IMG/VR virus record: IMGVR_UViG_3300023174_000036
Location: 186,001-250,000 of that record
Reading direction: 5' to 3' (one strand)
Length of the DNA: 64,000 nt
The notes beneath the pieces were generated by a model, which saw nothing but the letters and a program-made list of their open reading frames with translations, did not search any database and had not been told where the DNA came from. Below, one piece after another: positions 1 through 64,000 of this stretch (positions are counted from its first letter, which is position 1; each line of letters opens with the position of its first letter). The translations under genes and the position numbers were made by a program.

Positions 1-485
1 GGCAATGTGGGATATGCCACATCATATCTAATAGATCCGCCACCGCTGGTTGCAAATCCTGGTGTTCGCACTCCGTTTTGATCGCTGGCAATCAATACAC
101 GAATTAATCCCATTTTGCCCGCAGTTGGCCATCCTGTAAATGTTAAAGTTGCATCTCCTGCTAGAATGAATCTCTGCACAGGACCGTTAATTAAATCTAC
201 ATTAGAAGCTGTTGAAACAGTGCCTCCGCTAAAATACACGCCGTAAAATCTATTGTACAAGCCATTGCTTATAGTGCTACCATTTAGGTCGTTGTTAACA
301 ACTGCGTTGGTTGCGAGGTTGGCTTTCAACACTGCATTGGTTTGCAATGCGGTAAGTTCAGTTTTGGCAATGGCTAATCCTGCTGAAATAGCTGTAAAAT
401 TATCACGAAACCCTTGGCTGTTATTGTCAACACCTGCAACTGGGTAAGATGTGTTAATTGTTCCGACATTTATTTGACTGGTCAT
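1..485 (-). CDS. Virion structural protein (partial, runs off window start)
   Basis: Manual translation MTSQINVGTINTSYPVAGVDNNSQGFRDNFTAISAGL...; ATG overlaps the TGA of the upstream 871-aa gene (ATGA); lies in the structural operon; absent from the ORF track because it is truncated. Confidence 0.75.
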   Translation of the reverse strand, partial: MTSQINVGTINTSYPVAGVDNNSQGFRDNFTAISAGLAIAKTELTALQTNAVLKANLATNAVVNNDLNGSTISNGLYNRFYGVYFSGGTVSTASNVDLINGPVQRFILAGDATLTFTGWPTAGKMGLIRVLIASDQNGVRTPGFATSGGGSIRYDVAYPTL

Positions 486-3097
486 ACTGTTATCCTATCG
501 TTTCTAAATACAAGATATTTATCGTTAATCGAACCGGTGACAGAATCTATTATGTATCTGTCCACTGTGTAATCTAAAGATTTAAAATCAAATTCGCTGT
601 GTTGGATATTTAATAAAATATCAGCACTTTTGCCCGCTTCGCAGTAACAAATTGGAATAGCCAACACAAATCCTAATTCTTGACTATTCCCAGGTTGTAT
701 ACTACGCATCCATAAAGGCATGTAGTTCCTCTCTGTTGCACCAGTATCTTTAATCCTGCTACGCCAATTGGTAATACTGTTTGGAAAATAGGTATTGACA
801 TTGGGATTTGAAACTTCGTAACCTGTGCTGTCGGCTGTGATTATTGGCTCCGGCCTAATGTTTTCCGGACTGTCGGCACCTAATGAATCCAAAGTTCTAC
901 TCCAAATATTGGTACTGCTATCGATAGTTATAGTATCGCTAGACAGCCCTGGTAATTGAATATTTCTTGGCAAATATTTGCCGTTTGGCTCTTGCGGGTC
1001 CACAACACTGACATATATCACTTCATATACTGTATCGGTAGTACCGGGCTGAATAGCAACTGCGGATTTAACCGGACCAAAAGCAAATCGTTTTCTTTTG
1101 TGATTCAAACCAATTGCACCAACAAACCTAGCGGCATCTTTGGTTTCTATACCAGCATATACCATCATGTTTAAATCAGTCTGAACTCCAAAATTAGCAT
1201 CATTGGTTCTATAAATGCTACTAGGTGTAAAAATAGAAGTATCGGTAATGAATGATTTCCAAAGAGCTCGTTGTGATTGTTTTAAGAACGGCTTGGTTCT
1301 GATATTGCTGAAACTTATATCGTTTGGGGTATCAATGTACAAGGTAAATGCGCGAGTAGTTGCACTATAGTCATATTGATCTCTAGCTTGCACGGTAAAC
1401 GTATATTGCTTGTCTATACTGGTAGTATCAAAATCAAAAGTTATAAATTTTCTACTTGAGCCAACTGTGTCGTAAAATCTCGTAAGGCCTTTGGATCCAG
1501 AAACAGCATCATAAAATTGATTGACCTTGCCTATAATTTCTCCGTCATAGTTTAGTGATAAACCTGGAGGCAGTGATCCACTTGTTAACGTATAAGAAAT
1601 AATTGCATCAGGTATGGTACTTGAAGCGGCCACATGCAAATTAGAAATAAAATTTGCATTGATGTTGCCCAAGTTGGCATCAGTTAGCCACGTTATTACA
1701 CTGTCAATCTCGCCAATAATACCAATAGTAAATGTTCTGGATGCAGTCGCACTGTCTTGTTTGTCTCCAAATCTAGTAGCAGTGATGGTGAAGTTATAAG
1801 TTTTTGTGATAGCTGGCTGATATGGAACCAGTCCGTATACCGTAGCAGTTTGTATATCAAAATTGGTACCTTTGGGTAACACACTCAAAGTTCCAATATA
1901 AAAACTGGTTCCTGTTGGTATGCTTACTTGTAGCGGTGTTAAGATAGTGAGACGATAACGTCCATTGCCTAAATTCTCCACCACACTGATTTTATAAAGT
2001 TGATCAGTTGCACCTGGGATTATGCCTTCAAAGTGGCAATAATATCCAGGCTGTATGGTTCCAGTAACGTTAGTTACAGTTATTTTATTTCCGTTTTTAA
2101 AATTGTCTGAAGGTAAAATATTGACTGCCTGAGCTTTTACTTCCTGATTGATCAATTCTAAATTATAAAACACATTGGAGTCATCATACAGTGCAACTGG
2201 TACAGTTAGATAGTTATTGGCTCTAAATAATCCTATGTTGGGGTTGGTAAGCCATGCTGGCTGTCTAAGATAAGTAACGTCAGCGGTGAATAGCTCATCG
2301 GCAAATCCATCTGTGGTAGTGGTGTCTGCTCTAAATTGGCCATCGCCCACAACAAATATTTTAAAAATTCTCTGAGCAATACTGGTACCATCGGACACAG
2401 TTACTTTAAATTGATAATTAACATTTAGTGTTGATGGTCGAAGATTGGGTAAATTATAATCATAAAAAACTCTATCGTAAATGTAACTATCAAATCCGTT
2501 GGTCGCTCGTAGACCAAAGTCAAAAGCTGCCGCATCATAGTATGTTTCGTCGTAAGTGCCGTTATTATCTGCTGGTTTAATCTTTATAGCAGGCAAAATA
2601 AATCCGCTAATTTTTCCATCTGACGACATGGTCAGTCCTGGAGGCAGTTTTCCATCGCCTGAAGATATAAAATATGTTAATTTTTGACCAGCACTGGTAT
2701 CCAGGTCAAATGCTTCAATTTGATAATTGATGTAAGTCTTGTCCAACACATACATTTGTTTATGTGTGCCAACTGCCAATCTTCCAGTTGTGGTTATGAA
2801 TTCCGGAGCATCTGCTCCGTCTATGGTTATAGAATATGTTCGGTCAGCTATTTCGCCTGAGGTAGATGTTGCTCTCACACAAAATGTAAACGTAGTAACG
2901 TCGGCAACTGAATATGGAGTTCCAGTAATTGTACTACCAACAATTTCCAACCCAGGCGGCAACTTACCTGAAATAACTTTGAATGTTGTTCCGCCAGCGT
3001 ACCCAGACACTAATGGCAATGGCCTATTAAAAATAGCCTGTTCTTGGAATGTTCCAAAAGTATAGCCTGACGGTTGTGACCAAATATTCAATGCCAT
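482..3097 (-). CDS. Baseplate wedge-like virion protein with Ig-like (He_PIG-type) repeats
   Basis: 871 aa; repeated 'SG.LPPGL.....G.I.G.P' and 'Y.FTV.A.D' motifs; position in the tail/baseplate operon. Confidence 0.65.
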   Translation of the reverse strand: MALNIWSQPSGYTFGTFQEQAIFNRPLPLVSGYAGGTTFKVISGKLPPGLEIVGSTITGTPYSVADVTTFTFCVRATSTSGEIADRTYSITIDGADAPEFITTTGRLAVGTHKQMYVLDKTYINYQIEAFDLDTSAGQKLTYFISSGDGKLPPGLTMSSDGKISGFILPAIKIKPADNNGTYDETYYDAAAFDFGLRATNGFDSYIYDRVFYDYNLPNLRPSTLNVNYQFKVTVSDGTSIAQRIFKIFVVGDGQFRADTTTTDGFADELFTADVTYLRQPAWLTNPNIGLFRANNYLTVPVALYDDSNVFYNLELINQEVKAQAVNILPSDNFKNGNKITVTNVTGTIQPGYYCHFEGIIPGATDQLYKISVVENLGNGRYRLTILTPLQVSIPTGTSFYIGTLSVLPKGTNFDIQTATVYGLVPYQPAITKTYNFTITATRFGDKQDSATASRTFTIGIIGEIDSVITWLTDANLGNINANFISNLHVAASSTIPDAIISYTLTSGSLPPGLSLNYDGEIIGKVNQFYDAVSGSKGLTRFYDTVGSSRKFITFDFDTTSIDKQYTFTVQARDQYDYSATTRAFTLYIDTPNDISFSNIRTKPFLKQSQRALWKSFITDTSIFTPSSIYRTNDANFGVQTDLNMMVYAGIETKDAARFVGAIGLNHKRKRFAFGPVKSAVAIQPGTTDTVYEVIYVSVVDPQEPNGKYLPRNIQLPGLSSDTITIDSSTNIWSRTLDSLGADSPENIRPEPIITADSTGYEVSNPNVNTYFPNSITNWRSRIKDTGATERNYMPLWMRSIQPGNSQELGFVLAIPICYCEAGKSADILLNIQHSEFDFKSLDYTVDRYIIDSVTGSINDKYLVFRNDRITV

Positions 3098-3109
3098 GCA
3101 TTTTCTCTG

Positions 3110-3661
3110 TTAAACAAATGTGCCAAAATTAAATCTGTTAGCGGACTGTGGACCAATAAAGGTGCCCATGTCAAACGTATAACCCTGAGCGTTGGTTTCG
3201 TAACCTGTGGGATTGTTAAATGATCCAAAGTCAACAGCAATGTTGTTGTTGGATTCAATCAGCAAGGCTATCATGGAGTTAAGAGCTACGATATCAATGC
3301 CATAAACACTGGCTTTTACATCGCCTGCTCCGACAATATCTCTGTTATTTAAATTTAAATTGCCGCCCAGTGCGGGCGTAATATCTTCTACTAATCGTGT
3401 GTTGGCTTTTAAATTTACTGTGTTATCAGTTGCGGTCAGTGTAACTGAGTTATCTGTACTGGTAATACTTTTAAACTGTAATATAGTGCTGGTTTTACCC
3501 TTTAGTACAGCAACGCCTGCGCCTAGATTAACACCGTCATTGATCTGTGCATCGCTGTCTAACAACGTAAAATTAGCATTGACTTTGTTGAATGCCGTGC
3601 GCAAATCGTCACCAGTACCGTCATTCGCATATCCACCTATTTCAATTCTTTGTATTGGCAT
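3110..3661 (-). CDS. Baseplate/tail protein with T4 gp9/gp10-like N-terminus
   Basis: IEIGGYANDGTGDDLRTAFNKVNANF motif; GGAG SD and TAAATA upstream. Confidence 0.7.
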   Translation of the reverse strand: MPIQRIEIGGYANDGTGDDLRTAFNKVNANFTLLDSDAQINDGVNLGAGVAVLKGKTSTILQFKSITSTDNSVTLTATDNTVNLKANTRLVEDITPALGGNLNLNNRDIVGAGDVKASVYGIDIVALNSMIALLIESNNNIAVDFGSFNNPTGYETNAQGYTFDMGTFIGPQSANRFNFGTFV

Positions 3662-3674
3662 GTTCTGCTCCGTT

Positions 3675-4448
3675 TTATATATTTACCGTTTCTAGAAACT
3701 CTAAAGTCTTGATGAGTTCAGCATACTTTTTAGGGCTCAAATAAGGTGCCAGCGCCATGCGATTGTGTCCCGGCACGTACTGATGCAAGTTGCTGGTGCT
3801 ACTCATGCCTTTTACATCGTTTTCAGTATAGGTCTTGCTCATTCTAACCACTGTTGCTGTAGTTGCTTTAATGTCCACAATGTTGCGACCAATGTGTACA
3901 TCAGTAGGAGCCGCACCTATTCTACGGGCAAACTGTATTAGTTCCATAGCCGCATGAGGTTTGATAATGTATCCGTAAGCACCCCATAGGAACTCGCCTA
4001 CACCGTGCCAAATATTTCTTGCTGGCGGATGCCATACATCTACTGGGTCATTTAAACTGGCATCCACTTTGCCTTCATAACTATCAACGAACACATCGTA
4101 TGGTTCCAGTTTCAGTACACCGTTAAACTTGTCCAACAAGTCATCTGGCAGTGGTCGAATAAAAACACCATCGTGTTCCAAGATAATAATGGGTTCGTCC
4201 AACTTGACACATTTCATCCACAGTTCAAAGTGGCTGAGAAAGCAACCTTGATGTCCAGGATTGTCAATAAGGTCTCTAGTTAAGAATCTAGTGATTCCAT
4301 ACTTGGCAAACAGTTCTGGAGCATTGTATCCCAACACCGCGTTGTGTACTTCTGGCTCAATGCCAAACTTGCGAGCAGCCTCAATGGCTTCAGCACCAAC
4401 CATACGGCTGTGTTCACTTTCTTGTAGTATAATAACAAATGCTTTCAT
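3675..4448 (-). CDS. Glycosyltransferase family 25
   Basis: GCFLSHFELW, IIILEHD and GAYGYII motifs typical of GT25. Confidence 0.85.
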   Translation of the reverse strand: MKAFVIILQESEHSRMVGAEAIEAARKFGIEPEVHNAVLGYNAPELFAKYGITRFLTRDLIDNPGHQGCFLSHFELWMKCVKLDEPIIILEHDGVFIRPLPDDLLDKFNGVLKLEPYDVFVDSYEGKVDASLNDPVDVWHPPARNIWHGVGEFLWGAYGYIIKPHAAMELIQFARRIGAAPTDVHIGRNIVDIKATTATVVRMSKTYTENDVKGMSSTSNLHQYVPGHNRMALAPYLSPKKYAELIKTLEFLETVNI

Positions 4449-5137
4449 GGGTAGCCAAATCTTGTTCGATATGTGGTATACAGCGACTGAACGTTGGCCA
4501 GAGTTAACACACCATTATACACTTTGATAAATCCTATATCAGCTGTTTGTACTTCACTGCCTGATGAACGACTGAACAATCGCAACTGATTGAAACCTCC
4601 GCCACCAGCATTGGTGCCGGTGAACGATGTGCCAGTTGGCGAGGAACTGGTTGCAGAATATAGTTGTCCTAGACCTGTTGAAGTGTTCCAAGTAGCCCAA
4701 TCAAGGTGCCAGAAGAGATCAGCACCCGATGACGGCAGGTTAACTGCAAAGTTTGGATAGAATGTTTGGTCGTGGCCGTTGTACAGGCCCATAAGCCAGT
4801 CTTTGCTGGCTTCGCTTTGTGTGTTCAATAATCTACCATCAGCAGTTGCTATGCGTTTGTAGGCCATGAACACTGTGTAACTTTGTCCAGTGACATAGTC
4901 AGGACCACCATAGATAACATCAGTGCCCACGTTGTTGCTTTTTCTAAATACCCCACCGTTGGAAGATTGCCAAGTGATACTACTGCCAGCATTGGCCACT
5001 GTGATAGTATGTGCGCCGGCGCCAGCCACTGTGCTTCCTGTAGTAGGCACAGCAGAATAGTTGGCTGCATCTAAATCGTATACCAGTGTGGGAAGGCTTG
5101 TTCCATAACTGGTCATTAATGCTGTTACGCCTGTCAT
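4445..5137 (-). CDS. ConA-like/LamG lectin-domain virion protein
   Basis: N-terminal 'LDAANY' and C-terminal 'DIGFIKVYNGVLT..VQSLY' typical of phage LamG domains; directly follows the tail fibre. Confidence 0.7.
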   Translation of the reverse strand: MTGVTALMTSYGTSLPTLVYDLDAANYSAVPTTGSTVAGAGAHTITVANAGSSITWQSSNGGVFRKSNNVGTDVIYGGPDYVTGQSYTVFMAYKRIATADGRLLNTQSEASKDWLMGLYNGHDQTFYPNFAVNLPSSGADLFWHLDWATWNTSTGLGQLYSATSSSPTGTSFTGTNAGGGGFNQLRLFSRSSGSEVQTADIGFIKVYNGVLTLANVQSLYTTYRTRFGYP

Positions 5138-5138
5138 A

Positions 5139-8100
5139 TTATGTTAGTCCTACACCGTTGATGTACCAGGTAGTGGCAGCTACCTTGACTGCTGTGGCCA
5201 TACCATTTGCGGCCAGAGTTCTTGAACCTGTTGATGTGCCACCTGCCAATCTCAGTGTGTCTGTGGCAATAGCAATGCTGACTGTGGTAGCACTTGATCC
5301 AGCAATAAATGTGAGAGTGGTTCCTATTGGATAGGCCACTGAAGCATTGGCTGGAATTGTTATTGTTTGACTTGCTGTGGTTACATAAATGTGTTTGCCA
5401 GCATCACCTATGGCCAATGTGGCAGTGGTAGCAGTGGCACTTTGTGGCAAGCCCAAGTAGCCTAAACTTGCGGCTGTACTTGATGTGGTAGCAGTTGCCG
5501 CAAAGCCAGTAATAGGTGCACCGCTTGCACCAATGTTCAATGCTGTGGTAGCACTGCCAGCAATGGTAACTGAAGTTTGACTTGCATCATTCAACACGGC
5601 TGTAGCAGTTAGTACAGCAACATTGTTGATCTTGTAGGACTTGCCTGAAGCAATGTTCCAATGTTCACTTGCAGTCCAGTTGGTATTGGCATTGTCCCAG
5701 ACTATGGTTTTATCAGTAGTACCTTTCAGTGTGATACCGCCGCCATCAGCTGTGGTGTTGGTTGGTGATGCAACACTGCCAAGTTCAATGTTCTTGTCAT
5801 CAACTGTGACAGTTGTTGAATTGATAGTGGTTGTGGTACCGTTAACAACCAAGTCGCCAGCAATGGTAGTAGTGCCGCCTGCCGCGCCCATGTTCAGCGT
5901 AGTGGCCGCACCAAATGCGTTAACTGTAGTTGATATTGTGTTGAATACATTTTGTGTGGCTGTGCCAATGATACTGCCTGGCACGGTTAACGTACCGTCC
6001 TTGGCAAACGTCCACGTAAACTGACTACTATCTTGTGTTGTGAGTTTTATGGCCGTGCCGTTGGCAAACATATTGAAAGCATTGTTGAGATTGGTTACAT
6101 TGGTATCTGTACCTTGATTCCAAAGATAGCCAATGGTGCCATTGTTATGATAGAATTGAGCATCAACGGTTTTGTTATTTTCCGCTGTGGGCATTGCTAA
6201 CGTAGAACGAATAAATGTTCCAGCATAGCTGTCTACAAAAAAGTTAAAGAATTTACTAGACACAGCCGATTGTGGTGTAATAGATAAATTACCTGTGGTG
6301 TTGGTAATACCCGTTGGCAATTTTAATGAGCCGTTTGTACCAAATGTAAAGTCCACATTAGCATATGAAAGAGCACCACTGCCAGCCGGTGGGCTGGTTA
6401 CACCGGCATATCTTGTTCGGATAACTAAATCTTCTTCTGGATCAGTTTGGATTATGTTAGGAACCTGCAACTTGCCATTGCTCAACAAGGTCACGGATTC
6501 AGTGCCCGAGGTAATCTCCACACTGGTCAGTAATGCTTGCCAAGTGGCGTAGCTGTCTCGAACAAGTACCAATGCGGCTCTAAGTTCAGCATACGTTGCA
6601 GATGTAATAGGAGGCTGAAATATCAGCGGCGTTGGTGGACTGGTTGGTGCACCTTGCTGTATTTGCCAAGCTGTTAACAGCTGAGCTATCAACCCAGCGG
6701 CAGTTGGGCCAGTTGCGCTCCACGCTATAAATGGCCAATTAGAAGATGTGAGACCCGAAGTAGTGGCCTGTGCCTGATAACTGGCTCGTACCCCGGCCCA
6801 AAAAGTCAAACTATCGGTATAGGCTGTGGCCGCGACAGTGATTTCAACATCGCTTGCTTGACCAATAACAGCTGAGTTAGGCAATGATAAACTACCAGTT
6901 GTGCCAAAGGTCCATGCCGCTGAGACGGGCGATGCACCCCAAGTAGAGGCTCTTACTTGTACATTACCATCGTTGACCAACTTGACATATTGAAAGTCAT
7001 CGCCCAAGTACAGTTCAGTGGTGCCGCCTATCTGGCCTGCGGTCAAGTGTACGTGATCACCGTCACCGGCTGCGGTTGGGTAAATTTTTAATGCTTGTGT
7101 GGCCGAACCTCCTTGAGGTTTAAGGATAATGGAGTGTCCAACTCCGCTGCCACTGCTGCCATCTGCAATGATGCCACCTTGAGGTAATGTTAACTCACCA
7201 GTATTTCCGGTAAAGGTCCAACCAGTAAATGCCGTTACAGTGTTTCCTTCCGCGGTGTTGGACGAATATGGTCCAATGAGAATTGCGTTGTTATTGATTT
7301 CAATTTTATTTTGAGTAAATAGAGTAGGACCACCCCCACCTAAGCTATTAACAGTATACCGCCCAAGAACAATCTTATTGCCATTAACGTTAATGCTACT
7401 ACCACTGCCCAATGAAGGGTCGCCGTTTAGAATATTAGTAACTGAGGTATCAATAGTGATGCCGGCGTTATCTGCAACTGACTGACTTATGGCAATAGCA
7501 GAAACTGTTGAACTTGCAGATCCACCACCTAAGTCAGTGATAGTATTATTGCTGATATAAGGATTCGCACCATTCGGTACTATCTTAAGATAACCATCTG
7601 GAAATGTCAAGCTACCATCTGTGCCAAATGTAAAATTATGTGGAACTGTGCTTGAGGTTGAAAAAGATACACTACGGATACCCGTATTGTTAGGCAGTGT
7701 GCCGTCTACTCTACCACTCACACGCTGCCAGGTTGGATGTGCTGGATCGTATTGTCCTTGAGTTGTAAACGCCTGTGTTATGGTGCCAGTAAACGAATTA
7801 GGCTGACCACCGGATGTTTCATACACCACACCCATACCCGTGCCCAGAGCCAGTCCAGTCACATAGGTCACAAACGCAGGGGTTCCGAACAGGGCAAACT
7901 CAATCTGTTGACTATTGCGTTGATACCATCCCTGTATAAATGTGCCGTTTACTGTTATGTCTCTTGAGAAGGCTGTTGCATTGTTATAGGTCGGACTGGT
8001 GGTAACCACTGTTTTCTGAGTGGTAACTGCAAGCGCAGTGTCTACCGCAGATTTAATGGTGTTGCTGGGAAATGTCAAGCTACCATCTGTGCTAAGACTC

Positions 8101-9686
8101 AATGTGCTGCCACCGTTGACCAAACTGCTTACACTGCCAAGCCAGGCTGTGGTCTGCACTGTGGCATTGGGGAATGTCAAGAGGCCATTTTTATCAAACT
8201 GCCAAGTGCGTAATGTTGTTCCATCATCTGTTCTTATGAATACTCTGCCATTCTCTCCGTCAGCAACAACTGCCGCTGTTAGATCGTTTCGAGTCTCTAC
8301 AGGTAATCCTTGATCAGATAATCCTTGATAGACGGTTGTGCCTACACTGACCAATGTGAGATTATTGTTTTTGGTAATTACACCTGGAACTCTCAAAGCG
8401 CCAGTGTTCTCAAAGCTGAATGTGTTGGTGCCTGCCACAATGTCAATGTTGCGTTGCAGTTCTTTGTATGCTAGGTAATTATCGCTTGCGGTCTTGGCTG
8501 TGGGCGCCATATTACCGGGTACTGGTAATTGTCCGCCAGTTGGCTGATAACCCACCACTAATGGATATGCTGTGTAGCTGGGCATACCTGCCCACGGTCT
8601 TGCACCTCGGCCAGCATTAATCTGCGCATCTTCAGTACGTATATCTATCCACGCTTGCTCAGATCCCATCCAATTTTCTAGAGCAGTTCGTATTGTGGCT
8701 GTATCTGTACTGGCACCAGCTCGATAGATTTTAGCTGAGACAATTTGATTCACATTGGTCAGTGTAGCTGACTGTGCTGGTAAAGTCAATGTGCCATCCG
8801 AGCCAAGGCTCACTGTGCGAGCACCGTTGACCAAACTGCTTACACTGCCACTGCTGGCAGTAACAACGCCACTGCCATCTATACTTAGGCCAGAGCCAAT
8901 TTTGATACCACCCAATATGGATGCGGATGCTGTGGGCAATGTGTAAGCACTGGGTATAGATCCGTAGGTAACTTCTTTAGTTGTGGTGTTGTAAAACAAA
9001 ACATTACTGGGTGTGGCATCGGTTCTAATAGGATTAACATAGAAACTATTGGTTTGGGCACTGACGCCATTGAGCGGTGCATTTACAGCATTAAGAATAA
9101 TTGTGTTAGCGGGTTGACTAGTTTGACCAGCTAGTTTACCAATAGCTATTGAATATGCACCCTGACTAGTTTGGCCAGATTGCCTACCAATAGAAATAGC
9201 ACCGGTACCTTGTGTGTCGTTCCCAGACAAATAACCAATAGCAATAGCATCATTTCTTTGTGTGGTTGTTCCAGCGTATGTTCCAATAGCCACTGCCGCG
9301 CCACCTTGTGTGTCGTTTCCGGCGTACGAACCAACAGCAACGGTTGCGCCGCCTTGAGCTATGTTACCAGCACTGTTACCAATTGCTATTCTAGTTGGAC
9401 CAAACTCATTGTTAGTGTTGGCCACTGGCCAAACGGCCAGAGCCGCCCCAGTTAACAATATTTTGTTATTGGCATCATCATAGGTCACAGTGATGTTGGT
9501 GTGACTGGCATGATTGAACATGGGTGCCGCATAGTCCTGCGCCAGCTCTCTCAAGTCTGCACTAGTGCCACCTGTCAAGGTATACAGTTCAGTAAAGTTT
9601 TGATTTATTTTATCAAACGCTGAGCGAAGTGTGTCACCGGTTTTATCGTTGACACTTTGTCCAATATTAACATTTAATTTAGTCAT
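5139..9686 (-). CDS. Modular long tail fibre / receptor-binding protein
   Basis: 1515 aa; gp9/gp10-like N-terminus (NDKTGDTLRSAFDKINQNF), YadA-like AIG..AG..Q repeats, about 10 copies of a '(W/F)TF..(D/N)G.L..P' linker, C-terminal 'WYINGVGLT'. Confidence 0.8.
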   Translation of the reverse strand: MTKLNVNIGQSVNDKTGDTLRSAFDKINQNFTELYTLTGGTSADLRELAQDYAAPMFNHASHTNITVTYDDANNKILLTGAALAVWPVANTNNEFGPTRIAIGNSAGNIAQGGATVAVGSYAGNDTQGGAAVAIGTYAGTTTQRNDAIAIGYLSGNDTQGTGAISIGRQSGQTSQGAYSIAIGKLAGQTSQPANTIILNAVNAPLNGVSAQTNSFYVNPIRTDATPSNVLFYNTTTKEVTYGSIPSAYTLPTASASILGGIKIGSGLSIDGSGVVTASSGSVSSLVNGARTVSLGSDGTLTLPAQSATLTNVNQIVSAKIYRAGASTDTATIRTALENWMGSEQAWIDIRTEDAQINAGRGARPWAGMPSYTAYPLVVGYQPTGGQLPVPGNMAPTAKTASDNYLAYKELQRNIDIVAGTNTFSFENTGALRVPGVITKNNNLTLVSVGTTVYQGLSDQGLPVETRNDLTAAVVADGENGRVFIRTDDGTTLRTWQFDKNGLLTFPNATVQTTAWLGSVSSLVNGGSTLSLSTDGSLTFPSNTIKSAVDTALAVTTQKTVVTTSPTYNNATAFSRDITVNGTFIQGWYQRNSQQIEFALFGTPAFVTYVTGLALGTGMGVVYETSGGQPNSFTGTITQAFTTQGQYDPAHPTWQRVSGRVDGTLPNNTGIRSVSFSTSSTVPHNFTFGTDGSLTFPDGYLKIVPNGANPYISNNTITDLGGGSASSTVSAIAISQSVADNAGITIDTSVTNILNGDPSLGSGSSINVNGNKIVLGRYTVNSLGGGGPTLFTQNKIEINNNAILIGPYSSNTAEGNTVTAFTGWTFTGNTGELTLPQGGIIADGSSGSGVGHSIILKPQGGSATQALKIYPTAAGDGDHVHLTAGQIGGTTELYLGDDFQYVKLVNDGNVQVRASTWGASPVSAAWTFGTTGSLSLPNSAVIGQASDVEITVAATAYTDSLTFWAGVRASYQAQATTSGLTSSNWPFIAWSATGPTAAGLIAQLLTAWQIQQGAPTSPPTPLIFQPPITSATYAELRAALVLVRDSYATWQALLTSVEITSGTESVTLLSNGKLQVPNIIQTDPEEDLVIRTRYAGVTSPPAGSGALSYANVDFTFGTNGSLKLPTGITNTTGNLSITPQSAVSSKFFNFFVDSYAGTFIRSTLAMPTAENNKTVDAQFYHNNGTIGYLWNQGTDTNVTNLNNAFNMFANGTAIKLTTQDSSQFTWTFAKDGTLTVPGSIIGTATQNVFNTISTTVNAFGAATTLNMGAAGGTTTIAGDLVVNGTTTTINSTTVTVDDKNIELGSVASPTNTTADGGGITLKGTTDKTIVWDNANTNWTASEHWNIASGKSYKINNVAVLTATAVLNDASQTSVTIAGSATTALNIGASGAPITGFAATATTSSTAASLGYLGLPQSATATTATLAIGDAGKHIYVTTASQTITIPANASVAYPIGTTLTFIAGSSATTVSIAIATDTLRLAGGTSTGSRTLAANGMATAVKVAATTWYINGVGLT
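7600..8092. repeat. Exact 25-bp direct repeat GGAAATGTCAAGCTACCATCTGTGC (7600-7624 and 8068-8092)
   Basis: Read directly; encodes the TDGSLTFP linker in both copies. Confidence 0.9.
8111..8850. repeat. Exact 29-bp direct repeat CACCGTTGACCAAACTGCTTACACTGCCA (8111-8139 and 8822-8850)
   Basis: Read directly; encodes GSVSSLVNG in both copies. Confidence 0.9.
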
Positions 9687-12600
9687 TATACTCTCCCCAC
9701 AGCAACTTGTATCATACCTGCTTCTCCGTAGTCTTTATCTTCCAGTGCTTTACCAATTACTGCACCCAAAGTAGGATTCAAAGCCTTAACAGCATAACCA
9801 GCAGTGGCACTGGTGGTCAGCATGTCACCTTTCTTAACACGCCCAATAACTTTTACTGGCACACGACCGGCCAGTGCAATACACACCTTAATGCCAGTTT
9901 GCTCACCGTTCATCACATACGCTGGGTTGGCACTGACCACGCCAGCTGAACGTGTATCGTTTATTTGTGTTGTGACAGTGACTTCTTTGTCACCACCGAA
10001 CACCAACACTGTGCCTTCTTCGTAATCCTGGTCGCCTTCATAATATTCTGCCAAGTCGGCATAGGTAGCTTGTAGTCTACTTGCACCATCCAGTCTCCAA
10101 CGTCCAGTCATAACACCTGGAATAGTGTCGCCGCCTGTGGTCAGTGACAAGGATTTTAGTGTACCTAGACTAAAGTCAATTTGACTTGATGCCTGTATTG
10201 CCCACCATCCGTTAATACTTGCACTGCCTGCGTTAGGGCCACTTGGTGCTCCTGATTTGTCAGTGGTCAACAAGTTGGTTTTTAATGTACCATTGCTGAC
10301 ATCCAATGTACCAAACACAGTCATGTTGGAATTACTTGACGTTGTTCCCAGCACAGTCATGTAATCAAATCCGCCAGGTGTAGTAAATGTATTAGTTAAA
10401 GATGTAATTCCTAATGCTTTGTATCCACCTATCTTTATATAGTTGACATCAATGCCGCCTGAACTGTCTGTTTTAACAAGACTGTTAACAGCTCGTGTGG
10501 TAGTAATGCCTGTTACCGCATACACATTGTTTGCCACGTTTACGCCATCAAATGCCACTGTCACAGCACCGCTGGCATTGAATAACGAATTAGTAAGTCC
10601 ACCTGCATCTCCCACTACCTGTGCAGGAGTTAATTCAACAGGACTTGCAGTGGACCCGCTTCTGTTACCCAGTATGGTTCCGTTACTGATCTGCTGAATT
10701 TTACTCAACGTTACGCCAGTGCTTGCACTGGAGCTTGTTCGTAAACTGGCCCAGCCGTTAAACAATGTAAATTCGTTAGAGTTAAAACTGGACACGCCAT
10801 TGCTTGACTGTATTGAAGCCGCATTGCCACTTGGCGCTGATCCAGATACTCCGGCAATGGTCATTGACAACTTGCTTTGCAGAATACCAGCACTGGGTGA
10901 AATTTGTGTATTGACAATTGAACTTGGTTGTATAACAGCAGACAACACTCCAGTGCTAGTGTTAAAATCAAGATTTACGTCACCAGTAATGGTTTTATTT
11001 TTCCATTTGCTCACTGTTTGGTCGTACACAAGAATGTTATTTGTTGACGGCCCCACCACGGTGGTATCAATCAACTTATTAATAGCATTGTATGCCAGTA
11101 CTCTGCCATCAACATATAATTTATTTGCGGCTTCGTAGTCAGTGCCTGGTGTACCCAAGTTAACAATATTAAAATTGCCCATGTTGAAAGTGGATTTCAT
11201 GGCCAACGTGCCGTTTAATGGCACATATCCTGAACCAATCAAACTTGCAAGTGCAACCGGACTGCCTCCGTGGTCAATGCCCAAACGTTTATCAATGTAA
11301 CTTCTAATAGCACTTTGTACAGGAACAGTGTCACTGGCGTTGTTGGTCATGCTTGGATCAGTTGAAAATTCACTGACCACAACACCACGTTTGAATCCCA
11401 ATCCGTCCAAGTTACTCAACGCAATACTTGCGGAGAATGTAACTGATCCAGTTCCTTGGTCAACTGTAAAGAAACGTCCCACACGGAAGATACCGTTTTG
11501 GTCAGTGGTCACATAGAACACACGACCCACGCCTTCTTCTTTAATTTCTTGAGATTGTTGATAAACTTTGGCAGGGTTACCGTAAATCACAGTTGGCCAG
11601 TTGGTAGTGGTATAACTACCAGTTCCAATGTCTAGTAAATCATGACCAGTAACACGACAAGTACTAATACGTGTAGTAACTTGAGCTGATGAATTTATAG
11701 GATATCCTGCTCTTAAAGTCACTGCGGTTCCGGTACTGAATGGTTTGCTGATACCCAATTGAGTACTGGTTCCGCTAGTCACTGACAATATCACTGTGGT
11801 GGGCGTACTGGTACTCCATGTTCCTGGATTAAAATTATAAATTAATCTAATATTAGTTGTTGTTGATCCAGTGGTGTCGACTTTGTAAAAACCATTATAC
11901 AGTGTATTTGTGTTACCAGTAACTTGATACCACGTGCCAGCTGTTGGTACTGCACCGGAATTTATAGTTAAGTTAACTGTGTATGGTCCGCTTCCGGCAA
12001 TGCTGCCAAATCCACTAACGGTCCTACTAGCGCCCACAGTAAATGCACCAGGATCACTAGCATAAATTAACCCCAATCTAGTTGTTATGTTACCTGCTGT
12101 CACTGTAGAATTAATCTGAGGCGATTCAGAAAGAACTGGAGTTAATACTGCATCGCCATAGCTGACTGTAACGTTAGGAGCACTGCTGTATCCGTATCCT
12201 GGACTAACAATAGTTACTGATTGAATACTGCCGTTTGCAACTACGCAAGTAGCAATAGCCTGTACCAATGCGCCACCACCCGATATTTCAATTTGAGGAA
12301 CTACGGTATAGTTAGTTCCGGGATTACTGATAGTCAATCCTGACAAGTATGCTACCAGTGTTGACACAATGCTACTTCCGCTTGGAATCCAAGCCGCTGG
12401 ACTGACTGTGAATAATGTAGAACTGTCAATGCTTTGAATAACACAAGTACTAGGCACATATGTACCAGTTGCAGAACTAGAAATAACCATACCCACTGAT
12501 AATGCACTAGTGCTGGCAATAGAAATTTGTGTTTTACTTATAACCGACAACACTTGATATGTGCCATTATAACTGGCGTTTGCTTGATTGGCAATTGTTA

Positions 12601-15600
12601 AATAACTGTCCACCACAGGCAATGTGGTAGTAAATGGCACATCAAAAAACACTTGAGTATAATTTGTGTTAGTAGGCCCACTAACTTTTGAGTTGTAATT
12701 CAATGATGATACACCAGTACCGTCAGCTGAGTTATTCAGTACAGCATTGGGATCTATACTCAAATATCCGTTTTTACTAACACCAAATGTAATGGTACCA
12801 GCAGGTGTGGTATTTGCTATAGCACTTAGCGTAACAGTTGCGGTTATGGTTCCAGTTCCAGTCAATGTGACATTTGAAACAGTTTGTCCACTGCTGAACC
12901 CAGTACCAGTGACAACATCGCCAATGTCAATACTTCCTGCCACGTTGGTTACAATTAATCTAAGTGTTGCATCATCGTAGCTACTGAATGCCCCAGTTGC
13001 AATAAACAACGGCGGAGTATAACCAGTGATACGGTGAACTCGTCCATTCCAGCCAGCCAAAAAGATTCCCTTGTTCAATTGGTCAATTTGGCTTTGCTGA
13101 CTGATTTGCAACACTGCTATTTTATTATCACCAACTTTACTACCCTGTGTTTTATTAGAATCACTAGGATCCAATTGGGTAATATTTGTGCCATCAGTTG
13201 TGAATTTATAATAGTTGAATGAACTATCACTTTGTAGAACAGCAACGTTTGCTGGCAACAATTCGCCTGTTGATTCTGTCAAGTTATAAGCAATAATTCT
13301 ATAAATGTCGCCTAAGTTTTCACTGTACTGAACAGCAGTACTGGGTCTTGTTGGTTTGACGTTGTCGATATCATTAAATTTGATATTTTGATTAACACGA
13401 ATGGTCAGCATTTGTCCATCGTATAATGCGTATGCCAGTCCTGTGGTGATAGTGCTGTTTGTACCAGCGGTACTTAAATTTAATTTAAGTACGTTTTGCC
13501 CGTTGACTGTGATGGTGGTATGCTCAATAGTACTGATAAGGTATCGATAGATAGCACCGCCTGATGCGGAGTGATCAATCTCAATCTCAGCATTGTTTGG
13601 AGGAGTATATGTATAACCAATAATCCAAATTCCCAAGGCCTGAGCAGTGGCAGTTGGAGCCATCTGTGTTGAAACTAATCCCTGTTTGTATACCTGTGCA
13701 GTCTGGACCATGTCGTTGGCCAATTTTACAGAATCGGGCAATTCAGTCACATCGTAACCGCTGGATCTCAAACCGTAATTACCATGTGCATTGGAGCCTG
13801 CTACAGAACGAATTTGTCCGCCGTTGTTGGCCCAATAGTGAGTATGACAATAATATGTAAATGTTGAAACTTGTTCAGTTACGCCGCCGTTGGTGGCCAC
13901 AATCGCATAACCCAAGTCGTTAATCATAGCAAAGTCATTGGCCAACATTGATCGATTACCACCCATCTCAATGTTAATACTAGTGCCGCCGCCAGCATCT
14001 AAGTAACTGATGACTCCGTTTTGTATAGAAGTTTTTGCAGACACAATAGCGCCAGCATCCAGTATGCGTTGGCTATTTTGTCCAGCTGTGGTAGGTGCTG
14101 TTCTACTTGGCACAGTTCCGCCCACTGTTAATTTTAAGTTAGTGCTAGTTACTGTAGCAATTGCACTCATAACAACAATATTAGTTACTGGATCATATGA
14201 TACAATAGTTGTTCCTGAAGGTACACCGGCATTGACTGCGCTGGCAATTGTTGCTCCATTTATCAGTGCAGGATTGTATGACACGTTGGTTATGTTAGCA
14301 GATCCTGATGTAATAGTACCAATTATGGAATTATTAAAATTGCCATCCAATATGTAATCAATGGCCAAACTGGCCAAGTTAGCCAGTATAGTTCCTTGCG
14401 CTGAAGTGGCCACAGGCAAATTAGTAACTTGCGGAGATACATTTCCCACCGTTGGTGTAACAGTGGTATTTACTACCACTGACTTTACCAAAGATATCAG
14501 TTTAGAAATTGCAGGTGAATACAAGTACTCCAACCCTGCAATCTGACTAACACTGTTGCTGTAATAGAATTGTGCAATATCTCTAGTTGCACTGTTGCCG
14601 CCGTATAACAAATCATAAGTCATTGCATCGATCAAATACCCCATGCGCTGACTCAAATCAAATGCACTATATCCCAAGTATCCTCTAGTGGCAAAGTTAC
14701 TTGCAACCCATGCAACTAGCTCGTCTCGAATGAATTGTTTGTTGGCTTTTAATATGTTTACTGCCCGTGACACGTTAGTGGCCACACCAATGGGCTCTGG
14801 GAATGTGGCCGCAGGCAATGCTGCCAAGCCGGAAGATATCATGTCAGTGACAGTGGTCATCTGACTGGTTATGATACCACGAGAAGTACCATTTGAAATG
14901 GCTGCGTTCATCAAGTCTCGAGTTTTGTTTAACCCGGCCAGCAGATATGTCTGTTTAATTCCCACCACAACATTTGCAGTTTGAAGATAATACAATCCTG
15001 TTTTGATGCTTTGGAAATTAGATCCCAGTACTAAGTCATTGGTTAAATCGTCGATGCGCAAGCCAACAGCAGTTGAGAAATTAGCAGTGTTATAAATGTT
15101 AACAGTGTTGAATGGTGTTGACACATCCAATGTCAATACAACTGTGTATGTGGCTGGATCAAAACTAACAACATCGTTAACTTGGAAACGATTACCTTGC
15201 ACATAAAACACACAAGGTGCTTGTGGTGGACGAATGTCTAATCCACTGTTTACGGAACCAGTCACAGTTACAGTGATACCTGCATCGGCCACATTGGTAA
15301 TGGTGCCAAACAATCTACCAGCAAATCCGTCAACAAATTGGCCGCCCCTGAAGGCCTGTCGATTTACCGATTGACTAAAACTTGAACAAACTTGCCCATA
15401 AGGTGATTTGGTTTTAATTTGACCTTCTGGATCCAGCACCATGGCAAAACCACCATGCCCTTGGAATGTTATATTGCTAACTCTTACTGCATCTCCACAC
15501 AAAATAACGTCAATGTCTCGATTATTTTTGGCAGTGCTGGTTATGTCTAATGGATTGGTCAAATAATGTCTGCCGTAATTGTATGTTCCATACAAATGCC

Positions 15601-18600
15601 AATTGCCAGAAGCATAAGTTGTTTTGGCGGCAAACGGATAGATAACTGAGCAGTTCATGGTATTTCCTGCTACAGATTCAACTACAGCTTTACCAGGAGG
15701 AACGTTATTGTCTTGAACAATTTTTCCAATCCAATTGGCCTGGGCCTGCCCAGAACCCAACGTGATAATAATTTTATCTGTGGTACTGCCTAATGTAATG
15801 CTAGCGGCAGTTGCATAATCAACTGATGTATTGGTCAATCCAATTTGTAGTCCGTCGATAACCGCATCTCGATAAAAGAAAATCTTTCTCCAAGGAGATT
15901 GCGAAATTCTATCCAATGGACGAATAATTGTTCGACGGAATTCATCGCCTTTGATACTACAGTTAGCGGGCAAACGTATTGGGTAGTCTTCATAGTATAC
16001 TCCGCTTTCAACAAAAATAGTAATGTTGAGATCGTTAACAGTTTCACCAAATTCCATCTGCTCAGTTGTTTGAAAGAAAGCAGGTTTAGTTAATCTTACT
16101 TGAATAGAATCTGTACTTGCACCACTGCCTGGCAAATATTTCACAATAGTACCTGCCGCACCCGATGTACTACCTAACAATATCTTGGCAGGAATAATGT
16201 GAACGCTGCCTGGAGATCCTTGATCCACATAGCCGTTGCCGCCGTTGCCAAACACCACAGTGTATATGCCAGTGCCAAACGATGCCGCAGGAGCTGAACC
16301 ATATCCGTTAGTAATGATACTAAGGATAGTATTCATATTATTAGTCAGAGTGGTCTTTGCTGGTGCTGATGCAGTCAATGACACATTGAACACTTGAGTA
16401 ACCAATGATTGAAAACGAGTAGCGGAAGTTTGATTTAATACTTGCAATGCCAAATTCTTAGCAAACGTTAAACCATCAACAGTTTCTGTCAATTGTGTTG
16501 TGATAGCTAGTCTAGCACTGGCACTTTTGTAATAACTTTTACCAGCAGTAACAGTTTGATAATTGCCACCTGTTAGTAAATCAATGCGCATACCTTCAAT
16601 AATATAGCCAATATCTCTATAACAAGTTACTTCGTTATAATTAAATCCGCCTTTGTATTTTGCAGTTAAGTAGTTGACCACACTGGCTGATATTGATGCC
16701 TTGTTACCAATAATAGTTGTTCGTGCGGCTTTGTATACACTATCAAATCCATCTAAGGTTGGATACACATACACCAATGATGTGTTGTTTTGAATGATAG
16801 TTGAAATATTTGAAAATCTTTCATTAATGGTTGATTGTGCCGCGCTGCCGCCAACCCATATGATGTTAAATGTTTGACTAATATCACCTTGGAATGTAGG
16901 AGTTACTACTGAATTAGACGACACCAGTGATGCTATATTCTGTAAACGACCAATTGCTTGTGCATAGATGCTACGCTCAGTGCTTGACAGCGTTGATACT
17001 CCGTTGAGCCAGTACTCGTAACCAGTTGGCAAACTGCCTGAATTTCCACCATAGGTAATGTCATATGCAATTGCTTCTATAAAATAATTGAGTCTGCGTT
17101 TAAAAGATGCAACTCCTTCTGAGGGAACAAAAGTAGGAGTTTGTACCAGCTGCCAAACATATGTTTCTTCTACTAAGAAATTGCTGTTGGCCAGTAATGC
17201 TTGTCTAGCATAAGTATAACCTGCATCTAATCCAGATGGACTAACATATGTAGGAACAGATCGAGAACCAATACCCAATGTTAATATATTTTTTATTGTG
17301 TTGAAATTAGCAGTAATAATACCGTTTATAACATCGTTATTAATAACAGAAAAACTTGTGTTAGAATTAATGTATGCAGTGGCCGCTGTTTTTAATGCTG
17401 TTTTCTGAGACACAATATCAGTTCTTGCTGTTAGCAACACAGACGATACAGCACTGATTGTGGGAAGCACAACTGTGGGGGTTGGCACACTGTTTGCATT
17501 GACAATGCTAGCAATAGAAGCTATGTTTGTTGAAATACTGCCTGAAGCGGCTGAGCCGCCCAGCACAGTTTCGTTTGTGTATTGTCTAAAACTGGTTTGA
17601 TACACAGTTGCAGGCTGAGCATTGATAATAATGGCTTGTGCTAAATTATTTACGTAGTTGATAGCCGCAACCCATGATTCTTTTTCTGAACTTAATAATT
17701 GATAAACTCCACCCTGCCAGTATTGCAAACCAGTGTATACACTTTGCTGATTCCCACCATACATCAAATCGTATACTACACTCCAAACTATGTAGTTTAT
17801 ATCGCGTTCACTGCGTGTTTTGCTGTATGCGACTGTTGGAAAGTTTGCTTTTAAGTAAGCAGTAACTTCAGCTTGGATAAACGGTATGTTAGCCAACAAC
17901 AGATCTCTTGCACTAACTAATCCAGATGCAGTTCCTTGTAATCTTGGAAATGATACTGCTGGTATGTCACCTGTAGTCAACAAATTATTAATCAAGTTGA
18001 TATTATTAGTGATGGATGACACAGCGTTTGTACTCAACGCTACTGATGGTATTGCTACTAGAGTAGTTTGTAAATTTAATAATGTAGCTTTGATTTCGTC
18101 AAGGTCTAATCCGGTATTGTATTGACCAAACGCTAGTGCAACTTGTATGCTTTGGAAAGACCCTTGAAAAACTAGATCGTAACATATAGCGTCAATGACT
18201 GCACCAATGTAATTTTGTGCATTAACAGTGCTGTAACTGTAGGCTAAAATTATGTTTTTGGCATAGTCAATACCATCCAACAGCTGAGTTAATTGTTCTG
18301 TAACTAGGTCTATGTAAATAGGATTGAATAATTTAGAAGCCTGCGTTACTGAATTGTAATTTGTGTTTAATACCAAATCATAACCAATGCCATCTACAAT
18401 ATTGCTTATGATTGAGTTATAACGTGCTGAATCAATTGGAATATAATTTACATATTTTTTATTAAGATACGCAATCGTTTCGCTTTGAATAAAACTTTTG
18501 TTAAGACGCAACAATTCACTTGCGTGTTCGTAACCACTAACTCCAGCATTACCGCCACTCAGTGTCACACTTTGTATAGTGCTGAATGTTTGATTAACGC

Positions 18601-19558
18601 CAACTGTGTAAGCAATTTTTTGTCTATAAGGTCCTGGCTCAATGCTTGATAAGTTAATTAAACTTTCAGCGGCCAATGCGGCCTGGCCAACTGTTTTATA
18701 AGCATACTGCCAAAAACGTCCTTCTTTGCCCTCTGGGCTTTTTGTTTGATTGTCGTCACCACTAGTTGTTGATACAAACAAATTGATATTGCTGGAATAA
18801 CTGTTGTTATCCACATAGTATTTGGTGGCCGCTTGCAAATCGTTGGCGCCATTTGGCGTGCCAAAGCCCTCCAATGGAGCTGGATGATCGCTAAGAGTCA
18901 ATGGCCCAGTCATCTTGTCACCGCCGCGATACACTGTATCTTTGCGTTGCATTACCTCAGTAGATACATAATTACCAGTCAAAGTTTTATCGTAATCTGG
19001 GTCATTGATTTGAGGAATAGCTGGTTCATTTCTTGCTCTCAAAGCATCAGTAATATATCCATTTGAAACAGCAACATAATGACTGTCTGCATAGCCTTTG
19101 TTAATGGCCAGTTGTGAAAGAGTAGTTGACACACCCAAGCTGGCGTAGGATGCATTGAACGCATCAACTAAGGCCTGACTGGGATTTGCTAATCGAGCAA
19201 TAGTAAAATTATTTGCATTTAAGTTCAGTCCTAGGCTAGGTGCGCTATCGCCGATCAATCCCGCCGTAGTCGATCTAATAGTTACACTAGCGTTATTAGT
19301 TTTATCAATTGCAATACCAGCACCAGCCACTAGGTCTCTAGCAGTTAATGTTGTCCCGGTAGTGTCAGACATGATTACTTGATTAGCGGAATAACTGGTA
19401 GGAGTATCTCCCAAATCGGTAAATCTAATAGTACCGCCTAGTCCAAAGACTGAGTAAATTTCATTAAAGTTTTCATTTACTTTACGGAAAGATTCGCGAA
19501 TACTGTCGCCCGTACCGTCATTACCTTGTACGCCAATGTCAATTAGTTGTTGTGTCAT
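9686..19558 (-). CDS. Giant baseplate/tail protein with C-terminal intramolecular-chaperone (peptidase G2/IMC-like) domain
   Basis: 3290 aa; N-terminal NDGTGDSIRESFRKVNENF; 'AATKYYVD' fibre motifs; about 7 helical 'D...YDL..GGN' repeats; C-terminal YADLAEYY...ALAGRVPVKV...IGKALE. Confidence 0.8.
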   Translation of the reverse strand: MTQQLIDIGVQGNDGTGDSIRESFRKVNENFNEIYSVFGLGGTIRFTDLGDTPTSYSANQVIMSDTTGTTLTARDLVAGAGIAIDKTNNASVTIRSTTAGLIGDSAPSLGLNLNANNFTIARLANPSQALVDAFNASYASLGVSTTLSQLAINKGYADSHYVAVSNGYITDALRARNEPAIPQINDPDYDKTLTGNYVSTEVMQRKDTVYRGGDKMTGPLTLSDHPAPLEGFGTPNGANDLQAATKYYVDNNSYSSNINLFVSTTSGDDNQTKSPEGKEGRFWQYAYKTVGQAALAAESLINLSSIEPGPYRQKIAYTVGVNQTFSTIQSVTLSGGNAGVSGYEHASELLRLNKSFIQSETIAYLNKKYVNYIPIDSARYNSIISNIVDGIGYDLVLNTNYNSVTQASKLFNPIYIDLVTEQLTQLLDGIDYAKNIILAYSYSTVNAQNYIGAVIDAICYDLVFQGSFQSIQVALAFGQYNTGLDLDEIKATLLNLQTTLVAIPSVALSTNAVSSITNNINLINNLLTTGDIPAVSFPRLQGTASGLVSARDLLLANIPFIQAEVTAYLKANFPTVAYSKTRSERDINYIVWSVVYDLMYGGNQQSVYTGLQYWQGGVYQLLSSEKESWVAAINYVNNLAQAIIINAQPATVYQTSFRQYTNETVLGGSAASGSISTNIASIASIVNANSVPTPTVVLPTISAVSSVLLTARTDIVSQKTALKTAATAYINSNTSFSVINNDVINGIITANFNTIKNILTLGIGSRSVPTYVSPSGLDAGYTYARQALLANSNFLVEETYVWQLVQTPTFVPSEGVASFKRRLNYFIEAIAYDITYGGNSGSLPTGYEYWLNGVSTLSSTERSIYAQAIGRLQNIASLVSSNSVVTPTFQGDISQTFNIIWVGGSAAQSTINERFSNISTIIQNNTSLVYVYPTLDGFDSVYKAARTTIIGNKASISASVVNYLTAKYKGGFNYNEVTCYRDIGYIIEGMRIDLLTGGNYQTVTAGKSYYKSASARLAITTQLTETVDGLTFAKNLALQVLNQTSATRFQSLVTQVFNVSLTASAPAKTTLTNNMNTILSIITNGYGSAPAASFGTGIYTVVFGNGGNGYVDQGSPGSVHIIPAKILLGSTSGAAGTIVKYLPGSGASTDSIQVRLTKPAFFQTTEQMEFGETVNDLNITIFVESGVYYEDYPIRLPANCSIKGDEFRRTIIRPLDRISQSPWRKIFFYRDAVIDGLQIGLTNTSVDYATAASITLGSTTDKIIITLGSGQAQANWIGKIVQDNNVPPGKAVVESVAGNTMNCSVIYPFAAKTTYASGNWHLYGTYNYGRHYLTNPLDITSTAKNNRDIDVILCGDAVRVSNITFQGHGGFAMVLDPEGQIKTKSPYGQVCSSFSQSVNRQAFRGGQFVDGFAGRLFGTITNVADAGITVTVTGSVNSGLDIRPPQAPCVFYVQGNRFQVNDVVSFDPATYTVVLTLDVSTPFNTVNIYNTANFSTAVGLRIDDLTNDLVLGSNFQSIKTGLYYLQTANVVVGIKQTYLLAGLNKTRDLMNAAISNGTSRGIITSQMTTVTDMISSGLAALPAATFPEPIGVATNVSRAVNILKANKQFIRDELVAWVASNFATRGYLGYSAFDLSQRMGYLIDAMTYDLLYGGNSATRDIAQFYYSNSVSQIAGLEYLYSPAISKLISLVKSVVVNTTVTPTVGNVSPQVTNLPVATSAQGTILANLASLAIDYILDGNFNNSIIGTITSGSANITNVSYNPALINGATIASAVNAGVPSGTTIVSYDPVTNIVVMSAIATVTSTNLKLTVGGTVPSRTAPTTAGQNSQRILDAGAIVSAKTSIQNGVISYLDAGGGTSINIEMGGNRSMLANDFAMINDLGYAIVATNGGVTEQVSTFTYYCHTHYWANNGGQIRSVAGSNAHGNYGLRSSGYDVTELPDSVKLANDMVQTAQVYKQGLVSTQMAPTATAQALGIWIIGYTYTPPNNAEIEIDHSASGGAIYRYLISTIEHTTITVNGQNVLKLNLSTAGTNSTITTGLAYALYDGQMLTIRVNQNIKFNDIDNVKPTRPSTAVQYSENLGDIYRIIAYNLTESTGELLPANVAVLQSDSSFNYYKFTTDGTNITQLDPSDSNKTQGSKVGDNKIAVLQISQQSQIDQLNKGIFLAGWNGRVHRITGYTPPLFIATGAFSSYDDATLRLIVTNVAGSIDIGDVVTGTGFSSGQTVSNVTLTGTGTITATVTLSAIANTTPAGTITFGVSKNGYLSIDPNAVLNNSADGTGVSSLNYNSKVSGPTNTNYTQVFFDVPFTTTLPVVDSYLTIANQANASYNGTYQVLSVISKTQISIASTSALSVGMVISSSATGTYVPSTCVIQSIDSSTLFTVSPAAWIPSGSSIVSTLVAYLSGLTISNPGTNYTVVPQIEISGGGALVQAIATCVVANGSIQSVTIVSPGYGYSSAPNVTVSYGDAVLTPVLSESPQINSTVTAGNITTRLGLIYASDPGAFTVGASRTVSGFGSIAGSGPYTVNLTINSGAVPTAGTWYQVTGNTNTLYNGFYKVDTTGSTTTNIRLIYNFNPGTWSTSTPTTVILSVTSGTSTQLGISKPFSTGTAVTLRAGYPINSSAQVTTRISTCRVTGHDLLDIGTGSYTTTNWPTVIYGNPAKVYQQSQEIKEEGVGRVFYVTTDQNGIFRVGRFFTVDQGTGSVTFSASIALSNLDGLGFKRGVVVSEFSTDPSMTNNASDTVPVQSAIRSYIDKRLGIDHGGSPVALASLIGSGYVPLNGTLAMKSTFNMGNFNIVNLGTPGTDYEAANKLYVDGRVLAYNAINKLIDTTVVGPSTNNILVYDQTVSKWKNKTITGDVNLDFNTSTGVLSAVIQPSSIVNTQISPSAGILQSKLSMTIAGVSGSAPSGNAASIQSSNGVSSFNSNEFTLFNGWASLRTSSSASTGVTLSKIQQISNGTILGNRSGSTASPVELTPAQVVGDAGGLTNSLFNASGAVTVAFDGVNVANNVYAVTGITTTRAVNSLVKTDSSGGIDVNYIKIGGYKALGITSLTNTFTTPGGFDYMTVLGTTSSNSNMTVFGTLDVSNGTLKTNLLTTDKSGAPSGPNAGSASINGWWAIQASSQIDFSLGTLKSLSLTTGGDTIPGVMTGRWRLDGASRLQATYADLAEYYEGDQDYEEGTVLVFGGDKEVTVTTQINDTRSAGVVSANPAYVMNGEQTGIKVCIALAGRVPVKVIGRVKKGDMLTTSATAGYAVKALNPTLGAVIGKALEDKDYGEAGMIQVAVGRV

Positions 19559-19564
19559 TTGTCT

Positions 19565-19888
19565 TTAAACTCCGAAACTTGAACCGCACCCGCAAGTTGT
19601 GGTTGCGTTGGGGTTCTTTATGCTGAATGAACTGCCCTGTAAATCTTCTTTATAATCTATTTCTGCACCTGATAGATACTGCATACTCATTGCATCCACA
19701 AGTACACGAAACTCGTCCAGTGGAACTTCAAAATCATCTTCGTTTGCCACATCATCAAAAGTAAACCCGTAGCTAAAACCGCTACAGCCACCGCCTTGCA
19801 CAAATGTGCGTAATGCTAGTTTGGGATTGTTCTCTTCCGAGAGTAAATCTTTAATTTTTGTCTTTGCTGACTGAGAAATAGTGATCAT
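19565..19888 (-). CDS. erpA: A-type Fe-S cluster carrier (IscA/ErpA/HesB family)
   Basis: GGGCSGF and CGCGSSF motifs; start moved to MITISQ (AAGGA SD). Confidence 0.9.
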
Positions 19889-19893
19889 ATTTG

Positions 19894-19919
19894 TCCTTGA
19901 TTGAATATTTATCAAAGGA
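19894..19919 (-). promoter_or_regulatory. Hairpin sequestering the erpA SD with a TAAATA late promoter in the loop
   Basis: Minus strand TCCTTTGAT-AAATATTCA-ATCAAGGA; 8 bp with one bulge; TAAATA at 19906-19911. Confidence 0.5.
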
Positions 19920-19946
19920 TTTTATAACCTTAATGTAAATACAGTT

Positions 19947-20234
19947 ATGTATATTGGAACTGAATTTAGAATAAACCAGCACATACGCACCAGTAAGAAG
20001 GGTAAGACACATTCTTATAGCCGTAAAGTAACAGTGGTTGTGTTCAAGTGCGATTCGTGTCACGGAGTATTCAACCGAGAAAAAGGATCCATGGATCCCA
20101 AACGATTAAACAACAATTTTTATCATGTGTGCGGGGATTGTGACCCTAAGAAATTTGCACAGATGAAAGGGGTAGAAGCACGTAAAGTGTGGGACATGCC
20201 TGTAAGCAGTCTTAAGACACTCGACCAATTCTAG
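19947..20234 (+). CDS. Small Zn-ribbon-like protein
   Basis: CDSC...CGDC pairs; TAAATA 5 nt upstream of the ATG. Confidence 0.65.
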   Translation: MYIGTEFRINQHIRTSKKGKTHSYSRKVTVVVFKCDSCHGVFNREKGSMDPKRLNNNFYHVCGDCDPKKFAQMKGVEARKVWDMPVSSLKTLDQF

Positions 20235-20772
20235 AACTAATCAAGTTCCAGTTGATAATTTTCCACTGGTTATTAAGATAACCCTTCTTGTCAGCTTGAT
20301 AATCAAGAGCCCACGCATGTTCCCACCAGTCGATCAATAGTATAATATCCATCTTAATTTCGTGATTCTTAATGGTTTTAATACTGCCATCTCTAGCCAA
20401 GTAAGCCCAGCCACTGCCCTGTATTTTCATTGCTGTTTTAGAAAATTCGTCCTTGAATCTATCAAAACTTTTGAAATGTTTGTTGATAAAGTTTTCAGCA
20501 ATGTGCTCAGGTTTGTTAGAGTTGGTAGGAGATTGGAATTGTCTAAAATATATGTCGTGTAAAAAAGCACCAGCTTCGTTGAAATCCGGGTCGCCTTCGC
20601 CCTTGTTGTATCGATCCACATAGCCTTTATAAAGCTGGCCATAATGATAATCTATAGTTTTTTTGCTCAAACTTCGACCCAGCCCACCAGCGGCGTAGGG
20701 CAATGGTGCTTGTTCTAAGGTAGTGGGAGTTTTACCTTCATTTAGGGTCACATATTTGATAAAATTATACAT
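20212..20772 (-). CDS. sod: Fe/Mn superoxide dismutase
   Basis: LPY...YH...Y, FLH, GSGW and DWWEHA motifs; all four metal ligands are present. Confidence 0.9.
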   Translation of the reverse strand: MYNFIKYVTLNEGKTPTTLEQAPLPYAAGGLGRSLSKKTIDYHYGQLYKGYVDRYNKGEGDPDFNEAGAFLHDIYFRQFQSPTNSNKPEHIAENFINKHFKSFDRFKDEFSKTAMKIQGSGWAYLARDGSIKTIKNHEIKMDIILLIDWWEHAWALDYQADKKGYLNNQWKIINWNLISSRIGRVS

Positions 20773-20798
20773 GATTGTATTTATTGTTAAATAACTCA

Positions 20799-20899
20799 GT
20801 CAAGTGATCAATAGGGTATCCAAGGATCCGCAAGTTAAGAATTTTCCCTATTTCTTCTTGGCACAGCTAATGTAGCTCAACGGCGAATTGGCGCTTGAC
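20799..20899 (+). ncRNA. Candidate structured leader/ncRNA
   Basis: Terminal stem GTCAAGTG/CGCTTGAC, inner AATAGGG/CCCTATT, AGCT/AGCT hairpin; begins 5 nt after TAAATA (20788-20793). Confidence 0.4.
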
Positions 20900-20916
20900 A
20901 CCTTAAAGGAAAAGAT

Positions 20917-21147
20917 ATGTTACATCACATTAAAAAATTATTTGGTATTAAACCAAAGGCAGAAGTTCAACCAGAAGCTCCTTATAAAGTTGAAGTTGCA
21001 ACTGTAGCAGAACCAACACCAGTTGCGGTTCAAGCTTCTGAAGCTATGGTTGAATCAGTTGCTCCAGCTAAGAAAAAACCTGCGGCTAAAAAAGCACCAG
21101 CGGCTAAAAAGCCACGTGCTCCAAAAGCACCTAAAGTAGCAAAATAA
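20917..21147 (+). CDS. Lys/Ala/Pro-rich histone H1-like small protein
   Basis: PAKKKPAAKKAPAAKKPRAPK tail; AAGGA SD. Confidence 0.7.
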   Translation: MLHHIKKLFGIKPKAEVQPEAPYKVEVATVAEPTPVAVQASEAMVESVAPAKKKPAAKKAPAAKKPRAPKAPKVAK

Positions 21148-21173
21148 TATAAGGGCATTACGCCCTTATATTA
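21145..21173. terminator. Bidirectional hairpin terminator between convergent genes
   Basis: Perfect 12-bp inverted repeat TAATATAAGGGC-ATTAC-GCCCTTATATTA. Confidence 0.75.
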
Positions 21174-21377
21174 AAACTTGCTTAATTGCTGAGAGTAATT
21201 GGCCATATCCTCTTGAATTTTAGCCCGACGTTGATCATTCAATTTGGGATTTTCTTCCAGCTCTTCTCTAAGGGTTTCCAACCTGTGTATCAGTTGTTCT
21301 CGAGATAGTTTTGGGTTTGATGAACGAGCATTTTGACGTTGTGAGTTGTGTTGACTTTTTTTAGGATTGTAACCCAT
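21171..21377 (-). CDS. Hypothetical helical protein
   Basis: 68-aa ORF filling the gap downstream of uvsE. Confidence 0.55.
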   Translation of the reverse strand: MGYNPKKSQHNSQRQNARSSNPKLSREQLIHRLETLREELEENPKLNDQRRAKIQEDMANYSQQLSKF

Positions 21378-21395
21378 TTGTTTGTTTCATTTTTC

Positions 21396-22418
21396 CTATA
21401 CTAATTTGAGTTCTACGGCTCTGTTGTAAACTTGTTCACTGCTCAAATTTTTGCCTTTGCTTTCGCACATGATATCAAAGTTTTCCCAGAAACTGAGTGC
21501 CCAGTCTGTTACGGGCTGGTTCCAGTACCAGTCACTGTGTGCTCGCATTTTTTGTTTCTTGTAGCCTGCGGCTATCAGATCAGAATGATTGGGTAATACA
21601 TCGATAGGATGATCAACCAGCACATCTTCTCTTGATACACTGTAATGGCACACCGGCCTCACTCCACGCCATGAATCGATAATACGTTTGACTCTGTCGT
21701 CTGTGGGCTGAATGTATTCACCAGTGCGTATCCAATGGTGGTGCAGATCCAGCACAAGAGCACAGCTATCCACCAATTCAATACTGCTGTCCACACCCCA
21801 GCAATTTTCATCATTCTCAATGGTGATGCAGTTACGAGCTTCGGGACTCAACTTCTTTATTGTTTCTTTGATACCTTCAGGACCACGTTTGCCTGAGATA
21901 TGCACATTTATCTTCATATCCTGGAATGTTTTACCAAAGCCCATCCAGCGAGCCATATCCGCATGATATTCAAATTCTTCAATTGAACGTTCCACAATGC
22001 CTGGATTTTCCGAAGCAAGTACACAGAACTGTCCGGGATGGAAACTGATACGCACATCATGCTTACGAGCGGCTTCACCTACTGGAGCAAAGATGCGTTC
22101 ACAGTGGCGTTGTTGATCTGGATGTTGCCACCACACAATCCAATCTTTTTCAGTATAACCACTCAGCATTTCGGATCCAATACGCATCATTCTGCGTTCG
22201 GCAGGTAGAGTAGCAACCTTCTCAATCATTTTGATTGCGGCTGATGTGTTGTGATTCATCAGGTCATATTGACGCTGTTCAGCTTCTAACGGATGCTCAC
22301 GCAACCATCGCATGGTGGTACTGCGACCATTCATCACTCTGTTGGCGGCATTGACCTTCATGCCTCTCACTTCGCTAGCATCGTCTAACCATTTGCAAGC
22401 ATAGCCTATACGTTTCAT
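21396..22418 (-). CDS. uvsE: UV damage endonuclease UvsE/UVDE
   Basis: IGYAC, R.SFHPGQF.VL.S, IENDE and DLHHHW motifs; start moved to MKRIGY. Confidence 0.92.
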   Translation of the reverse strand: MKRIGYACKWLDDASEVRGMKVNAANRVMNGRSTTMRWLREHPLEAEQRQYDLMNHNTSAAIKMIEKVATLPAERRMMRIGSEMLSGYTEKDWIVWWQHPDQQRHCERIFAPVGEAARKHDVRISFHPGQFCVLASENPGIVERSIEEFEYHADMARWMGFGKTFQDMKINVHISGKRGPEGIKETIKKLSPEARNCITIENDENCWGVDSSIELVDSCALVLDLHHHWIRTGEYIQPTDDRVKRIIDSWRGVRPVCHYSVSREDVLVDHPIDVLPNHSDLIAAGYKKQKMRAHSDWYWNQPVTDWALSFWENFDIMCESKGKNLSSEQVYNRAVELKLV

Positions 22419-22426
22419 GTGTGCCT

Positions 22427-22636
22427 TTACCAGTGTCGTATGACACCTAAGATTATAAAAATGTTTGTAAGTACATATGATAACACAATCAAAGTACGAA
22501 TGCAAGCAATACGGTCCGATTCCTCGTCCGTACTGCCTGATTTTTCACCTAATGCTTTGGCCCAGAGTCGCCAAATATCTTTAGCCTTGGTAGATAGCCG
22601 AATTGGCCCCATGTTCTGCACACTCCACTTTGACAC
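22427..22636 (-). CDS. Small membrane protein (WRLWAKALG family seen in T4-like phages); start uncertain
   Basis: WRLWAKALGEK...IRT...TM...IRHW. Confidence 0.55.
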   Translation of the reverse strand: MSKWSVQNMGPIRLSTKAKDIWRLWAKALGEKSGSTDEESDRIACIRTLIVLSYVLTNIFIILGVIRHW

Positions 22637-23030
22637 AATAACAACGATTATTAGTTTTTTCTCTAATCAATTTATCAGCAAAATTGAAAGCATGTTCTGC
22701 AAACTTTTCTGCACCCACACCATCAAAGATTCGTATCTCTGCTAGATCCAATGCTTCCAGTTCTTGGAATTTGGCCAAGTGTGGATCATTTTTATCCAAA
22801 GCCAACTTGTGATCAAAGTGATCTTCCAGCCATGCTTTCAGCGATTTGAGTCCGCCAAAGTCCACTGCCCAGTTTTTGTTGTCTAATTCATCACAGCCAA
22901 AAGTGAATGTGAACGCTAGACTGTAACCATGTAGTAAATGACAATGCGAATGATCTGCATTTGGTTGTCTAAACACAGCACTGAGTCCAATGTTGTGTCC
23001 GTAATGTTTTGTTGAGTAATACTTTGCCAT
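22581..23030 (-). CDS. queD: 6-carboxy-5,6,7,8-tetrahydropterin synthase (QueD/PTPS family)
   Basis: C.LLHGY, VDFG.LK, FDHK motifs and C-terminal E...NSA; start at MAKYY with AGGA SD. Confidence 0.88.
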   Translation of the reverse strand: MAKYYSTKHYGHNIGLSAVFRQPNADHSHCHLLHGYSLAFTFTFGCDELDNKNWAVDFGGLKSLKAWLEDHFDHKLALDKNDPHLAKFQELEALDLAEIRIFDGVGAEKFAEHAFNFADKLIREKTNNRCYCVKVECAEHGANSAIYQG

Positions 23031-23052
23031 TGTTGTTTTTCCTATTAACAAT

Positions 23053-23096
23053 GACACGCAGAGTTTATATTGCGGGATGAGCGTCTAAGTCCGCAT
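23053..23096 (-). promoter_or_regulatory. Candidate preQ1-I-like riboswitch/pseudoknot in the queD 5' UTR
   Basis: UGCGG-ACUUAGACGCUCAUC-CCGCA-AUAUAAACUCUGCGUGUC: 5-bp P1, loop ending CAUC, A-rich tail, possible P2 UAGA/UCUG or ACGC/GCGU. Confidence 0.5.
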
Positions 23097-23102
23097 AATA
23101 TA

Positions 23103-23130
23103 ATTATACGCTTTTACAGCGTATGGTCAA
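23103..23130 (-). promoter_or_regulatory. sigma70-like promoter for queD-uvsE
   Basis: TTGACC-N16-TATAAT. Confidence 0.7.
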
Positions 23131-23132
23131 GT

Positions 23133-24344
23133 TTATTGGCGACCAATTGCACCAAATGGTAACCATTGTCCAGGCGTACCAGACGAAATGCACACCCAAC
23201 CAACGTAACCGCTTTCAACTGGATTCTCATTCCATTGGATATCACCTTTGTTGAACTGTCCTTCGGTTGGAACTTGACTACCTTTGATAAATTTCTTATT
23301 ATTCAAAGTAACTGCACCATCAACGGTTAAATCTGAAGTGGTGGCAATTGGACCAAATATCTTAACTGGTCTGCGACCAAAGTTTGGATTACCAACAATG
23401 ATTTCGTCATTACTGCCATAAAATATATCTTCTTCATTGATGGAGATTTTATGGTGTTTGTTACTGTTAGTGCCTTGTGCAGTTACAGATAAACTTTCAA
23501 TACCGTTGTTAATAAACACAGATTTAAAACTTGCGTTGCTTAGTCTAGCATTTAAATTGCCTTGTATTTCAGCATCACCAGTAACGGTCAACCACTGTAG
23601 TGGTCCCACAGTGATTAGGTTACTGTTAACCACACTTGAACCCAAATCAGTCGCACTCAATACAGATCTACCATTTATATGATATGCTTGCTGGTCATCC
23701 AGATCCAAGGATGTACTGGCCCATAATCTATCAGGACCATCACGCATGATCAACTGACGAGTAATACGATCTGCAGACCAAATTAAACCCAAACCGTATA
23801 TGCTGCCGTCTCTATTGGCTTTGAATTCTAACGGACTGTTACGTTCAACACGAGTATCTGAAACAAAATTGTCAACGTGCAAAGACCCATGCACTCGCAA
23901 TACACCAGATTTTCCAGCTTCATTTCCAATAACTACTTCACCGTTGCTTTTTACAAGTATGCGTGGAATATTGTCAGAAATGATAGCAACATCGCTAGTG
24001 GAATAAGTTCCAAAATGTGCAATACCAGGCTCAGGGCTTCCAATAGCAATTTCAACGTCGTTGTCTAAAATACTGATGCTGGCGTTGGCATCTAAAGTGC
24101 CAAGACCCAATCGGCCGTTTGAGCTGTTAAAATGTGCAAATTCTGCCAGTGTGGTAGTGCCTGATACTTCTAAACTTTTAAGAGTACCAATTTCTCTTAG
24201 ATTACTTTTAGTAACAGTAATACCAAGCTCAGTGCTTGATAACACAGGAGTATTATCAATTTTGTAAGCGTGATCAGCAGACAGATCTAGGTTACTATCT
24301 GCCCATAATCTATCGTTTCGTACGGTTAATTGTTGTGTTGTCAT
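23133..24344 (-). CDS. Virion structural / tail-spike-like protein
   Basis: Fibre-like beta repeats (SNLREIGTLKSLEV / SNLITVGPLQWLTV); C-terminal KGDI.WN..P...GWVC...GTPGQW..FG. Confidence 0.65.
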   Translation of the reverse strand: MTTQQLTVRNDRLWADSNLDLSADHAYKIDNTPVLSSTELGITVTKSNLREIGTLKSLEVSGTTTLAEFAHFNSSNGRLGLGTLDANASISILDNDVEIAIGSPEPGIAHFGTYSTSDVAIISDNIPRILVKSNGEVVIGNEAGKSGVLRVHGSLHVDNFVSDTRVERNSPLEFKANRDGSIYGLGLIWSADRITRQLIMRDGPDRLWASTSLDLDDQQAYHINGRSVLSATDLGSSVVNSNLITVGPLQWLTVTGDAEIQGNLNARLSNASFKSVFINNGIESLSVTAQGTNSNKHHKISINEEDIFYGSNDEIIVGNPNFGRRPVKIFGPIATTSDLTVDGAVTLNNKKFIKGSQVPTEGQFNKGDIQWNENPVESGYVGWVCISSGTPGQWLPFGAIGRQ

Positions 24345-24345
24345 A

Positions 24346-24383
24346 ATGGAGTCTCTTTATCTAATATTTATCAGAGACTCCAT
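24346..24383 (-). promoter_or_regulatory. Hairpin over the translation-initiation region with a TAAATA late promoter in the loop
   Basis: Perfect 11-bp IR ATGGAGTCTCT...AGAGACTCCAT ending 1 nt before the ATG; loop GATAAATATTAGATAA. Confidence 0.75.
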
Positions 24384-24398
24384 CAATGAACTACCAAA

Positions 24399-25595
24399 TT
24401 ATGCTACCTTAAGCAAGATGGTATCTTCGTTAATACGGCCGTTTAATTTGGTGTCCGTAGCGTTAATGTCATCTAAGAATTTACGCAACTGCACCTTGCC
24501 CGCGGCCTTGAACTCTTTGAGTTTTTCTTCGGGCTTACGTATAGTCTTTTGAATACTGGTAAACTCGTTAAAGTTGGTAATTGTAGTACCTTTGACGTTT
24601 AATGTGTTAAACTCTGCGGCCACATACTTGCCCAGTTTACGAGTTTTGGTATTAAAAATCCACAGTTCGCCAGCACCGATAATGTCAGTGGGATTAATCG
24701 AAACAAGTTTCAAAGGCTCATTTGTCTTCATAAACTTGAGTTTAGCAACTAACTTTTCTTTTGGAACTGCTTTAGTTTTACGTGGAGCACGATTAACTTT
24801 GGCTTCTTGTGCCAGCATATCGCAAGCACTCATAATCTCTTGATAAAAAGCAATCAAGTTCTTAATTTGCTTACGGCTACGGTGGCTATAGCCCTCTTTG
24901 AGCTGTTCATCTGCCTTACCGCTAGCCAACTCTTCAAGCTCAGCTAAATCCCTACTGTAGAGGGTTTTAATGATTCTAGCATGTGCCGCTTTGACTTCCT
25001 TGCCTTTCAGCAAGTTAAGCATTTTAAATGCTTTAGGATCAAAGTTTTCTGGATCTGCGTGGAAACCTTCGATGGCGTCTTCAATTTCTTCAGTCATACG
25101 CAAGGCAGATTCTTTAACACGCTCTTGAATAGTGGGTTGCGCCACCGTGGGCTTTACTTCGACAACTGCTTCTTCGTCTACGTCGTCTTTACCCTGTGCA
25201 ACGATTTGCACAATTTCGTTACGCAACCAAACTGTAGTGTCTCGGCCCTTGTTAAAATCTTCACGAACAGCAGGCATACCTCGAAGCAAGCAACTGGCAA
25301 TGGCACCCATTGTGACATTACAACGATTATCTTTGGTTCGCTTGAAAGCCGCAATGTCTTCTTTGGTACAACCAATAGTAGTCATCCATTTGATAACAGC
25401 AGGCTTCAAATCCTTGCCCGAAAATTCCAAACGATAGTAGCTCATAGCACTGTGAAAATGGCGCATGAATTGATCAGCGTCCATAGTTTCACAACCTTCC
25501 CAAGTTGGGCTGTGATCCTTAACCGCTTTGGTGCGATGTGCAATCACTTGCTTTTTGGTTACACGAGTTTTTGTTGCTGGTGCTTTAGTAGCCAT
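24399..25595 (-). CDS. Basic hypothetical early protein
   Basis: 398 aa, Lys-rich; GGAG SD at MATKAP; own sigma70 promoter. Confidence 0.75.
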   Translation of the reverse strand: MATKAPATKTRVTKKQVIAHRTKAVKDHSPTWEGCETMDADQFMRHFHSAMSYYRLEFSGKDLKPAVIKWMTTIGCTKEDIAAFKRTKDNRCNVTMGAIASCLLRGMPAVREDFNKGRDTTVWLRNEIVQIVAQGKDDVDEEAVVEVKPTVAQPTIQERVKESALRMTEEIEDAIEGFHADPENFDPKAFKMLNLLKGKEVKAAHARIIKTLYSRDLAELEELASGKADEQLKEGYSHRSRKQIKNLIAFYQEIMSACDMLAQEAKVNRAPRKTKAVPKEKLVAKLKFMKTNEPLKLVSINPTDIIGAGELWIFNTKTRKLGKYVAAEFNTLNVKGTTITNFNEFTSIQKTIRKPEEKLKEFKAAGKVQLRKFLDDINATDTKLNGRINEDTILLKVA

Positions 25596-25625
25596 TTCTG
25601 CTCCTGTTTGTTTAACAATATACAT

Positions 25626-25654
25626 ATTATACTGCCAAACTGCGGTGTTGTCAA
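25626..25654 (-). promoter_or_regulatory. Consensus sigma70 promoter
   Basis: TTGACA-N17-TATAAT. Confidence 0.85.
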
Positions 25655-26460
25655 CCAGACAATTTTCTTATTGTACTGTCATTTTTGGGCAAAATTCCCA
25701 AATTAACATAATCTAAATATTGATTTAAATTGATTTTTTTATTTAATATTTTTGAATGAAAATATTCATGTTTAAAATTATTTACATCCAACTCTTGAAT
25801 AGACTGTGTTATCAAATCAACTAGTATCTTTATATTAGGTTCGGATAAATGGTTTGAACGTGGGTCAAATCCAATCATATTACCACGATACTCGTCGTTG
25901 GAATAAAAATCATAAATTTCATTTCTAGAAATATGCCCTAGATACACATCGGGCATTAAAAAATTTTTTGGCATCGCATACGGTAATTTTTCACGGAACG
26001 GTAAATTCTTCAATAAAATAAATTTTACGCTTGGTTTAGCGTATGCATAGTTAATTAGAGAATGTATATAGCTTTGTTGATTTATGTCTATCAGTCTATA
26101 GTCTTGGTTTACCAAGTACCATTCAATAAATGATTTATTATCACAATACCAAGTGTCTCTATAATTGTCTGGCACATCATGCACATAATTACTAGCCTTG
26201 TTAGGCACATTGTCGGTTACATATCTAAGATTTACTCTGCCAGCAGTAGTCATTACAAAACAAATTATATCATCATCAGCAATAACATTATTACTAATGT
26301 CTCTGCAAATATTAAGCATAGAAAATTCCGTACTACTGCCACCTACTGCTTGGTTGATTAATGGGATACCAAGGCTTTTGGATAGCAGTTTAGGCCAACT
26401 ATCTTGACTATAGTCATACTCGGCCGCATAACTACATCCGTAAATTCTTAGGGTACTCAT
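25651..26460 (-). CDS. SGNH/GDSL-like hydrolase or acyltransferase
   Basis: YGCSY...W..LL...N.AVGGSS and C-terminal NH. Confidence 0.55.
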   Translation of the reverse strand: MSTLRIYGCSYAAEYDYSQDSWPKLLSKSLGIPLINQAVGGSSTEFSMLNICRDISNNVIADDDIICFVMTTAGRVNLRYVTDNVPNKASNYVHDVPDNYRDTWYCDNKSFIEWYLVNQDYRLIDINQQSYIHSLINYAYAKPSVKFILLKNLPFREKLPYAMPKNFLMPDVYLGHISRNEIYDFYSNDEYRGNMIGFDPRSNHLSEPNIKILVDLITQSIQELDVNNFKHEYFHSKILNKKINLNQYLDYVNLGILPKNDSTIRKLSG

Positions 26461-27128
26461 GGTAAACTCAATTCCACTAAACCAGTTGGGTTAATTAAAA
26501 TCAAATCAGCTAATCTATTTCCAAATTTTTGATTTTGGTCGTCTGTAAAATGGTTACGATTTGATTGATCTTCTGGGTAACCTGCCCATGCCCATAATCT
26601 TTCTTTGATAGTCATGCCATTTTGAAACACATAGTTTACAGTACTGTCAAAACACAGCAGATGTACCACATAAGGAATATTATAAGATGCGATGAGCGCA
26701 TCCAGTTCTAGATGCCAAGCCTGTTGTGCCCACCTACAATACTCTCCACACCATAGTTGTTCATAATAAGATACTGCCGCCTTAACAATTTTCTGTTGTG
26801 TAGATCTATCCATATCCAGATGTTCACCGTGCAACGCTATTTTTCCATGGCCAAGTATACCGCTATTGATACCACAATCCATGTCGTTGGGTATTCTATT
26901 TGGTTCAGTATGACACATTATCAAAACTTTTGGTACGCAAATTTCCAGCTCTGACAACAAACGTTTTCTAGTGCTCCACCACGAGCCTCCGCCAAATCCG
27001 TATCCTCGTGGGATGTTATTATAACCAGTCAATCGCTGACTTATAATCATAGGCCAGTCGTTGTGAGTGTCTCTATCTCCGCAAAAACTATCGCCCACTA
27101 TCAGTATGTCTTTGTGTTCAAACATCAT
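26457..27128 (-). CDS. SGNH/GDSL-like hydrolase or acyltransferase
   Basis: IVGDSF...W...GGS.W and C-terminal NHF...N. Confidence 0.55.
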   Translation of the reverse strand: MMFEHKDILIVGDSFCGDRDTHNDWPMIISQRLTGYNNIPRGYGFGGGSWWSTRKRLLSELEICVPKVLIMCHTEPNRIPNDMDCGINSGILGHGKIALHGEHLDMDRSTQQKIVKAAVSYYEQLWCGEYCRWAQQAWHLELDALIASYNIPYVVHLLCFDSTVNYVFQNGMTIKERLWAWAGYPEDQSNRNHFTDDQNQKFGNRLADLILINPTGLVELSLP

Positions 27129-27877
27129 TATTTTCTTTCTATATCCAATTCAGTGCAATTATCTCCGTATTGTATCTCTACCACATGCAAAATGTTGCTG
27201 CCAATGTTTTCAAGCTGATGCCATTCGCTTTTATGTATTTCAATAGTGCCATACTGTTTAATATCAGTATAGCCCAAATGCCAGTGTACTCGGGCTGAGC
27301 CCTGTGCCACAAACCAAAATTCCGTTCGATACGCATGACGTTGCATACTTAATTTCTCACCGGGATTAACTATTAGTTCTTTGGTTTTTACAGCGTTATT
27401 TATTTGAGATAACACACGCCATTCTCCCCATGTTCGGCCAACACGTTCGCCACTCCAGTTGCTCAAGATCCAACTACTTGAATTCTTTTTGTCTTCTCCG
27501 CCTACTCCAAACACAAATTGTAAATTTAAATATTCTTCGAGTAAATCCATTTCTGGAACATTATGTTGAGTCCTATCTCCGCCGTTGGCAAAAATAATAT
27601 CATGATTGGGAAAAATTGATCTGGCCTTACGTACAGCATCTTTGGCAGAGCCGTCGTTGTCATTAAAAGTAATAACTCTATCAACCACAGATAATGCCGC
27701 AATAATTGTGGCACGTTCTCCCCAAGGCATAAATGCCGCACCTTTCTTACGTGATAACCAAGCATCACTGTTAAGTCCAACAACTAATTTATCACCAAGC
27801 TGTCTGGCAGCATTAAAATACTCAATGTGTCCACTGTGTAATGGGTCAAATCCGCCTGTGACTAATACTATTTTCAT
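27128..27877 (-). CDS. Nucleotidyl(cytidylyl/adenylyl)transferase fused to a cupin (mannose-6-P isomerase-like)
   Basis: TGGFDPLHSGH (HxGH), GLNSD, GGDR, KNSSS; C-terminal R.WG...LSMQRH..R.EFW...H.L.N...EIQYG. Confidence 0.85.
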   Translation of the reverse strand: MKIVLVTGGFDPLHSGHIEYFNAARQLGDKLVVGLNSDAWLSRKKGAAFMPWGERATIIAALSVVDRVITFNDNDGSAKDAVRKARSIFPNHDIIFANGGDRTQHNVPEMDLLEEYLNLQFVFGVGGEDKKNSSSWILSNWSGERVGRTWGEWRVLSQINNAVKTKELIVNPGEKLSMQRHAYRTEFWFVAQGSARVHWHLGYTDIKQYGTIEIHKSEWHQLENIGSNILHVVEIQYGDNCTELDIERK

Positions 27878-28701
27878 ACAAGATCCTTGGCAATACAAAC
27901 ACGATTCAACATGTTGCCTCTGTTAAATTCTGAATATTCCGCACTGAGACCAAATAAAATGCAATCAGTTGGCTGTAAATTTAATTCTTTGCAAACTAGA
28001 TCATACTGGTTAGCATAGGTATCCCAGTTGTGATCTATTGTGTATTTTTTCATAAGGAATACTGCTGTGGCCATGTTCTTATGCGGCACCATGCCCACAC
28101 TGTTGAACGCATCTATGCCATCGTCTAAATTTTCTCTTTGGAATCTAATCCCACATCTCAAATATTGTGCGCCATCAAACACTTTGCTTATGCTGGTGCA
28201 AACGGAGTCTATGCATTTGTAGTTTAAATTAACATTGATATTTTTAGATATGCCTAGATAAGCAAAATCCAGCAGTACTGGCACATTTAATAATTCGCAT
28301 TGCTCCAGTATACTGTCCAATTCCGTATGTTTAGATCCAGAGTCGCTGAATGGCACACTGATAATAACAGCATCGTTTGATTCCACAACACTGTCATTCA
28401 GCCAAGACCATGACAATCCAGCTTTTACAGAAGCCTTGTGGTACATGAACTCGCCTTGGAAAAATCTAAATCGTCTGGCAAAATGTTTTAAATAAAAGTG
28501 ATCAAAACCCTGTACAGTGCCGTGAATAAATGATCTAGAACCATAGTTTTCTAAACCCAAAAGATGATTATGTTTGCTGTTGACAATCCATTGAGTGTAT
28601 GTTTCTAGATATTCCGATAGATTGACCTCGGGCGGATTATGATATTTTATTTCTTCAGCAATTGCACTGTTGGGAATAGGTGTTGCACCTGCACATGGCA
28701 T
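27874..28701 (-). CDS. PLP-dependent aminotransferase-like protein
   Basis: VLLDFAY and SISK.F.....R.G fold-type-I PLP motifs. Confidence 0.6.
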   Translation of the reverse strand: MPCAGATPIPNSAIAEEIKYHNPPEVNLSEYLETYTQWIVNSKHNHLLGLENYGSRSFIHGTVQGFDHFYLKHFARRFRFFQGEFMYHKASVKAGLSWSWLNDSVVESNDAVIISVPFSDSGSKHTELDSILEQCELLNVPVLLDFAYLGISKNINVNLNYKCIDSVCTSISKVFDGAQYLRCGIRFQRENLDDGIDAFNSVGMVPHKNMATAVFLMKKYTIDHNWDTYANQYDLVCKELNLQPTDCILFGLSAEYSEFNRGNMLNRVCIAKDLV

Positions 28702-28704
28702 ACA

Positions 28705-29247
28705 TTAACCTTTATAAAATCCTGAAATTTGTAAAGTATATTTGTCTTGCATACCTGCATTTGAACTGAGATGTAACACATTGCTGTCCCACATAAAGCC
28801 CGATCCTTTCTGCCAGTCAACACTAGTTTTGTAAGAGTCTTCAGTTTGATACTGAATAAACTGTCCCAGTTTCCAATCTTCTAAATAAATGTTAGCCCTG
28901 ACTTTTAAATCTGTTCGATTGGGATATTGTTTTGAAATTTGAAAGAATGTATCTCTATGCAAAGGCACTACACAACCCGGAGGTTGCAATATGGTGCTCA
29001 CAGTAATGACTTCCATGTTTAGTTGTTGGCCTAATTCCACATAGTCAACTTGATCAGCAGTCCACCAAAGTTGATGTATAATGGTATTTTCAAAACAATA
29101 GCTCTTGGGAAATCCGCCATATGTTTCATGCACATCTGTTAATTCATGTACTTGATGTTTGATGCAACTGCCTTCGTGAACAGAATAATCTGCACTTAGA
29201 AACATTTCAAAATCATAATCTAGTTGTATTTCTTTTAACATATTCAA
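28705..29247 (-). CDS. 2OG-Fe(II) oxygenase/cupin
   Basis: PG..VPLHRD...H.S.N.G..KYTLQ. Confidence 0.7.
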   Translation of the reverse strand: MNMLKEIQLDYDFEMFLSADYSVHEGSCIKHQVHELTDVHETYGGFPKSYCFENTIIHQLWWTADQVDYVELGQQLNMEVITVSTILQPPGCVVPLHRDTFFQISKQYPNRTDLKVRANIYLEDWKLGQFIQYQTEDSYKTSVDWQKGSGFMWDSNVLHLSSNAGMQDKYTLQISGFYKG

Positions 29248-30299
29248 TTTTCTTTATATTTTATTTGAGTATTCTGATCTTTGAGTAGATTTATGTTACT
29301 GCCACACATTATTGCACATCTTTCTAATCTGTCGTTTTCCCAAGATTTTCGTATACGATCAAACCATTGTCCGTTTACAATGTCTTTTAAATTCTTTTTA
29401 AAAACATTAGTATCCACCCCATCCATCATTTTTAGAATTTTCACATGATCGGAGTTGGATTCTGCTTCTATACCATATATGCGATCGTGTAAGAATCCGC
29501 AAGGAAATACATTGCCATCGGCTCCTATATATAATTTATAATTTTTCATCCAATAGCACTCTATTTTTGTATTTTTAACATACTCTGATAAATCAGTGTG
29601 TTTAATTGCACTATATGAAGTATTTAAGTATTCATTATCTGGAGGCAGTAATTCGTATTCTTTATTGCCTTTATGATCTAAAACATCAATTTTATTTACC
29701 AATTGATGATTCTTGTTGAAAAATCTTCCTGTTTTTTTAACATTAAATTCTGCAAAACCCAACGATAAACTCAATTCTCTAGCTTGATCAACTTGATGCT
29801 GATTGTGACGAAACACTATAAAATCCCAAACAGCTTTGCCACCCGACTTGATAAATGTGTCTGCATTGCCAATAATGCTGTCCCAATTGGTATTTTTTCT
29901 ATAAAGGTGATTGGTATCCGACAGTCCATCTATCCCAAACGCAATAAAATCAACTAGTTTGGCCAATTGTTCATATGTTTGTGTTCGACCCACTCCACCA
30001 TTGGTATGTATGCCAATTTTAAGAGCTGGATTAACCTGCATCAACCATTCGCACATTTTTGGCAAATCTGCGTTCATCAATGGATCACCATATGTTCCGC
30101 AAAAGTATATTAATTCAAGCTGTTTAACAAAATCAATATCTAACACAGTCTTAAACTGTGCCAAATTCCAATTGATTAACGGTAAGTTTTCTATAGTCTT
30201 GCCGCCATAGTTGTTTCTTGGACATTGCGGACATGCGGCATTGCAATGAGTGCTGATTTCGATCTCAATATTTCGAATTGTATCAAATGAATAATTCAT
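29244..30299 (-). CDS. Radical SAM/SPASM-twitch enzyme (subtype C)
   Basis: CNAACPQC; C-terminal C...PC...CAIMC. Confidence 0.9.
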   Translation of the reverse strand: MNYSFDTIRNIEIEISTHCNAACPQCPRNNYGGKTIENLPLINWNLAQFKTVLDIDFVKQLELIYFCGTYGDPLMNADLPKMCEWLMQVNPALKIGIHTNGGVGRTQTYEQLAKLVDFIAFGIDGLSDTNHLYRKNTNWDSIIGNADTFIKSGGKAVWDFIVFRHNQHQVDQARELSLSLGFAEFNVKKTGRFFNKNHQLVNKIDVLDHKGNKEYELLPPDNEYLNTSYSAIKHTDLSEYVKNTKIECYWMKNYKLYIGADGNVFPCGFLHDRIYGIEAESNSDHVKILKMMDGVDTNVFKKNLKDIVNGQWFDRIRKSWENDRLERCAIMCGSNINLLKDQNTQIKYKEN

Positions 30300-30301
30300 T
30301 G

Positions 30302-31567
30302 TTAACTTGCAAGTCCTTCAACGTATGCTCTGAATTCGTCAGCACGTTTATATACGTTCAATCGATTGTGTTCCACTATCTCAGAACATTGTGAAATAAT
30401 TCCGTCTAAATCTTGTGAACATAGGCCTTTTACAATTTGTGTAACTCTTTCGACTCGTTGAGCATAATCTTCAATGTTGTCATAATCTTCTGGCCAAACA
30501 CTATCAAAAGTTTTGTAGCCAGCAGTTCGTAAATAATTCAAAGACTGCGGAGTAGACATCAGTATAAATGGATGTTTATATAATACAGCTCTCATCAATT
30601 TTTCTGTGTAAAAGCTATAAGGTTTAGGGCTTTCAAACCTGCTTTCAAACACCACGCTAAAATAACTGCGATGAAAATAATCTAGCAATTGTTCACGACT
30701 GCCGAATCCCAACCACGAAGTCATGCCACCGCGCTCTCGATCCGTGACTGATCTTTGATCTAAAATACTTGGTAAAACATCAGCACTGTCCTGAATATTT
30801 AAATCATTTCTAATGTACTCGTGTAATGATTTTCCAGCGCCAGTACATTTTTCTGGCATGGAGACAAACCCTTGCTCATTTAAATTTTCTCTTGCAAAAG
30901 ACACATGCGATAAAACACGACCTTTGGTGTATCGACGAACCAATTTGACAAATTTTTTGTTTCGAACAACACTGGGTTCTGGTGCTACATAAGGAGGCAA
31001 TTGATCCACACTCCACATTTCCGCATAAGGAATATGTACCAGCTGATTCCGATAAGCAGGATTGATGCGTTCTACATCAGTGGATTTAAATATAGAAGTG
31101 GTCCACACATACATGCCATCACACGAACCAAATTCTTTATAAAAGCCGTCTAATATTCTGTTAGCAATATCCAACTCGCAATCGTCCCAGATGTGACTTA
31201 TGACAATTTTACACTTTTTGTTTTTCCATAATGTAATAATATTATCGGGCAAGTATTCTATCCAAGAACCTCGACCATTGGCAAATAAAAAATGTCCTTG
31301 ATACCGCATGTTGTGATGAACATTAATCATATATATGATTGGCCCTTGCGAAGCATATATCTCTGTATTTTTTAAGATATCAGAGTGATGAACATACATG
31401 TCACCAAAACCAAGAAATCTATGAAAACTTGGCAATGCAAAATATGACATACCGTGATTGATAGGGGTTTGATAAAAGTGTGAAAAAAATTCTTCAGTTT
31501 TCATTCCTATAGAGTTAGGAATAGGCCCATGTGGGCCAAAACTGTCAATGGCATATACTATTTTCAT
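30302..31567 (-). CDS. Glycosyltransferase-like protein (GT10-like C-terminus)
   Basis: YFSVVFES...YTEK...HPFIL...GYKTF...YD. Confidence 0.5.
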   Translation of the reverse strand: MKIVYAIDSFGPHGPIPNSIGMKTEEFFSHFYQTPINHGMSYFALPSFHRFLGFGDMYVHHSDILKNTEIYASQGPIIYMINVHHNMRYQGHFLFANGRGSWIEYLPDNIITLWKNKKCKIVISHIWDDCELDIANRILDGFYKEFGSCDGMYVWTTSIFKSTDVERINPAYRNQLVHIPYAEMWSVDQLPPYVAPEPSVVRNKKFVKLVRRYTKGRVLSHVSFARENLNEQGFVSMPEKCTGAGKSLHEYIRNDLNIQDSADVLPSILDQRSVTDRERGGMTSWLGFGSREQLLDYFHRSYFSVVFESRFESPKPYSFYTEKLMRAVLYKHPFILMSTPQSLNYLRTAGYKTFDSVWPEDYDNIEDYAQRVERVTQIVKGLCSQDLDGIISQCSEIVEHNRLNVYKRADEFRAYVEGLAS

Positions 31568-31568
31568 T

Positions 31569-33617
31569 TTACACTTCGCTAGATTTTGACAGTGGAATGT
31601 CGGCACCACAAGTACATGATCTCTGTGTGCAAACTATTTCTTTTTTAAAATTAACCCAATTGATTTTTTCCCACTCGGCCATGGTTCCCCAAGACCTACC
31701 ACCTACTTGACAGTTTGCCTTGCGTATGTTGCCAGTCTGATGTATGAACATACTTTCTTTACCAATAGAACAGTTCCAGTTGTAAAATCTAGTTTGTCCT
31801 TTATTGATCAACGATTGATAACTATCCGCTCCTTTTACAACAGTGCCGTCTTTGTATGTTATCATTGGGCTCATATTTAGATTTTTAACAAAATAATTAG
31901 GAGAAGCTGTTCTTGGTTCTATAGTTTTAAAGTTTTCAAAAAATTTCAGCTGTTCTGGACTGTAGTTTATTACACAAAGTTTGTTGGCCTGCTGACCATA
32001 TTGTTCCTCAATCATAACAATGTCAATTCTCACATTGGTCTGTGTTTTTACTTTTTCAATGAATTCTATACAGTTGTCCCAATATAACGGATCCATCATA
32101 ACCCTCACCGTTGTTTTAGTAAACCTGCTGGAAACTTTTAATTTTTCAATAAATGCATCACTGGTTTGATTTTTGAATTCAAATGCAGGATGAAAGCTAC
32201 ATGATGCTTGTAACAAATATTTGAAATTTTCTTCAATAAATCGTTCAGTGCGAGATAAATTGGTAGTCAGCACAGTGTGATGACCGCGATCATATATCTC
32301 TTTAATCAACTGCGTGAAAAACGGACTCATGGTTGGTTCGCCGCCTGATATTGAAAAAATAATTTTTCTATCGTTTTCTGATAGCATGTCTATGGAGTGA
32401 GATATAAAAGGCTCCACTTGTTCCCAGCTGAGAGGATAATTTTTACCGTCATGCAATTCGCTTGGACAATATCTGCACGAGTAGTTACACACATCATTAA
32501 GGATCCAGGTCACTAATGAAAATTCGTTATTTTCAATTTTGACAATCTCCGTACCTTGTATGGGCGGCAACTGTTTCCAATAGGGTTGTCTTTTTTCCTT
32601 GTCCTCATATTCCTCGTAGGCTTGACTGGACGATATGATAGAATAATCAAATATTTCAGTAAATCTTGACAAATCAACTTTTAAAGAGTATTGACGATCT
32701 GACCATAACTCTTCTTTTTGTCTGCCATCCAAGGTTCCAATGGCATAGTATCCTTCTCTATTTTTAAAAAATTCGCCGTAACTAAAACCAAATTGCTCTG
32801 GATTTAATTTCTTCCAGCGATGGTGGTATAGTTTAAATCTTTCGGGTGTATTATCCGACGGAAACATGTGTATCAATATTTCGTTTGACCATGTGGTTTG
32901 TGGGGATATTAAATTTTTCTTTAAACTTTCTAAATCTTCATCGTGTATGATATGTTTGAGACTTTTGCCCAGAGTATTGTAACCCAGGCAAAAATCCCCA
33001 AAGTCTAGAAATGGCTTTAGGCAAAATAAATCTTCATCTTCCAATTCATAATTTGTTCGAGGATTATAACTTGCCACACAAACAAATTCTGACGCTTCTG
33101 TCCAGTCTTCTTTTAATGCAACTTCTGCTGAATGTATTAGGTCGTTGAGCAGTACAAATGCATTGTGCATGTCTTCGTTGAATGTTATGCCTGGCCAACG
33201 CTTTGCATAAGCATGAGTTTCATCGTACAGTTGATAAGCAGTATCCCACCATTTTTCTTTTAATTTTTCCTGATTTCGAACACCGTATATTGCATAGTTG
33301 TCGTGTAATTCGTTCAGTATATCTTGTGTTAATATAGTTATGGGATATCTTAATTTTAAATCATAAAAAGAATTTATTCTCTTGATAATGGTATTGAATT
33401 TTTTTATAAAATCTTCATCAATTTTAAAATTTTTATGATGTACTTTTCTTTCTCGAAAGCTGTAATCACTTTTTTTAAGTTTTTTTAATTCAGCTACCCA
33501 TTTGTGTGCAAGTGGTACATCAAACAAATTAAAATAAAGATCGTAGTTTTCCAAAGTCTTGGGATCAATCAAAGTGACTCGGACTGCGTCATTTATAAAT
33601 CGATTTGCATTACTCAT
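31569..33617 (-). CDS. Fusion of an uncharacterised domain and a radical SAM enzyme (subtype B)
   Basis: C-terminal half W.L..VCNYSCRYC, SGGEPT, C...C.C..D; N-terminal half resembles ORF 52291-53181. Confidence 0.85.
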   Translation of the reverse strand: MSNANRFINDAVRVTLIDPKTLENYDLYFNLFDVPLAHKWVAELKKLKKSDYSFRERKVHHKNFKIDEDFIKKFNTIIKRINSFYDLKLRYPITILTQDILNELHDNYAIYGVRNQEKLKEKWWDTAYQLYDETHAYAKRWPGITFNEDMHNAFVLLNDLIHSAEVALKEDWTEASEFVCVASYNPRTNYELEDEDLFCLKPFLDFGDFCLGYNTLGKSLKHIIHDEDLESLKKNLISPQTTWSNEILIHMFPSDNTPERFKLYHHRWKKLNPEQFGFSYGEFFKNREGYYAIGTLDGRQKEELWSDRQYSLKVDLSRFTEIFDYSIISSSQAYEEYEDKEKRQPYWKQLPPIQGTEIVKIENNEFSLVTWILNDVCNYSCRYCPSELHDGKNYPLSWEQVEPFISHSIDMLSENDRKIIFSISGGEPTMSPFFTQLIKEIYDRGHHTVLTTNLSRTERFIEENFKYLLQASCSFHPAFEFKNQTSDAFIEKLKVSSRFTKTTVRVMMDPLYWDNCIEFIEKVKTQTNVRIDIVMIEEQYGQQANKLCVINYSPEQLKFFENFKTIEPRTASPNYFVKNLNMSPMITYKDGTVVKGADSYQSLINKGQTRFYNWNCSIGKESMFIHQTGNIRKANCQVGGRSWGTMAEWEKINWVNFKKEIVCTQRSCTCGADIPLSKSSEV

Positions 33618-34851
33618 TTGATAAATTTTCCACAGCTTGTTTTACTAGTCTCATTTCAGGAATTACATCTAGCAATTTTTCATCTCTAACAGCATCAACT
33701 TGTTCAGTTACCTTTAAGAATTTTTTGGCCGCTGACAAATCAAAGGGCTGTTTTAGCTCATGAATAGTATGTGTAAACAAATGATCAATAGTGGTATCGT
33801 ATTTTTTGTTGTGTTCCACAATGAACTTTTCTAATTTTTTAATGGTTGCTTGTCTAAAATCATCTGGCAATATATGCATGTGATAATGAGTTGGATCAAA
33901 CAAAAGATTAATAAAGAAATTTTGAAATTTATGTTTCTTACGCACAACACCAATTTCCACTAGTCTGTTGATAATTTCGGGCAATCGATTAACATTCCAT
34001 GCACCAATAGTTAATCCTGGTCTAACAACAATGTTGTCCAGTTTGACCATCTCTTTCAAGTTGTCTTCTACCTTGCTCCACACAGTGCCTGACCTTATGA
34101 TCTCAGCACGTTCGTCGATTTCGTCAATACTGGGCCATACTTCAACTTTCCAATCGTCCCACAATCTCCAATAGTCCAGCACATTCTTTTTGCCGTACAT
34201 CAACGTACTTGCATTGGTATTGTAACTGACTTTGACATCGAATCTCTTATGCTCCACTAGCATATCTAAGATTTGCCAATGCTCGGGCATCAACAGTGGC
34301 TCACCGCCCGCAAAGTAAATTTTTTGTACATGTTCTACTTGATCTTTTAAGAAATCAAAATTGGTAGATGTGCCAACTTGGTCAATACTCCAAACTTTTT
34401 CTTGATCAGAATAACCAAGTTTTTTAGCATCAGGAACCCATGCGCTACTATATCGTGGGCCGCAACTGCGACATTTCATATTGCACAAATTGCTAAAACG
34501 AAAGTCCCAGTATTTTAACTCCATAGTTTTACATGTGCCATCAGGTTCTGTAATTTCTGGAATAATCTTAATTACATCAGGAAAATCTTTATTGTGATAA
34601 AATCTTCCACTTTCTCCGGTGACTTTTTCTCGGTCAAAACATTTGTTGCAAATTTTAGGCTCTACTCCGTTGATCATATCTTTGCGGAGATCTTTCATAT
34701 TTTGACTATTCCAAACCTGATCAATAGTTTGCGTATTTAGGTCGCCCGCAAAATAATTATGCACCGAAGTTAAACAACACGGCACAACTTGTCCACTAGG
34801 TTCGAATGCCAAATGCATCCACGGCACTGCACATAGGGTATCTTTACTCAT
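33610..34851 (-). CDS. Radical SAM enzyme with N-terminal twitch-like Cys domain (subtype A)
   Basis: CAVPWMH...CC...CNKC, then CNMKCRSC and FAGGEP; TAAATA at 34883-34888 supports the MSKDTL start. Confidence 0.9.
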   Translation of the reverse strand: MSKDTLCAVPWMHLAFEPSGQVVPCCLTSVHNYFAGDLNTQTIDQVWNSQNMKDLRKDMINGVEPKICNKCFDREKVTGESGRFYHNKDFPDVIKIIPEITEPDGTCKTMELKYWDFRFSNLCNMKCRSCGPRYSSAWVPDAKKLGYSDQEKVWSIDQVGTSTNFDFLKDQVEHVQKIYFAGGEPLLMPEHWQILDMLVEHKRFDVKVSYNTNASTLMYGKKNVLDYWRLWDDWKVEVWPSIDEIDERAEIIRSGTVWSKVEDNLKEMVKLDNIVVRPGLTIGAWNVNRLPEIINRLVEIGVVRKKHKFQNFFINLLFDPTHYHMHILPDDFRQATIKKLEKFIVEHNKKYDTTIDHLFTHTIHELKQPFDLSAAKKFLKVTEQVDAVRDEKLLDVIPEMRLVKQAVENLSNE

Positions 34852-34922
34852 TTTATTTTTTCTCTTATGTATAAATCGTTTGTATTTACGATAATACTTT
34901 TCTAAAACCGGCCGTATTGAAA

Positions 34923-35762
34923 TCATGTCCAAAGACTGTCTCGGGCCTTAATAAGACGAATCATCATTTCGGTATCTTCTTTTTCGTAAGCCGCTTCAAT
35001 CTTTTGCAGTAGCTTGTGTGCTTTATCGCTGGCCTTTTTAAGTGTAGGATCTTTTTCCTGTCCCCAATTTAACTTGCCACCATTGGCGATACGACTTGCT
35101 TCGCAGACCGCAGTCCACCCACTGGCTTCATATGGATCGGGTCGGTTGCGATAAGTCACTGTCCACCAAGTGTACAGCTCTTTGATTTCTTTAGCACGAA
35201 TTGCTTGTCCGGTAGGTTTGCCGTAGTCGGGATGATCTGGTTCACACCAGTCAGTGTTAGTCAAAGTCATTGCCCAATCAAGATGATCGAGTCCTGCTTG
35301 TGGGCAACGCCAAGTTCTCCAACGCCACCAACCACTGGCCCAGAAAGGAGGATTGTATTTGGCACGATCTTCTTTGCTTCCCCAAGCGATGTGACTCCAT
35401 GCAGACTCTACTTCAACAAAATCCACAAGTTCGTTAAAAAGACATGGGAGAAACCGATTGCCAACATCGCACCAATTACCAGGGGTAATATCACGAGGGT
35501 GAGCAGTGAGTGAGTGGGTTCGAGTAACGAATCGATTATTGATATAATACTTTGCATCATAAATTTTCCTTACAGGCCATGTGACAAAATCTTGAACGTG
35601 TCCAAGTGCTTCTTCGGCTAGCCAATAACGGAAGTTGTGTTTCATTTGAGCCCGAGTGGTCCACTCGTCCCATTCTTCTGCTGTTCCTGCACTCAATTTC
35701 TTAGTGCCGCGAAGCCAGTCTGCAAAAGGTGTGCATGACCAATAGTGTGTATGATGTGCCAT
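34923..35762 (-). CDS. Trp-rich hypothetical protein
   Basis: 279-aa ORF with overlapping start/stop junctions. Confidence 0.7.
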   Translation of the reverse strand: MAHHTHYWSCTPFADWLRGTKKLSAGTAEEWDEWTTRAQMKHNFRYWLAEEALGHVQDFVTWPVRKIYDAKYYINNRFVTRTHSLTAHPRDITPGNWCDVGNRFLPCLFNELVDFVEVESAWSHIAWGSKEDRAKYNPPFWASGWWRWRTWRCPQAGLDHLDWAMTLTNTDWCEPDHPDYGKPTGQAIRAKEIKELYTWWTVTYRNRPDPYEASGWTAVCEASRIANGGKLNWGQEKDPTLKKASDKAHKLLQKIEAAYEKEDTEMMIRLIKARDSLWT

Positions 35763-36199
35763 TAAATCTTCTCGTAAGTTTGTGCAAATATATCTTTTTT
35801 GACTACCCCGTAGTCGTTCTCACCATGTCGAACAATAACATCTTCGCCTGGATTATAGTGTAACTTCTCACCCCATGATGTGTCAACTGATCCGGAACGA
35901 TCCGCCAACTTGGCCCATTTGACGATCTTTTTTGGTGTACAAACACCATCTCCCAAATCGTCTTTAAGATCGTCAAACCGTTCTGGACTGATAGGATATT
36001 GTTCTCCTTTGGGCCCGGTCATAATATAAAAACCTTTAGGATACTTGACTGGTCCTTCCAGTGTATCAATAGTGCCAGGTTTATCTGCAATCTCATAACG
36101 TTCTTTGGCAGGACGTTTGTAGGCTTTGAATCCACCGTCCTTGAACCAGTCGTCAGTGATATGCATACCTTCTACAATATTGATGTATTCACGAATCAT
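35762..36199 (-). CDS. PGDYG-like two-repeat protein
   Basis: Two repeats: TLEG...G.YI..GPKGEQYP and TSWG...GEDV.V......DIFAQTYE. Confidence 0.55.
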   Translation of the reverse strand: MIREYINIVEGMHITDDWFKDGGFKAYKRPAKERYEIADKPGTIDTLEGPVKYPKGFYIMTGPKGEQYPISPERFDDLKDDLGDGVCTPKKIVKWAKLADRSGSVDTSWGEKLHYNPGEDVIVRHGENDYGVVKKDIFAQTYEKI

Positions 36200-36891
36200 T
36201 TTCTATCTCCAAACAACTGTAACAAGTTGATAAACAAGTTAATAAAGTCCATGTACAGAGTCAGTGCTCCACGAATTTCTGCACTGTCACTAGTCTCTAC
36301 ACTTAGCTCTTCTCGAATTTGTTGTGTATCATAAGCAGTAAGTCCTAAAAAGATAATAATGGCTAGTGCAGAAATCACCATCTGCATCACAGTACTACCA
36401 ATAAAGATATTGACGATGCTGGCAATAACAATTGCAATTAAACCAACAAACATAAACTTACCAAGACTATCTAGACTCCGTTTGGTAAAATAACCATAGC
36501 CACTCATTACTGCAAACAAGATTGCCGCACCCATAAATGCACTAACAATAGATCCCATGGTAAACACTGCAAAAATTGTGGCAAAGCTCAGACCCATTAA
36601 TGCCGCAAAACCATGTAAACATAACTGCGCCACGCCCTTGCTAGGATTGTTACCTAACACAAAGCTAATACCAAAGATTGCGGCAAGTGGTGATAATATC
36701 ACAATCCATTTTATCCAGCCTGTAAAAAAGAATTCCAGCAACTCTGGACTAGTGCCAACAAAGTAGCTGACCATCATAGAAACAATAACAGCGAGACTCA
36801 TATGTCCGTACACACGGCCCATGGCTGAATTGATTTCAGCGGCGGATCTATAATTTAAAATTCCGCCATTTGTATAATTTGCACCAAACAT
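36196..36891 (-). CDS. Bax inhibitor-1/YccA family membrane protein
   Basis: About 7 TM helices; LTAYDTQ and ALTLYMDFINLF motifs. Confidence 0.9.
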   Translation of the reverse strand: MFGANYTNGGILNYRSAAEINSAMGRVYGHMSLAVIVSMMVSYFVGTSPELLEFFFTGWIKWIVILSPLAAIFGISFVLGNNPSKGVAQLCLHGFAALMGLSFATIFAVFTMGSIVSAFMGAAILFAVMSGYGYFTKRSLDSLGKFMFVGLIAIVIASIVNIFIGSTVMQMVISALAIIIFLGLTAYDTQQIREELSVETSDSAEIRGALTLYMDFINLFINLLQLFGDRK

Positions 36892-36902
36892 TTTTTTCTC
36901 CT

Positions 36903-37268
36903 TTAAATAAATGGTTTGAGATTGGGCGTCACCCAGCCCACAGGTTTTAACACTTTTCCATCTTCACGCTTGCGAACCTTGCCCGTGTCGTGATCAACTT
37001 TGGCAAAGTTTGTCTTCATAACTTCTTTCCATGCACCTTCTGCATCCGACCCCATGCTATGGATAGCACCGATAGTGACAACCAAAATATCAATCAATGC
37101 GTCAAGTGTTTCCAATTGATCATTGTTGTCCACTGCAACTCTAAGTTCTTTGTATTCTTCATCAATAAGGCCAAGATACATTTTAAATTGTTCTTGGTCA
37201 AATTCACCTCCTGCGGTTTGATCGCAGGCCTTCATAAATTTTTCTTGATCTCTAAATGGGTTTGTCAT
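36903..37268 (-). CDS. MazG-like/PRA-PH NTP pyrophosphohydrolase
   Basis: EEYKEL...DALID...N..K...REDGKVLKP. Confidence 0.8.
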   Translation of the reverse strand: MTNPFRDQEKFMKACDQTAGGEFDQEQFKMYLGLIDEEYKELRVAVDNNDQLETLDALIDILVVTIGAIHSMGSDAEGAWKEVMKTNFAKVDHDTGKVRKREDGKVLKPVGWVTPNLKPFI

Positions 37269-37468
37269 TATGCCATCCTATCTACGTTTTGTCCTGCACG
37301 GTTCATCCGTCGGTTCATTTCAATTCTTGCTTCTTCGTTGGCTTTGAGATTTGCTTTTACACGTCTCTCTTCCAAACGCAGTTCTTCGTGCCGCTTGTCC
37401 AATTTTTTAATTTCTGTCTGACGATACATTTCTGCATTTTGTGCAGATACTCTACTGATTTCTGTCAT
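37268..37468 (-). CDS. Small coiled-coil protein
   Basis: 66 aa, coupled to the ligase stop; ends GQNVDRMA. Confidence 0.6.
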   Translation of the reverse strand: MTEISRVSAQNAEMYRQTEIKKLDKRHEELRLEERRVKANLKANEEARIEMNRRMNRAGQNVDRMA

Positions 37469-38790
37469 AGTTTTTCTCCTACTTCAAAGCCCCTGAACCG
37501 TAAGAACCTTGGAAAGCGCAAACTGTATGTGCCGTCTTGGTTCCTTGTAACGGCATCTGCTCGCACTTCCACGATCTGGCCAAGTAAGGAATCACGTGAA
37601 CTCCAATAACTATCGCGATCACTATCGCTAAAACCACTACCAACGTTGACTCGAATAGTTTTTCCGTCATCGACTCCTTGGCATACAATTGCTCCAAGGC
37701 GTCCAATATTTCTTCCTGTTCCTTCTTCGACATCTATCACCTCCAAAGACACTTCAATAAAAGGCTTCAATTTGAGCCATGCCACACTGCGTTTACATTC
37801 ATAAGGCGCCGCAGGATCTTTAATCATAATGCCTTCGTACCCGCCAGCCACTGCCTTTTGATTAATTTCTTTAAAACGTACTTGACCATCTGCTGTGTCC
37901 AAATCAACAAGTTCATGACCAACAACTGTGACATTGGGCAACATATCTTTATATGTTTTGTGCCAGTGGTAAATCATGTCACTACGAGTGGACTGATCTT
38001 TATCCCAGAATCCTTTTTCAAAATCTGCTAACGGTATTACGTCAAACAAGTTAAGCACAGCATCACCTGCTTCAACATTGTCCTTGCGGTGTACTTGTTT
38101 CATCAAGTCTTGAAAACTGGACGACATGATCTCACCGTCTAGCACAACATCTATATTTTGGTCAGTACCATGTGTTTTGACCACTGCACTAAGTTGTTCT
38201 ACAATGTGTGGAAAATTAGCAAGTTCTTTACCATTACGACTGAACATGTCCACCCGACCATCACTGCGTACAATAGTAAGTACTCTAACTCCGTCGAGTT
38301 TAACTTCGATAAGTTTTTTGCCTGATACCTTCGACTCATGATTAGCACTATCATGAGCAAGCTGACAACCGAATACAGGAATAGCATAGTCAGCATACTT
38401 CTTTTCCACTACTTTGTTAATTGTTTTTTCGCTTACACCACAGCGCAGGTCTTTGATCAAAATACGACGATACCAGCCATTCCATTCTTTTTGAGTAGCT
38501 GACTTCATCATTGCTTGAATCATGTCACGTGCTGTATTGCCTGTGACGTTGCGAGTAACGAAACCAGTAAGAGCGAGAGTAAAACTACTCCAAGGTAAGC
38601 CAGGCCCATCTTCATCTTTTTTCTCCGGAATTTGTTTGAGTCCAAAAGTAATCATAGGATCAAGAGCAAGGCGACACCCTTCAAAAAATTCATCACATTT
38701 TTCTTGTGCAATGACTTCGATAATGCCTTCTTTATCTAAACGTGAATTATGGGTTTCTAAATTCCAAATATGACTGGCACAAACGCTCAT
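37465..38790 (-). CDS. lig: ATP-dependent DNA ligase
   Basis: KLDGVR, DGE, EGIMIK, WLKLK motifs and OB-fold SLRFPRF. Confidence 0.95.
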   Translation of the reverse strand: MSVCASHIWNLETHNSRLDKEGIIEVIAQEKCDEFFEGCRLALDPMITFGLKQIPEKKDEDGPGLPWSSFTLALTGFVTRNVTGNTARDMIQAMMKSATQKEWNGWYRRILIKDLRCGVSEKTINKVVEKKYADYAIPVFGCQLAHDSANHESKVSGKKLIEVKLDGVRVLTIVRSDGRVDMFSRNGKELANFPHIVEQLSAVVKTHGTDQNIDVVLDGEIMSSSFQDLMKQVHRKDNVEAGDAVLNLFDVIPLADFEKGFWDKDQSTRSDMIYHWHKTYKDMLPNVTVVGHELVDLDTADGQVRFKEINQKAVAGGYEGIMIKDPAAPYECKRSVAWLKLKPFIEVSLEVIDVEEGTGRNIGRLGAIVCQGVDDGKTIRVNVGSGFSDSDRDSYWSSRDSLLGQIVEVRADAVTRNQDGTYSLRFPRFLRFRGFEVGEKL

Positions 38791-38822
38791 TTTGACTCCG
38801 ATGATTAACTGTATAAGTTTAT

Positions 38823-38851
38823 ATTATACAGAGTAATTATCAGTATGTCAA
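38823..38851 (-). promoter_or_regulatory. Consensus sigma70 promoter for the ligase operon
   Basis: TTGACA-N17-TATAAT. Confidence 0.85.
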
Positions 38852-39565
38852 GTGATTTGTGGTCTTAAATGGTTTGCCAAGATGTGCATTTTCCAAATTA
38901 CGCACAACCAAATTTCTCATTCTGCGTATAATTGGATGATTGTGGTTCCAATCAAATGCTTTTAAATAGTCATTCCAAGTGGAATTTTTATGTCGTCGAC
39001 ATTGATTTGAATCTAAGTAACGAGCAATAGCAGTTGGGTCGTAGCCAAAACGGTCAACCAATTCACAAGCACAATTGAACGCATGAGCACCCATTTCGTC
39101 TCGATCACCATAGTACTCTTGCTGTTTACGCTCTTTGGCATATTCTGCGGTGCTTTGATATCCGGGAATATTTTTAAAATTACGGCTACGGAATTGGCGT
39201 TGATGCACGATTTCATGCAGTACCACATCAGCGAATCTTATAGCCATTCGTTTGAAACGATGATTAGTTAACCTCAACTTTTTATCCTCGGGATTGTAGT
39301 TGAAATTAACTTCTATGGCAGGCACCTTTTTTCGATCCAAATCACTGTAATAAACACCACCCATGAAAACAAAACCTTTGGTAGTGGGTGCATATATGCA
39401 TTTTTTAATCTTAACGGGTACATGCCGTTTGACATGTCTAGAAATGCGTTTTTGGAGTTGACTAGGACTTAGCTCTTTGCCCACTATTTCACTGTTAAGC
39501 GAATAGAACATAGAGTACAGATTACTGCGTGTTAGTTCCGACCAATTGAACGGTAGCTGAGTCAT
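38840..39565 (-). CDS. HExxH zinc-metalloprotease-like protein
   Basis: LHEIVHQRQ...YY...DEM.A.A; paralog of 47308-47976. Confidence 0.6.
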   Translation of the reverse strand: MTQLPFNWSELTRSNLYSMFYSLNSEIVGKELSPSQLQKRISRHVKRHVPVKIKKCIYAPTTKGFVFMGGVYYSDLDRKKVPAIEVNFNYNPEDKKLRLTNHRFKRMAIRFADVVLHEIVHQRQFRSRNFKNIPGYQSTAEYAKERKQQEYYGDRDEMGAHAFNCACELVDRFGYDPTAIARYLDSNQCRRHKNSTWNDYLKAFDWNHNHPIIRRMRNLVVRNLENAHLGKPFKTTNHLTY

Positions 39566-39566
39566 T

Positions 39567-39608
39567 GCACACTCCTAGTAAGTATATTTATAGTATACTA
39601 GGGTGTAC
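39567..39608 (-). promoter_or_regulatory. SD-sequestering hairpin with TATAAATA late promoter in the loop
   Basis: Minus strand GTACACCCTAGTA-TACTATAAATATACT-TACTAGGAGTGTGC-A-ATG; AGGAG lies in the 3' arm. Confidence 0.7.
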
Positions 39609-39623
39609 CTTTATATACGCACT

Positions 39624-40214
39624 TTATGGGCGTTTTCTAATGATTTCGTCAATCAAACCGTAGTCTAGAGCTTCTTGCGCACTCATAAATTTATCACGTT
39701 CCATATCGTGTCTAAATTGTTCGTAGGTCTTGCCCTTGCTATTATGATCCACATAAATCTGTGTCAAATTCTTCTTCATTTTAAGAATCTCTTCAACTTG
39801 GATTTCCATGTCTGTTGCTTGCCCACCTGCACCACCCGAGGGTTGGTGAATCATGTGTCTAGCACTTGGTAGCATCTTACGCTTGCCAGGAGCACCAGCA
39901 GTAGCAAGCAGACTTCCCATACTACAGGCTTGGCCCATAACGATGGTACTAACGTCAGGCTTAATGAATTGCATAGTATCGTAAATAGCCATACCAGCTG
40001 TGACTACACCGCCTGGACTGTTGATAAAAAATGTAATGTCTTCATTACCTTGACTCTCCAAAAACAAGAGTTGAGCTACCAGCAAACTAGCACTGTGCTC
40101 GTTTACATCTGTATCCAGCATAACAATACGATCTTTGAGAAGACGACTGTAAATGTCATAACTGCGTTCACCACGAGCTTCTTGCTCAATAACCATTGGT
40201 ACCAAATTAGGCAT
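39624..40214 (-). CDS. clpP: ATP-dependent Clp protease proteolytic subunit
   Basis: [27 protein letters not shown] and MERD motifs. Confidence 0.97.
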
Positions 40215-40354
40215 TAATTTTCCTTTTGTTTTTCTTTATTTTTTGATTCTACTTTTTCAATCGGTGGAGGAAAATACGGTTCGATAACATAGTGATTAGC
40301 ACTCCACCAACCAAAGGCTGTGATGAAGCCATATAAGAATACCTCAAGTATCAT
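40214..40354 (-). CDS. Small membrane protein (46 aa, not in ORF track)
   Basis: [31 protein letters not shown]...; overlaps neighbours at both ends (ATGA, TAATG). Confidence 0.6.
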
Positions 40355-40902
40355 TGAAGTTCCTTGAACGCCTCTGTAGAACGACCTGCGGCAATTTCAC
40401 GTTGTTTGGCAGCTTCTTTGGCTTTACGCAATACATTGGCATCACCTGTGGGCAACGCTACCAACACGTATGTGCGAAAACGTGGGCCTTCAGCAATGTG
40501 TTTGATTTCTTTGATTTCAACACCAGTCAAATCAACACTTTTGCATGATGTACGCAAAGCCATTTCACTGAACTCAGTGCTGGTTGCTTCACTGTCTGAG
40601 CGATAGATTTTAGTTTGTTGACTTGCAGTTCCGCCAGCCGCCATACAAATCTTGCCATACGCATCCGCTTTGGCTTTGTGATCAGCCATACTCCAATCTG
40701 CACTAACACTGGTACCTGCTTCAAAAACAGCACTGTTGCTGATAGGAGGCTCACGAAACCATTTGGGTGCTTTGTCAATAGCTTTTTCAACATATCGTTC
40801 TGAACGCTCACGTTCGTTGTCTGCACGTTTTTGATAAACATCAGTAGTACCGCAAGCAGTTAATGCGGCCACAATTGGCAATACAATAAAAATATTTTTC
40901 AT
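40351..40902 (-). CDS. Lipoprotein (LPP20-like)
   Basis: Signal peptide with lipobox LTAC; P.W motif. Confidence 0.7.
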   Translation of the reverse strand: MKNIFIVLPIVAALTACGTTDVYQKRADNERERSERYVEKAIDKAPKWFREPPISNSAVFEAGTSVSADWSMADHKAKADAYGKICMAAGGTASQQTKIYRSDSEATSTEFSEMALRTSCKSVDLTGVEIKEIKHIAEGPRFRTYVLVALPTGDANVLRKAKEAAKQREIAAGRSTEAFKELQ

Positions 40903-40903
40903 C

Positions 40904-41038
40904 TTAGTTTCCCACTTTCTTAATATAATTACCAGCTTTGTTCAAATCATCGCCAGCACCTGAAACTGCCCCACCGATTGTACCACAAGCGGTCAGTGTT
41001 GCTACTACTAAACTCAAAATTAACATTTTCATTTTCAT
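40904..41038 (-). CDS. Entericidin EcnA/B-like small lipoprotein (not in ORF track)
   Basis: MKMKMLILSLVVATLTACGTIGGAVSGAGDDLNKAGNYIKKVGN. Confidence 0.6.
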   Translation of the reverse strand: MKMKMLILSLVVATLTACGTIGGAVSGAGDDLNKAGNYIKKVGN

Positions 41039-41163
41039 TTTGCCATCTCCTGACTGTGTGTTTTAACTGTGTCTACGCCTCTATCAAGCATACGAGCAAT
41101 GCCGGAAAATCCAACAGTTGCTAGTACCAATCCAAAGACTGTGCCTAAAATAAATGCCTTCAT
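41035..41163 (-). CDS. Small membrane peptide (42 aa, not in ORF track)
   Basis: MKAFILGTVFGLVLATVGFSGIARMLDRGVDTVKTHSQEMAK; GAAAGG SD. Confidence 0.6.
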   Translation of the reverse strand: MKAFILGTVFGLVLATVGFSGIARMLDRGVDTVKTHSQEMAK

Positions 41164-41198
41164 AAAGTTGCCTTTCTATGTGTGTTAAACATGTTAGT

Positions 41199-41227
41199 AT
41201 TATAGCGTACTCGTAGTCAAATGTCAA
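41199..41227 (-). promoter_or_regulatory. Consensus sigma70 promoter
   Basis: TTGACA-N17-TATAAT. Confidence 0.85.
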
Positions 41228-41236
41228 AGCATTTGG

Positions 41237-41806
41237 TTACCATCTATCTACCACAGTCCAATTATTATCAATGCGGCCATTTTGGCAAATAACACCGTTG
41301 TAGATTTCTTGATTGCCTTTGAATGTATAACGTTCGGTAAACATTCTGCAAGTTTGCTTGTTGTAAGTAAAATAGTTTTCAATTTTACTTCTGCCTACTT
41401 CGCTCTCCAAAATCCTATCACCAATTTTAAGTTTAAGTGGTTCAAATCCTTTTGATAAGCGTTCGGCGTTGGTGTCGCCTTCTCTACAAACTGTTATGGC
41501 TTCGGTTGTGAATGTACCACCAATACTGGCCAGAAGTTTTTCCTTGCCATATCTAATAGCATCTCTGCACAGTGCAGATTCTTTGGTCCATCTATCTTCC
41601 TGTGTTTCTTCAACTGTATGCCATTGCCCATTTACATTAAGTTTGAAGTTAACTGTGCATTTTCCAGGCACAACAGTTTGTTTAAGATCAGTTACTTCAC
41701 TGACTTGATTTTGTCCGTTTAGCACACTTGAAGATCTTACATTACAATTGGCAAGGGCAATTTGATTAGCAAGTAATAGTGTTATCAAAATTAATTGTTT
41801 AATCAT
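41237..41806 (-). CDS. Secreted Cys-containing protein
   Basis: Signal peptide MIKQLILITLLLANQIALA; several Cys. Confidence 0.65.
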   Translation of the reverse strand: MIKQLILITLLLANQIALANCNVRSSSVLNGQNQVSEVTDLKQTVVPGKCTVNFKLNVNGQWHTVEETQEDRWTKESALCRDAIRYGKEKLLASIGGTFTTEAITVCREGDTNAERLSKGFEPLKLKIGDRILESEVGRSKIENYFTYNKQTCRMFTERYTFKGNQEIYNGVICQNGRIDNNWTVVDRW

Positions 41807-42072
41807 TTTTCGCACCCAAAATAGAACCACCAAATGGTAGATTTTAATCTGCTGTTATATGCACGGTCATACTCGTTTAGTGCATCAGGATTTGAATTAA
41901 AGTTTTTGATTTTTTGTATTTGGCGTAAATGAGCAAGTTGTGTTTCTTTTAACTTGCAATCTACTGGATAACTACGCAATTCTTCTAAAGATAAGATTTT
42001 GGTCTCAGCAGAGCACACAGCAGGATATAACCCTGCCATGGTCAATGCAATTGCGATGGTTATTAGTTTCAT
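41803..42072 (-). CDS. Secreted small protein
   Basis: N-terminal signal peptide; coupled ends. Confidence 0.6.
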   Translation of the reverse strand: MKLITIAIALTMAGLYPAVCSAETKILSLEELRSYPVDCKLKETQLAHLRQIQKIKNFNSNPDALNEYDRAYNSRLKSTIWWFYFGCEK

Positions 42073-42494
42073 TGATATTTGTCATTCAAATCAACACCAG
42101 TCAAACTGGCCAAAGTTTGAAACTTTTCCCAAGCTAATTTAACTGTGGGGTTGTTTTCCAATTCACTGTTAGGCAATACCGCCTCCAGCCAAATTTCTGG
42201 CCTACGTCTCGGATGAGCACCAAACTGTCGAGGCTGATGCATCTTACCATCTTCGTAGAGCATGATGCTGATGCTACGGAATTTGTCTTCATGATCTTTG
42301 TTGTTCAAATCATAGTTGGCCCACTCAGGGTTACTCAATCCACCCAATGTGTATCCTTGCCAAATACCTATCCACTCTTCATCGACTCGGGGATCAAAAT
42401 CCGTACGGGTAATAAGAACTAAAACATCGTCCATGTCCACCCGACCTTCAACAATGTCCAAAACGCAACGGCTATAGCTTAGTCCAATTTTCAT
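42069..42494 (-). CDS. Hypothetical protein
   Basis: 141-aa ORF, coupled to neighbours. Confidence 0.7.
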   Translation of the reverse strand: MKIGLSYSRCVLDIVEGRVDMDDVLVLITRTDFDPRVDEEWIGIWQGYTLGGLSNPEWANYDLNNKDHEDKFRSISIMLYEDGKMHQPRQFGAHPRRRPEIWLEAVLPNSELENNPTVKLAWEKFQTLASLTGVDLNDKYQ

Positions 42495-42805
42495 ACAATC
42501 ACACTTTCGGTTTTAGGTGTTTTAAATACATTCTGTCCACAACGCCTAATGGCGTCTGCCAATTCCTGCGGTTGCTCTTTGGCATACTCATTTAACTCGT
42601 CCAAACTGATTTCGCTTTCGAAAGCCCAAATTTCAGGAAAACGTTGCGGGTTAGCTTGTGCTCTTATTATAGCATATCTGGGTATAGGGAAGTCAACCTT
42701 CTCGTCACCTTTTAATACTGCCCAAAACTTTTTCTTTTCGTATTCGGTTACATTAAAGATCCATTCAAAACCCAATGTATCAAAATATGCCATGTAAGCT
42801 GACAT
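42491..42805 (-). CDS. Hypothetical protein
   Basis: Start moved to MSAYMAY (GAGG SD). Confidence 0.65.
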   Translation of the reverse strand: MSAYMAYFDTLGFEWIFNVTEYEKKKFWAVLKGDEKVDFPIPRYAIIRAQANPQRFPEIWAFESEISLDELNEYAKEQPQELADAIRRCGQNVFKTPKTESVIV

Positions 42806-42806
42806 G

Positions 42807-43046
42807 CTAACCTCTTGTGCTTGTTTTGGTTTTAGTAACAGTTGGGCCTTCGCTGGTAAAGTCCATGCCAGCGGCCCGACCTTCATATGTGCGTCCATTC
42901 CAGTTCATTAACAATTTGACTGATTTGTTCATGACCACAGTCAAGTTACGACCTTCATTAAACGCCATAACTTCGCCATCTACTTCTTTGCCAGTAGCGG
43001 CCTGTTTAACTGTGCATCTATCACTGTGTCTCGTTACTGTGCTCAT
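42807..43046 (-). CDS. Hypothetical protein
   Basis: 79-aa ORF in operon. Confidence 0.6.
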   Translation of the reverse strand: MSTVTRHSDRCTVKQAATGKEVDGEVMAFNEGRNLTVVMNKSVKLLMNWNGRTYEGRAAGMDFTSEGPTVTKTKTSTRG

Positions 43047-43335
43047 ATGCTTGACCTAATGTGAATGAAACAGATTTAATTGAGTCCCAACGAAAACTCT
43101 TCCAATGTCCAGCCTCCATGTCATACACAGGCATCACATCTTCGTTAATTTTCTTTTCTCTTTTAGCTTCAACCGATGCTGGTTCCTTAAACATAATATA
43201 TGTAGGATTGGTTGTGCATTTCATAACTCGTTCAGTACCGTCCTTTTTGGTAAAGGTAACTGTAACGGGTCCAAATTTCAAATGTGATCTAAGCCATTTT
43301 TTAAATAGCTTGAAATCGTTTTCATTTAAGGTCAT
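43021..43335 (-). CDS. WYL-like/SH3 beta-barrel protein
   Basis: VTFTKKDGTER.M.CT...VYD.E...WKSFR. Confidence 0.7.
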   Translation of the reverse strand: MTLNENDFKLFKKWLRSHLKFGPVTVTFTKKDGTERVMKCTTNPTYIMFKEPASVEAKREKKINEDVMPVYDMEAGHWKSFRWDSIKSVSFTLGQAYEHSNETQ

Positions 43336-43501
43336 CGGCTTTGCTTTCCAAATCGGATATTCTATTTGTTAATTGTACTACAGATTGTTCTAACTTGTCA
43401 ATATGATCGGCAATTTGCGTTAGAAAAATTGTTTGGTTTTCCGCAGTGATTCGAATCATGTCTGCTACTTTGATTGTTTCTTGTTTGTTTTCTGTTGTCA
43501 T
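43322..43501 (-). CDS. Small coiled-coil protein (59 aa, not in ORF track)
   Basis: MTTENKQETIKVADMIR...IADHIDKLEQSVVQL; GGAG SD. Confidence 0.6.
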   Translation of the reverse strand: MTTENKQETIKVADMIRITAENQTIFLTQIADHIDKLEQSVVQLTNRISDLESKADDLK

Positions 43502-44113
43502 TTAATTCTCCGTATGAATTTTAAAATTGGTTGCAAGGCTAACCCGCAAATTATCGCTGTTGTTCAGTTCCACATGATGTAAGAACCAACTTGGAAAAAT
43601 TATGTAGTCGCCTTTTTTTGGTGTGTATCTAAATTGTGTTTGAAATATATTGGCAGTTTTGGTTACGGCCGCTGATGTGTTTCTTGAAGAACCCACATCG
43701 GATAATATCAACGGGCTATTGTCATCGGTCAAATACACCACTGATGAAAAAACTGATCCTGGGTGATTGTGCAATATGTTATAGTCATTTTTCAAATTGA
43801 AATTGAACCAAGAGTTTCCCACCTCAATTTCAAATGTTTCAGATGTTTTATAACTGTGATTCACACCTTCTCGAATTAGCCCGGATAATACTTCAAGTAA
43901 TTTTTGGAATTCATCTGAATTTGAGTAGTGGTCAATAGTATGAGGCCAAAACGAATTGCTTTGCCAACCGCCACGATTTGACACAGCAACTCCAACAGGT
44001 TGCTCTTGTTTTATCTCTTTTGCAAATGCAAGCAATTTTTCAAGATCAACGCCGCCGAGTTCTCCAAGCCACACAGCATCCTTGAATGGAACAATTTCAG
44101 TTATTGTAAGCAT
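43502..44113 (-). CDS. Putative 2OG-Fe(II) oxygenase (TIGR02466-like)
   Basis: SNRGGWQS, W.N...HNHPGS.FS.V.Y, FPSW..H.V, RVS.A.N. Confidence 0.8.
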   Translation of the reverse strand: MLTITEIVPFKDAVWLGELGGVDLEKLLAFAKEIKQEQPVGVAVSNRGGWQSNSFWPHTIDHYSNSDEFQKLLEVLSGLIREGVNHSYKTSETFEIEVGNSWFNFNLKNDYNILHNHPGSVFSSVVYLTDDNSPLILSDVGSSRNTSAAVTKTANIFQTQFRYTPKKGDYIIFPSWFLHHVELNNSDNLRVSLATNFKIHTEN

Positions 44114-44997
44114 TACACTTCCAATAAAATGTTGGGGTTCCAGCCTGTGTCTTCGCTGTAACCATCGTTTTCATAACCACGTGGGTTACACACAACTCTA
44201 GTTTCACCGATTACATAATCAAACGGATGATGTGTATGTCCATGTGTCCACAATTTAATCTGTGGGTGATCCAGGATGAACTCACTCAAGTCACTGTGAT
44301 ACCCACCGTTCATCAAAGTTTCATGTGCATACATTGGATGCACACTTTGAAAGCTGGGACTGTGATGTCCAACTACTACACATTTCTTGTCCTTGTGTTC
44401 TTGAACAATGTGTTTGATGTAGGCAAGAGTCTTGTCATGACGGATGGCAACATCCAGCGCACTCATAGTGGCATAGTTACGCTTGTCATTACGAATAATA
44501 CGAAAGTCGTTCATCATGCCTTCAATGGCATGCATGGTGAGAGGATCACGTTTGTTCATGTTGGTCCAAAGTGTCCCGCCCACAAACACAACATCAGTTA
44601 CTTCACCTGTTTCTTTATTGCGATCTTGAATAGTGTAGGTATCATTCTCTAACATATGAATGTTGGGATACTTGGCACACTCGTCACGCATGTAGTCAAT
44701 GGCCGCATAAAACTTACCATGGTAGAATTCGTGGTTGCCCATGATGTAGATCACATGCGGAAACTGAAAACTACAACGTTTGAAAAAATCACGGAACCGA
44801 GCTACCCGTTGCATCTTACGGCTAAGGTCAGCCAATGCACCGTTGCTGTAGGGATTGAAATCCGCGGCATGATGGTCGTGAAGATCCTGGGCGATCATAA
44901 TATCACCACCGAGGATCAAAACATCGTAGTCCTGATCATTTTGAATATTAATGTCACTGAACTCCAAGTGGAGATCGGAAACCAGCTTAATCCTCAT
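44113..44997 (-). CDS. Calcineurin-like metallophosphoesterase
   Basis: SDLH, GD, GNHE, HH.P, GHTH and NPRGY motifs. Confidence 0.9.
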   Translation of the reverse strand: MRIKLVSDLHLEFSDINIQNDQDYDVLILGGDIMIAQDLHDHHAADFNPYSNGALADLSRKMQRVARFRDFFKRCSFQFPHVIYIMGNHEFYHGKFYAAIDYMRDECAKYPNIHMLENDTYTIQDRNKETGEVTDVVFVGGTLWTNMNKRDPLTMHAIEGMMNDFRIIRNDKRNYATMSALDVAIRHDKTLAYIKHIVQEHKDKKCVVVGHHSPSFQSVHPMYAHETLMNGGYHSDLSEFILDHPQIKLWTHGHTHHPFDYVIGETRVVCNPRGYENDGYSEDTGWNPNILLEV

Positions 44998-45592
44998 CGT
45001 CTTCTTTCTCTTTTTCAAACGGCCAAGCCGTTTTGCTTTCTAATACAAAATTTTGAGCATCTTTTCTAGTAAGACGCCCTGCTTCGACTTCTGCAAGAGC
45101 ACGGCGCAACGCTTCTTCAACCAGCTCGTTAAAGGTCATATCACGCTCGTGCGCTAGTTTCATGTATTGTAACAGTTCTTCATCCGAAAAGTCAACCGGA
45201 ACCTGCACCCGTGTATCATAAGTCTCACCAGCACGAATAGACAGTGCTTTTTGAATAAAATCGTCCGCTACTTCTAAATCTACATAGTCCACTTCATCCC
45301 ATGCTTCGTTCAAATTGACATTACGGGATTCTGCTTCCTTGCTGTGCTTCTTTTGATTCTTTGGATTGATCATACGATAAGCACGGTCATTGGTGTAGTC
45401 ACACATGCTTACTTCGTATACTTTTTGGCTCTTAGTACTGAACACAATACTGAAACTATAGCCGCCCGTGCCGTGAACACCATTCCAAGAATCCAGTGTA
45501 TAGGCATTTGGGCCGTAACAACTCCAACCATATTCACCACCTTCGGTGATTCGATAGTCAACCAATTCCATCCATTCTTTCATTGTAATCAT
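44987..45592 (-). CDS. Hypothetical protein with C-terminal ribbon-helix-helix-like segment
   Basis: VPVDFSDEELLQYMKLAHERDMTFNELVEEAL. Confidence 0.6.
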   Translation of the reverse strand: MITMKEWMELVDYRITEGGEYGWSCYGPNAYTLDSWNGVHGTGGYSFSIVFSTKSQKVYEVSMCDYTNDRAYRMINPKNQKKHSKEAESRNVNLNEAWDEVDYVDLEVADDFIQKALSIRAGETYDTRVQVPVDFSDEELLQYMKLAHERDMTFNELVEEALRRALAEVEAGRLTRKDAQNFVLESKTAWPFEKEKEDDED

Positions 45593-45750
45593 TGTACCAA
45601 TCCTTCTTTACGTTGATAAAAAGTAACTTCAATCCAGCCAATCAAGGCCACTAACCATCCTGCGTTTGCAGAAGTTTCCCAAGTAGCAAATACTTGAAAT
45701 ACACACATTATTAAAATTGCTATTGATAAAATTTGTTTAAGTTTGATCAT
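45589..45750 (-). CDS. Small membrane protein (53 aa, not in ORF track)
   Basis: Two hydrophobic segments; overlapping junctions. Confidence 0.5.
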   Translation of the reverse strand: MIKLKQILSIAILIMCVFQVFATWETSANAGWLVALIGWIEVTFYQRKEGLVQ

Positions 45751-46187
45751 AACTCTAATCCATCCTTTCTACATTGTTCTTCAATTCGAGCATTACGCTC
45801 TGCTTCATGTACATCACACAATGTACGCACCCAACCACCACTGCGGCGTTTACCAATACCGCCACACACCTCGCAGGCAATATCTGCCCAAGATTCTGCC
45901 ATACTAACTAGCCCATGAACATAGTCATCCCCGCCTTCATAGTAGAATCGTAGTCCGCCAAATTTTTCTTTAACTTGCATTACAACAACTTGTGGGCAAA
46001 CTTCAGTTTCCCTGTTAGCAAATTCAATGTGTTGCTGGATGCTAGAACTTAATCGTTCAATGATTGGATACCAGCCCTTGCCCACAGCAAACCCGCCGTA
46101 CTTGCCCCCATACATTTTAGGATAGGACTTCTCCAAACGTTGGGCAAATGTTTCATAATCTATAAATTCTTGATCTTCATTGTTCAT
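45747..46187 (-). CDS. Phage hypothetical protein with Zn-binding motif
   Basis: QVKEKFGGLRFY...CEVCG...LCDVH. Confidence 0.7.
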   Translation of the reverse strand: MNNEDQEFIDYETFAQRLEKSYPKMYGGKYGGFAVGKGWYPIIERLSSSIQQHIEFANRETEVCPQVVVMQVKEKFGGLRFYYEGGDDYVHGLVSMAESWADIACEVCGGIGKRRSGGWVRTLCDVHEAERNARIEEQCRKDGLEL

Positions 46188-46188
46188 A

Positions 46189-46356
46189 TTAATGTACCGA
46201 TTCCTTTGCGTCTACTGTACATTCAACAACCCAATTGTTGAATTGTGTAAACTTATTAACTTCGATACCTAACCCAACTGCTTCATTTACAAAATGTTGT
46301 AACAGTGAATTGTACAACTCGTCGGGCATGGTATTTTTATCAAATTTGATTTTCAT
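46189..46356 (-). CDS. Small hypothetical protein (55 aa, not in ORF track)
   Basis: MKIKFDKNTMPDELYN...; fills the gap in the operon. Confidence 0.5.
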   Translation of the reverse strand: MKIKFDKNTMPDELYNSLLQHFVNEAVGLGIEVNKFTQFNNWVVECTVDAKESVH

Positions 46357-46363
46357 ATTAATC

Positions 46364-46582
46364 CTAATCGTAAGCTACACCGGGCATTTGTTTCTTGCCT
46401 TCCCAATGTTCTCGAGTTACGCATAAACCTTTGTGACGTACTTTCATTGGATGATCTAAATTAGTCAATTGTATTTTCACAGCTTCACAATCTTTTTGAC
46501 TATTGAAGCCCACAGTATTTTTCCCCATGAAGTCTCCAGCAGGGCTATACATTGCTATGATTAAAATCCAGGAGTATGTCAT
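46364..46582 (-). CDS. Small secreted/membrane protein
   Basis: Hydrophobic N-terminus; F.S..DC motif. Confidence 0.6.
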   Translation of the reverse strand: MTYSWILIIAMYSPAGDFMGKNTVGFNSQKDCEAVKIQLTNLDHPMKVRHKGLCVTREHWEGKKQMPGVAYD

Positions 46583-47271
46583 TGTGCCGCCTTTACGTAG
46601 TTAAGTCTAGTAACATCGTTGCCGTGCTTCCAGTGTTTAGAGTGCTCTTTAACTTTGGCTTTGACAATAATACATGCACCCAACTGCAAGTTAGTTTTGT
46701 TTAGCCAAGAGCACATCTTACTGTTGATTATAGCATCTATATTGTAACCTTCAAAGTTTTTTGACTTGATTGAGGAAATTATTTCTGCATCCAAGTCTTT
46801 AAGATTACTACCAATATCTGACAAGTAACCTTCTTCAACTGACCGTGCGGCCTTCTTAACTTTAGATTGAGCAATGTCTCTTACATATACACTGGGCAAG
46901 CAAGCCACATAACCAAATTGATTTTGTTTAACTGTATCGCCCGACAGTATTGTGTTTATATTAGTTTGAAAATCATTCTCACCTTCGATGGCACTGAACA
47001 AGAATTTTCGAAAATGTCGTTTGATTTCTTCTGCTAGAGCAGTATCTTCGGCAAGTACCTTTAAAGGCATTGGTGCTTCTTTAGGATCAGCAGTCCAAAT
47101 GGCAGGATCCAGTGTACACAACATCATTAATTTATTGGTCTGTTTGGAATACATGTAGATATTGTCGTCCGAATACACTGCCTGTGCTTCCTTGATATAA
47201 GCACCGTTCACTCGTTGTGCCGCACAAGCCAGCTCAAGAACTTGTTGGGTTGGAAACTCTTTGTTAGCCAT
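46579..47271 (-). CDS. Hypothetical early protein (possible C-terminal OB fold)
   Basis: 230 aa; own sigma70 promoter; ends KAKVKEH...TRLNYVK. Confidence 0.65.
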   Translation of the reverse strand: MANKEFPTQQVLELACAAQRVNGAYIKEAQAVYSDDNIYMYSKQTNKLMMLCTLDPAIWTADPKEAPMPLKVLAEDTALAEEIKRHFRKFLFSAIEGENDFQTNINTILSGDTVKQNQFGYVACLPSVYVRDIAQSKVKKAARSVEEGYLSDIGSNLKDLDAEIISSIKSKNFEGYNIDAIINSKMCSWLNKTNLQLGACIIVKAKVKEHSKHWKHGNDVTRLNYVKAAQ

Positions 47272-47304
47272 TTCGCTCTCTGTGTGTGAGTTAATATACT
47301 TTGT

Positions 47305-47333
47305 ATTTTACAGGAAAACAGCATCTGTGTCAA
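47305..47333 (-). promoter_or_regulatory. sigma70 promoter
   Basis: TTGACA-N17-TAAAAT. Confidence 0.7.
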
Positions 47334-47976
47334 TCTTTTGTAATCGCACATAGACCTTTTTGGTTAAACGTTTGATTACAGGATTGGTTAAATCCCCAAA
47401 CTGTCCAAAATAAGAAGCCAAACACGGACTAACGAATTTGCCATTAAACTTTAATTTGGCTAGAGAAGATACCCTATGCATATATCGTAATGCACGATAT
47501 TTTCCTAAAGCACGACATAGTTCAACGGCTATGCTAAATGCATAAGCATCAATTTCGTCGTCTTCTTCCAAATAGTCTTTGTAGGGTTTTTTAACGTAGT
47601 CTGAATAGATTACATATTTTCGTTTTACGCTTTGTCGTTGGTGTTTGAATTCATGTATAGTGGCGTCAAAAATTTGAATTAAGAATTCTGTAGTTTGTGT
47701 AGTATCCCAAATAACTGTATTATCAAAATTATGATGCACAACTACTTCTATAGGTGTTTCGTTATTTTGATCTTCTTCGGCATCATAATATGCGTTAACA
47801 TAAAATTCTTCGGGCCCTAGTACTTTATCTCTAGTGGATTTAATTTTTAAATTAAATTTTGCCAACCTAAATTCTCTACGAAGAGATACTACTAGATTTT
47901 GGAAACTGGAACCGAGTTTACTTTTGCGTCTAACTTGATTGCAAACAGCACTGACAGTTTCCATTACGGCATTCAT
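47308..47976 (-). CDS. HExxH zinc-metalloprotease-like protein
   Basis: IHEFKHQRQ...YL...DEIDAYA. Confidence 0.6.
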   Translation of the reverse strand: MNAVMETVSAVCNQVRRKSKLGSSFQNLVVSLRREFRLAKFNLKIKSTRDKVLGPEEFYVNAYYDAEEDQNNETPIEVVVHHNFDNTVIWDTTQTTEFLIQIFDATIHEFKHQRQSVKRKYVIYSDYVKKPYKDYLEEDDEIDAYAFSIAVELCRALGKYRALRYMHRVSSLAKLKFNGKFVSPCLASYFGQFGDLTNPVIKRLTKKVYVRLQKIDTDAVFL

Positions 47977-47977
47977 T

Positions 47978-48196
47978 TTATAACCTATATGTTACACGAC
48001 CTTTTGATAAATCATAAGTGCTTACTTCCACTCGGACTTTATCGCCTAAAATAATTTTAATTTTGTGTTGTTTTAATCTGCCACCTAGATAAGCCAATAT
48101 GATGTGTTGATTATCGTCCAACTGTACTCTGTACATGTTACCAGGCAATACTTCAGTAACCTGTCCAGTTAATTCAAGTAGGTCGTCTTTGCTCAT
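47978..48196 (-). CDS. infA: Translation initiation factor IF-1
   Basis: 72 aa; G.V.EVLP...GD.V.VE.S.YDL.KGR.TYR. Confidence 0.95.
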   Translation of the reverse strand: MSKDDLLELTGQVTEVLPGNMYRVQLDDNQHIILAYLGGRLKQHKIKIILGDKVRVEVSTYDLSKGRVTYRL

Positions 48197-48363
48197 GCTT
48201 TGCTAATGATCATTTTTCCATCTTCCACCTGAATATTCAGCGTAGTACCTTCAACCCATCCTTGTGCTTCGCAAATCTCCGGTGGAATTTTCATCATGAC
48301 ATTATCCGGGTCTCCAGGAATATCTTCAAAAATTTCTTCTGCTAAAAATGTTAGTTTTTCCAT
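48193..48363 (-). CDS. AbrB/MazE-like small DNA-binding protein (not in ORF track)
   Basis: MEKLTF...MKIPPEICEAQGWVEGTTLNIQVEDGKMIISKA; TAAATA-N5-ATG. Confidence 0.65.
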   Translation of the reverse strand: MEKLTFLAEEIFEDIPGDPDNVMMKIPPEICEAQGWVEGTTLNIQVEDGKMIISKA

Positions 48364-48376
48364 AATAGTATTTACT

Positions 48377-48931
48377 TTATAGTTCTTCGTCTTTATAAGG
48401 AACTGGTCTCCATCCCAATCGATTTAAATCTAATTCAATTTCTTCAGTTACTTGACCTTCTGGAACATAGGTACGACCATCAGAGACATCCGGCACAGTT
48501 CCATCTAAACCATTGCCTAATTCTGGATTGCCAATACCGCTACAATACCAATCGATGTAGTCACCTTGCTCTCGCATGTCAGCAACAATACCGCCAGCAT
48601 GGCGCCAACTGCACGACCAGGTTTCACCTTTTAGTTCTTGCCAAAACTCTCTGCTTTGCCAATCCATGTTGCACATGGCCGCATACAAGTTTTGAGCATA
48701 ATTTTCACTGGCTTTGACTTTGTCGCACAGTTCTTTTGAACTACGGAGATCATACTCCATATTGTTCTTCTGCCACTTTGGATCTTCAAGATTGGCCACG
48801 TCTTGTTCTCGCCAAGATTTGTACATTTCTAAATATGCAGGATTGGGTAATTTGCCTTCTTCTTCACAGTGTTTGACATACCCTTCCTTTTGGAACGTAT
48901 GTCGCTCAGGACTTGATGCTATTTTTTTCAT
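48377..48931 (-). CDS. Hypothetical protein
   Basis: YAQNLYAAMCN...SWR.AG...A...GDYIDWYCSG. Confidence 0.7.
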   Translation of the reverse strand: MKKIASSPERHTFQKEGYVKHCEEEGKLPNPAYLEMYKSWREQDVANLEDPKWQKNNMEYDLRSSKELCDKVKASENYAQNLYAAMCNMDWQSREFWQELKGETWSCSWRHAGGIVADMREQGDYIDWYCSGIGNPELGNGLDGTVPDVSDGRTYVPEGQVTEEIELDLNRLGWRPVPYKDEEL

Positions 48932-49260
48932 TTGTGGAAATTGCCTTGGAAACAATGCCGGACTTCGTGACCTAAAGTATCGTGGTCAGTTGTTTTTGCA
49001 GTAATCACAGTACACATGTTAGACTTGTTTGGGGCAGGGTTAGACCAAAAAGAGCAACCGTCCATTTTTTGACCACTGCCTAACCTAGCGAACCCACCGT
49101 TGCCCCGATTTTTACTTTCAGTGTCGCAAGCTTCAAATACATTATCAACTTGTATCCACTTGATGGTACTAGTTGTAACAACATTAGAACTTGTTGAAAA
49201 CTGTTCGCCGGCTTGAACTGTTCCCACAAACATTAAAAATACTGCCAGTGCCTTTTTCAT
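48928..49260 (-). CDS. Secreted HExxH-containing small protein
   Basis: Signal peptide; LGHEVRHCF. Confidence 0.65.
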   Translation of the reverse strand: MKKALAVFLMFVGTVQAGEQFSTSSNVVTTSTIKWIQVDNVFEACDTESKNRGNGGFARLGSGQKMDGCSFWSNPAPNKSNMCTVITAKTTDHDTLGHEVRHCFQGNFHK

Positions 49261-49287
49261 TCTTGCCTCTTTCTGTGTGTGTTAAAA

Positions 49288-49398
49288 TGGTGTAGACGGT
49301 AGGATTCGAACCTACAAAGTCGCTCTAAGAGCTAGACCCTGACCCTCCGTTCGCCGAAGCTACTAGGAGGAGGTATACCAAGTTCCACTCACGTCTAC
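49288..49398 (-). tRNA. Atypical 111-nt tRNA-like RNA (Leu-like body, no canonical anticodon loop)
   Basis: Acceptor GTAGACG/CGTCTAC-A-CCA; T arm GTAGG-TTCGAAT-CCTAC; D loop GGAACTTGGTATAC; the anticodon position holds a 17-nt insert with a cUUCGg hairpin; long extra arm. Confidence 0.75.
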
Positions 49399-49404
49399 AG
49401 TTGT

Positions 49405-49433
49405 ATTATATACTTATTTGTAAATACTGTCAA
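49405..49433 (-). promoter_or_regulatory. Consensus sigma70 promoter for the tRNA-like RNA, overlapping a divergent TAAATA late promoter (49421-49426, +)
   Basis: TTGACA-N17-TATAAT on the minus strand; TAAATA-N6-ATG on the plus strand. Confidence 0.85.
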
Positions 49434-50404
49434 TGAGCTTTTCAACCATTCCTTTCCAAAATATTGTACGGTTTGGGCAACGCACAATGCTAGCCAAACC
49501 ATTGTTTTCTACCAGTTGGATTTTGGGTAGATTCTGTAACTATAATTGTAGTTACTGTTGGCCCTATGCTCGCAGTGACCGAATAGATCACCAACCACTT
49601 GAAGTGTATAAAGCCACGGTGGACGAGATTAAGCGTCAAGCACGAGCTAATGGATTCAACCAGTTTCATTGGTCGTTCAGTGGAGGTGAGCCTACTGCTT
49701 ACAAACAGTTGCTAGATCTAGTTAAACATTTGGATGAATTAGAATCCAAGTATCAAAGTATTCATATGACCACTAATTTGTCGCCTGGATCAAAATGGTG
49801 GAACACTTGGTGTCGGAATACTGAGATGTTACAACGTAGAAGTATCACTGCCAGTTTTCACGATGAGTTTGCTTGCGAACAAGAATTTGGCGACAAGTGT
49901 TTACAGTTGCAATACGAACTGGTACACGTTACAATCAATCAAGTAATGGTGCCCGAAAAATTTTACGAATTATATGATCGCATGGAGCGTTTTCATTCTC
50001 GCGGCATCAACGTTACATTGAAGCCTCAAAGCGATCCCACAGCGAGTGCGGTTGTTGACGGTTATACCAAAGATATGATGCATAAAATGCAAACAGGTTT
50101 CCCGCAACGTGCTAATGGTGAGGATGCTTATCAAATAGCATTATACGATGCTGACAACACCGAATACTTGTTTGACCAAGCAGAAAGATTTAATGCATTT
50201 GGATTTAACAAATTCACCAACTGGACTTGTAATGCCGGCTATCAAAGTGTTATAATAAGAGGTAATGAGGTTAAAAGAAGTTACAGTTGTCATGATGTGC
50301 CGTTAGGCACACTTGACAGCTTTGAATTATTCAAAGAACCCAAACGCTGTACTACTCCCAGTTGTGTTAGTAGTGCAGACTCAAAGATACCAAAATGCAA
50401 ATAA
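49433..50404 (+). CDS. Radical SAM enzyme (subtype B)
   Basis: W.LGRFCNYNCSYC, SGGEPT, C-terminal Cys cluster. Confidence 0.9.
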   Translation: MSFSTIPFQNIVRFGQRTMLAKPLFSTSWILGRFCNYNCSYCWPYARSDRIDHQPLEVYKATVDEIKRQARANGFNQFHWSFSGGEPTAYKQLLDLVKHLDELESKYQSIHMTTNLSPGSKWWNTWCRNTEMLQRRSITASFHDEFACEQEFGDKCLQLQYELVHVTINQVMVPEKFYELYDRMERFHSRGINVTLKPQSDPTASAVVDGYTKDMMHKMQTGFPQRANGEDAYQIALYDADNTEYLFDQAERFNAFGFNKFTNWTCNAGYQSVIIRGNEVKRSYSCHDVPLGTLDSFELFKEPKRCTTPSCVSSADSKIPKCK

Positions 50405-51687
50405 CCTTTAGAGACTACGTAAAAACATTTCCCAAACTTGAAAAAGAGTTTGATAATGCCGCTATGTGTGCTATGAAGTGGATCTATCTGTATGTGCATT
50501 TAGGTGAAGGAGTTGTTAAAGGATGCCATAATGTTCCTCACAGATATGTTACTAGTGATGACATTGCCAAGTACGGTAAGGACTTATTTACTAACAGCGA
50601 ATATGAAATTAATACACGCCGAGAAAAATTAAACAACATAAAAAATCCAGAATGTCAAAGGTGTTGGAGTAGCGAATCAAAAAATGTTCGTAGTTGTAGA
50701 TTACCAGAACCTTACTATAAAATGCATAGGGATCGTTTTCCAGAAATCACCAATGATTTAACCCCTATGCCAACTATGATAGAAATTGCATTTAATAATA
50801 CCTGTGATTTAAAATGTATATATTGCAGTAGCACTTTTAGTTCTCAGTGGCAAACTGAAGATAAAAAATTTAACATTGTATCTAAACAACAAGCCGTTGC
50901 CCCAGAAGGATTTGAAGATATATTTTGGCAATGGTTAGAACAAGACGGTTCAAATACCCTACTACAATATTATATTTTGGGAGGCGAGCCCTTAATACAA
51001 CCGGAGTTCTATAATTTCATAGACAGGTTTATCCCTTTAATAAAAGCTAATCCAAATAAATTCAACGTTAAACCTGAATTAGTTATTCTTACCAATGGCA
51101 ATACACCTGAAAAATATTTAACTAAGTGGTTTGAAAAAATAAAAGAATTAAATGAAGTAGTGTCTATTCAATTTCATATCAGCATTGAAGGATACGGAAA
51201 CAAAGCAGAGTACATCAGAACTAATTTAGACTGGGATAGATTTTCCAGCAACGTGGATAAAATATTAGAATTTTCTAAATCAGGTGCAAGTGAAATTAGA
51301 TTCAGCATTACACATTCAGCTATGAGTATTACTAGTTGTTTAGACTTACTACAGTGGATAAAAAAATTATCGGATAAACACAGCATTGATGTAGATTTAA
51401 TTCGAACTAGTGTTGTTACTCCAGAACATCTTGCGCCTTGCATGTTAACTCCTAATTTTAATACCTACATAGATGAAGTGTGTTCATGGATAGAAACTGA
51501 TGCTCCCAAATGGAATCACTACATTGATTTTTTAAAAGGCATTGGTAATAGTTTTGGAAAACACTCTGTTGCCGATTTAAAAAAATTTACTGCATGGGAG
51601 CAAGATATGGTAAGCCGAAGAAATTTTAAAACTAAAGAAACATTCCCTGAGTTAGCTACATGGCTAGAGTATTGCAATGAAAATTGA
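50395..51687 (+). CDS. Radical SAM enzyme (subtype A)
   Basis: N-terminal C..KW...C...CQRC; CDLKCIYC; GGEP. Confidence 0.9.
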   Translation: MQITFRDYVKTFPKLEKEFDNAAMCAMKWIYLYVHLGEGVVKGCHNVPHRYVTSDDIAKYGKDLFTNSEYEINTRREKLNNIKNPECQRCWSSESKNVRSCRLPEPYYKMHRDRFPEITNDLTPMPTMIEIAFNNTCDLKCIYCSSTFSSQWQTEDKKFNIVSKQQAVAPEGFEDIFWQWLEQDGSNTLLQYYILGGEPLIQPEFYNFIDRFIPLIKANPNKFNVKPELVILTNGNTPEKYLTKWFEKIKELNEVVSIQFHISIEGYGNKAEYIRTNLDWDRFSSNVDKILEFSKSGASEIRFSITHSAMSITSCLDLLQWIKKLSDKHSIDVDLIRTSVVTPEHLAPCMLTPNFNTYIDEVCSWIETDAPKWNHYIDFLKGIGNSFGKHSVADLKKFTAWEQDMVSRRNFKTKETFPELATWLEYCNEN

Positions 51688-52291
51688 TACCGAACACTTA
51701 CACTATTGGATGCAGGCTATTAGGCAAAGCCCAGACCCTATGCGGACTATGGATGCTTTTTGGTCAGGACAAATTAAAAGTAAAGAGTGGCTGATCAATT
51801 CGTTAGAGTTAGTTGTACATCCTCAAGTTGATTGTAAATTGCCCAAGCCTTTTTCTATAGACATTCACGGTGGGTGGGTTGGTGTTCTTGCTAGCATGAT
51901 ATTTCAAAGTAGGATACCGGTTGCTAATATTCGAAGTATTGATATAGACCCTACTTGTGAATCCATTGCCACAATGATGAACAAGGGTGAAGAAATAAAT
52001 GGCAAGTTCCGTGCAGTAACTTCAGACATGTGTGCTATACGAAGCGATGCAGATATTGTTATCAATACCAGTTGCGAACATATTACACAAGATCAGTATG
52101 ACTTGTGGAAAAGTGGAATGCCTCATAATAGTATACTTGTCTTACAAAGCAATAATTATAATATTCCCGAACATGTTCGCATTGCCAATAGTTTAGAAGA
52201 ATTTAAACAACAATGTGATATCAATGTACTATGGTCTGGAGAACTAGAATTACCTTTATACAAACGATGGATGATTATAGGAAAAGTATAA
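51677..52291 (+). CDS. Class I SAM-dependent methyltransferase-like protein
   Basis: GGWVG.LA, SIDIDP and INTSCEH motifs. Confidence 0.7.
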   Translation: MKIDTEHLHYWMQAIRQSPDPMRTMDAFWSGQIKSKEWLINSLELVVHPQVDCKLPKPFSIDIHGGWVGVLASMIFQSRIPVANIRSIDIDPTCESIATMMNKGEEINGKFRAVTSDMCAIRSDADIVINTSCEHITQDQYDLWKSGMPHNSILVLQSNNYNIPEHVRIANSLEEFKQQCDINVLWSGELELPLYKRWMIIGKV

Positions 52292-53181
52292 TGGAGTATG
52301 AAATTTACAACAACAAACCTGGAATTGAAATTGTATTTTCTAACGGCTTTGAAAATATTAGTTTGTTTTATGCAATTTATGATTGGCCAGCTGCCACTAA
52401 GTTTTACAAGTTGTTAACCGATGCTATCAATAATAAAAATTCATTTATAAGTGATACTAGTTTCAATGTATCTGAACACGATGAAGTTGTACTATTAAAC
52501 ACCATAAACGATACAGTTGATAAAATAAACAAAAAATACAAAATCAATATTCCTGTAATTACATCAGACTCAGATTTAAATTTATTGCATAGAGCAACTG
52601 TTCCTGTTAATTGTGAGTTGTGGAAAATTATTAATGACAGTATACATTCTTATGAACAATATAAGATTCAAATTAATAGTGAGCCACGTGTTAACGCATA
52701 TTTTAGATTTGAGCCTAGAAATTTAATCCCATTAAATAAAGAAGATTTTTTATTTTTTAAAGCTGACAGAGAGTTTGGCGACTTATGCATGAACTATACC
52801 CATAAGGGAAAACATTGGTTAGAATTACAATCCGATAACGATCCTGATAGTCTAACTGATGGTCAATTGCAAGCAGAAACACATTTAGAAGCAGGAGGCT
52901 ACTTGGTATTTAGACCCCCAAGTCCGAATCCTTTTTATCGTTTAAATAAATTTATACAATGGTTTAATAATGCATGTCCGGGAAAATCCGTAACATCCGA
53001 GATGGCCGTTGGATATTTGTTACTGGGTAAGATGGTGATGCCACAATCTTGGAATGGCTTCTACGTTCCGGAAAGATCTGATTGGGTTAGAAGGTTGTGC
53101 AATTATAAAACCATTATAGGTATAAATTTAATTACAATCAACGATGTACCGTCGTTATTAAAAAAATCTAAGATAATATGA
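52291..53181 (+). CDS. Uncharacterised radical-SAM partner protein
   Basis: Similar to the N-terminal half of 31569-33617; start MEYEIY overlaps the upstream TAA. Confidence 0.7.
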   Translation: MEYEIYNNKPGIEIVFSNGFENISLFYAIYDWPAATKFYKLLTDAINNKNSFISDTSFNVSEHDEVVLLNTINDTVDKINKKYKINIPVITSDSDLNLLHRATVPVNCELWKIINDSIHSYEQYKIQINSEPRVNAYFRFEPRNLIPLNKEDFLFFKADREFGDLCMNYTHKGKHWLELQSDNDPDSLTDGQLQAETHLEAGGYLVFRPPSPNPFYRLNKFIQWFNNACPGKSVTSEMAVGYLLLGKMVMPQSWNGFYVPERSDWVRRLCNYKTIIGINLITINDVPSLLKKSKII

Positions 53182-54185
53182 AACCAATTGCTATTGTTAA
53201 TTTTAATCATAACGACTATTTGTATATCACATGGTCGTTAACTTCTACTTGTAATTACGAATGCAATTATTGCTGGCCAAATGCTCACGATGGAAAACAT
53301 AGATTTCCTATAAATTTAGATTTAATTTGTAAGAATATAGAACATTTGATATCAACTTACAAAACTCACTTTAATAAAACAAATGTAAGATTGTCCTTAG
53401 CAGGCGGCGAGCCAACGTTGTGGCCCGAATTAGGAGAGTTCGTTAAACGCATACACGAATCTACCGGTTGTCGTGTTACACTTAATACTAACGGTTCACG
53501 AACTATACGGTGGTGGAAAGAGTATGCCAAATATTTTGACGATATACAGATTAGCGTACATCGAGAACAATGCGATGTTGCTCATGTTATAGAATTATTA
53601 GATTTGATATACAAAGAAACAGATGCGTTCTGTGCAGGCCGAGTATTGATGGATCCACTAGCGTGGGACGTTAGTATAGGTATGTTAAATCAATTAGTCA
53701 ATCATCCAACTCCTTGGCTTGTTAAAACTGTATTACTCACTGATCCGTTAACTGGTGAAGTAATGACAAATTATCAAAATGAACATTTTGATTTTATGAG
53801 AGACACTGTTAAAAAACGCCCGTCCGACGAATATGTAATGCGCATGAAAAATGCTGGTAAGATAGATGAGACTGATAAAAAAGAAGCAAAGGTAATATTT
53901 TCAAATGGTAACGAAGAACCTTATGATTCTTTCCGCTTAATGGAAAATGGTTGGAATAAATTTTATGGATGGGATTGCAATGTAGGTCTTGATCGTTTGG
54001 GAATTAATTATGCAGGCGAAGTAGAAGGCAACTGCGGCGAAAAGATTTTTAATACAAGTTTAAATATAAACGATCCTAATTTTATTTCTAAATTCAAACC
54101 CGAGTTAGTTGCTCCTATTAAATGTAAGAAGATATGGTGTGATTGTACATCTGATATAAGAATTACAAAACAGAAAAATGTATAA
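53178..54185 (+). CDS. Radical SAM enzyme (subtype B)
   Basis: W.LTSTCNYECNYC, GGEPT, C...C.C..D. Confidence 0.9.
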   Translation: MKPIAIVNFNHNDYLYITWSLTSTCNYECNYCWPNAHDGKHRFPINLDLICKNIEHLISTYKTHFNKTNVRLSLAGGEPTLWPELGEFVKRIHESTGCRVTLNTNGSRTIRWWKEYAKYFDDIQISVHREQCDVAHVIELLDLIYKETDAFCAGRVLMDPLAWDVSIGMLNQLVNHPTPWLVKTVLLTDPLTGEVMTNYQNEHFDFMRDTVKKRPSDEYVMRMKNAGKIDETDKKEAKVIFSNGNEEPYDSFRLMENGWNKFYGWDCNVGLDRLGINYAGEVEGNCGEKIFNTSLNINDPNFISKFKPELVAPIKCKKIWCDCTSDIRITKQKNV

Positions 54186-55149
54186 TTTACAAGATATCAA
54201 AGTTATTCATTTAGAAGTAACTAGCAAATGCCAAGCTAGTTGCCCAATGTGTGTACGTAATATCCGCGGCGGAGTAGACAGTCCTGATTTAAAAATTTCT
54301 GAAATTACTTTGGATCAATTTAAAAAATGGTTCTCTGTTGATTTTATAAAACAATTAGACAAAGTTTATATGTGCGGCAATACAGGAGATCCGATACTTG
54401 CTAAAGATACTTTGAGCATATTTGAATACTTACGTACAGTTAATACAGAATTAGAGCTTAGTATGAATACAAATGGCAGTGCCAGAGATATAAAATTTTG
54501 GCAAGGATTGGCGGAATTAAAAGTTGCAGTTAGATTTGGAATTGACGGCATGAATGATACTCATAGTCTTTATCGAATTGGTACAGATTGGAATAAGGTT
54601 ATACACAATGTACAAACTTTTATAAACAACGGTGGCTATGCAGTGTGGGACATGTTAATATTTGACCATAACAAACACCAAGTTGATGCCTGCGAACAAC
54701 TAAGTCGTAATCTTGGTTTTGCACAATTTGTAACAAAGAACACAAGTAGATTTCAAAATGATAATCTTACTGTGTTAAATAAAGACGGTACAATAAGTCA
54801 TATACTAAAACCTTCTATTAAGAGTAAACAGATTACTGAGAAGTTATCGGAGCAAGAATCTGTTATAACTTGTAAGGTAAAAACGCCTGGCAGTTTATAT
54901 GTTAGTGCCGAAGGAAAGATTGCTCCATGTTGCTGGTTGGATTTCAATGCTATTTCTAGCAATGCTCCTAGTCATGCAGATTTTATTAGCAAGGGTTTTA
55001 ATAATCCAAATTTGCATATACAAGATTTGAAACAAATATTTGACAACGACTTTTTTACAAGAATAGAACAATCTTGGACAAAAAACCCATTACGTGCTTG
55101 TAGTAGACAGTGCGGCAAGGTAGATAAATTTAATGAACAATTCAAATAA
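54178..55149 (+). CDS. Radical SAM enzyme (subtype C)
   Basis: LEVTSKCQASCPMC; PCC...CSRQC. Confidence 0.9.
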   Translation: MYNLQDIKVIHLEVTSKCQASCPMCVRNIRGGVDSPDLKISEITLDQFKKWFSVDFIKQLDKVYMCGNTGDPILAKDTLSIFEYLRTVNTELELSMNTNGSARDIKFWQGLAELKVAVRFGIDGMNDTHSLYRIGTDWNKVIHNVQTFINNGGYAVWDMLIFDHNKHQVDACEQLSRNLGFAQFVTKNTSRFQNDNLTVLNKDGTISHILKPSIKSKQITEKLSEQESVITCKVKTPGSLYVSAEGKIAPCCWLDFNAISSNAPSHADFISKGFNNPNLHIQDLKQIFDNDFFTRIEQSWTKNPLRACSRQCGKVDKFNEQFK

Positions 55150-56443
55150 AACATTTTGTCCGCTACCGTTTATACACATTGCTACTCGTCCTAACGGCGA
55201 CGTTCGTGTATGCTGTACAGCCAACGCTAGTGGCGCAGGCATTATAGATATTAAGGACGCAGGCTTAGTTAAGGAAGGCACTGAAAATTTAAATCTTAAA
55301 ACTCACACTATTAGCCAAATATGGAACAGTCAGTATATGAAAAATATACGATTGGACATGCTGTCTAACAAAATTCCATCCAGCTGTGAAAAATGTTTTA
55401 AAGAAGAAACACAAGGAATTAAAAGTAAACGTAACTGGGAAACACAAGTATGGTCCGAGCGTTTAGATTTAAAATCAATTGTGGATCAGACAGCTGGAGA
55501 CGGATCTCTACCTGTTTCTATTCCCTACTTTGATTTACGATTGGGAAATCTTTGTCAGTTAAAATGCATTATGTGCAGTCCACACGATAGCAGTAGTTGG
55601 ATTAAGGATTGGAAGGTACAATTCCCAAAATATAAAATACAAGAATTAAAACAAGATCAAAGTTGGAATATAGATTTTGATTACACATGGTATCAAAAAG
55701 GATCTTTTTTAGAAGATATGCGTTCAAACGCATCCAATATTAGAGAGTTATATTTTGCAGGAGGCGAACCGTTGTTAATACCTGAACACTATAAGATTTT
55801 AGAGTTCATGGTAGAAACAGGAGCCGCAAAATTATGCGTTATACGTTATAATTCTAATGGTTTAGAATTGCCTGAAAAATTATTTGATTTGTGGAAATAT
55901 TTTAAAGAAGTTAAATTTAATTTTAGTGTGGATGCCGTAGGAGATCGTAATGACTATATTCGCTATCCTAGCAAGTGGAATAATGTTGTTGCAAATTTAG
56001 AAAGGTTAGATGATACCCCGGATAACATCACTGTAAACATAGCGTGTGCGGTGCAGTTGTTAAATATATTGTCTGTGACAGAGTTAGTACATTGGAAGGA
56101 AACTAAAAACTTTAAAAAAGTTAATAAGGCACCTTACGGCGCTGGATTAATTGGAACACATTTGGTATATCTTCCTAGCTATTTAAATGTAAGGGTACTA
56201 CCTAAACATCTAAAAGACCAAGTAGCGGCTCAAATTGATTATTTTTGTTTTAGACAATCGAGGAACATAGAATTCCAAGATAATCCTTACGGCCAACAAC
56301 GATGGCAAGGCCTAGTTCGATACATGATGGCAGAAGACTGGTCCAGCAAATTGCCAGTAACTGTTGAATATTTAGAGCAATGCGATCAACAGCGTGGAAC
56401 TGATTTTAGAACTATTTTTCCAGAATTGGGTGCAGTGCTATAG
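55133..56443 (+). CDS. Radical SAM enzyme (subtype A)
   Basis: CPLPFIH...CC...CEKC; CQLKCIMC; FAGGEP. Confidence 0.9.
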   Translation: MNNSNKTFCPLPFIHIATRPNGDVRVCCTANASGAGIIDIKDAGLVKEGTENLNLKTHTISQIWNSQYMKNIRLDMLSNKIPSSCEKCFKEETQGIKSKRNWETQVWSERLDLKSIVDQTAGDGSLPVSIPYFDLRLGNLCQLKCIMCSPHDSSSWIKDWKVQFPKYKIQELKQDQSWNIDFDYTWYQKGSFLEDMRSNASNIRELYFAGGEPLLIPEHYKILEFMVETGAAKLCVIRYNSNGLELPEKLFDLWKYFKEVKFNFSVDAVGDRNDYIRYPSKWNNVVANLERLDDTPDNITVNIACAVQLLNILSVTELVHWKETKNFKKVNKAPYGAGLIGTHLVYLPSYLNVRVLPKHLKDQVAAQIDYFCFRQSRNIEFQDNPYGQQRWQGLVRYMMAEDWSSKLPVTVEYLEQCDQQRGTDFRTIFPELGAVL

Positions 56444-56999
56444 CATATTCAACACCGTCAAGAATTGCCTTTACAAATTTTGCTGGCCGATGCATTGCAT
56501 AAACTTCCTGGTCAGTTATGGTCAACTTCCCAGTTGTGATGTTACCGATTGTTGTTAAGTTACCAGCAGAGTCAACTTTTAATTTGATTTCCATTCCGGA
56601 ACTATTCGTTAACGCTAATAAAAACTCTGTTAGTACTGGCCCAGTTCCAGAATAATCTCCAGCTACTTTAAAGTGCAATCCGCCAGCCAACGGCGTTTCT
56701 TCTTGACAGTAGCCTAAACTATTCCCCGGAGAAGTCCTTGCATAAACTTGTAGTCCGCCTATCATATCGTCAGCACCAACTGGTAGCTTATTACTTTGGT
56801 CGCCTCTTGATTTGGTTAACCCTACGTACACTGGAGCACCGCCCACACCAGCATAGTCCAAGTAGAATAGCTGTTCGTTTTTTGATGTCCGTATGATTAC
56901 ATGGCCACTCTTGGTACTGTCACCAAATATCTCTTGTTTATCAAAATCTGATGGATCGATGTTGTCTGGTATTACCTTGTCAGAAATATTATAATTCAT
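56412..56999 (-). CDS. Hypothetical protein with tail-fibre-like beta motif
   Basis: KSRG....P...DD.IG.L and K.DS.GNL motifs; TATAAATA upstream. Confidence 0.55.
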   Translation of the reverse strand: MNYNISDKVIPDNIDPSDFDKQEIFGDSTKSGHVIIRTSKNEQLFYLDYAGVGGAPVYVGLTKSRGDQSNKLPVGADDMIGGLQVYARTSPGNSLGYCQEETPLAGGLHFKVAGDYSGTGPVLTEFLLALTNSSGMEIKLKVDSAGNLTTIGNITTGKLTITDQEVYAMHRPAKFVKAILDGVEYAIALHPILEK

Positions 57000-57007
57000 T
57001 GCCAGTA

Positions 57008-57038
57008 CCTATAAATATGTTCACCGACTATTTATAGG
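57008..57038. promoter_or_regulatory. Face-to-face pair of T4-type late promoters
   Basis: ccTATAAATA-N11-TATTTATAgg, a 10-bp inverted repeat between divergent genes. Confidence 0.7.
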
Positions 57039-57044
57039 AATGTT

Positions 57045-57797
57045 ATGAATCAAAAAGAGTTTTTTTGGTTGCACAGAGATTACCATAATCGAAGCCTTAA
57101 TGAAATGGCAAAATCTATTACAGAATACAACACAGCATTTCTATTGAGCAAAGGATATGAAGTATTTTATTGCACCAATGGGGCCGATCCTCAGTTAGAA
57201 CAAGCCGAAATTGGTTCCTTGTTTCCAACCACGGACTTGGATTACACTGTTAAAGATACACACATTGTAAATGATATTTTTAATTTTAATACCTACTTTA
57301 CAAAAAATACAGAAAATAGAATTCAAGTTTCGGGAGAGCATTATAAAACATTTGATTGTTTAGTGTCTCTAGCCGCAGGAGATAAAGTTGATAAAAATCC
57401 AATAGACATTGGATTGCTGGGAGATAATCATTATGTCGTTGATATCAGCCCAACTGCCATTCACAAGTCCATGGGAATTTACAAAGAAGTTTCATCTTAT
57501 AAACAACTTGATATTTTTAATGCAGTAGAACTTAAAAAATTCTTAGCAACATGTAAAGGAACCAAAGGTTTCTTTGTTGTGAGTAATTGTTTCTTATACA
57601 GTGTAAGTGCATTGATTTATGATGTGAAATTAAGATTACAAATGCAAAATCAATTTATTGAAATACTTGCAAACGATAAAATTGATTGGTATGTTGAAAT
57701 GGATTCAGCCGACGGCGAATTTTTCAATTGTGTAAGAGCCAAGGACATACAAAACAAAAAATTAGACAACAGATTCAAAGCCCTGCCATGGATATAA
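57045..57797 (+). CDS. Hypothetical protein (weak methyltransferase-like VVDISP motif)
   Basis: 250-aa ORF with SD. Confidence 0.6.
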   Translation: MNQKEFFWLHRDYHNRSLNEMAKSITEYNTAFLLSKGYEVFYCTNGADPQLEQAEIGSLFPTTDLDYTVKDTHIVNDIFNFNTYFTKNTENRIQVSGEHYKTFDCLVSLAAGDKVDKNPIDIGLLGDNHYVVDISPTAIHKSMGIYKEVSSYKQLDIFNAVELKKFLATCKGTKGFFVVSNCFLYSVSALIYDVKLRLQMQNQFIEILANDKIDWYVEMDSADGEFFNCVRAKDIQNKKLDNRFKALPWI

Positions 57798-58540
57798 ATC
57801 AATTTTTTGTCAATGAATCATCTCGTCCCTTTAATCAGGATGCGTTAATTGCTCCTAAGGAGTTTATTGGTTGGCAATCCGATGATAATATACTGACAAG
57901 TTATTTTAATTGGATACGAGAAAATAGCAGGTGTGCTTGCTTACGTCTGGATATTAATGCATCAATAGATGAAGTTGTAGAAGAATTGGAACACAAAGCA
58001 AGTAAACTTGCAGTTCCACACAGAGCAGGGGACAGTGTTGGTTGGAGAACTATAACACTGCACGGTTACTCTTCTTTGATGTCAGATTATTCTGGTTACT
58101 ACAAAGAAGAAGGCATAGTTTCCCAAGATGCTGTTGAAACGTGGACAGATTCTTGCAGTATTTTTCCTAAAACTGTGCAGTGGATTAAAGACAACATACC
58201 CTTTACAAGTTACAGTAGAATTCGCATAATGGTGTTAGATGCTGGCGGATATATTAATCCGCACAGAGACTGGCAAGGACAGATGCTGGGCGGTGGCATT
58301 AATATTGCCATGACCAATCCAGAAGGAGTTGAATTTGGACTAGAGAATGGCGGACTAGTACCATGGATGCCGGGAGATGTTAGAATCATAGATGTTGCAA
58401 GACATCATGGTGTTAGAAATCTTAGCAGTACTCCGCGAATTCATATTATTGCATCTCCTTTAGGAAAAACTTGGAACAAAGAAGCAATGGTATTAGCATG
58501 TAAAAGTTATTCAATGACACACGGGATGATGTATGACTAA
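57788..58540 (+). CDS. Aspartyl/asparaginyl beta-hydroxylase-like 2OG-Fe(II) oxygenase
   Basis: W.TITLHG...RIRIM.L..GGYINPHRD...H.V.N....RIH. Confidence 0.8.
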   Translation: MDINQFFVNESSRPFNQDALIAPKEFIGWQSDDNILTSYFNWIRENSRCACLRLDINASIDEVVEELEHKASKLAVPHRAGDSVGWRTITLHGYSSLMSDYSGYYKEEGIVSQDAVETWTDSCSIFPKTVQWIKDNIPFTSYSRIRIMVLDAGGYINPHRDWQGQMLGGGINIAMTNPEGVEFGLENGGLVPWMPGDVRIIDVARHHGVRNLSSTPRIHIIASPLGKTWNKEAMVLACKSYSMTHGMMYD

Positions 58541-59189
58541 CGAAGAATTTGAAAGGGCAATGTTATGGAACAGCTTAACAAATTTAGGAAGCTATGCTAA
58601 ACTGGATCTGAGAATAACTGAAACTGTTGTCACAAAAGATTTATTAAAGTTTTCTGAAAACTGGTGTCCTTACAATGAAAAAAAAGATGTACACAATAAT
58701 CGCTGGGGACTCCCAGTAACTAGTCATACTGGCGACGTCATGGATAATTACCATCTTAATAGTTTTGGTTATATGCAAAAATATCATGACGTAGAAATGA
58801 AGGAAGAAAACTTTACAACTCCTACGGATGTATATCATGCAATACCAGAAATTAAAAAACTAGTTGATGTGTTTGCTCCAGATATTGGCAGAGTTCATAT
58901 ACTAAAAGTAAATCAAGGCGGCTACTTTCCTCCCCACAGAGATTTTGCAGGAGTTGCGCCGGAGTATTTTCGACTGTCATGTGTTTTTGGAAGCTGTTCA
59001 GATTTTAATTACGTGCAAACATTACACGATCAAATTTTCAGGCCAGAACGCAGTCATTTATATTTTGTTAATTTTCAATTAAACCACAGCGTTTTTAGTT
59101 TTTCAGATAACTTATATAATCTAATCTTAACAGTTAAATTGAATCGTAGAACACATGATTTGGTTATCAAACATTCCATGTCAAAATGA
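58533..59189 (+). CDS. AspH-like 2OG-Fe(II) oxygenase
   Basis: GR.H.L....GGYFPPHRD...H.VF. Confidence 0.7.
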   Translation: MTNEEFERAMLWNSLTNLGSYAKLDLRITETVVTKDLLKFSENWCPYNEKKDVHNNRWGLPVTSHTGDVMDNYHLNSFGYMQKYHDVEMKEENFTTPTDVYHAIPEIKKLVDVFAPDIGRVHILKVNQGGYFPPHRDFAGVAPEYFRLSCVFGSCSDFNYVQTLHDQIFRPERSHLYFVNFQLNHSVFSFSDNLYNLILTVKLNRRTHDLVIKHSMSK

Positions 59190-60100
59190 AACTAGCTTAC
59201 GCCGATACTGCTAAAGAAAATTGGTTCCTAGTTGCATGGACGTTGTCAAACAAATGCAACTATCGCTGTAGCTATTGTCCTTCATATCTCAATGATGGTA
59301 GCACTGGACAACCTGATTGGCCGGTGGTTGAACAATTTGTAAACGGATTTGATATTCCTGGCAAAACAATTTGCTACAGGATAAGCGGCGGCGAACCCAC
59401 TTATTGGAAACATTTTTTAGACTTGGCTAAACTAGTTAAATCAAAAGGTCATCAGTTTACTTTCTTAACTAACGGTAGCCAAACAGTTGAGTATTATAAA
59501 GAAATTAGTAAATTTTCTGACGGTATCATGATTAGCTACCACGACGAGTATGCTGATATCGATCATATCATCGATGTTGCTAATGCTGTTGAATGCGTAG
59601 TAGTTGTTAATTTAATGATGGTACAAGACAAATTTGATCACATGGTTGGAATAGGTCAACAGTTGTATAAAGGAACTGACAAGTTGGCCATATGGCCCAA
59701 AGTAGTTTTAGATAAAACCAGCGGCGAGTTCGTAACTAACAAAGTAAGCGATTATACCGACGAACAAAAAGCCATCATAAAATCTTGGCCTTATTTTAGA
59801 AAAATTGATGATTCGAAAATACATAGAGGAGCTTTGTTACTTGATAATGTTCCAGTAACAGGAAACGACATTATAGTAAAAGGTCTAAACAATTACAAGG
59901 GCTGGGACTGCTGGGCAGGCGTAGACATGCTGAGTATCGACATGTGGGGTGATGTGTATCGAGCTGAATGTAAACAAGGCGGCAAGCTGGGTAATTTAGC
60001 TAATTACAATTTGCCAACTGAAACTATAACTTGTCCTGCTAACAAATGCAGTTGTCTTAGCGATATCTATCTTCAAAAAGAATCCAAAGTTACTATATAG
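59186..60100 (+). CDS. Radical SAM enzyme (subtype B)
   Basis: W.LSNKCNYRCSYC, SGGEPT, C...CSC..D. Confidence 0.9.
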   Translation: MKLAYADTAKENWFLVAWTLSNKCNYRCSYCPSYLNDGSTGQPDWPVVEQFVNGFDIPGKTICYRISGGEPTYWKHFLDLAKLVKSKGHQFTFLTNGSQTVEYYKEISKFSDGIMISYHDEYADIDHIIDVANAVECVVVVNLMMVQDKFDHMVGIGQQLYKGTDKLAIWPKVVLDKTSGEFVTNKVSDYTDEQKAIIKSWPYFRKIDDSKIHRGALLLDNVPVTGNDIIVKGLNNYKGWDCWAGVDMLSIDMWGDVYRAECKQGGKLGNLANYNLPTETITCPANKCSCLSDIYLQKESKVTI

Positions 60101-61197
60101 CTTTCTTGGTCATTAAAGTTGTGTGCCATTGTCACAACACTGTTTTTATATATAATTGGCCTACCCAACAAATGATCAGCAAACATGTCCCTTGCTAATA
60201 TTTTGCCATGCTTGTTAATAGTTAGTATTGGACAACTGGGAGTTCCAGTGGGTAGGAACATGGCATTACCTCCATAAGCAACTCCTGATCTAAATCTATA
60301 TTTTCCGCCAAATGATAATCCTATATCAAATGTAGTATGCTTGCCGGTAACAATATTGTAAGTTAATCCCCATTGGCTATTGTTGGCATGCTCATCGCCG
60401 TAGGGCAAAGCTACAATTGTGTCGTCTACCAATACCCCAGCATTGTATTTCTTTGCAAAGTCAGGTATGTCTAATTCGTGAAGTTTGTAGGTGTTGGTAA
60501 TAGTATCAAACTCTATTAGTTCCGATACCCCGGACGTTTCGCCAAATGGTAGAATGTACAGTGTATTACCAGTTACAATTATATCCGAATACTTTCTTGT
60601 TACACTGGGATTTTTTACGTTGATTGGAAATGTTTTTATTTTGACGCCGTCAAAGCTGGTCATATTTATGTACCCAGCAGTATCTCCTCGAGGAGCACTC
60701 CAGTACCTACCATTCGCATGTACTGTGCCCATGTGTGTTTTAGTGTGTTCCTGCTTATCAAATTCTACAGTATGCACTGCATCGTCTTTGATGTATATTC
60801 CATAGCTGGTTTGTTCATATCCTAACGGAAAACTAAAAGCAGTGTTACCATCAGTTGCTGAACTGTAGAACTGACCTTTGCCTGGTTTATCAATATAATG
60901 GTATATTGGTTTAAAATCTTTTAATTGTACAACTACATTAAAATCATCCCATATGCCATAAGGTATGAACCATACACTGTCGCCCACGCTTGAAATGGCA
61001 TTGAATTTACTAGTGGCCGCAGGCAAGTCTAAATCTATAAACCAAGTCTTGTCTCCGTCTTTGCACATAACTTTGCTGTAGTTCTTGCATTGTTCTGTAG
61101 CAAAAGGCGGACTAACTAATATATTGTTATGATTGTGCAGTACCAAATGTTTAATTGGTTCTTCTTTGTAAAAATCCTCAAACGCTTTATACTTCAT
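60073..61197 (-). CDS. Kelch-like beta-propeller protein
   Basis: Repeated K(Y/F)......(Y/W)..P(Y/F)G blades. Confidence 0.65.
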   Translation of the reverse strand: MKYKAFEDFYKEEPIKHLVLHNHNNILVSPPFATEQCKNYSKVMCKDGDKTWFIDLDLPAATSKFNAISSVGDSVWFIPYGIWDDFNVVVQLKDFKPIYHYIDKPGKGQFYSSATDGNTAFSFPLGYEQTSYGIYIKDDAVHTVEFDKQEHTKTHMGTVHANGRYWSAPRGDTAGYINMTSFDGVKIKTFPINVKNPSVTRKYSDIIVTGNTLYILPFGETSGVSELIEFDTITNTYKLHELDIPDFAKKYNAGVLVDDTIVALPYGDEHANNSQWGLTYNIVTGKHTTFDIGLSFGGKYRFRSGVAYGGNAMFLPTGTPSCPILTINKHGKILARDMFADHLLGRPIIYKNSVVTMAHNFNDQESYIVTLDSF

Positions 61198-62458
61198 TTA
61201 AGTTGATCTCTTTAATCACAGTTTCGCTAATGGTGTCAAATACCAGTACAGTGTGAAATGTTTCGCTTTGTCCGTAAGGAAAAGCAAATATTTTATCATC
61301 GATGATTACAGACGAGTTGAACTTTTCAATGGTTGTGTTATCTTTAAAATATTCGCTAATGTCTATAGTGTAGAATGAATCATTTGTTGTATCAACAACT
61401 AGTATATCAGCAAGATCGCCTTGTTGCTTCCAATTTTCTTCTGGTTCGCATACACATCCGCCACGCGGTATCCAGTATATCTTTCCTTGAGTATTTTCCC
61501 ACCCGGTAAAGTATTTTTTGCTTTCATATCCTACGCCGTCTACTGGAACTTGTTTCCATGTATCGTTGTTAGAATCAATTATCAACATTTTATTCCAACT
61601 ATCTTCATGGCCTGCTGGAGGGAAGTATGCTTTACCATTTTTAGATACTGCATGACTAAAGTATTTTCTTGAAGTGTCTTGCATACCTGTTTTTTCATAA
61701 GACCAACTAGTGCCATCGAATTTTAACATTATATCAAAATTATCATTTTCACTGTAAGGAGGTGCATACAACTTGTTTCCCACCTGCGCCATGGTTGTGT
61801 ATTTTTTATTAGTTATAATAGGAAACGGTTGCACATCATATTCTTTCCATGCGTGGGACATATCAGTTAATTCGTAATTAAACGTCTCGCAATCTAATTT
61901 TATTATGTAAGGGAAATACGGTTCAATGTAACGTTCTCCACGAGGTACTCCGTATATGAAATTATTAATTAGTTTACTAGTATGCCATTTCTTTTGGTCG
62001 TTGATTGGACAAACAATATTTTTTAAAAGTAATTCTTTAGTATATACATCAAATGAAATAGCAAAATCAAATTCTTTGTGTTCGCCGTATGGTAATGCTA
62101 TTACTTTATTTTTATATCTATGTGAAGCAATATATTTCCCCGGAGAATCGAACGGTAACTTAATCTGAGTTATTTCATCATTATCTGTATTAACAATTAA
62201 AATACTACATTCGTTGTATGGAAGAAATACTATAAAATTGTCTACTATAGTTCCGTACTGCCATTTTTCAAAACTTTCATCTGCTTCTAAATATATTTTT
62301 GTAACATCGAAAGTTACAGGATCAACCTTTATCATATAATCAATACGTTCTTTCAATCCGTACGGAGGTACATAGATCATGTTGTTTTTTCCTACCGTAG
62401 GAAAACTAAATGCTTGCGGGGTCAAATTTTTCTCCAAATGCAGATTTAAGGTCGGCAT
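61187..62458 (-). CDS. Kelch-like beta-propeller protein (paralog)
   Basis: About 8 repeats of K(W/Y/F)......IY..P.G. Confidence 0.65.
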   Translation of the reverse strand: MPTLNLHLEKNLTPQAFSFPTVGKNNMIYVPPYGLKERIDYMIKVDPVTFDVTKIYLEADESFEKWQYGTIVDNFIVFLPYNECSILIVNTDNDEITQIKLPFDSPGKYIASHRYKNKVIALPYGEHKEFDFAISFDVYTKELLLKNIVCPINDQKKWHTSKLINNFIYGVPRGERYIEPYFPYIIKLDCETFNYELTDMSHAWKEYDVQPFPIITNKKYTTMAQVGNKLYAPPYSENDNFDIMLKFDGTSWSYEKTGMQDTSRKYFSHAVSKNGKAYFPPAGHEDSWNKMLIIDSNNDTWKQVPVDGVGYESKKYFTGWENTQGKIYWIPRGGCVCEPEENWKQQGDLADILVVDTTNDSFYTIDISEYFKDNTTIEKFNSSVIIDDKIFAFPYGQSETFHTVLVFDTISETVIKEINLNEV

Positions 62459-62861
62459 GTAGCTTTATTAATATTTCTTCGTTACTGTACAGTCCCACAT
62501 TATCCCAATCTATCATATATATTTTATCATCATCAATTATAATATTACTTAGTACCCAGTCATAGTGAGCATAAGGTGCAGTTTGTTTAATATTATCTAA
62601 ACAAAATTTATATATTTTTTTTATGAAATCAGGACTGTGAGGAAATTTGTTGGCAGTAACTCCTGATATTTTTTTAACCTCTACCCACATCGTATCATGT
62701 GACCATCCGTATTCCTTTATGTAGTCGGGCCATATTGTCTTCATAATGTTAACATGATTAATTAAAAGATCTATATCTTTATATTTCCAAACTTTTTTAT
62801 AAGAATTTGGAAGCTCATATACATCTCTCTGTTTTGCAGGAGTTGATTTAATTAAGACCAT
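62406..62861 (-). CDS. APH/protein-kinase-like phosphotransferase
   Basis: HYDWVLSNII...IDWD catalytic-loop and Mg-binding motifs. Confidence 0.7.
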   Translation of the reverse strand: MVLIKSTPAKQRDVYELPNSYKKVWKYKDIDLLINHVNIMKTIWPDYIKEYGWSHDTMWVEVKKISGVTANKFPHSPDFIKKIYKFCLDNIKQTAPYAHYDWVLSNIIIDDDKIYMIDWDNVGLYSNEEILIKLHADLKSAFGEKFDPASI

Positions 62862-63888
62862 ATGCTGTTGCTACTTCTGGCAAGTAGTCTCTAATATTAA
62901 TTTTCCGCCAACTATCTAATGCTGATATTTTAAATTTAAAATGTTCGATCATTTTTTCATCTGCAACACCCGCAGACCAGTTTCTTACCGAATTACTTTG
63001 ATACTGATCTTTAAGTCGTTGAGGAGCATTTTTGCAACTAAGCCATGCCGGACCATTTAAAATATTTTCATAGTAACCAAAATTATTTTTATCAGCATAT
63101 TCTTTTATATCATCAGTAAAGCTGGCATTGAGAACACTGATAGTAGGAGTTAAATCAACTTTGCAAAAATCTGCGTACCTATGAGCATTTTCATTTATGA
63201 CATCCCAGTTACTTCCGTATCTAATATAATCTATTCGTTTGTCGACTGCATCCAAACTTAATGCCATTAATACATTATTAAATTTCCTAAGAATTTTTTC
63301 AAGTTTTGGATTCCATATTGTACAATTTGTATTAAATCGTAGCGCAACACTGCTATCTAATCTTTCTAAAAATTCTGGTAGATGCCGGACCATCATGGGT
63401 TCGCCACCCGTTAGATAAACTTCTTTCATTTCAGCAGTTTCAATTTTACGAAATGTTTCCTCAGAAGCCCAGTTAAAATTGGGAATTTCTAAAATTCCAT
63501 ATATAGGCGCAGTTCCAGATTGTTGCATATCAATTGCTTCTTCAGCAATACTACTGCTACTCATTTCCCAACAGCTAATACATTTTAAATTACAACTATT
63601 TCCAAATCTCAAATCAAAATGACTCAGCCCGGGCCCATAAGGACGAGTCTTTTGACGTTGACTTTGTATTCCTTTTTCTTCTAAATTTTTACAAGGATGG
63701 CATGCTTCTGGCCAGATTTCGAGATCTAACTGTTTTCTGATATCTGTATGGAAATCACTGTCATGCCACTCTTGGGGAGTATGGGTATGTACAGTTTCTT
63801 TGTTAGTTGATTCTACGCTAACACAGCATAGCCGATATTGTCCGTCGGATCTTATACACGTTTGATGTTCTAAATATTTACATTTCAT
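62848..63888 (-). CDS. Radical SAM enzyme (subtype A)
   Basis: C...CC...CHPC; CNLKCISC; TGGEP. Confidence 0.9.
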   Translation of the reverse strand: MKCKYLEHQTCIRSDGQYRLCCVSVESTNKETVHTHTPQEWHDSDFHTDIRKQLDLEIWPEACHPCKNLEEKGIQSQRQKTRPYGPGLSHFDLRFGNSCNLKCISCWEMSSSSIAEEAIDMQQSGTAPIYGILEIPNFNWASEETFRKIETAEMKEVYLTGGEPMMVRHLPEFLERLDSSVALRFNTNCTIWNPKLEKILRKFNNVLMALSLDAVDKRIDYIRYGSNWDVINENAHRYADFCKVDLTPTISVLNASFTDDIKEYADKNNFGYYENILNGPAWLSCKNAPQRLKDQYQSNSVRNWSAGVADEKMIEHFKFKISALDSWRKINIRDYLPEVATAYGLN

Positions 63889-63953
63889 TAGGAGTCTTAA
63901 ATTAATATAGCATGGTAGTATTTACATAAGTATTGTGTGCAAGAAAAATAATT

Positions 63954-64000
63954 ATGAAACCACACATCAACCAATTAGAAGAATTTTGGCAAGAAAATTC
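63954..64000 (+). CDS. Partial ORF (MKPHINQLEEFWQEN...)
   Basis: ATG that stays open to the window end. Confidence 0.4.
   Translation, partial: MKPHINQLEEFWQEN

What the first reader, a model, noticed from the sequence alone, without database searches (positions are those of the whole stretch)
31569..54185. Rosetta-stone evidence for an unnamed radical-SAM partner domain
Seen: the N-terminal half of the 682-aa protein (LYFNLFDVPLAHKW; LNELH; LNDLIHSAE; FGDFCLGYNTLGKSL) aligns by eye with the stand-alone ORF 52291-53181 (LFYAIYDWPAATKF; LNLLH; INDSIHSYE; FGDLCMNYTHKGKHW). In one island the domain is fused to a subtype-B radical SAM. In the other it is the translationally coupled gene directly upstream of a subtype-B radical SAM. 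The conserved N..H and N..IH..E helices suggest a helical metal site. Inference: an obligatory partner (oxidase, substrate-binding or electron-transfer domain) of subtype B.
Basis: partly seen in the sequence, partly recalled or inferred. Interest (0 to 1): 0.65.

Follow-up and report, generated by a model that had tools for sequence, protein, structure and literature searches.

The report
Unnamed phage partner domain of radical enzymes
A roughly 300-residue protein domain with no name in any database, found so far only in viruses of bacteria, is repeatedly fused to or encoded beside iron-dependent radical enzymes in the tail-fibre region of large freshwater phages, which marks it as a dedicated helper of an unstudied phage modification pathway.

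Summary
The N-half of the 682-aa protein (31569-33617, minus strand) and the stand-alone gene (52291-53181) are homologous: BLASTP E 9e-7, and profile-profile 99.3% probability, E 8e-21, over 273 columns. The gene boundary in island 2 falls on the linker of the fused protein.

The domain has no Pfam, NCBIfam or PHROG family and no sequence relative in the PDB. A profile search finds 896 clusters, from metagenomic or viral sources where a source is recorded. None was found in 185,579 prokaryote genomes.

The AlphaFold model (pLDDT 87) is a cyclophilin-like beta-barrel with a helical insert. The insert carries near-invariant Asn/His and Asn/His/Glu.

Of 65 stand-alone copies, 61 sit next to one of these enzymes: subtype B 28, dioxygenase 31, N-Twitch 31.

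The best reading is a shared substrate- or metal-binding partner in tail-fibre-linked tailoring cassettes. Its biochemical role and its substrate remain inferred.

The parts
32598..33617 (-). Copy 1 of the unnamed domain (DOM): residues 1 to about 340 of the 682-aa fused protein
   Evidence: hhalign against the stand-alone family: probability 99.3%, E 8e-21. Matches the family HMM at E 1e-65. No Pfam, NCBIfam or PHROG hit on this half.
31569..32597 (-). B-type radical SAM half of the fused protein (residues about 341-682 plus the stop), with CxxxCxxC and five further invariant Cys near the C-terminus
   Evidence: PF04055 at 36 bits, above its cut-off. BLASTP against P0003 E 2e-32. Invariant C377/C381/C384 and C616/C636/C663/C668/C670 in 34 homologues. 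Foldseek of the full model hits MoaA, BlsE, SkfB and viperin.
52291..53181 (+). Copy 2 of DOM: stand-alone 296-aa gene, translationally coupled on both sides
   Evidence: AF2 model pLDDT 87, pTM 0.82. 14 of 17 differences in a natural variant fall on third codon positions (positions listed; codon phase worked out by hand from start 52291).
53178..54185 (+). B-type radical SAM enzyme (335 aa) directly downstream of the stand-alone DOM
   Evidence: PF04055 at 54 bits. ATGA overlap with the DOM gene. Orthologues sit next to DOM in either order in loci L004-L013 and L021.
33610..34932 (-). N-Twitch radical SAM (440 aa) directly upstream of the fused gene, in the commonest upstream position for DOM genes
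   Evidence: NF033640 at 351 bits. The upstream neighbour is an N-Twitch radical SAM in 34 of 74 DOM clusters.
34923..35762 (-). Trp/Arg-rich 279-aa protein of unknown function (u279), a recurrent cassette member upstream of the N-Twitch gene
   Evidence: Recurs in related loci. 71% mean column identity among 6 homologues. No PDB, Pfam or PHROG hit.
29244..31609 (-). Rest of island 1 downstream of the fused gene: unknown 435-aa protein (u435) and a radical SAM/SPASM enzyme (351 aa)
49433..52291 (+). Island 2 upstream of the stand-alone DOM: B-clade radical SAM (323 aa), N-Twitch radical SAM (430 aa), and a 204-aa protein with weak class-I methyltransferase-like motifs
   Evidence: Gene order is conserved in loci L004-L023.
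54178..60100 (+). Island 2 downstream: radical SAM/SPASM (323 aa), N-Twitch radical SAM (436 aa), unknown proteins, Asp_Arg_Hydrox dioxygenase (57728-58540), a 218-aa protein (58533-59189) with one short BLASTP match to the dioxygenase (21 aa, E 5.5e-4), and a B-clade radical SAM (59186-60100)

Best explanation
The two regions are copies of one unnamed domain of about 300 residues, found so far only in viruses. Its predicted fold is a cyclophilin-like beta-barrel with a three-helix insert. The insert carries near-invariant Asn97/His100 and Asn115/His119/Glu122. A barrel loop adds Tyr169/Gly173/Lys174 and Asp184 (numbering of P0002:21-316). The domain is a fixed component of phage cassettes that combine several radical SAM enzymes with AspH- or JmjC-type Fe(II)/2-oxoglutarate dioxygenases. 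These cassettes lie in the tail-fibre (host-recognition) part of large phage genomes. I propose that it is a shared partner subunit. It binds the common substrate, possibly with a metal ion at the His/His/Glu site, and docks onto whichever C-H-activating enzyme is fused or encoded next to it: a B-type (Twitch-like) radical SAM, an N-Twitch radical SAM, or a dioxygenase. This is what a RiPP recognition element does for peptide maturases, though the fold here is different. Shown: homology, fold class, fusions, gene neighbourhood, conservation, restriction to viral sequences. Inferred: physical docking, metal binding, and the nature of the substrate. A virion or tail-fibre protein or peptide is favoured over a glycan or small molecule.
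For: Homology of the two copies. The family is large and unnamed: 896 clusters at E<=1e-3 and 499 at E<=1e-10, with no Pfam, NCBIfam, PHROG or PDB sequence match. Fold: nearly all of the top 30 VIA hits are cyclophilin-fold proteins, Z 7-8.2 with about 135-150 residues aligned across model residues 8-284. The ESM Atlas shape search gives Cyclophil_like2 and Pro_isomerase clusters. Four fusion architectures with three enzyme classes: DOM+rSAM_B, DOM+N-Twitch rSAM, DOM+AspH and AspH+DOM. Neighbourhood: 61 of 65 stand-alone copies (clusters at 90% identity) directly adjoin a radical SAM or AspH gene on the same strand, and 33 of 37 at 60% clustering. The order DOM-B is swapped to B-DOM in some lineages while adjacency is kept. 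The full-length fused model has pTM 0.79, which fits a fixed arrangement of the two domains. A distant homologue in the cultured Agrobacterium jumbo phage Atu_ph07 (Foldseek E 1.3e-10; hhalign 91%, E 1e-6) lies 4 nt upstream of a radical SAM gene. That gene is in a cassette of four radical SAM genes plus a JmjC-type cupin, about 4 kb (eight genes) from a 4450-aa structural protein. In this window the cassettes adjoin tail-fibre genes. A published pelagimyophage study places radical SAM cassettes in the host-recognition cluster (PMC7029224). AspH, JmjC_2, and SPASM/Twitch radical SAM families mostly act on protein or peptide substrates (established knowledge of those families), and cyclophilin folds bind peptides.
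Against: Near-invariant His/His/Glu, two Asn, Lys, Asp and Tyr across sequences of 17% mean identity look more like a catalytic or metal site than a passive docking surface. No binding was shown: the complex prediction of P0002 with P0003 gave no verdict. No precursor peptide or conserved substrate gene was identified. Some cassette neighbours hint at sugar or small-molecule chemistry: a cytidylyltransferase-cupin fusion, GT25, carbamoyltransferase and APS kinase. The cyclophilin-fold match is only moderate (Z about 8; Foldseek against the PDB found nothing at E<=1e-3). The neighbourhood sample came from motif-seeded scans of viral contigs and is biased towards a few subfamilies.
Confidence: 0.45

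Rival explanations
1. DOM is an enzyme in its own right. A mononuclear or dinuclear metal enzyme built on the His/His/Glu helices would catalyse a separate step of the same pathway, such as hydrolysis, oxidation or group transfer. Fusion and adjacency would then reflect pathway coupling rather than substrate presentation.
For: Near-invariant N97, H100, N115, H119, E122, Y169, K174 and D184 in 126 diverse sequences. Broader subfamilies carry LNxLH-EEFE and LNExIHxxE, that is HxxxE plus HxxE on two helices. Pathway enzymes are commonly fused to their neighbours. Pictet-Spenglerases (McbB, KslB) appear among the cyclophilin-like fold hits, which shows this scaffold can be catalytic.
Against: Fusion to three mechanistically different enzymes, in both orders, is more typical of a recruitment module. 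The Atu_ph07 homologue keeps its place next to a radical SAM gene although most signature residues appear altered in the single-sequence alignment. The second Glu is missing in the window's stand-alone subfamily. No match to any known metalloenzyme family.
Confidence: 0.3
2. DOM is an iron-delivery, activation or protection factor for its partners. All partner classes (radical SAM, AspH, JmjC) are iron enzymes, and a His/His/Glu site could hand over Fe(II) or stabilise or repair the metal centres.
For: Iron is the only cofactor common to all fused and adjacent enzymes. The phage also carries an A-type Fe-S carrier and an Fe/Mn superoxide dismutase about 9-10 kb from island 1.
Against: There is no precedent for a metallochaperone fused one-to-one to such enzymes. 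No conserved Cys for Fe-S handling. Only 2 DOM copies serve 10 radical SAM genes in the window, and the rSAM304 and rSAM323a clades never neighbour DOM. That argues for specificity towards a reaction rather than a general cofactor service.
Confidence: 0.1
3. The resemblance is chance or compositional, and the stand-alone ORF is not a real gene.
For: Pairwise identity is only 29% over 111 residues, in an AT-rich genome.
Against: Profile-profile E 8e-21 over the whole domain. 41 and 43 homologues in independent metagenomes. 14 of 17 natural differences lie at third codon positions (positions; codon phase worked out by hand). A contig from an RNA library covers the gene. The AF2 model is confident.
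Confidence: 0.01

Closest known systems
Cyclophilin-like fold proteins (PPIase PF00160; Cyclophil_like PF04126 / TM1367; Cyclophil_like2 PF18050; DUF3830 / 3kop)
   Same: Predicted eight-stranded beta-barrel core. Top structural matches in the PDB (Z 7-8.2, 120-150 residues aligned) and in the ESM Atlas. Cyclophil_like2 is itself often fused to redox (flavodoxin) domains.
   Different: No sequence match to any of these families. About twice their size. A helical insert of about 70 residues (model residues 60-130) carries the conserved His/His/Glu, and this insert is absent from cyclophilins. PPIase catalytic residues were not assessed.
RiPP recognition element (PqqD-like RRE) of radical SAM and other peptide maturases
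   Same: A small module found either stand-alone or fused to several mechanistically different tailoring enzymes, encoded beside them, and thought to present the substrate.
   Different: Different fold: the RRE is a winged helix-turn-helix. DOM has a conserved polar or metal-type site. No precursor peptide was seen. The resemblance is one of logic only and was not tested biochemically.
Collagen prolyl 3-hydroxylase complex P3H1/CRTAP/cyclophilin B (PDB 8k0f)
   Same: A cyclophilin-fold subunit working with an Fe(II)/2OG dioxygenase on a fibrous protein. 8k0f chain C is among the fold matches (Z 7.6).
   Different: There cyclophilin B is a true PPIase. No homology beyond the fold. The phage substrate is unknown.
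Radical SAM cassettes in the host-recognition cluster of pelagimyophages (Zaragoza-Solas et al. 2020, PMC7029224)
   Same: Variable radical SAM gene cassettes, AspH genes and glycosyltransferases embedded among tail-fibre genes of aquatic myophages. The window has the same layout.
   Different: That paper notes the cassettes only in passing. It does not describe this domain or its fusions. tblastn with three family members found no match in 50,697 cultured-phage records. The host of this 356-kb freshwater phage is unknown.
Twitch-type radical SAM enzymes (MoaA, BlsE, SkfB, viperin), for the partner enzyme
   Same: The B-type half has CxxxCxxC, a partial TIM barrel and conserved C-terminal Cys. 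Its best Foldseek hits are MoaA, BlsE and SkfB.
   Different: All NCBIfam hits are far below their cut-offs, for example viperin_w_prok 43-66 bits against a cut-off of 180. The reaction is therefore unknown.

Membership tests
Rosetta-stone (fused versus split) pair | The N-domain of the fused protein is homologous to the stand-alone protein, over the whole domain | tested here: met
   hhalign 99.3%, E 8e-21, 273 columns. BLASTP E 9e-7.
Rosetta-stone (fused versus split) pair | The C-domain of the fused protein is homologous to the gene adjacent to the stand-alone protein, and the split point maps to the linker | tested here: met
   BLASTP E 2e-32. P0003 residue 6 aligns to fused residue 358. 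DOM ends at about residue 330.
Rosetta-stone (fused versus split) pair | Physical interaction of the split proteins | tested here: inconclusive
   The complex prediction gave no verdict (score 0.00, controls not run). The fused model's pTM of 0.79 is only suggestive.
Cyclophilin-like fold superfamily | Closed eight-stranded beta-barrel fold | tested here: met
   VIA-align Z 7-8.2 to more than 20 cyclophilin-fold chains spanning model residues 8-284. Atlas TM 0.60 by target to Cyclophil_like2. Support is moderate: Foldseek against the PDB gave nothing at E<=1e-3.
Cyclophilin-like fold superfamily | Sequence membership in PF00160, PF04126 or PF18050 | tested here: not met
   No Pfam hit at E<=1. 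No PDB sequence hit with the family profile.
Cyclophilin PPIase | Conserved PPIase catalytic residues in the barrel face | not tested
RiPP recognition element (PqqD-like) | Winged helix-turn-helix fold, or a PqqD family match | tested here: not met
   The model is a beta-barrel plus helical insert. No PqqD hit. This is a functional analogy only.
Radical SAM superfamily (the C-half of the fused protein and P0003) | CxxxCxxC motif and PF04055 above its gathering score | tested here: met
   36.1 and 54 bits against a cut-off of 29.5. C377/C381/C384 are invariant.
SPASM/Twitch radical SAM subfamily (B-type partner) | C-terminal Cys-rich auxiliary-cluster domain | tested here: inconclusive
   Five invariant C-terminal Cys, including CxxxxCxC, and fold hits to the Twitch enzymes MoaA, BlsE and SkfB. 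However, there is no PF13186 match on the B-type proteins.
Hemerythrin/HHE or ferritin-like di-iron helical sites | Four-helix bundle with HxxxE / ExxH ligand sets, and a family match | tested here: not met
   No such Pfam or PDB hit. Only three helices, with one His on one helix and His/Glu on another in the window's copies.

The most novel reading that the evidence does not exclude
DOM is the recognition or metal-binding subunit of a previously undescribed phage system that post-translationally modifies tail-fibre or other virion proteins. The modifications would be radical C-H functionalisation and hydroxylation, carried out by interchangeable radical SAM and Fe(II)/2OG enzymes. The system would diversify or harden host-recognition structures. 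DOM would define a new class of substrate-presenting module, analogous to the RRE but built on a cyclophilin-like barrel.
Probability: 0.25. Interest if true: 0.85.

Novelty: new variant of a known kind. Interest (0 to 1): 0.62.

Why it matters
Radical SAM cassettes are a recurrent and unexplained feature of the hypervariable host-recognition regions of abundant aquatic phages. This domain is the one non-enzymatic-looking component that stays attached, by fusion or adjacency, while the catalytic partner changes between oxygen-independent radical SAM enzymes and oxygen-dependent dioxygenases. That makes it the natural handle for finding the substrate by pull-down or co-crystal, and so for learning what these cassettes do. 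It also defines a sizeable protein family (about 900 clusters at 50% identity) that could be named and modelled in Pfam, NCBIfam and PHROGs. A distant member in the cultured Agrobacterium phage Atu_ph07 gives an experimentally tractable entry point.

Tried and rejected
- Pfam, NCBIfam and PHROG scans of both DOM copies found no family.
- A family-profile search of PDB sequences found nothing significant.
- Foldseek of the stand-alone model against the PDB found nothing at E<=1e-3.
- The ESM Atlas feature search gave no usable hit.
- tblastn of P0001, P0102 and P0097 against 50,697 cultured-phage records found no match.
- Motif-seeded scans of 185,579 prokaryote genomes with two subfamily alignments found no relatives. 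This is pattern-based, so it is not proof of absence.
- The complex prediction of P0003 with the stand-alone DOM gave no verdict, neither support nor evidence against.
- Profiles A5 and A7 did not find the Atu_ph07 homologue by HMM search of that genome. It was located through the BFVD hit's length and its position beside a radical SAM gene, and then confirmed by hhalign.
- The second Atu_ph07 protein of about 296 aa is not a family member.
- No further DOM copy exists in the 356-kb genome, so the unknown 250-aa ORF upstream of the AspH gene is not a diverged copy.
- Profiles of the cassette unknowns u204, u435 and u279 against the PDB and Pfam gave only weak methyltransferase-like hints for u204.
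- My first neighbourhood table mislabelled stand-alone DOMs as rSAM_B, because the HMM had been built from fused proteins. I rebuilt the HMM without them.
- I considered and rejected an electron-transfer role, since no Cys or flavin/heme motif is conserved, and chance similarity.


Full report
**Setting.** The window is bases 186001-250000 of a 356-kb IMG/VR virus record estimated 96% complete. Its left part encodes giant tail-fibre-like and virion proteins (3290 aa and 1515 aa), a GT25 glycosyltransferase, an A-type Fe-S carrier, an Fe/Mn superoxide dismutase, UvdE and a PTPS/QueD-like protein. An ATP-dependent DNA ligase, a metallophosphoesterase and ClpP are also present. Two islands hold ten radical SAM genes in all: 29244-35762 on the minus strand and 49433-63888 mostly on the plus strand. 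These are all the radical SAM cassette genes of the genome, and two more AspH genes lie just past the window's right end. By BLASTP nine of the radical SAM proteins fall into three groups. The 'B' group holds the fused C-half, the 335-aa enzyme, a 304-aa enzyme and, more distantly, a 323-aa enzyme. The N-Twitch group (NF033640) holds the 440-, 430- and 436-aa enzymes. The SPASM group holds the 351- and 323-aa enzymes. The tenth, at 62848-63888, scores as N-Twitch with my own HMM.

**Checking the observation.**
Its ATG overlaps the upstream stop (TAATG), it follows an AGGA, and the homologues start at that Met.
- Its stop overlaps the radical SAM start (ATGA).
- BLASTP of the N-half of P0001 against P0002 gives E 9e-7.
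- I collected 41 homologues of the stand-alone protein (about 297 aa) and 43 of the fused architecture (about 685 aa), all from metagenomes or viral contigs, and aligned each set.
- hhalign of the two alignments gives probability 99.3% and E 8e-21 over 273 columns.
- The radical SAM halves align at E 2e-32. P0003 begins where the linker of the fused protein ends.

**The genes are real.** The stretch occurs in freshwater-lake metagenomes from at least eight studies. A contig from a metatranscriptomic library covers 52233-53449 at 100% identity, spanning the stand-alone gene and the junction into the radical SAM gene. DNA carry-over in that library cannot be excluded. In a diverged population, 14 of 17 differences within the gene fall at third codon positions; the positions come and I worked out the codon phase by hand from start 52291.

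**What the domain is.**
- Neither copy matches Pfam, NCBIfam or PHROGs. A family profile finds nothing in PDB sequences.
- A profile of both subfamilies, searched against 1.84 billion representative proteins, finds 896 clusters at E<=1e-3 and 499 at E<=1e-10. Most are stand-alone proteins of 280-350 aa.
- Across 126 of these, at 17% mean column identity, the nearly invariant positions are N97, H100, N115, H119, E122, G163, Y169, G173, K174, D184 and G241. Broader subfamilies read LNxLH-EEFE-YG and LNExIHxxE.
- AlphaFold2 gives a confident model of the stand-alone protein (pLDDT 87, pTM 0.82). Foldseek against the PDB finds nothing significant.
- An exhaustive structural alignment puts cyclophilin-fold proteins in almost all of the top 30 places, at Z 7-8.2 with 120-150 residues aligned across model residues 8-284. 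Generic helical hairpins match residues 60-130.
- The ESM Atlas shape search independently returns Cyclophil_like2 and Pro_isomerase clusters.
- I read this as a cyclophilin-like barrel with a helical insert of about 70 residues. The Asn/His and Asn/His/Glu motifs lie in predicted helices 96-102 and 109-127, and by helix periodicity each set points to one face. A metal site there is plausible but untested.

**Distribution.** Motif-seeded scans find 118 relatives for each of two broader subfamilies in IMG/VR, and none in 185,579 prokaryote genomes. tblastn with three members finds none in 50,697 cultured-phage records. BFVD does hold ten structural relatives (E<=1e-7), all uncharacterised. One of them is from the cultured Agrobacterium jumbo phage Atu_ph07.

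**Testing the interpretation.**
- Fusions. Besides DOM+B (the 43-member family plus P0087, P0089 and P0094), the top 150 representatives include DOM+N-Twitch radical SAM (P0182), DOM+Asp_Arg_Hydrox (P0159, P0166) and the reverse order AspH+DOM (P0143). Several others carry unknown N-terminal extensions.
- Neighbourhoods. Of 74 clusters with both neighbours present, 5 are fused to B, 3 are fused to AspH, and 65 are stand-alone.
- Of the 65 stand-alone clusters, 28 adjoin a B enzyme on the same strand, 31 an AspH-type dioxygenase and 31 an N-Twitch radical SAM. In all, 61 adjoin at least one of these.
- The usual order is N-Twitch, then DOM, then B or AspH, then AspH. At 60% clustering, 33 of 37 stand-alone clusters adjoin one of these enzymes. 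An independent look-up with precomputed Pfam shows the same pattern: DOM overlapping the start of an Asp_Arg_Hydrox gene, in a locus with radical SAM genes.
- The close family of the window's stand-alone copy. Eleven of 20 loci have the B orthologue adjacent, 6 as DOM-B and 5 as B-DOM. Eight have no B orthologue in the fetched locus, and one locus ends at the DOM gene.
- The B tree. Fused enzymes form one clade inside a large clade of B enzymes that neighbour DOM. The clade of the 335-aa enzyme also neighbours DOM. The clades of the 304- and 323-aa enzymes never do.
- Conclusion. The functional link is strong and specific to certain enzyme lineages. The domain is a cassette component shared among three classes of C-H-activating iron enzymes, not a B-specific subunit.

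**Cultured example.** In Atu_ph07 the BFVD hit matches AUZ94948.1 by its 300-aa length and its position beside a radical SAM gene. hhalign against the family profile gives 91% probability and E 1e-6 over 244 columns. The gene lies 4 nt upstream of a radical SAM gene. It sits in a cassette of four radical SAM genes and a JmjC/cupin protein, about 4 kb (eight genes) from a 4450-aa 'T4-like structural protein'. This repeats the window's logic in a distant phage. In that single-sequence alignment most of the signature residues appear changed.

**Mechanism.** The most economical reading of a module that is stand-alone or fused, in either order, to three different catalytic domains is a shared substrate- or cofactor-binding partner. 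This is the logic of the RiPP recognition element, though the fold is different.
- Favouring a protein or peptide substrate: the partner families (AspH, JmjC_2, SPASM/Twitch radical SAM) mostly act on proteins or peptides, the cyclophilin scaffold binds peptides, and the cassettes lie among tail-fibre genes. The last point was noted in passing for pelagimyophage host-recognition clusters (PMC7029224).
- Against a passive adaptor: the conserved His/His/Glu, Asn, Lys, Asp and Tyr set would suit a metal-dependent enzyme.
- Favouring sugar or small-molecule chemistry: some neighbours (cytidylyltransferase-cupin, GT25, carbamoyltransferase, APS kinase).
- The full-length fused model has pTM 0.79, which fits a fixed arrangement of the two domains. 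The complex prediction for the split pair gave no verdict and counts for nothing either way.
- I give the shared-partner model 0.45, an independent metalloenzyme 0.30, an iron-delivery or activation factor 0.10, and chance similarity 0.01. The rest is unassigned.

**Novelty.** The domain family is unnamed and uncharacterised, and no paper in the searched library links a cyclophilin-like domain with radical SAM enzymes. The concept of an accessory module of tailoring enzymes is known, so I rate it a new variant of a known kind. There is a 0.25 chance that it marks a genuinely new phage virion-modification system.

**Limits.**
- Model coordinates could not be inspected, so the geometry of the putative site and of the interdomain interface is untested.
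They were validated only against Pfam spot checks.

Noticed in passing
window 19565-23057 (minus strand): About 9-10 kb from island 1 the phage encodes an A-type Fe-S carrier (PF01521), an Fe/Mn superoxide dismutase, a UvdE UV endonuclease and a PTPS/QueD-like protein. The first two could support or protect its ten Fe-S radical SAM enzymes.
   Followed up: no
window 29244-63888, and G000:C1 249933-252160: All ten radical SAM genes of the 356-kb genome cluster in this window. Three AspH-type genes accompany them, two of which lie just beyond the right end of the window.
   Followed up: partly
window 34923-35762 (minus strand); homologues L175, L139, L085, L054, L127: The Trp/Arg-rich 279-aa protein upstream of the N-Twitch gene is unusually conserved: 48-81% identity to the window's copy and 71% mean column identity among 6 homologues. 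The neighbouring enzymes are only 30-60% identical. It has no relative in the PDB, Pfam or PHROGs. It could be a substrate or a structural partner.
   Followed up: partly
window 51677-52291 (plus strand): The 204-aa protein translationally coupled to the stand-alone domain has GGWYG...DIDP...NTSCEH motifs and scattered weak methyltransferase hits among its homologues (Methyltransf_2 at 7e-4 in one member). It is probably a class-I methyltransferase fold, but this is not established.
   Followed up: partly
window 27128-27898 (minus strand): A fusion of a cytidylyltransferase-like domain with a mannose-6-phosphate-isomerase-type cupin lies at the distal end of island 1. This hints at nucleotide-sugar chemistry in the same operon.
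   Followed up: no
window 9686-19558 and 5139-9686 (minus strand): Giant ORFs of 3290 aa and 1515 aa match tail-fibre and virion-structural PHROGs. With the 403-aa tail-fibre-like protein at 23133-24344, they place the radical SAM islands inside a host-recognition-type module.
   Followed up: partly
L200 (MF403008.1 110000-130000), Agrobacterium phage Atu_ph07: The cultured 490-kb jumbo phage has an unannotated cassette in which every gene is labelled 'hypothetical'. It holds four radical SAM genes, a JmjC/cupin protein and a distant DOM homologue, about 4 kb from a 4450-aa structural protein.
   Followed up: partly
L036 (ENA scaffold), genes at 3199-4956: One DOM locus carries a carbamoyltransferase (Carbam_trans_N) and an APS kinase just upstream of DOM-AspH, as well as a second DOM copy. 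This suggests carbamoylation or sulfation steps in some cassettes.
   Followed up: no
window 39624-40214 and 35762-36199 (minus strand): A ClpP protease (PF00574, E 3e-77) and a PGDYG-family protein lie between the two islands.
   Followed up: no
window 52233-53449: A 1217-nt contig from a 2015 freshwater metatranscriptomic library matches at 100% across the DOM gene and into the radical SAM gene. This fits co-transcription, but DNA carry-over is not excluded.
   Followed up: partly

Follow-up and report, generated by a model that had tools for sequence, protein, structure and literature searches.

A tRNA-like RNA of class II type without an anticodon loop, encoded directly behind a strong promoter in large uncultured phages

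The window analysed here is the whole 64,000-nt (64-kb) stretch of DNA covering positions 186,001 to 250,000 of the virus record IMGVR_UViG_3300023174_000036. On its minus strand, from 49398 to 49288, lies a 111-nt tRNA-like RNA that runs from G1 through CCA, with a promoter before it and a protein-coding operon behind it. The features of the locus, with nucleotides (nt) of the RNA counted from G1, are as follows:

49405..49433, minus strand: sigma70-type promoter with TTGACA at 49433-49428, a 17-nt spacer and TATAAT at 49410-49405
49404-49399, minus strand: discriminator ACAACT of 6 nt, which puts the predicted +1 at G1 (49398)
49288..49398, minus strand: anticodon-less class II tRNA-like RNA of 111 nt, from covariance model R1 and family alignment A1
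49392..49398, minus strand: 5' strand of the acceptor stem, nt 1-7 (GUAGACG), which pairs with 49292-49298
49371..49389, minus strand: D arm, nt 10-28, with an irregular stem and a Leu-type D loop carrying an AA doublet and an invariant GG
49344..49370, minus strand: anticodon-position arm, nt 29-55, with a 5-bp base CCUCC/GGAGG, an internal loop UAGUA/GAAC, a 2-bp GC/GC stem and a UUCG tetraloop
nt 56-59 and U83, minus strand: unpaired nucleotides before the variable arm, and the nucleotide after it at putative position 48
49317..49339, minus strand: long variable arm, nt 60-82, with 5 bp including two conserved basal G.U pairs, a 2-nt bulge, 4 bp and a UUA loop
49299..49315, minus strand: T arm, nt 84-100 (GUAGG, UUCGAAU, CCUAC), with a canonical T loop
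49288..49298, minus strand: 3' strand of the acceptor stem (49292-49298), discriminator A73 (49291) and CCA (49288-49290)
49261..49287, minus strand: 27-nt spacer of the same type as the standard 5' UTR of the phage (UUUUAACACACACAGAAAGAGG...), ending at the next start codon
48928..49260, minus strand: first gene of the downstream operon, coding for a 110-aa protein with a signal-peptide-like N-terminus, highly variable in relatives
47978..48196, minus strand: IF-1 homologue (PF01176, E = 1.1e-21), the fourth ORF of the operon

The 111-nt string of the original prediction is identical to this strand, and the acceptor stem, T arm, Leu-like D loop, A73 and encoded CCA described there as intact were all seen in it. 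The perfect TTGACA-N17-TATAAT promoter was also recovered, with a 12/12 match and a gap of 6 nt before G1. Four perfect promoter sites, all on the minus strand, were found on the two strands of the window, where about 0.008 would be expected by chance; with four such sites, the promoter of the RNA gene is the standard strong type of this phage and not unique to it. The standard 5' UTR motif begins directly from +1 after the other strong promoters of the window. Covariance model R1 gave a single match in the window, at 122.7 bits (E = 7e-34).

The operon headed by the RNA holds a MazE/AbrB-like protein besides the variable secreted protein and the IF-1 homologue. The 110-aa protein gave no informative family match; its homologue was located 23-210 nt downstream of the RNA in 67/94 contexts, and the IF-1 homologue was found downstream on the same strand in 71/94. 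Proteins p192, p222 and p230 of the operon are phage-only hypotheticals, and Atlas, Pfam and PHROG searches for a partner protein in the operon returned only phage hypotheticals. A tie to the radical-SAM island, proposed at first, came down to gene order only: the upstream gene differs in 11/153 contexts while the RNA keeps with the downstream operon, and distant relatives carry the RNA in tRNA clusters. Functional coupling to the island as a general rule was rejected; it is the downstream early operon with which the RNA is associated. The phage also encodes a baseplate-wedge connector and a jumbo-phage (PA5oct-type) protein. An N4-like phage with a virion RNA polymerase, considered on account of a 3290-aa ORF, was rejected because this ORF matches cyanophage tail-fibre proteins.

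In IMG/VR phage contigs, the RNA family comprised 234 instances and 133 distinct sequences of 95-119 nt, carried by large uncultured myovirus-like phages, mostly from freshwater. Folding of the single 111-nt sequence was uninformative (z = -0.83), with D and T arms mispaired in the minimum-energy fold, and the cloverleaf therefore rests on comparative evidence. Among 92 distinct homologues, 88.7% of cells were paired, and 17/31 pairs had changed on both sides, compared with a shuffled mean of 10.6; 0/500 shuffles reached 17, and slid controls gave only 2-8 pairs. Covariation was found in the acceptor, the base of the anticodon-position arm, the variable arm and the T arm. In the acceptor stem, 7/7 pairs were 100% paired in the 92 sequences and four were changed on both sides; at least 15 different acceptor sequences occurred across the family, every one of them paired. 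The base of the anticodon-position arm covaried at 4/5 pairs, the variable arm was changed on both sides at 6/9 pairs with 89% of cells paired, and the T arm was 100% paired, with two pairs changed on both sides. A lack of covariation in the extra arms, named beforehand as evidence against the prediction, was thus not what we found in the variable arm and in the base of the anticodon-position arm.

The D stem is irregular, with the pairs A10-U28, G11-C27, U12.C26, G13.A25 and G14.U24. Pair 12:26 is mostly U.C, with C-G in five sequences of a diverged group, and pair 14:24 is G.U, with U-A in three sequences. Positions A10, G11, A15, G20, G21, C27 and U28 of the D arm were invariant, as were A73 (A108), U8 and U83 in the family alignment; two of the three sequence collections were built with D/T-arm patterns, so D/T invariance is partly by construction, while the protein-anchored set L001-L080 is free of this bias. 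Nucleotide 1 was always a purine, and the 3' tail of the 133 distinct sequences was ACCA in 131 and ACCG in 2. Model R1 scored family members at 62-123 bits and every real tRNA tested at 39 bits or less. Each of the two central arms had been described as carrying a C[TA]G bulge. This reading stood for the variable arm, where the position of the bulge is constant and its sequence varies (UA, UU, UG, CA, AA), becoming an internal loop in the diverged group; in the anticodon-position arm, the same letters are better read as an internal loop of UAGUA opposite GAAC, which agrees with the AGUA/GAA consensus of the bulged-G (loop E/sarcin-ricin) motif. The two pairs drawn inside this loop in the original prediction are invariant, and covariation neither supported nor refuted them.

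The three parts of the RNA vary in different ways. The sequence of the body is kept, the anticodon-position arm is swapped whole, and the variable arm shows compensated point substitutions. In one pair of relatives, a neighbouring gene was 99.2% identical, yet the RNAs measured 101 and 118 nt. The distal arm was replaced wholesale in relatives, with GCAA or GUAA standing in for UUCG in an unchanged frame. Tetraloops (UNCG, GNRA or CUUG) or a few recurrent loops close the arms. Hypervariability of this kind is equally compatible with an arms race and with relaxed constraint on whatever forms a stable hairpin.

The anticodon loop was absent from all 133 distinct family members. The arm of the window copy lacks the canonical 7-nt loop with U33 and purine 37 on a 5-bp stem, and the 51 distinct anticodon-position arms, of 4-14 bp, included none with 5 bp and a 7-nt loop at the tRNA position, so that the homologues with a normal loop that might have spoken against the prediction did not appear. 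Removal of the insert as an intron, the other such outcome named, was excluded: minimal arms of 4 bp and CUUG leave no room for it, and RNA-derived contigs never skip the arm, with no arm-skipping joint in any of them. Mimicry of SD or anti-SD by CCUCC/GGAGG was rejected as well, since the 3' strand is not kept as GGAGG family-wide and both strands are paired.

ARAGORN called 0 tRNAs in the 64-kb window, where an undetermined or pseudo call had been expected, and was also negative in tmRNA mode. A decaying tRNA pseudogene, or a decoding tRNA misread because of an intron or an unusual loop, would be favoured by the calls made elsewhere in the family, where ARAGORN gave a tRNA label to 29 short variants and, with introns allowed, to 72 tested instances. 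However, near-identical bodies received conflicting labels (Pro, Ser, Gly, Gln, Arg, Leu and undetermined 4-base "anticodons"), indicating that these calls are artefacts. With stems held by compensatory change, a conserved promoter geometry, the minimal arms without room for an anticodon, and ordinary Leu, Ser and Tyr tRNAs already encoded by the same phages, we regard this explanation as very improbable. For annotation, this means that tRNA finders miss members of the family or assign arbitrary anticodons to short variants. The description as an early non-decoding tRNA mimic rather than simple decay agrees with the missing anticodon loop in 133 sequences, the covarying stems and the fixed sigma70 geometry, and we are confident that the RNA is a real non-decoding tRNA-like gene. 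Although it cannot decode, selection has maintained it in hundreds of phage genomes.

No Rfam family was matched by the window RNA at the gathering score, and the copy of the distant relative L210 gave no Rfam match at E <= 1. The best sub-threshold match of the window RNA was tRNA-Sec (RF01852), with 20.2 bits against a cut-off of 47; tRNA-Sec has an 8/5 acceptor/T geometry, a 6-bp D stem and a UCA anticodon, and the window RNA is 7/5 and without an anticodon. Traits of an RF00005-type body were present (7-bp acceptor, 5-bp T arm with a UUCRANY loop, discriminator and CCA), together with the long paired variable arm of Leu, Ser and Tyr tRNAs, here 9 bp and a bulge. A host tRNA as parent was rejected, as an exact T-arm and acceptor scan of 185,579 genomes gave 0 matches. 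The E. coli genome search gave no match, and blastn and megablast of the locus, a 20-kb stretch and two diverged copies against INPHARED found no isolated phage relatives. In our literature search, we met with no report of a phage tRNA-like RNA that lacks an anticodon in this way.

In E. coli, tRNA-Leu identity depends on A73 and on D-loop and tertiary architecture, and the anticodon is not read; an invariant A73-CCA with free acceptor pairs is the pattern expected for LeuRS. The window RNA has A73 and the equivalents of A14/A15, G18G19 and U48. The RNA might be an aminoacylated player outside the ribosome, charged with Leu (or with Ala in G3.U70 variants) and serving as donor for a transferase (of L/F-transferase, Fem or cyclodipeptide synthase type, or an unknown phage enzyme) or tying up LeuRS/EF-Tu. 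The nearly invariant A73 and CCA beside freely covarying acceptor pairs are in keeping with this, as are the Leu-type D loop, which resembles that of T4 tRNA-Leu, the place of Leu among the best real tRNAs under R1 (T4 Leu at 37.8 bits, Leu(tag) of L210 at 35 bits) and a ClpP encoded by the phage. However, Tyr, Pro and Cys tRNAs scored about equally under R1, and about 50 ORFs scanned contained no aminoacyl-tRNA-dependent transferase or synthetase. Position 3:70 is A3-U70 in the window copy and A3-U70 or G3-C70 in most members; the G.U intermediates in 5/92 sequences and the two ACCG tails are tolerated, suggesting that identity is not tightly policed, and the tie to the radical-SAM island is gene order only. 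An aminoacylated role is thus quite improbable.

Exactly 6 nt separate the end of the -10 box from nucleotide 1 in 104/106 and 59/59 distinct contexts, or 163/165. From this geometry, host sigma70 RNA polymerase would start at nucleotide 1, and the RNA would be born with a mature, triphosphorylated 5' end for which RNase P is not needed. Judging by the layout, transcription would continue into the mRNA, or into tRNA-Ser(GCU) in distant relatives, and the conserved ACCA suggests that host tRNA 3'-end machinery frees the RNA. Release at the 3' side could come from an RNase P cut at the next tRNA, or from RNase E and exonucleases in the U-rich trailer; U occupies +1 to +4 after CCA in 81-93% of main-group contexts. 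Weak evidence of expression comes from metatranscriptome assemblies, which contain the RNA at a summed depth of up to 119, compared with 0-16 for the flanks, a depth that is taken over assembled contigs, is summed over relatives and favours conserved segments; some of these RNA-run contigs extend into the promoter, which may reflect DNA carry-over or read-through.

In an alternative reading, as a cis-acting 5' module, the tRNA fold would stay on the transcript and bury the triphosphate end in the acceptor stem, shielding the early operon RNA from RppH and then RNase E, or from RNase J, and from Rho; or it would punctuate the transcript for processing, as happens in co-transcripts of tRNA and mRNA. 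The protection given by 5' stem-loops of E. coli mRNAs is lost if a few unpaired nucleotides precede the stem, and here the RNA is first in the transcription unit, with no unpaired 5' nucleotide in the 163/165 contexts. Strict lack of a 5' leader is predicted by a cis-acting 5' stabiliser and is not needed by a decoy acting in trans. No terminator was predicted in the window between the RNA gene and the next gene, and RNA-run contigs run on from the tRNA-like RNA into variant downstream UTRs, as a cis module would have it. On the other hand, a plain hairpin would do for this purpose, leaving the elbow, A73, CCA and long variable arm unaccounted for, and the three other perfect promoters of the window drive unstructured UTRs. 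Riboswitch-like control of the next gene was rejected, because no pairing of the RNA with the 27-nt spacer or the downstream ribosome-binding site was predicted and the RNA folds as a closed domain.

In the distant relatives L210, L185 and L205, the RNA lies in or beside a phage tRNA cluster. The L210 copy, with its own TTGACA-N17-TATACT promoter, lies inside a cluster of 23 tRNAs, with tRNA-Ser(GCU) 2 nt after its 3' end, and in L185 tRNA-Ser(GCU) follows after 10 nt. With a tRNA 2-10 nt off, RNase P would remove a cis module at once. A stabilising leader for the downstream mRNA, suggested originally, therefore fails as a general function; with tRNA-Ser(GCU) as the next gene, the RNA is not merely an mRNA leader. 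We consider a cis-acting module unlikely, though less so than an aminoacylated role. The position inside tRNA clusters, the closed domain and the other strong promoters, for which no such leader is needed, point to action in trans rather than in cis, and it is slightly more likely than not that the RNA acts in trans through its tRNA body.

A further possibility is that of a natural tRNA scaffold, in which the body gives processing, a defined 3' end and nuclease resistance, and the exchangeable hairpin is the active part that binds protein or RNA. Recurrent loops on covarying stems (ACCCC(C), GUAAC(A/G)AAC and CCAUA), an AGUA/GAA internal loop common to two arm classes, and the exchange of arms between near-identical bodies are what such a scaffold would show. 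However, 8/51 distinct arms (21/92 sequences) consist of nothing but a stem of 4-6 bp and a tetraloop, and another three of a plain 10-bp stem capped likewise. Members with minimal arms keep the full body and promoter, indicating that the body is functional without a payload, and a scaffold role appears slightly more improbable still than aminoacylation.

The best explanation overall, which we hold tentatively and with a little less than even confidence, is a trans-acting non-decoding class II tRNA mimic. A family without an anticodon cannot decode, which leaves the role of a tRNA look-alike. The acceptor stem, A73-CCA, D/T elbow and variable arm would offer a look-alike to host proteins that recognise tRNA, with the anticodon unread, and since the anticodon position is closed by stable hairpins, an anticodon-loop nuclease should find nothing to cut. 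The targets we favour would be defence or toxin enzymes that are directed at tRNA and bind its body; to them, the RNA may be an abundant early pseudo-substrate. OLD/PARIS-type enzymes are tRNA-directed Toprim nucleases, and PtuAB of Septu/retron systems cuts the variable arm of the class II tRNA-Tyr. Under the E. coli identity rules for tRNA-Leu, the mimic should in addition be a substrate of LeuRS.

Among the functions originally proposed, a decoy is the one we prefer, but that the mimic is specifically an anti-defence decoy is doubtful. The support for it is circumstantial, namely the early strong promoter, the conserved body and the variable arms at known cut sites, and a pure decoy would face competition from all class II tRNAs in the cell. 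More speculative, and rather unlikely, is the view that a triphosphorylated anticodon-less class II tRNA is made in bulk early in infection and jams host immune nucleases or toxins by way of the tRNA body, which they recognise, leaving decoding undisturbed. Septu/retron PtuAB, OLD/PARIS-type enzymes or acceptor-end modifiers would then be the targets, and the two arms cut by such enzymes would evolve as exchangeable cassettes. If this jamming proved true, it would hint at what species 1 RNA and species 2 RNA of T4 do, a question dating from the 1970s. To our knowledge, every known phage tRNA counter-defence works by replacing a lost decoder; a mimic acting in trans would be a second, anticodon-independent phage use of the tRNA shape, as decoy, aminoacyl carrier or scaffold. 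The RNA is also a small, easily synthesised object for probing tRNA-directed defences and anticodon-blind synthetases.

Phage tRNAs are known to act against tRNA-cutting defences, with tRNA-Tyr of T5/T6 acting against retron-Eco7 and Septu and tRNA-Lys of T5 against PARIS. Septu and retron-Eco7 cut the stem of the tRNA-Tyr variable arm, and the host tRNA gains partial protection when phage tRNA-Tyr is overexpressed (PMC13096335). P2 OLD cuts the anticodon arm off (PMC12445682). The tRNAs of T5 are expressed early and strongly (PMC13096335), and we liken the family to them. Published rescue by phage tRNAs is by replacement of the cut tRNA and requires a matching anticodon (PMC12445682), which speaks against a decoy. 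The family shares with class II tRNAs (Leu, Tyr, Ser) the 7-bp acceptor, A73, CCA, D/T elbow and long variable arm, and over 33 nt the 3' third of the RNA shares 91% identity with tRNA-Tyr from T4-like phages of Aeromonas. In contrast to these tRNAs, it has no anticodon loop and cannot replace a cut tRNA, its variable region is longer (28 nt, 9 bp and a bulge), its D stem is irregular, and its 5' end would come from initiation, where that of class II tRNAs comes from RNase P.

The tRNA-like domain of tmRNA is also an anticodon-less mimic in which the acceptor stem, T arm and CCA are retained, and a few family variants share the tmRNA-type G3.U70 with A73. Unlike tmRNA, the family has no tag reading frame and no pseudoknots, measures 95-119 nt, and has a full D arm and variable arm. 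Eukaryotic viral tRNA-like structures (the TYMV/BMV 3' ends and those of murine gammaherpesvirus 68) are virus-encoded mimics that engage host tRNA enzymes without decoding, and the tRNA-like RNAs of murine gammaherpesvirus 68 are the 5' element of a longer transcript, released by tRNA processing. They differ in host, polymerase and architecture, being pseudoknotted 3' ends of RNA genomes or RNA polymerase III units fused to pre-miRNAs, and serve as an analogy only. The bacterial Y RNA YrlA, bound with Ro/Rsr, is non-decoding and has an elbow like that of tRNA, with the stem at the anticodon position shortened; unlike the family, which has no Rfam match, it has a closed acceptor end that runs into the Ro-binding helix, without a free ACCA. 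The engineered tRNA scaffold has the same design, a stable hairpin in place of the anticodon stem-loop, whereas the family is natural and bodies with minimal arms are conserved too.

The closest precedent is T4 species 1 RNA (rnaC). Like the family, T4 species 1 RNA and species 2 RNA (rnaD) are phage-encoded, tRNA-sized, stable and non-decoding, and they share the place in or beside a tRNA cluster with L210, L185 and L205, though not with the window (0 tRNAs in 64 kb). The rnaC RNA ends like a tRNA and carries a canonical T arm (GGUUCGAAUCC), and it was the only non-tRNA touched by R1 (16.9 bits, E = 0.027), a score carried by the T arm; blastn found no homology between the family and rnaC, and no sequence likeness was detectable beyond the T arm. 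At 139 nt, rnaC differs in its imperfect acceptor stem, the lack of an encoded CCA, and its location at the distal end of the cluster and not right behind a promoter. Unlike rnaC, the family forms a complete class II cloverleaf save for the anticodon loop, with a fixed start at nucleotide 1, and it offers a way to approach the small stable RNAs of T4 by comparison.

The RNA gene read from the sequence was confirmed in the window as the identical 111-nt string, together with its own promoter, which matched the consensus at 12 of 12 positions:

49398..49288, minus strand, anticodon-less tRNA-like RNA
49433..49405, minus strand, TTGACA-N17-TATAAT promoter of the RNA, with the -10 box ending 6 nt ahead of G1

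The 7-bp acceptor stem (GUAGACG/CGUCUAC) is followed by U8 and a D arm whose loop reads GAACUUGGUAU. At the anticodon position, a 5-bp stem (CCUCC/GGAGG) carries UAGUA-GC-UUCG-GC-GAAC, which replaces the anticodon loop. In its internal loop, AGUA faces GAA between Watson-Crick pairs; this resembles the bulged-G (loop E/sarcin-ricin) consensus, as a likeness and not a test. Four unpaired bases separate this arm from the long variable arm, which consists of 5 bp, a 2-nt bulge, 4 bp and a UUA loop and is followed by U. The T arm is canonical (GUAGG-UUCGAAU-CCUAC), and the 3' end consists of A73 and CCA. ARAGORN reported neither a tRNA nor a tmRNA anywhere in the 64-kb window. With Rfam 15, the RNA matched nothing at the gathering score, and the best sub-threshold match was tRNA-Sec with 20.2 bits (cut-off 47). 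Single-sequence folding was uninformative (z = -0.83), and the case for the RNA therefore rests on comparison.

Relatives were collected from IMG/VR in three independent ways: through the neighbouring radical-SAM protein (L001-L080, independent of the RNA sequence; more than 600 relatives exist), with an exact 25-mer spanning the T arm and acceptor, and with a D-arm pattern. The pooled collections contained 234 instances at 234 loci, with 133 distinct sequences of 95-119 nt, and the RNA was present at about 60 of the 80 radical-SAM-anchored loci. Pair statistics were obtained from an alignment of 92 distinct sequences with a structure that we specified. Standard pairs occupied 88.7% of the cells. 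Covariation among the homologues was positive: both sides had changed at 17 of 31 pairs, compared with a shuffled mean of 10.6 (17 was reached in 0 of 500 shuffles), and the covariation score was 0.246 versus 0.03-0.07 for slid partners. RNAalifold independently recovered the acceptor stem, arm base, variable arm and T arm, and at least 15 different acceptor-stem sequences occur across the family, each one paired. The covariance model built from this alignment matched the window once, at 122.7 bits. Family members scored 62-120 bits, and relatives without the RNA were not matched. Real tRNAs reached at most 39 bits, with phage tRNA-Tyr, T4 tRNA-Leu, the tRNA-Leu(tag) of locus L210 and T4 tRNA-Ser at 39, 37.8, 35 and 29.6 bits, respectively. 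ACCA was kept in 131 of the 133 distinct sequences and was ACCG in two (L185 and L223). G3.U70 with A73, the alanine identity pair, was seen in five distinct members (at L081, L087, L117, L123 and L149, among other loci), which apparently are intermediates between A-U and G-C.

Between the invariant base of the arm and the variable region, 51 distinct forms of the intervening segment occurred, and none of them had a 5-bp stem with a normal 7-nt anticodon loop at the tRNA position. The forms were as follows:

4 bp with CUUG, in RNAs of 95-96 nt
6 bp with UUCG, UUUG or UUAG
10 bp with a tetraloop
the window type, in which GCAA or GUAA substitutes for UUCG in the same frame
longer arms, with the recurrent loops ACCCC(C), GUAAC(A/G)AAC and CCAUA on covarying stems
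GNRA-capped arms, in a diverged group with differing D-stem pairs and arms

Arms were swapped between otherwise identical bodies, and at one pair of loci with a 99.2% identical neighbouring gene the RNAs were 101 and 118 nt long. If the tRNA body were a scaffold carrying the exchangeable arm as its active part, the recurrent arm loops would be accounted for, but the conserved minimal arm forms would not. ARAGORN labelled 29 short variants as tRNA (members of 95-101 nt, such as L006, L086, L096, L102, L115, L126, L165 and others), and assigned near-identical bodies to Pro, Ser, Gly, Gln, Arg and Leu and also to 4-base 'anticodons'. These labels were rejected as artefacts, since the anticodons are discordant and were obtained by breaking G-C pairs of tetraloop hairpins. 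Public phage annotations may thus carry spurious tRNAs of this type.

The RNA was contained in two RNA-derived metatranscriptome assemblies (X17 and X18), and its presence in RNA libraries is a weak indication of expression. Removal of the arm as an intron was checked in these contigs, none of which skips it. Summed word depth was up to 119 on the T arm and acceptor versus 0-16 on the flanks, a measure that sums over relatives and is biased to conserved segments. One contig extends into the promoter, and another run covers the whole region at flat depth. An X18 contig joins G1 (49398) to 49499, 66 nt into the radical-SAM gene, and omits the 100 nt between, where the promoter lies and that gene begins. 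This contig is probably from a relative with another intergenic arrangement.

Exactly 6 nt separate the end of the -10 hexamer from nucleotide 1 in 104 of 106 distinct contexts; a further 59 contexts all share this distance, and the spacer is mostly 17 nt. Of the 133 sequences, 127 begin with G and 6 with A. Given this fixed distance, transcription is predicted to begin at nucleotide 1, and the RNA would then carry a 5' triphosphate and not need RNase P. Four perfect TTGACA-N17-TATAAT promoters are present in the window, where about 0.008 are expected by chance:

25626-25654, minus strand
38823-38851, minus strand
41199-41227, minus strand
49405-49433, minus strand, ahead of the RNA

The other three precede short leaders that are unstructured and follow the pattern (A/U)UUUAACACACA..AGAAAGG..AUG. 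A leader of this type also lies directly after the CCA of the RNA, and the motif UUUAACACACA..AGAAAGG is common to all four; promoter and leader look like the early-promoter and leader cassette of the phage. The RNA therefore resembles an insert placed as a module between +1 and the standard leader. No terminator was predicted downstream of the RNA. Its predicted fold is self-contained, and no pairing with the ribosome-binding site was predicted. At 49433, the start codon (ATG) of the radical-SAM ORF overlaps the -35 hexamer, and no Shine-Dalgarno is visible ahead of it. Transcripts of the radical-SAM operon would have to begin either within the RNA gene, which lies on the other strand, or farther out.

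A divergent radical-SAM gene lies upstream of the RNA in 142 of 153 instances. The remaining 11 have another gene upstream and retain the downstream genes, which weakens the link to the radical-SAM genes drawn in the original prediction. The early operon headed by the RNA contains the following, in order from the RNA:

downstream operon, protein of about 110 aa, very variable, whose N terminus resembles a signal peptide
downstream operon, protein of about 180-190 aa
48193-48363, minus strand, MazE/AbrB-like protein of 56 aa
47978-48196, minus strand, homologue of translation initiation factor IF-1 (PF01176, E = 1e-21)
downstream operon, two phage-only proteins

The IF-1 homologue was found downstream in 71 of 94 related contexts. 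In distant relatives, which also encode ordinary tRNA-Leu (three anticodons), Tyr and Ser, the RNA keeps its own promoter 6 nt upstream and is found within phage tRNA clusters or next to them. The L210 copy is part of a 23-tRNA cluster and has tRNA-Ser(GCU) 2 nt downstream, in L185 the same tRNA follows after 10 nt, and in L205 an ORF stands between the RNA and tRNA-Ser(GCU). As the neighbours vary between operon and tRNA cluster, the constant unit is the promoter, the tRNA-like RNA and ACCA. A 5' module stabilising its own transcript would best explain the strict lack of a 5' leader, but it fails where a tRNA follows the RNA and leaves the tRNA-specific conservation unexplained; the predicted mRNA-leader function thus cannot be general. 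Between tRNA-Met and the promoter of the RNA, L210 (5581-5665, plus strand) also has a tRNA-Sec-shaped RNA (RF01852, 45.9 bits, cut-off 47) with the loop CUUGAAA and the anticodon UGA (Ser) rather than UCA. ARAGORN made no call on this RNA, which resembles 'allo-tRNAs'.

The related contigs are 116-356 kb long and the phage is uncultured. No DNA-level relative was found in INPHARED, and its proteins include a T4-type baseplate, a cyanophage-like fibre and one common to PA5oct-type jumbo phages. Radical-SAM ORFs number at least 10 and occupy both strands of the window, an unusual concentration for a phage; several of them have SPASM domains, and they are accompanied by 2OG-Fe(II) oxygenase and Asp/Asn hydroxylase-like genes. 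The 3290-aa ORF had the size of an N4-type virion RNA polymerase, a reading rejected because this ORF matches cyanophage tail-fibre proteins. The loci are as follows:

29244-34932 (minus), 49433-56443 (plus), 59186-60100 (plus) and 62848-63888 (minus), radical-SAM ORF regions
9686-19558, minus strand, 3290-aa ORF matching cyanophage tail-fibre proteins
5139-9686, minus strand, 1515-aa ORF matching a virion structural protein
20212-20772, minus strand, Fe/Mn superoxide dismutase, host-like auxiliary gene
21396-22505, minus strand, UV endonuclease UvdE, host-like auxiliary gene
36196-36891, minus strand, Bax-inhibitor-1 family membrane protein, host-like auxiliary gene
36903-37268, minus strand, MazG-like pyrophosphohydrolase, host-like auxiliary gene
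37465-38790, minus strand, ATP-dependent DNA ligase, host-like auxiliary gene
39624-40214, minus strand, ClpP protease, host-like auxiliary gene

The arm forms lacking an anticodon loop, the covarying stems and the fixed promoter geometry show that this is a selected, non-decoding tRNA-shaped RNA gene, and the core of the original prediction, a non-decoding tRNA mimic, is supported. Our preferred reading, which takes up the decoy role suggested in the original prediction, is that the RNA may be made early and in abundance as a pseudo-substrate for tRNA-directed defence enzymes. Transcribed from nucleotide 1, it would be freed at or near CCA; in L210 and L185 the RNase P cut at the next tRNA would make release nearly unavoidable, and elsewhere RNase E and exonucleases in the U-rich trailer would release it. 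Its action would depend on the parts conserved in sequence, namely the A73-CCA acceptor end, D/T elbow and long variable arm; tRNA-binding proteins that are blind to the anticodon read these same parts. E. coli LeuRS recognizes A73 and the D-loop architecture and does not read the anticodon or the acceptor pairs. By these rules LeuRS would be the most plausible synthetase, in keeping with an invariant A73, freely covarying acceptor pairs and a Leu-type D loop. With five G3.U70 variants and two ACCG tails in the family, however, amino-acid identity is apparently not under tight control. Septu and retron-Eco7 cleave the variable-arm stem of class II tRNA-Tyr, and overexpression of phage tRNA-Tyr gave partial protection of host tRNA (PMC13096335), while P2 OLD cuts off the anticodon arm (PMC12445682). 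The arms that change in the family are the two cut by enzymes of this kind, and the body is retained. Known phage tRNA countermeasures depend on a matching anticodon (PMC12445682), which counts against the pseudo-substrate reading.

The family is absent from Rfam, and no description of an anticodon-less phage tRNA-like RNA family was found in the literature. The RNA is a good experimental target. Non-decoding viral tRNA mimics are already known, and the nearest precedent is T4 species 1 RNA (rnaC). That RNA, encoded in the tRNA cluster of T4, is stable and tRNA-like, does not decode, has a canonical T arm and matched the family model only weakly (16.9 bits). What is new in this family is the complete class II body, the cassette-like arm at the anticodon position, the predicted start at nucleotide 1 and its breadth.
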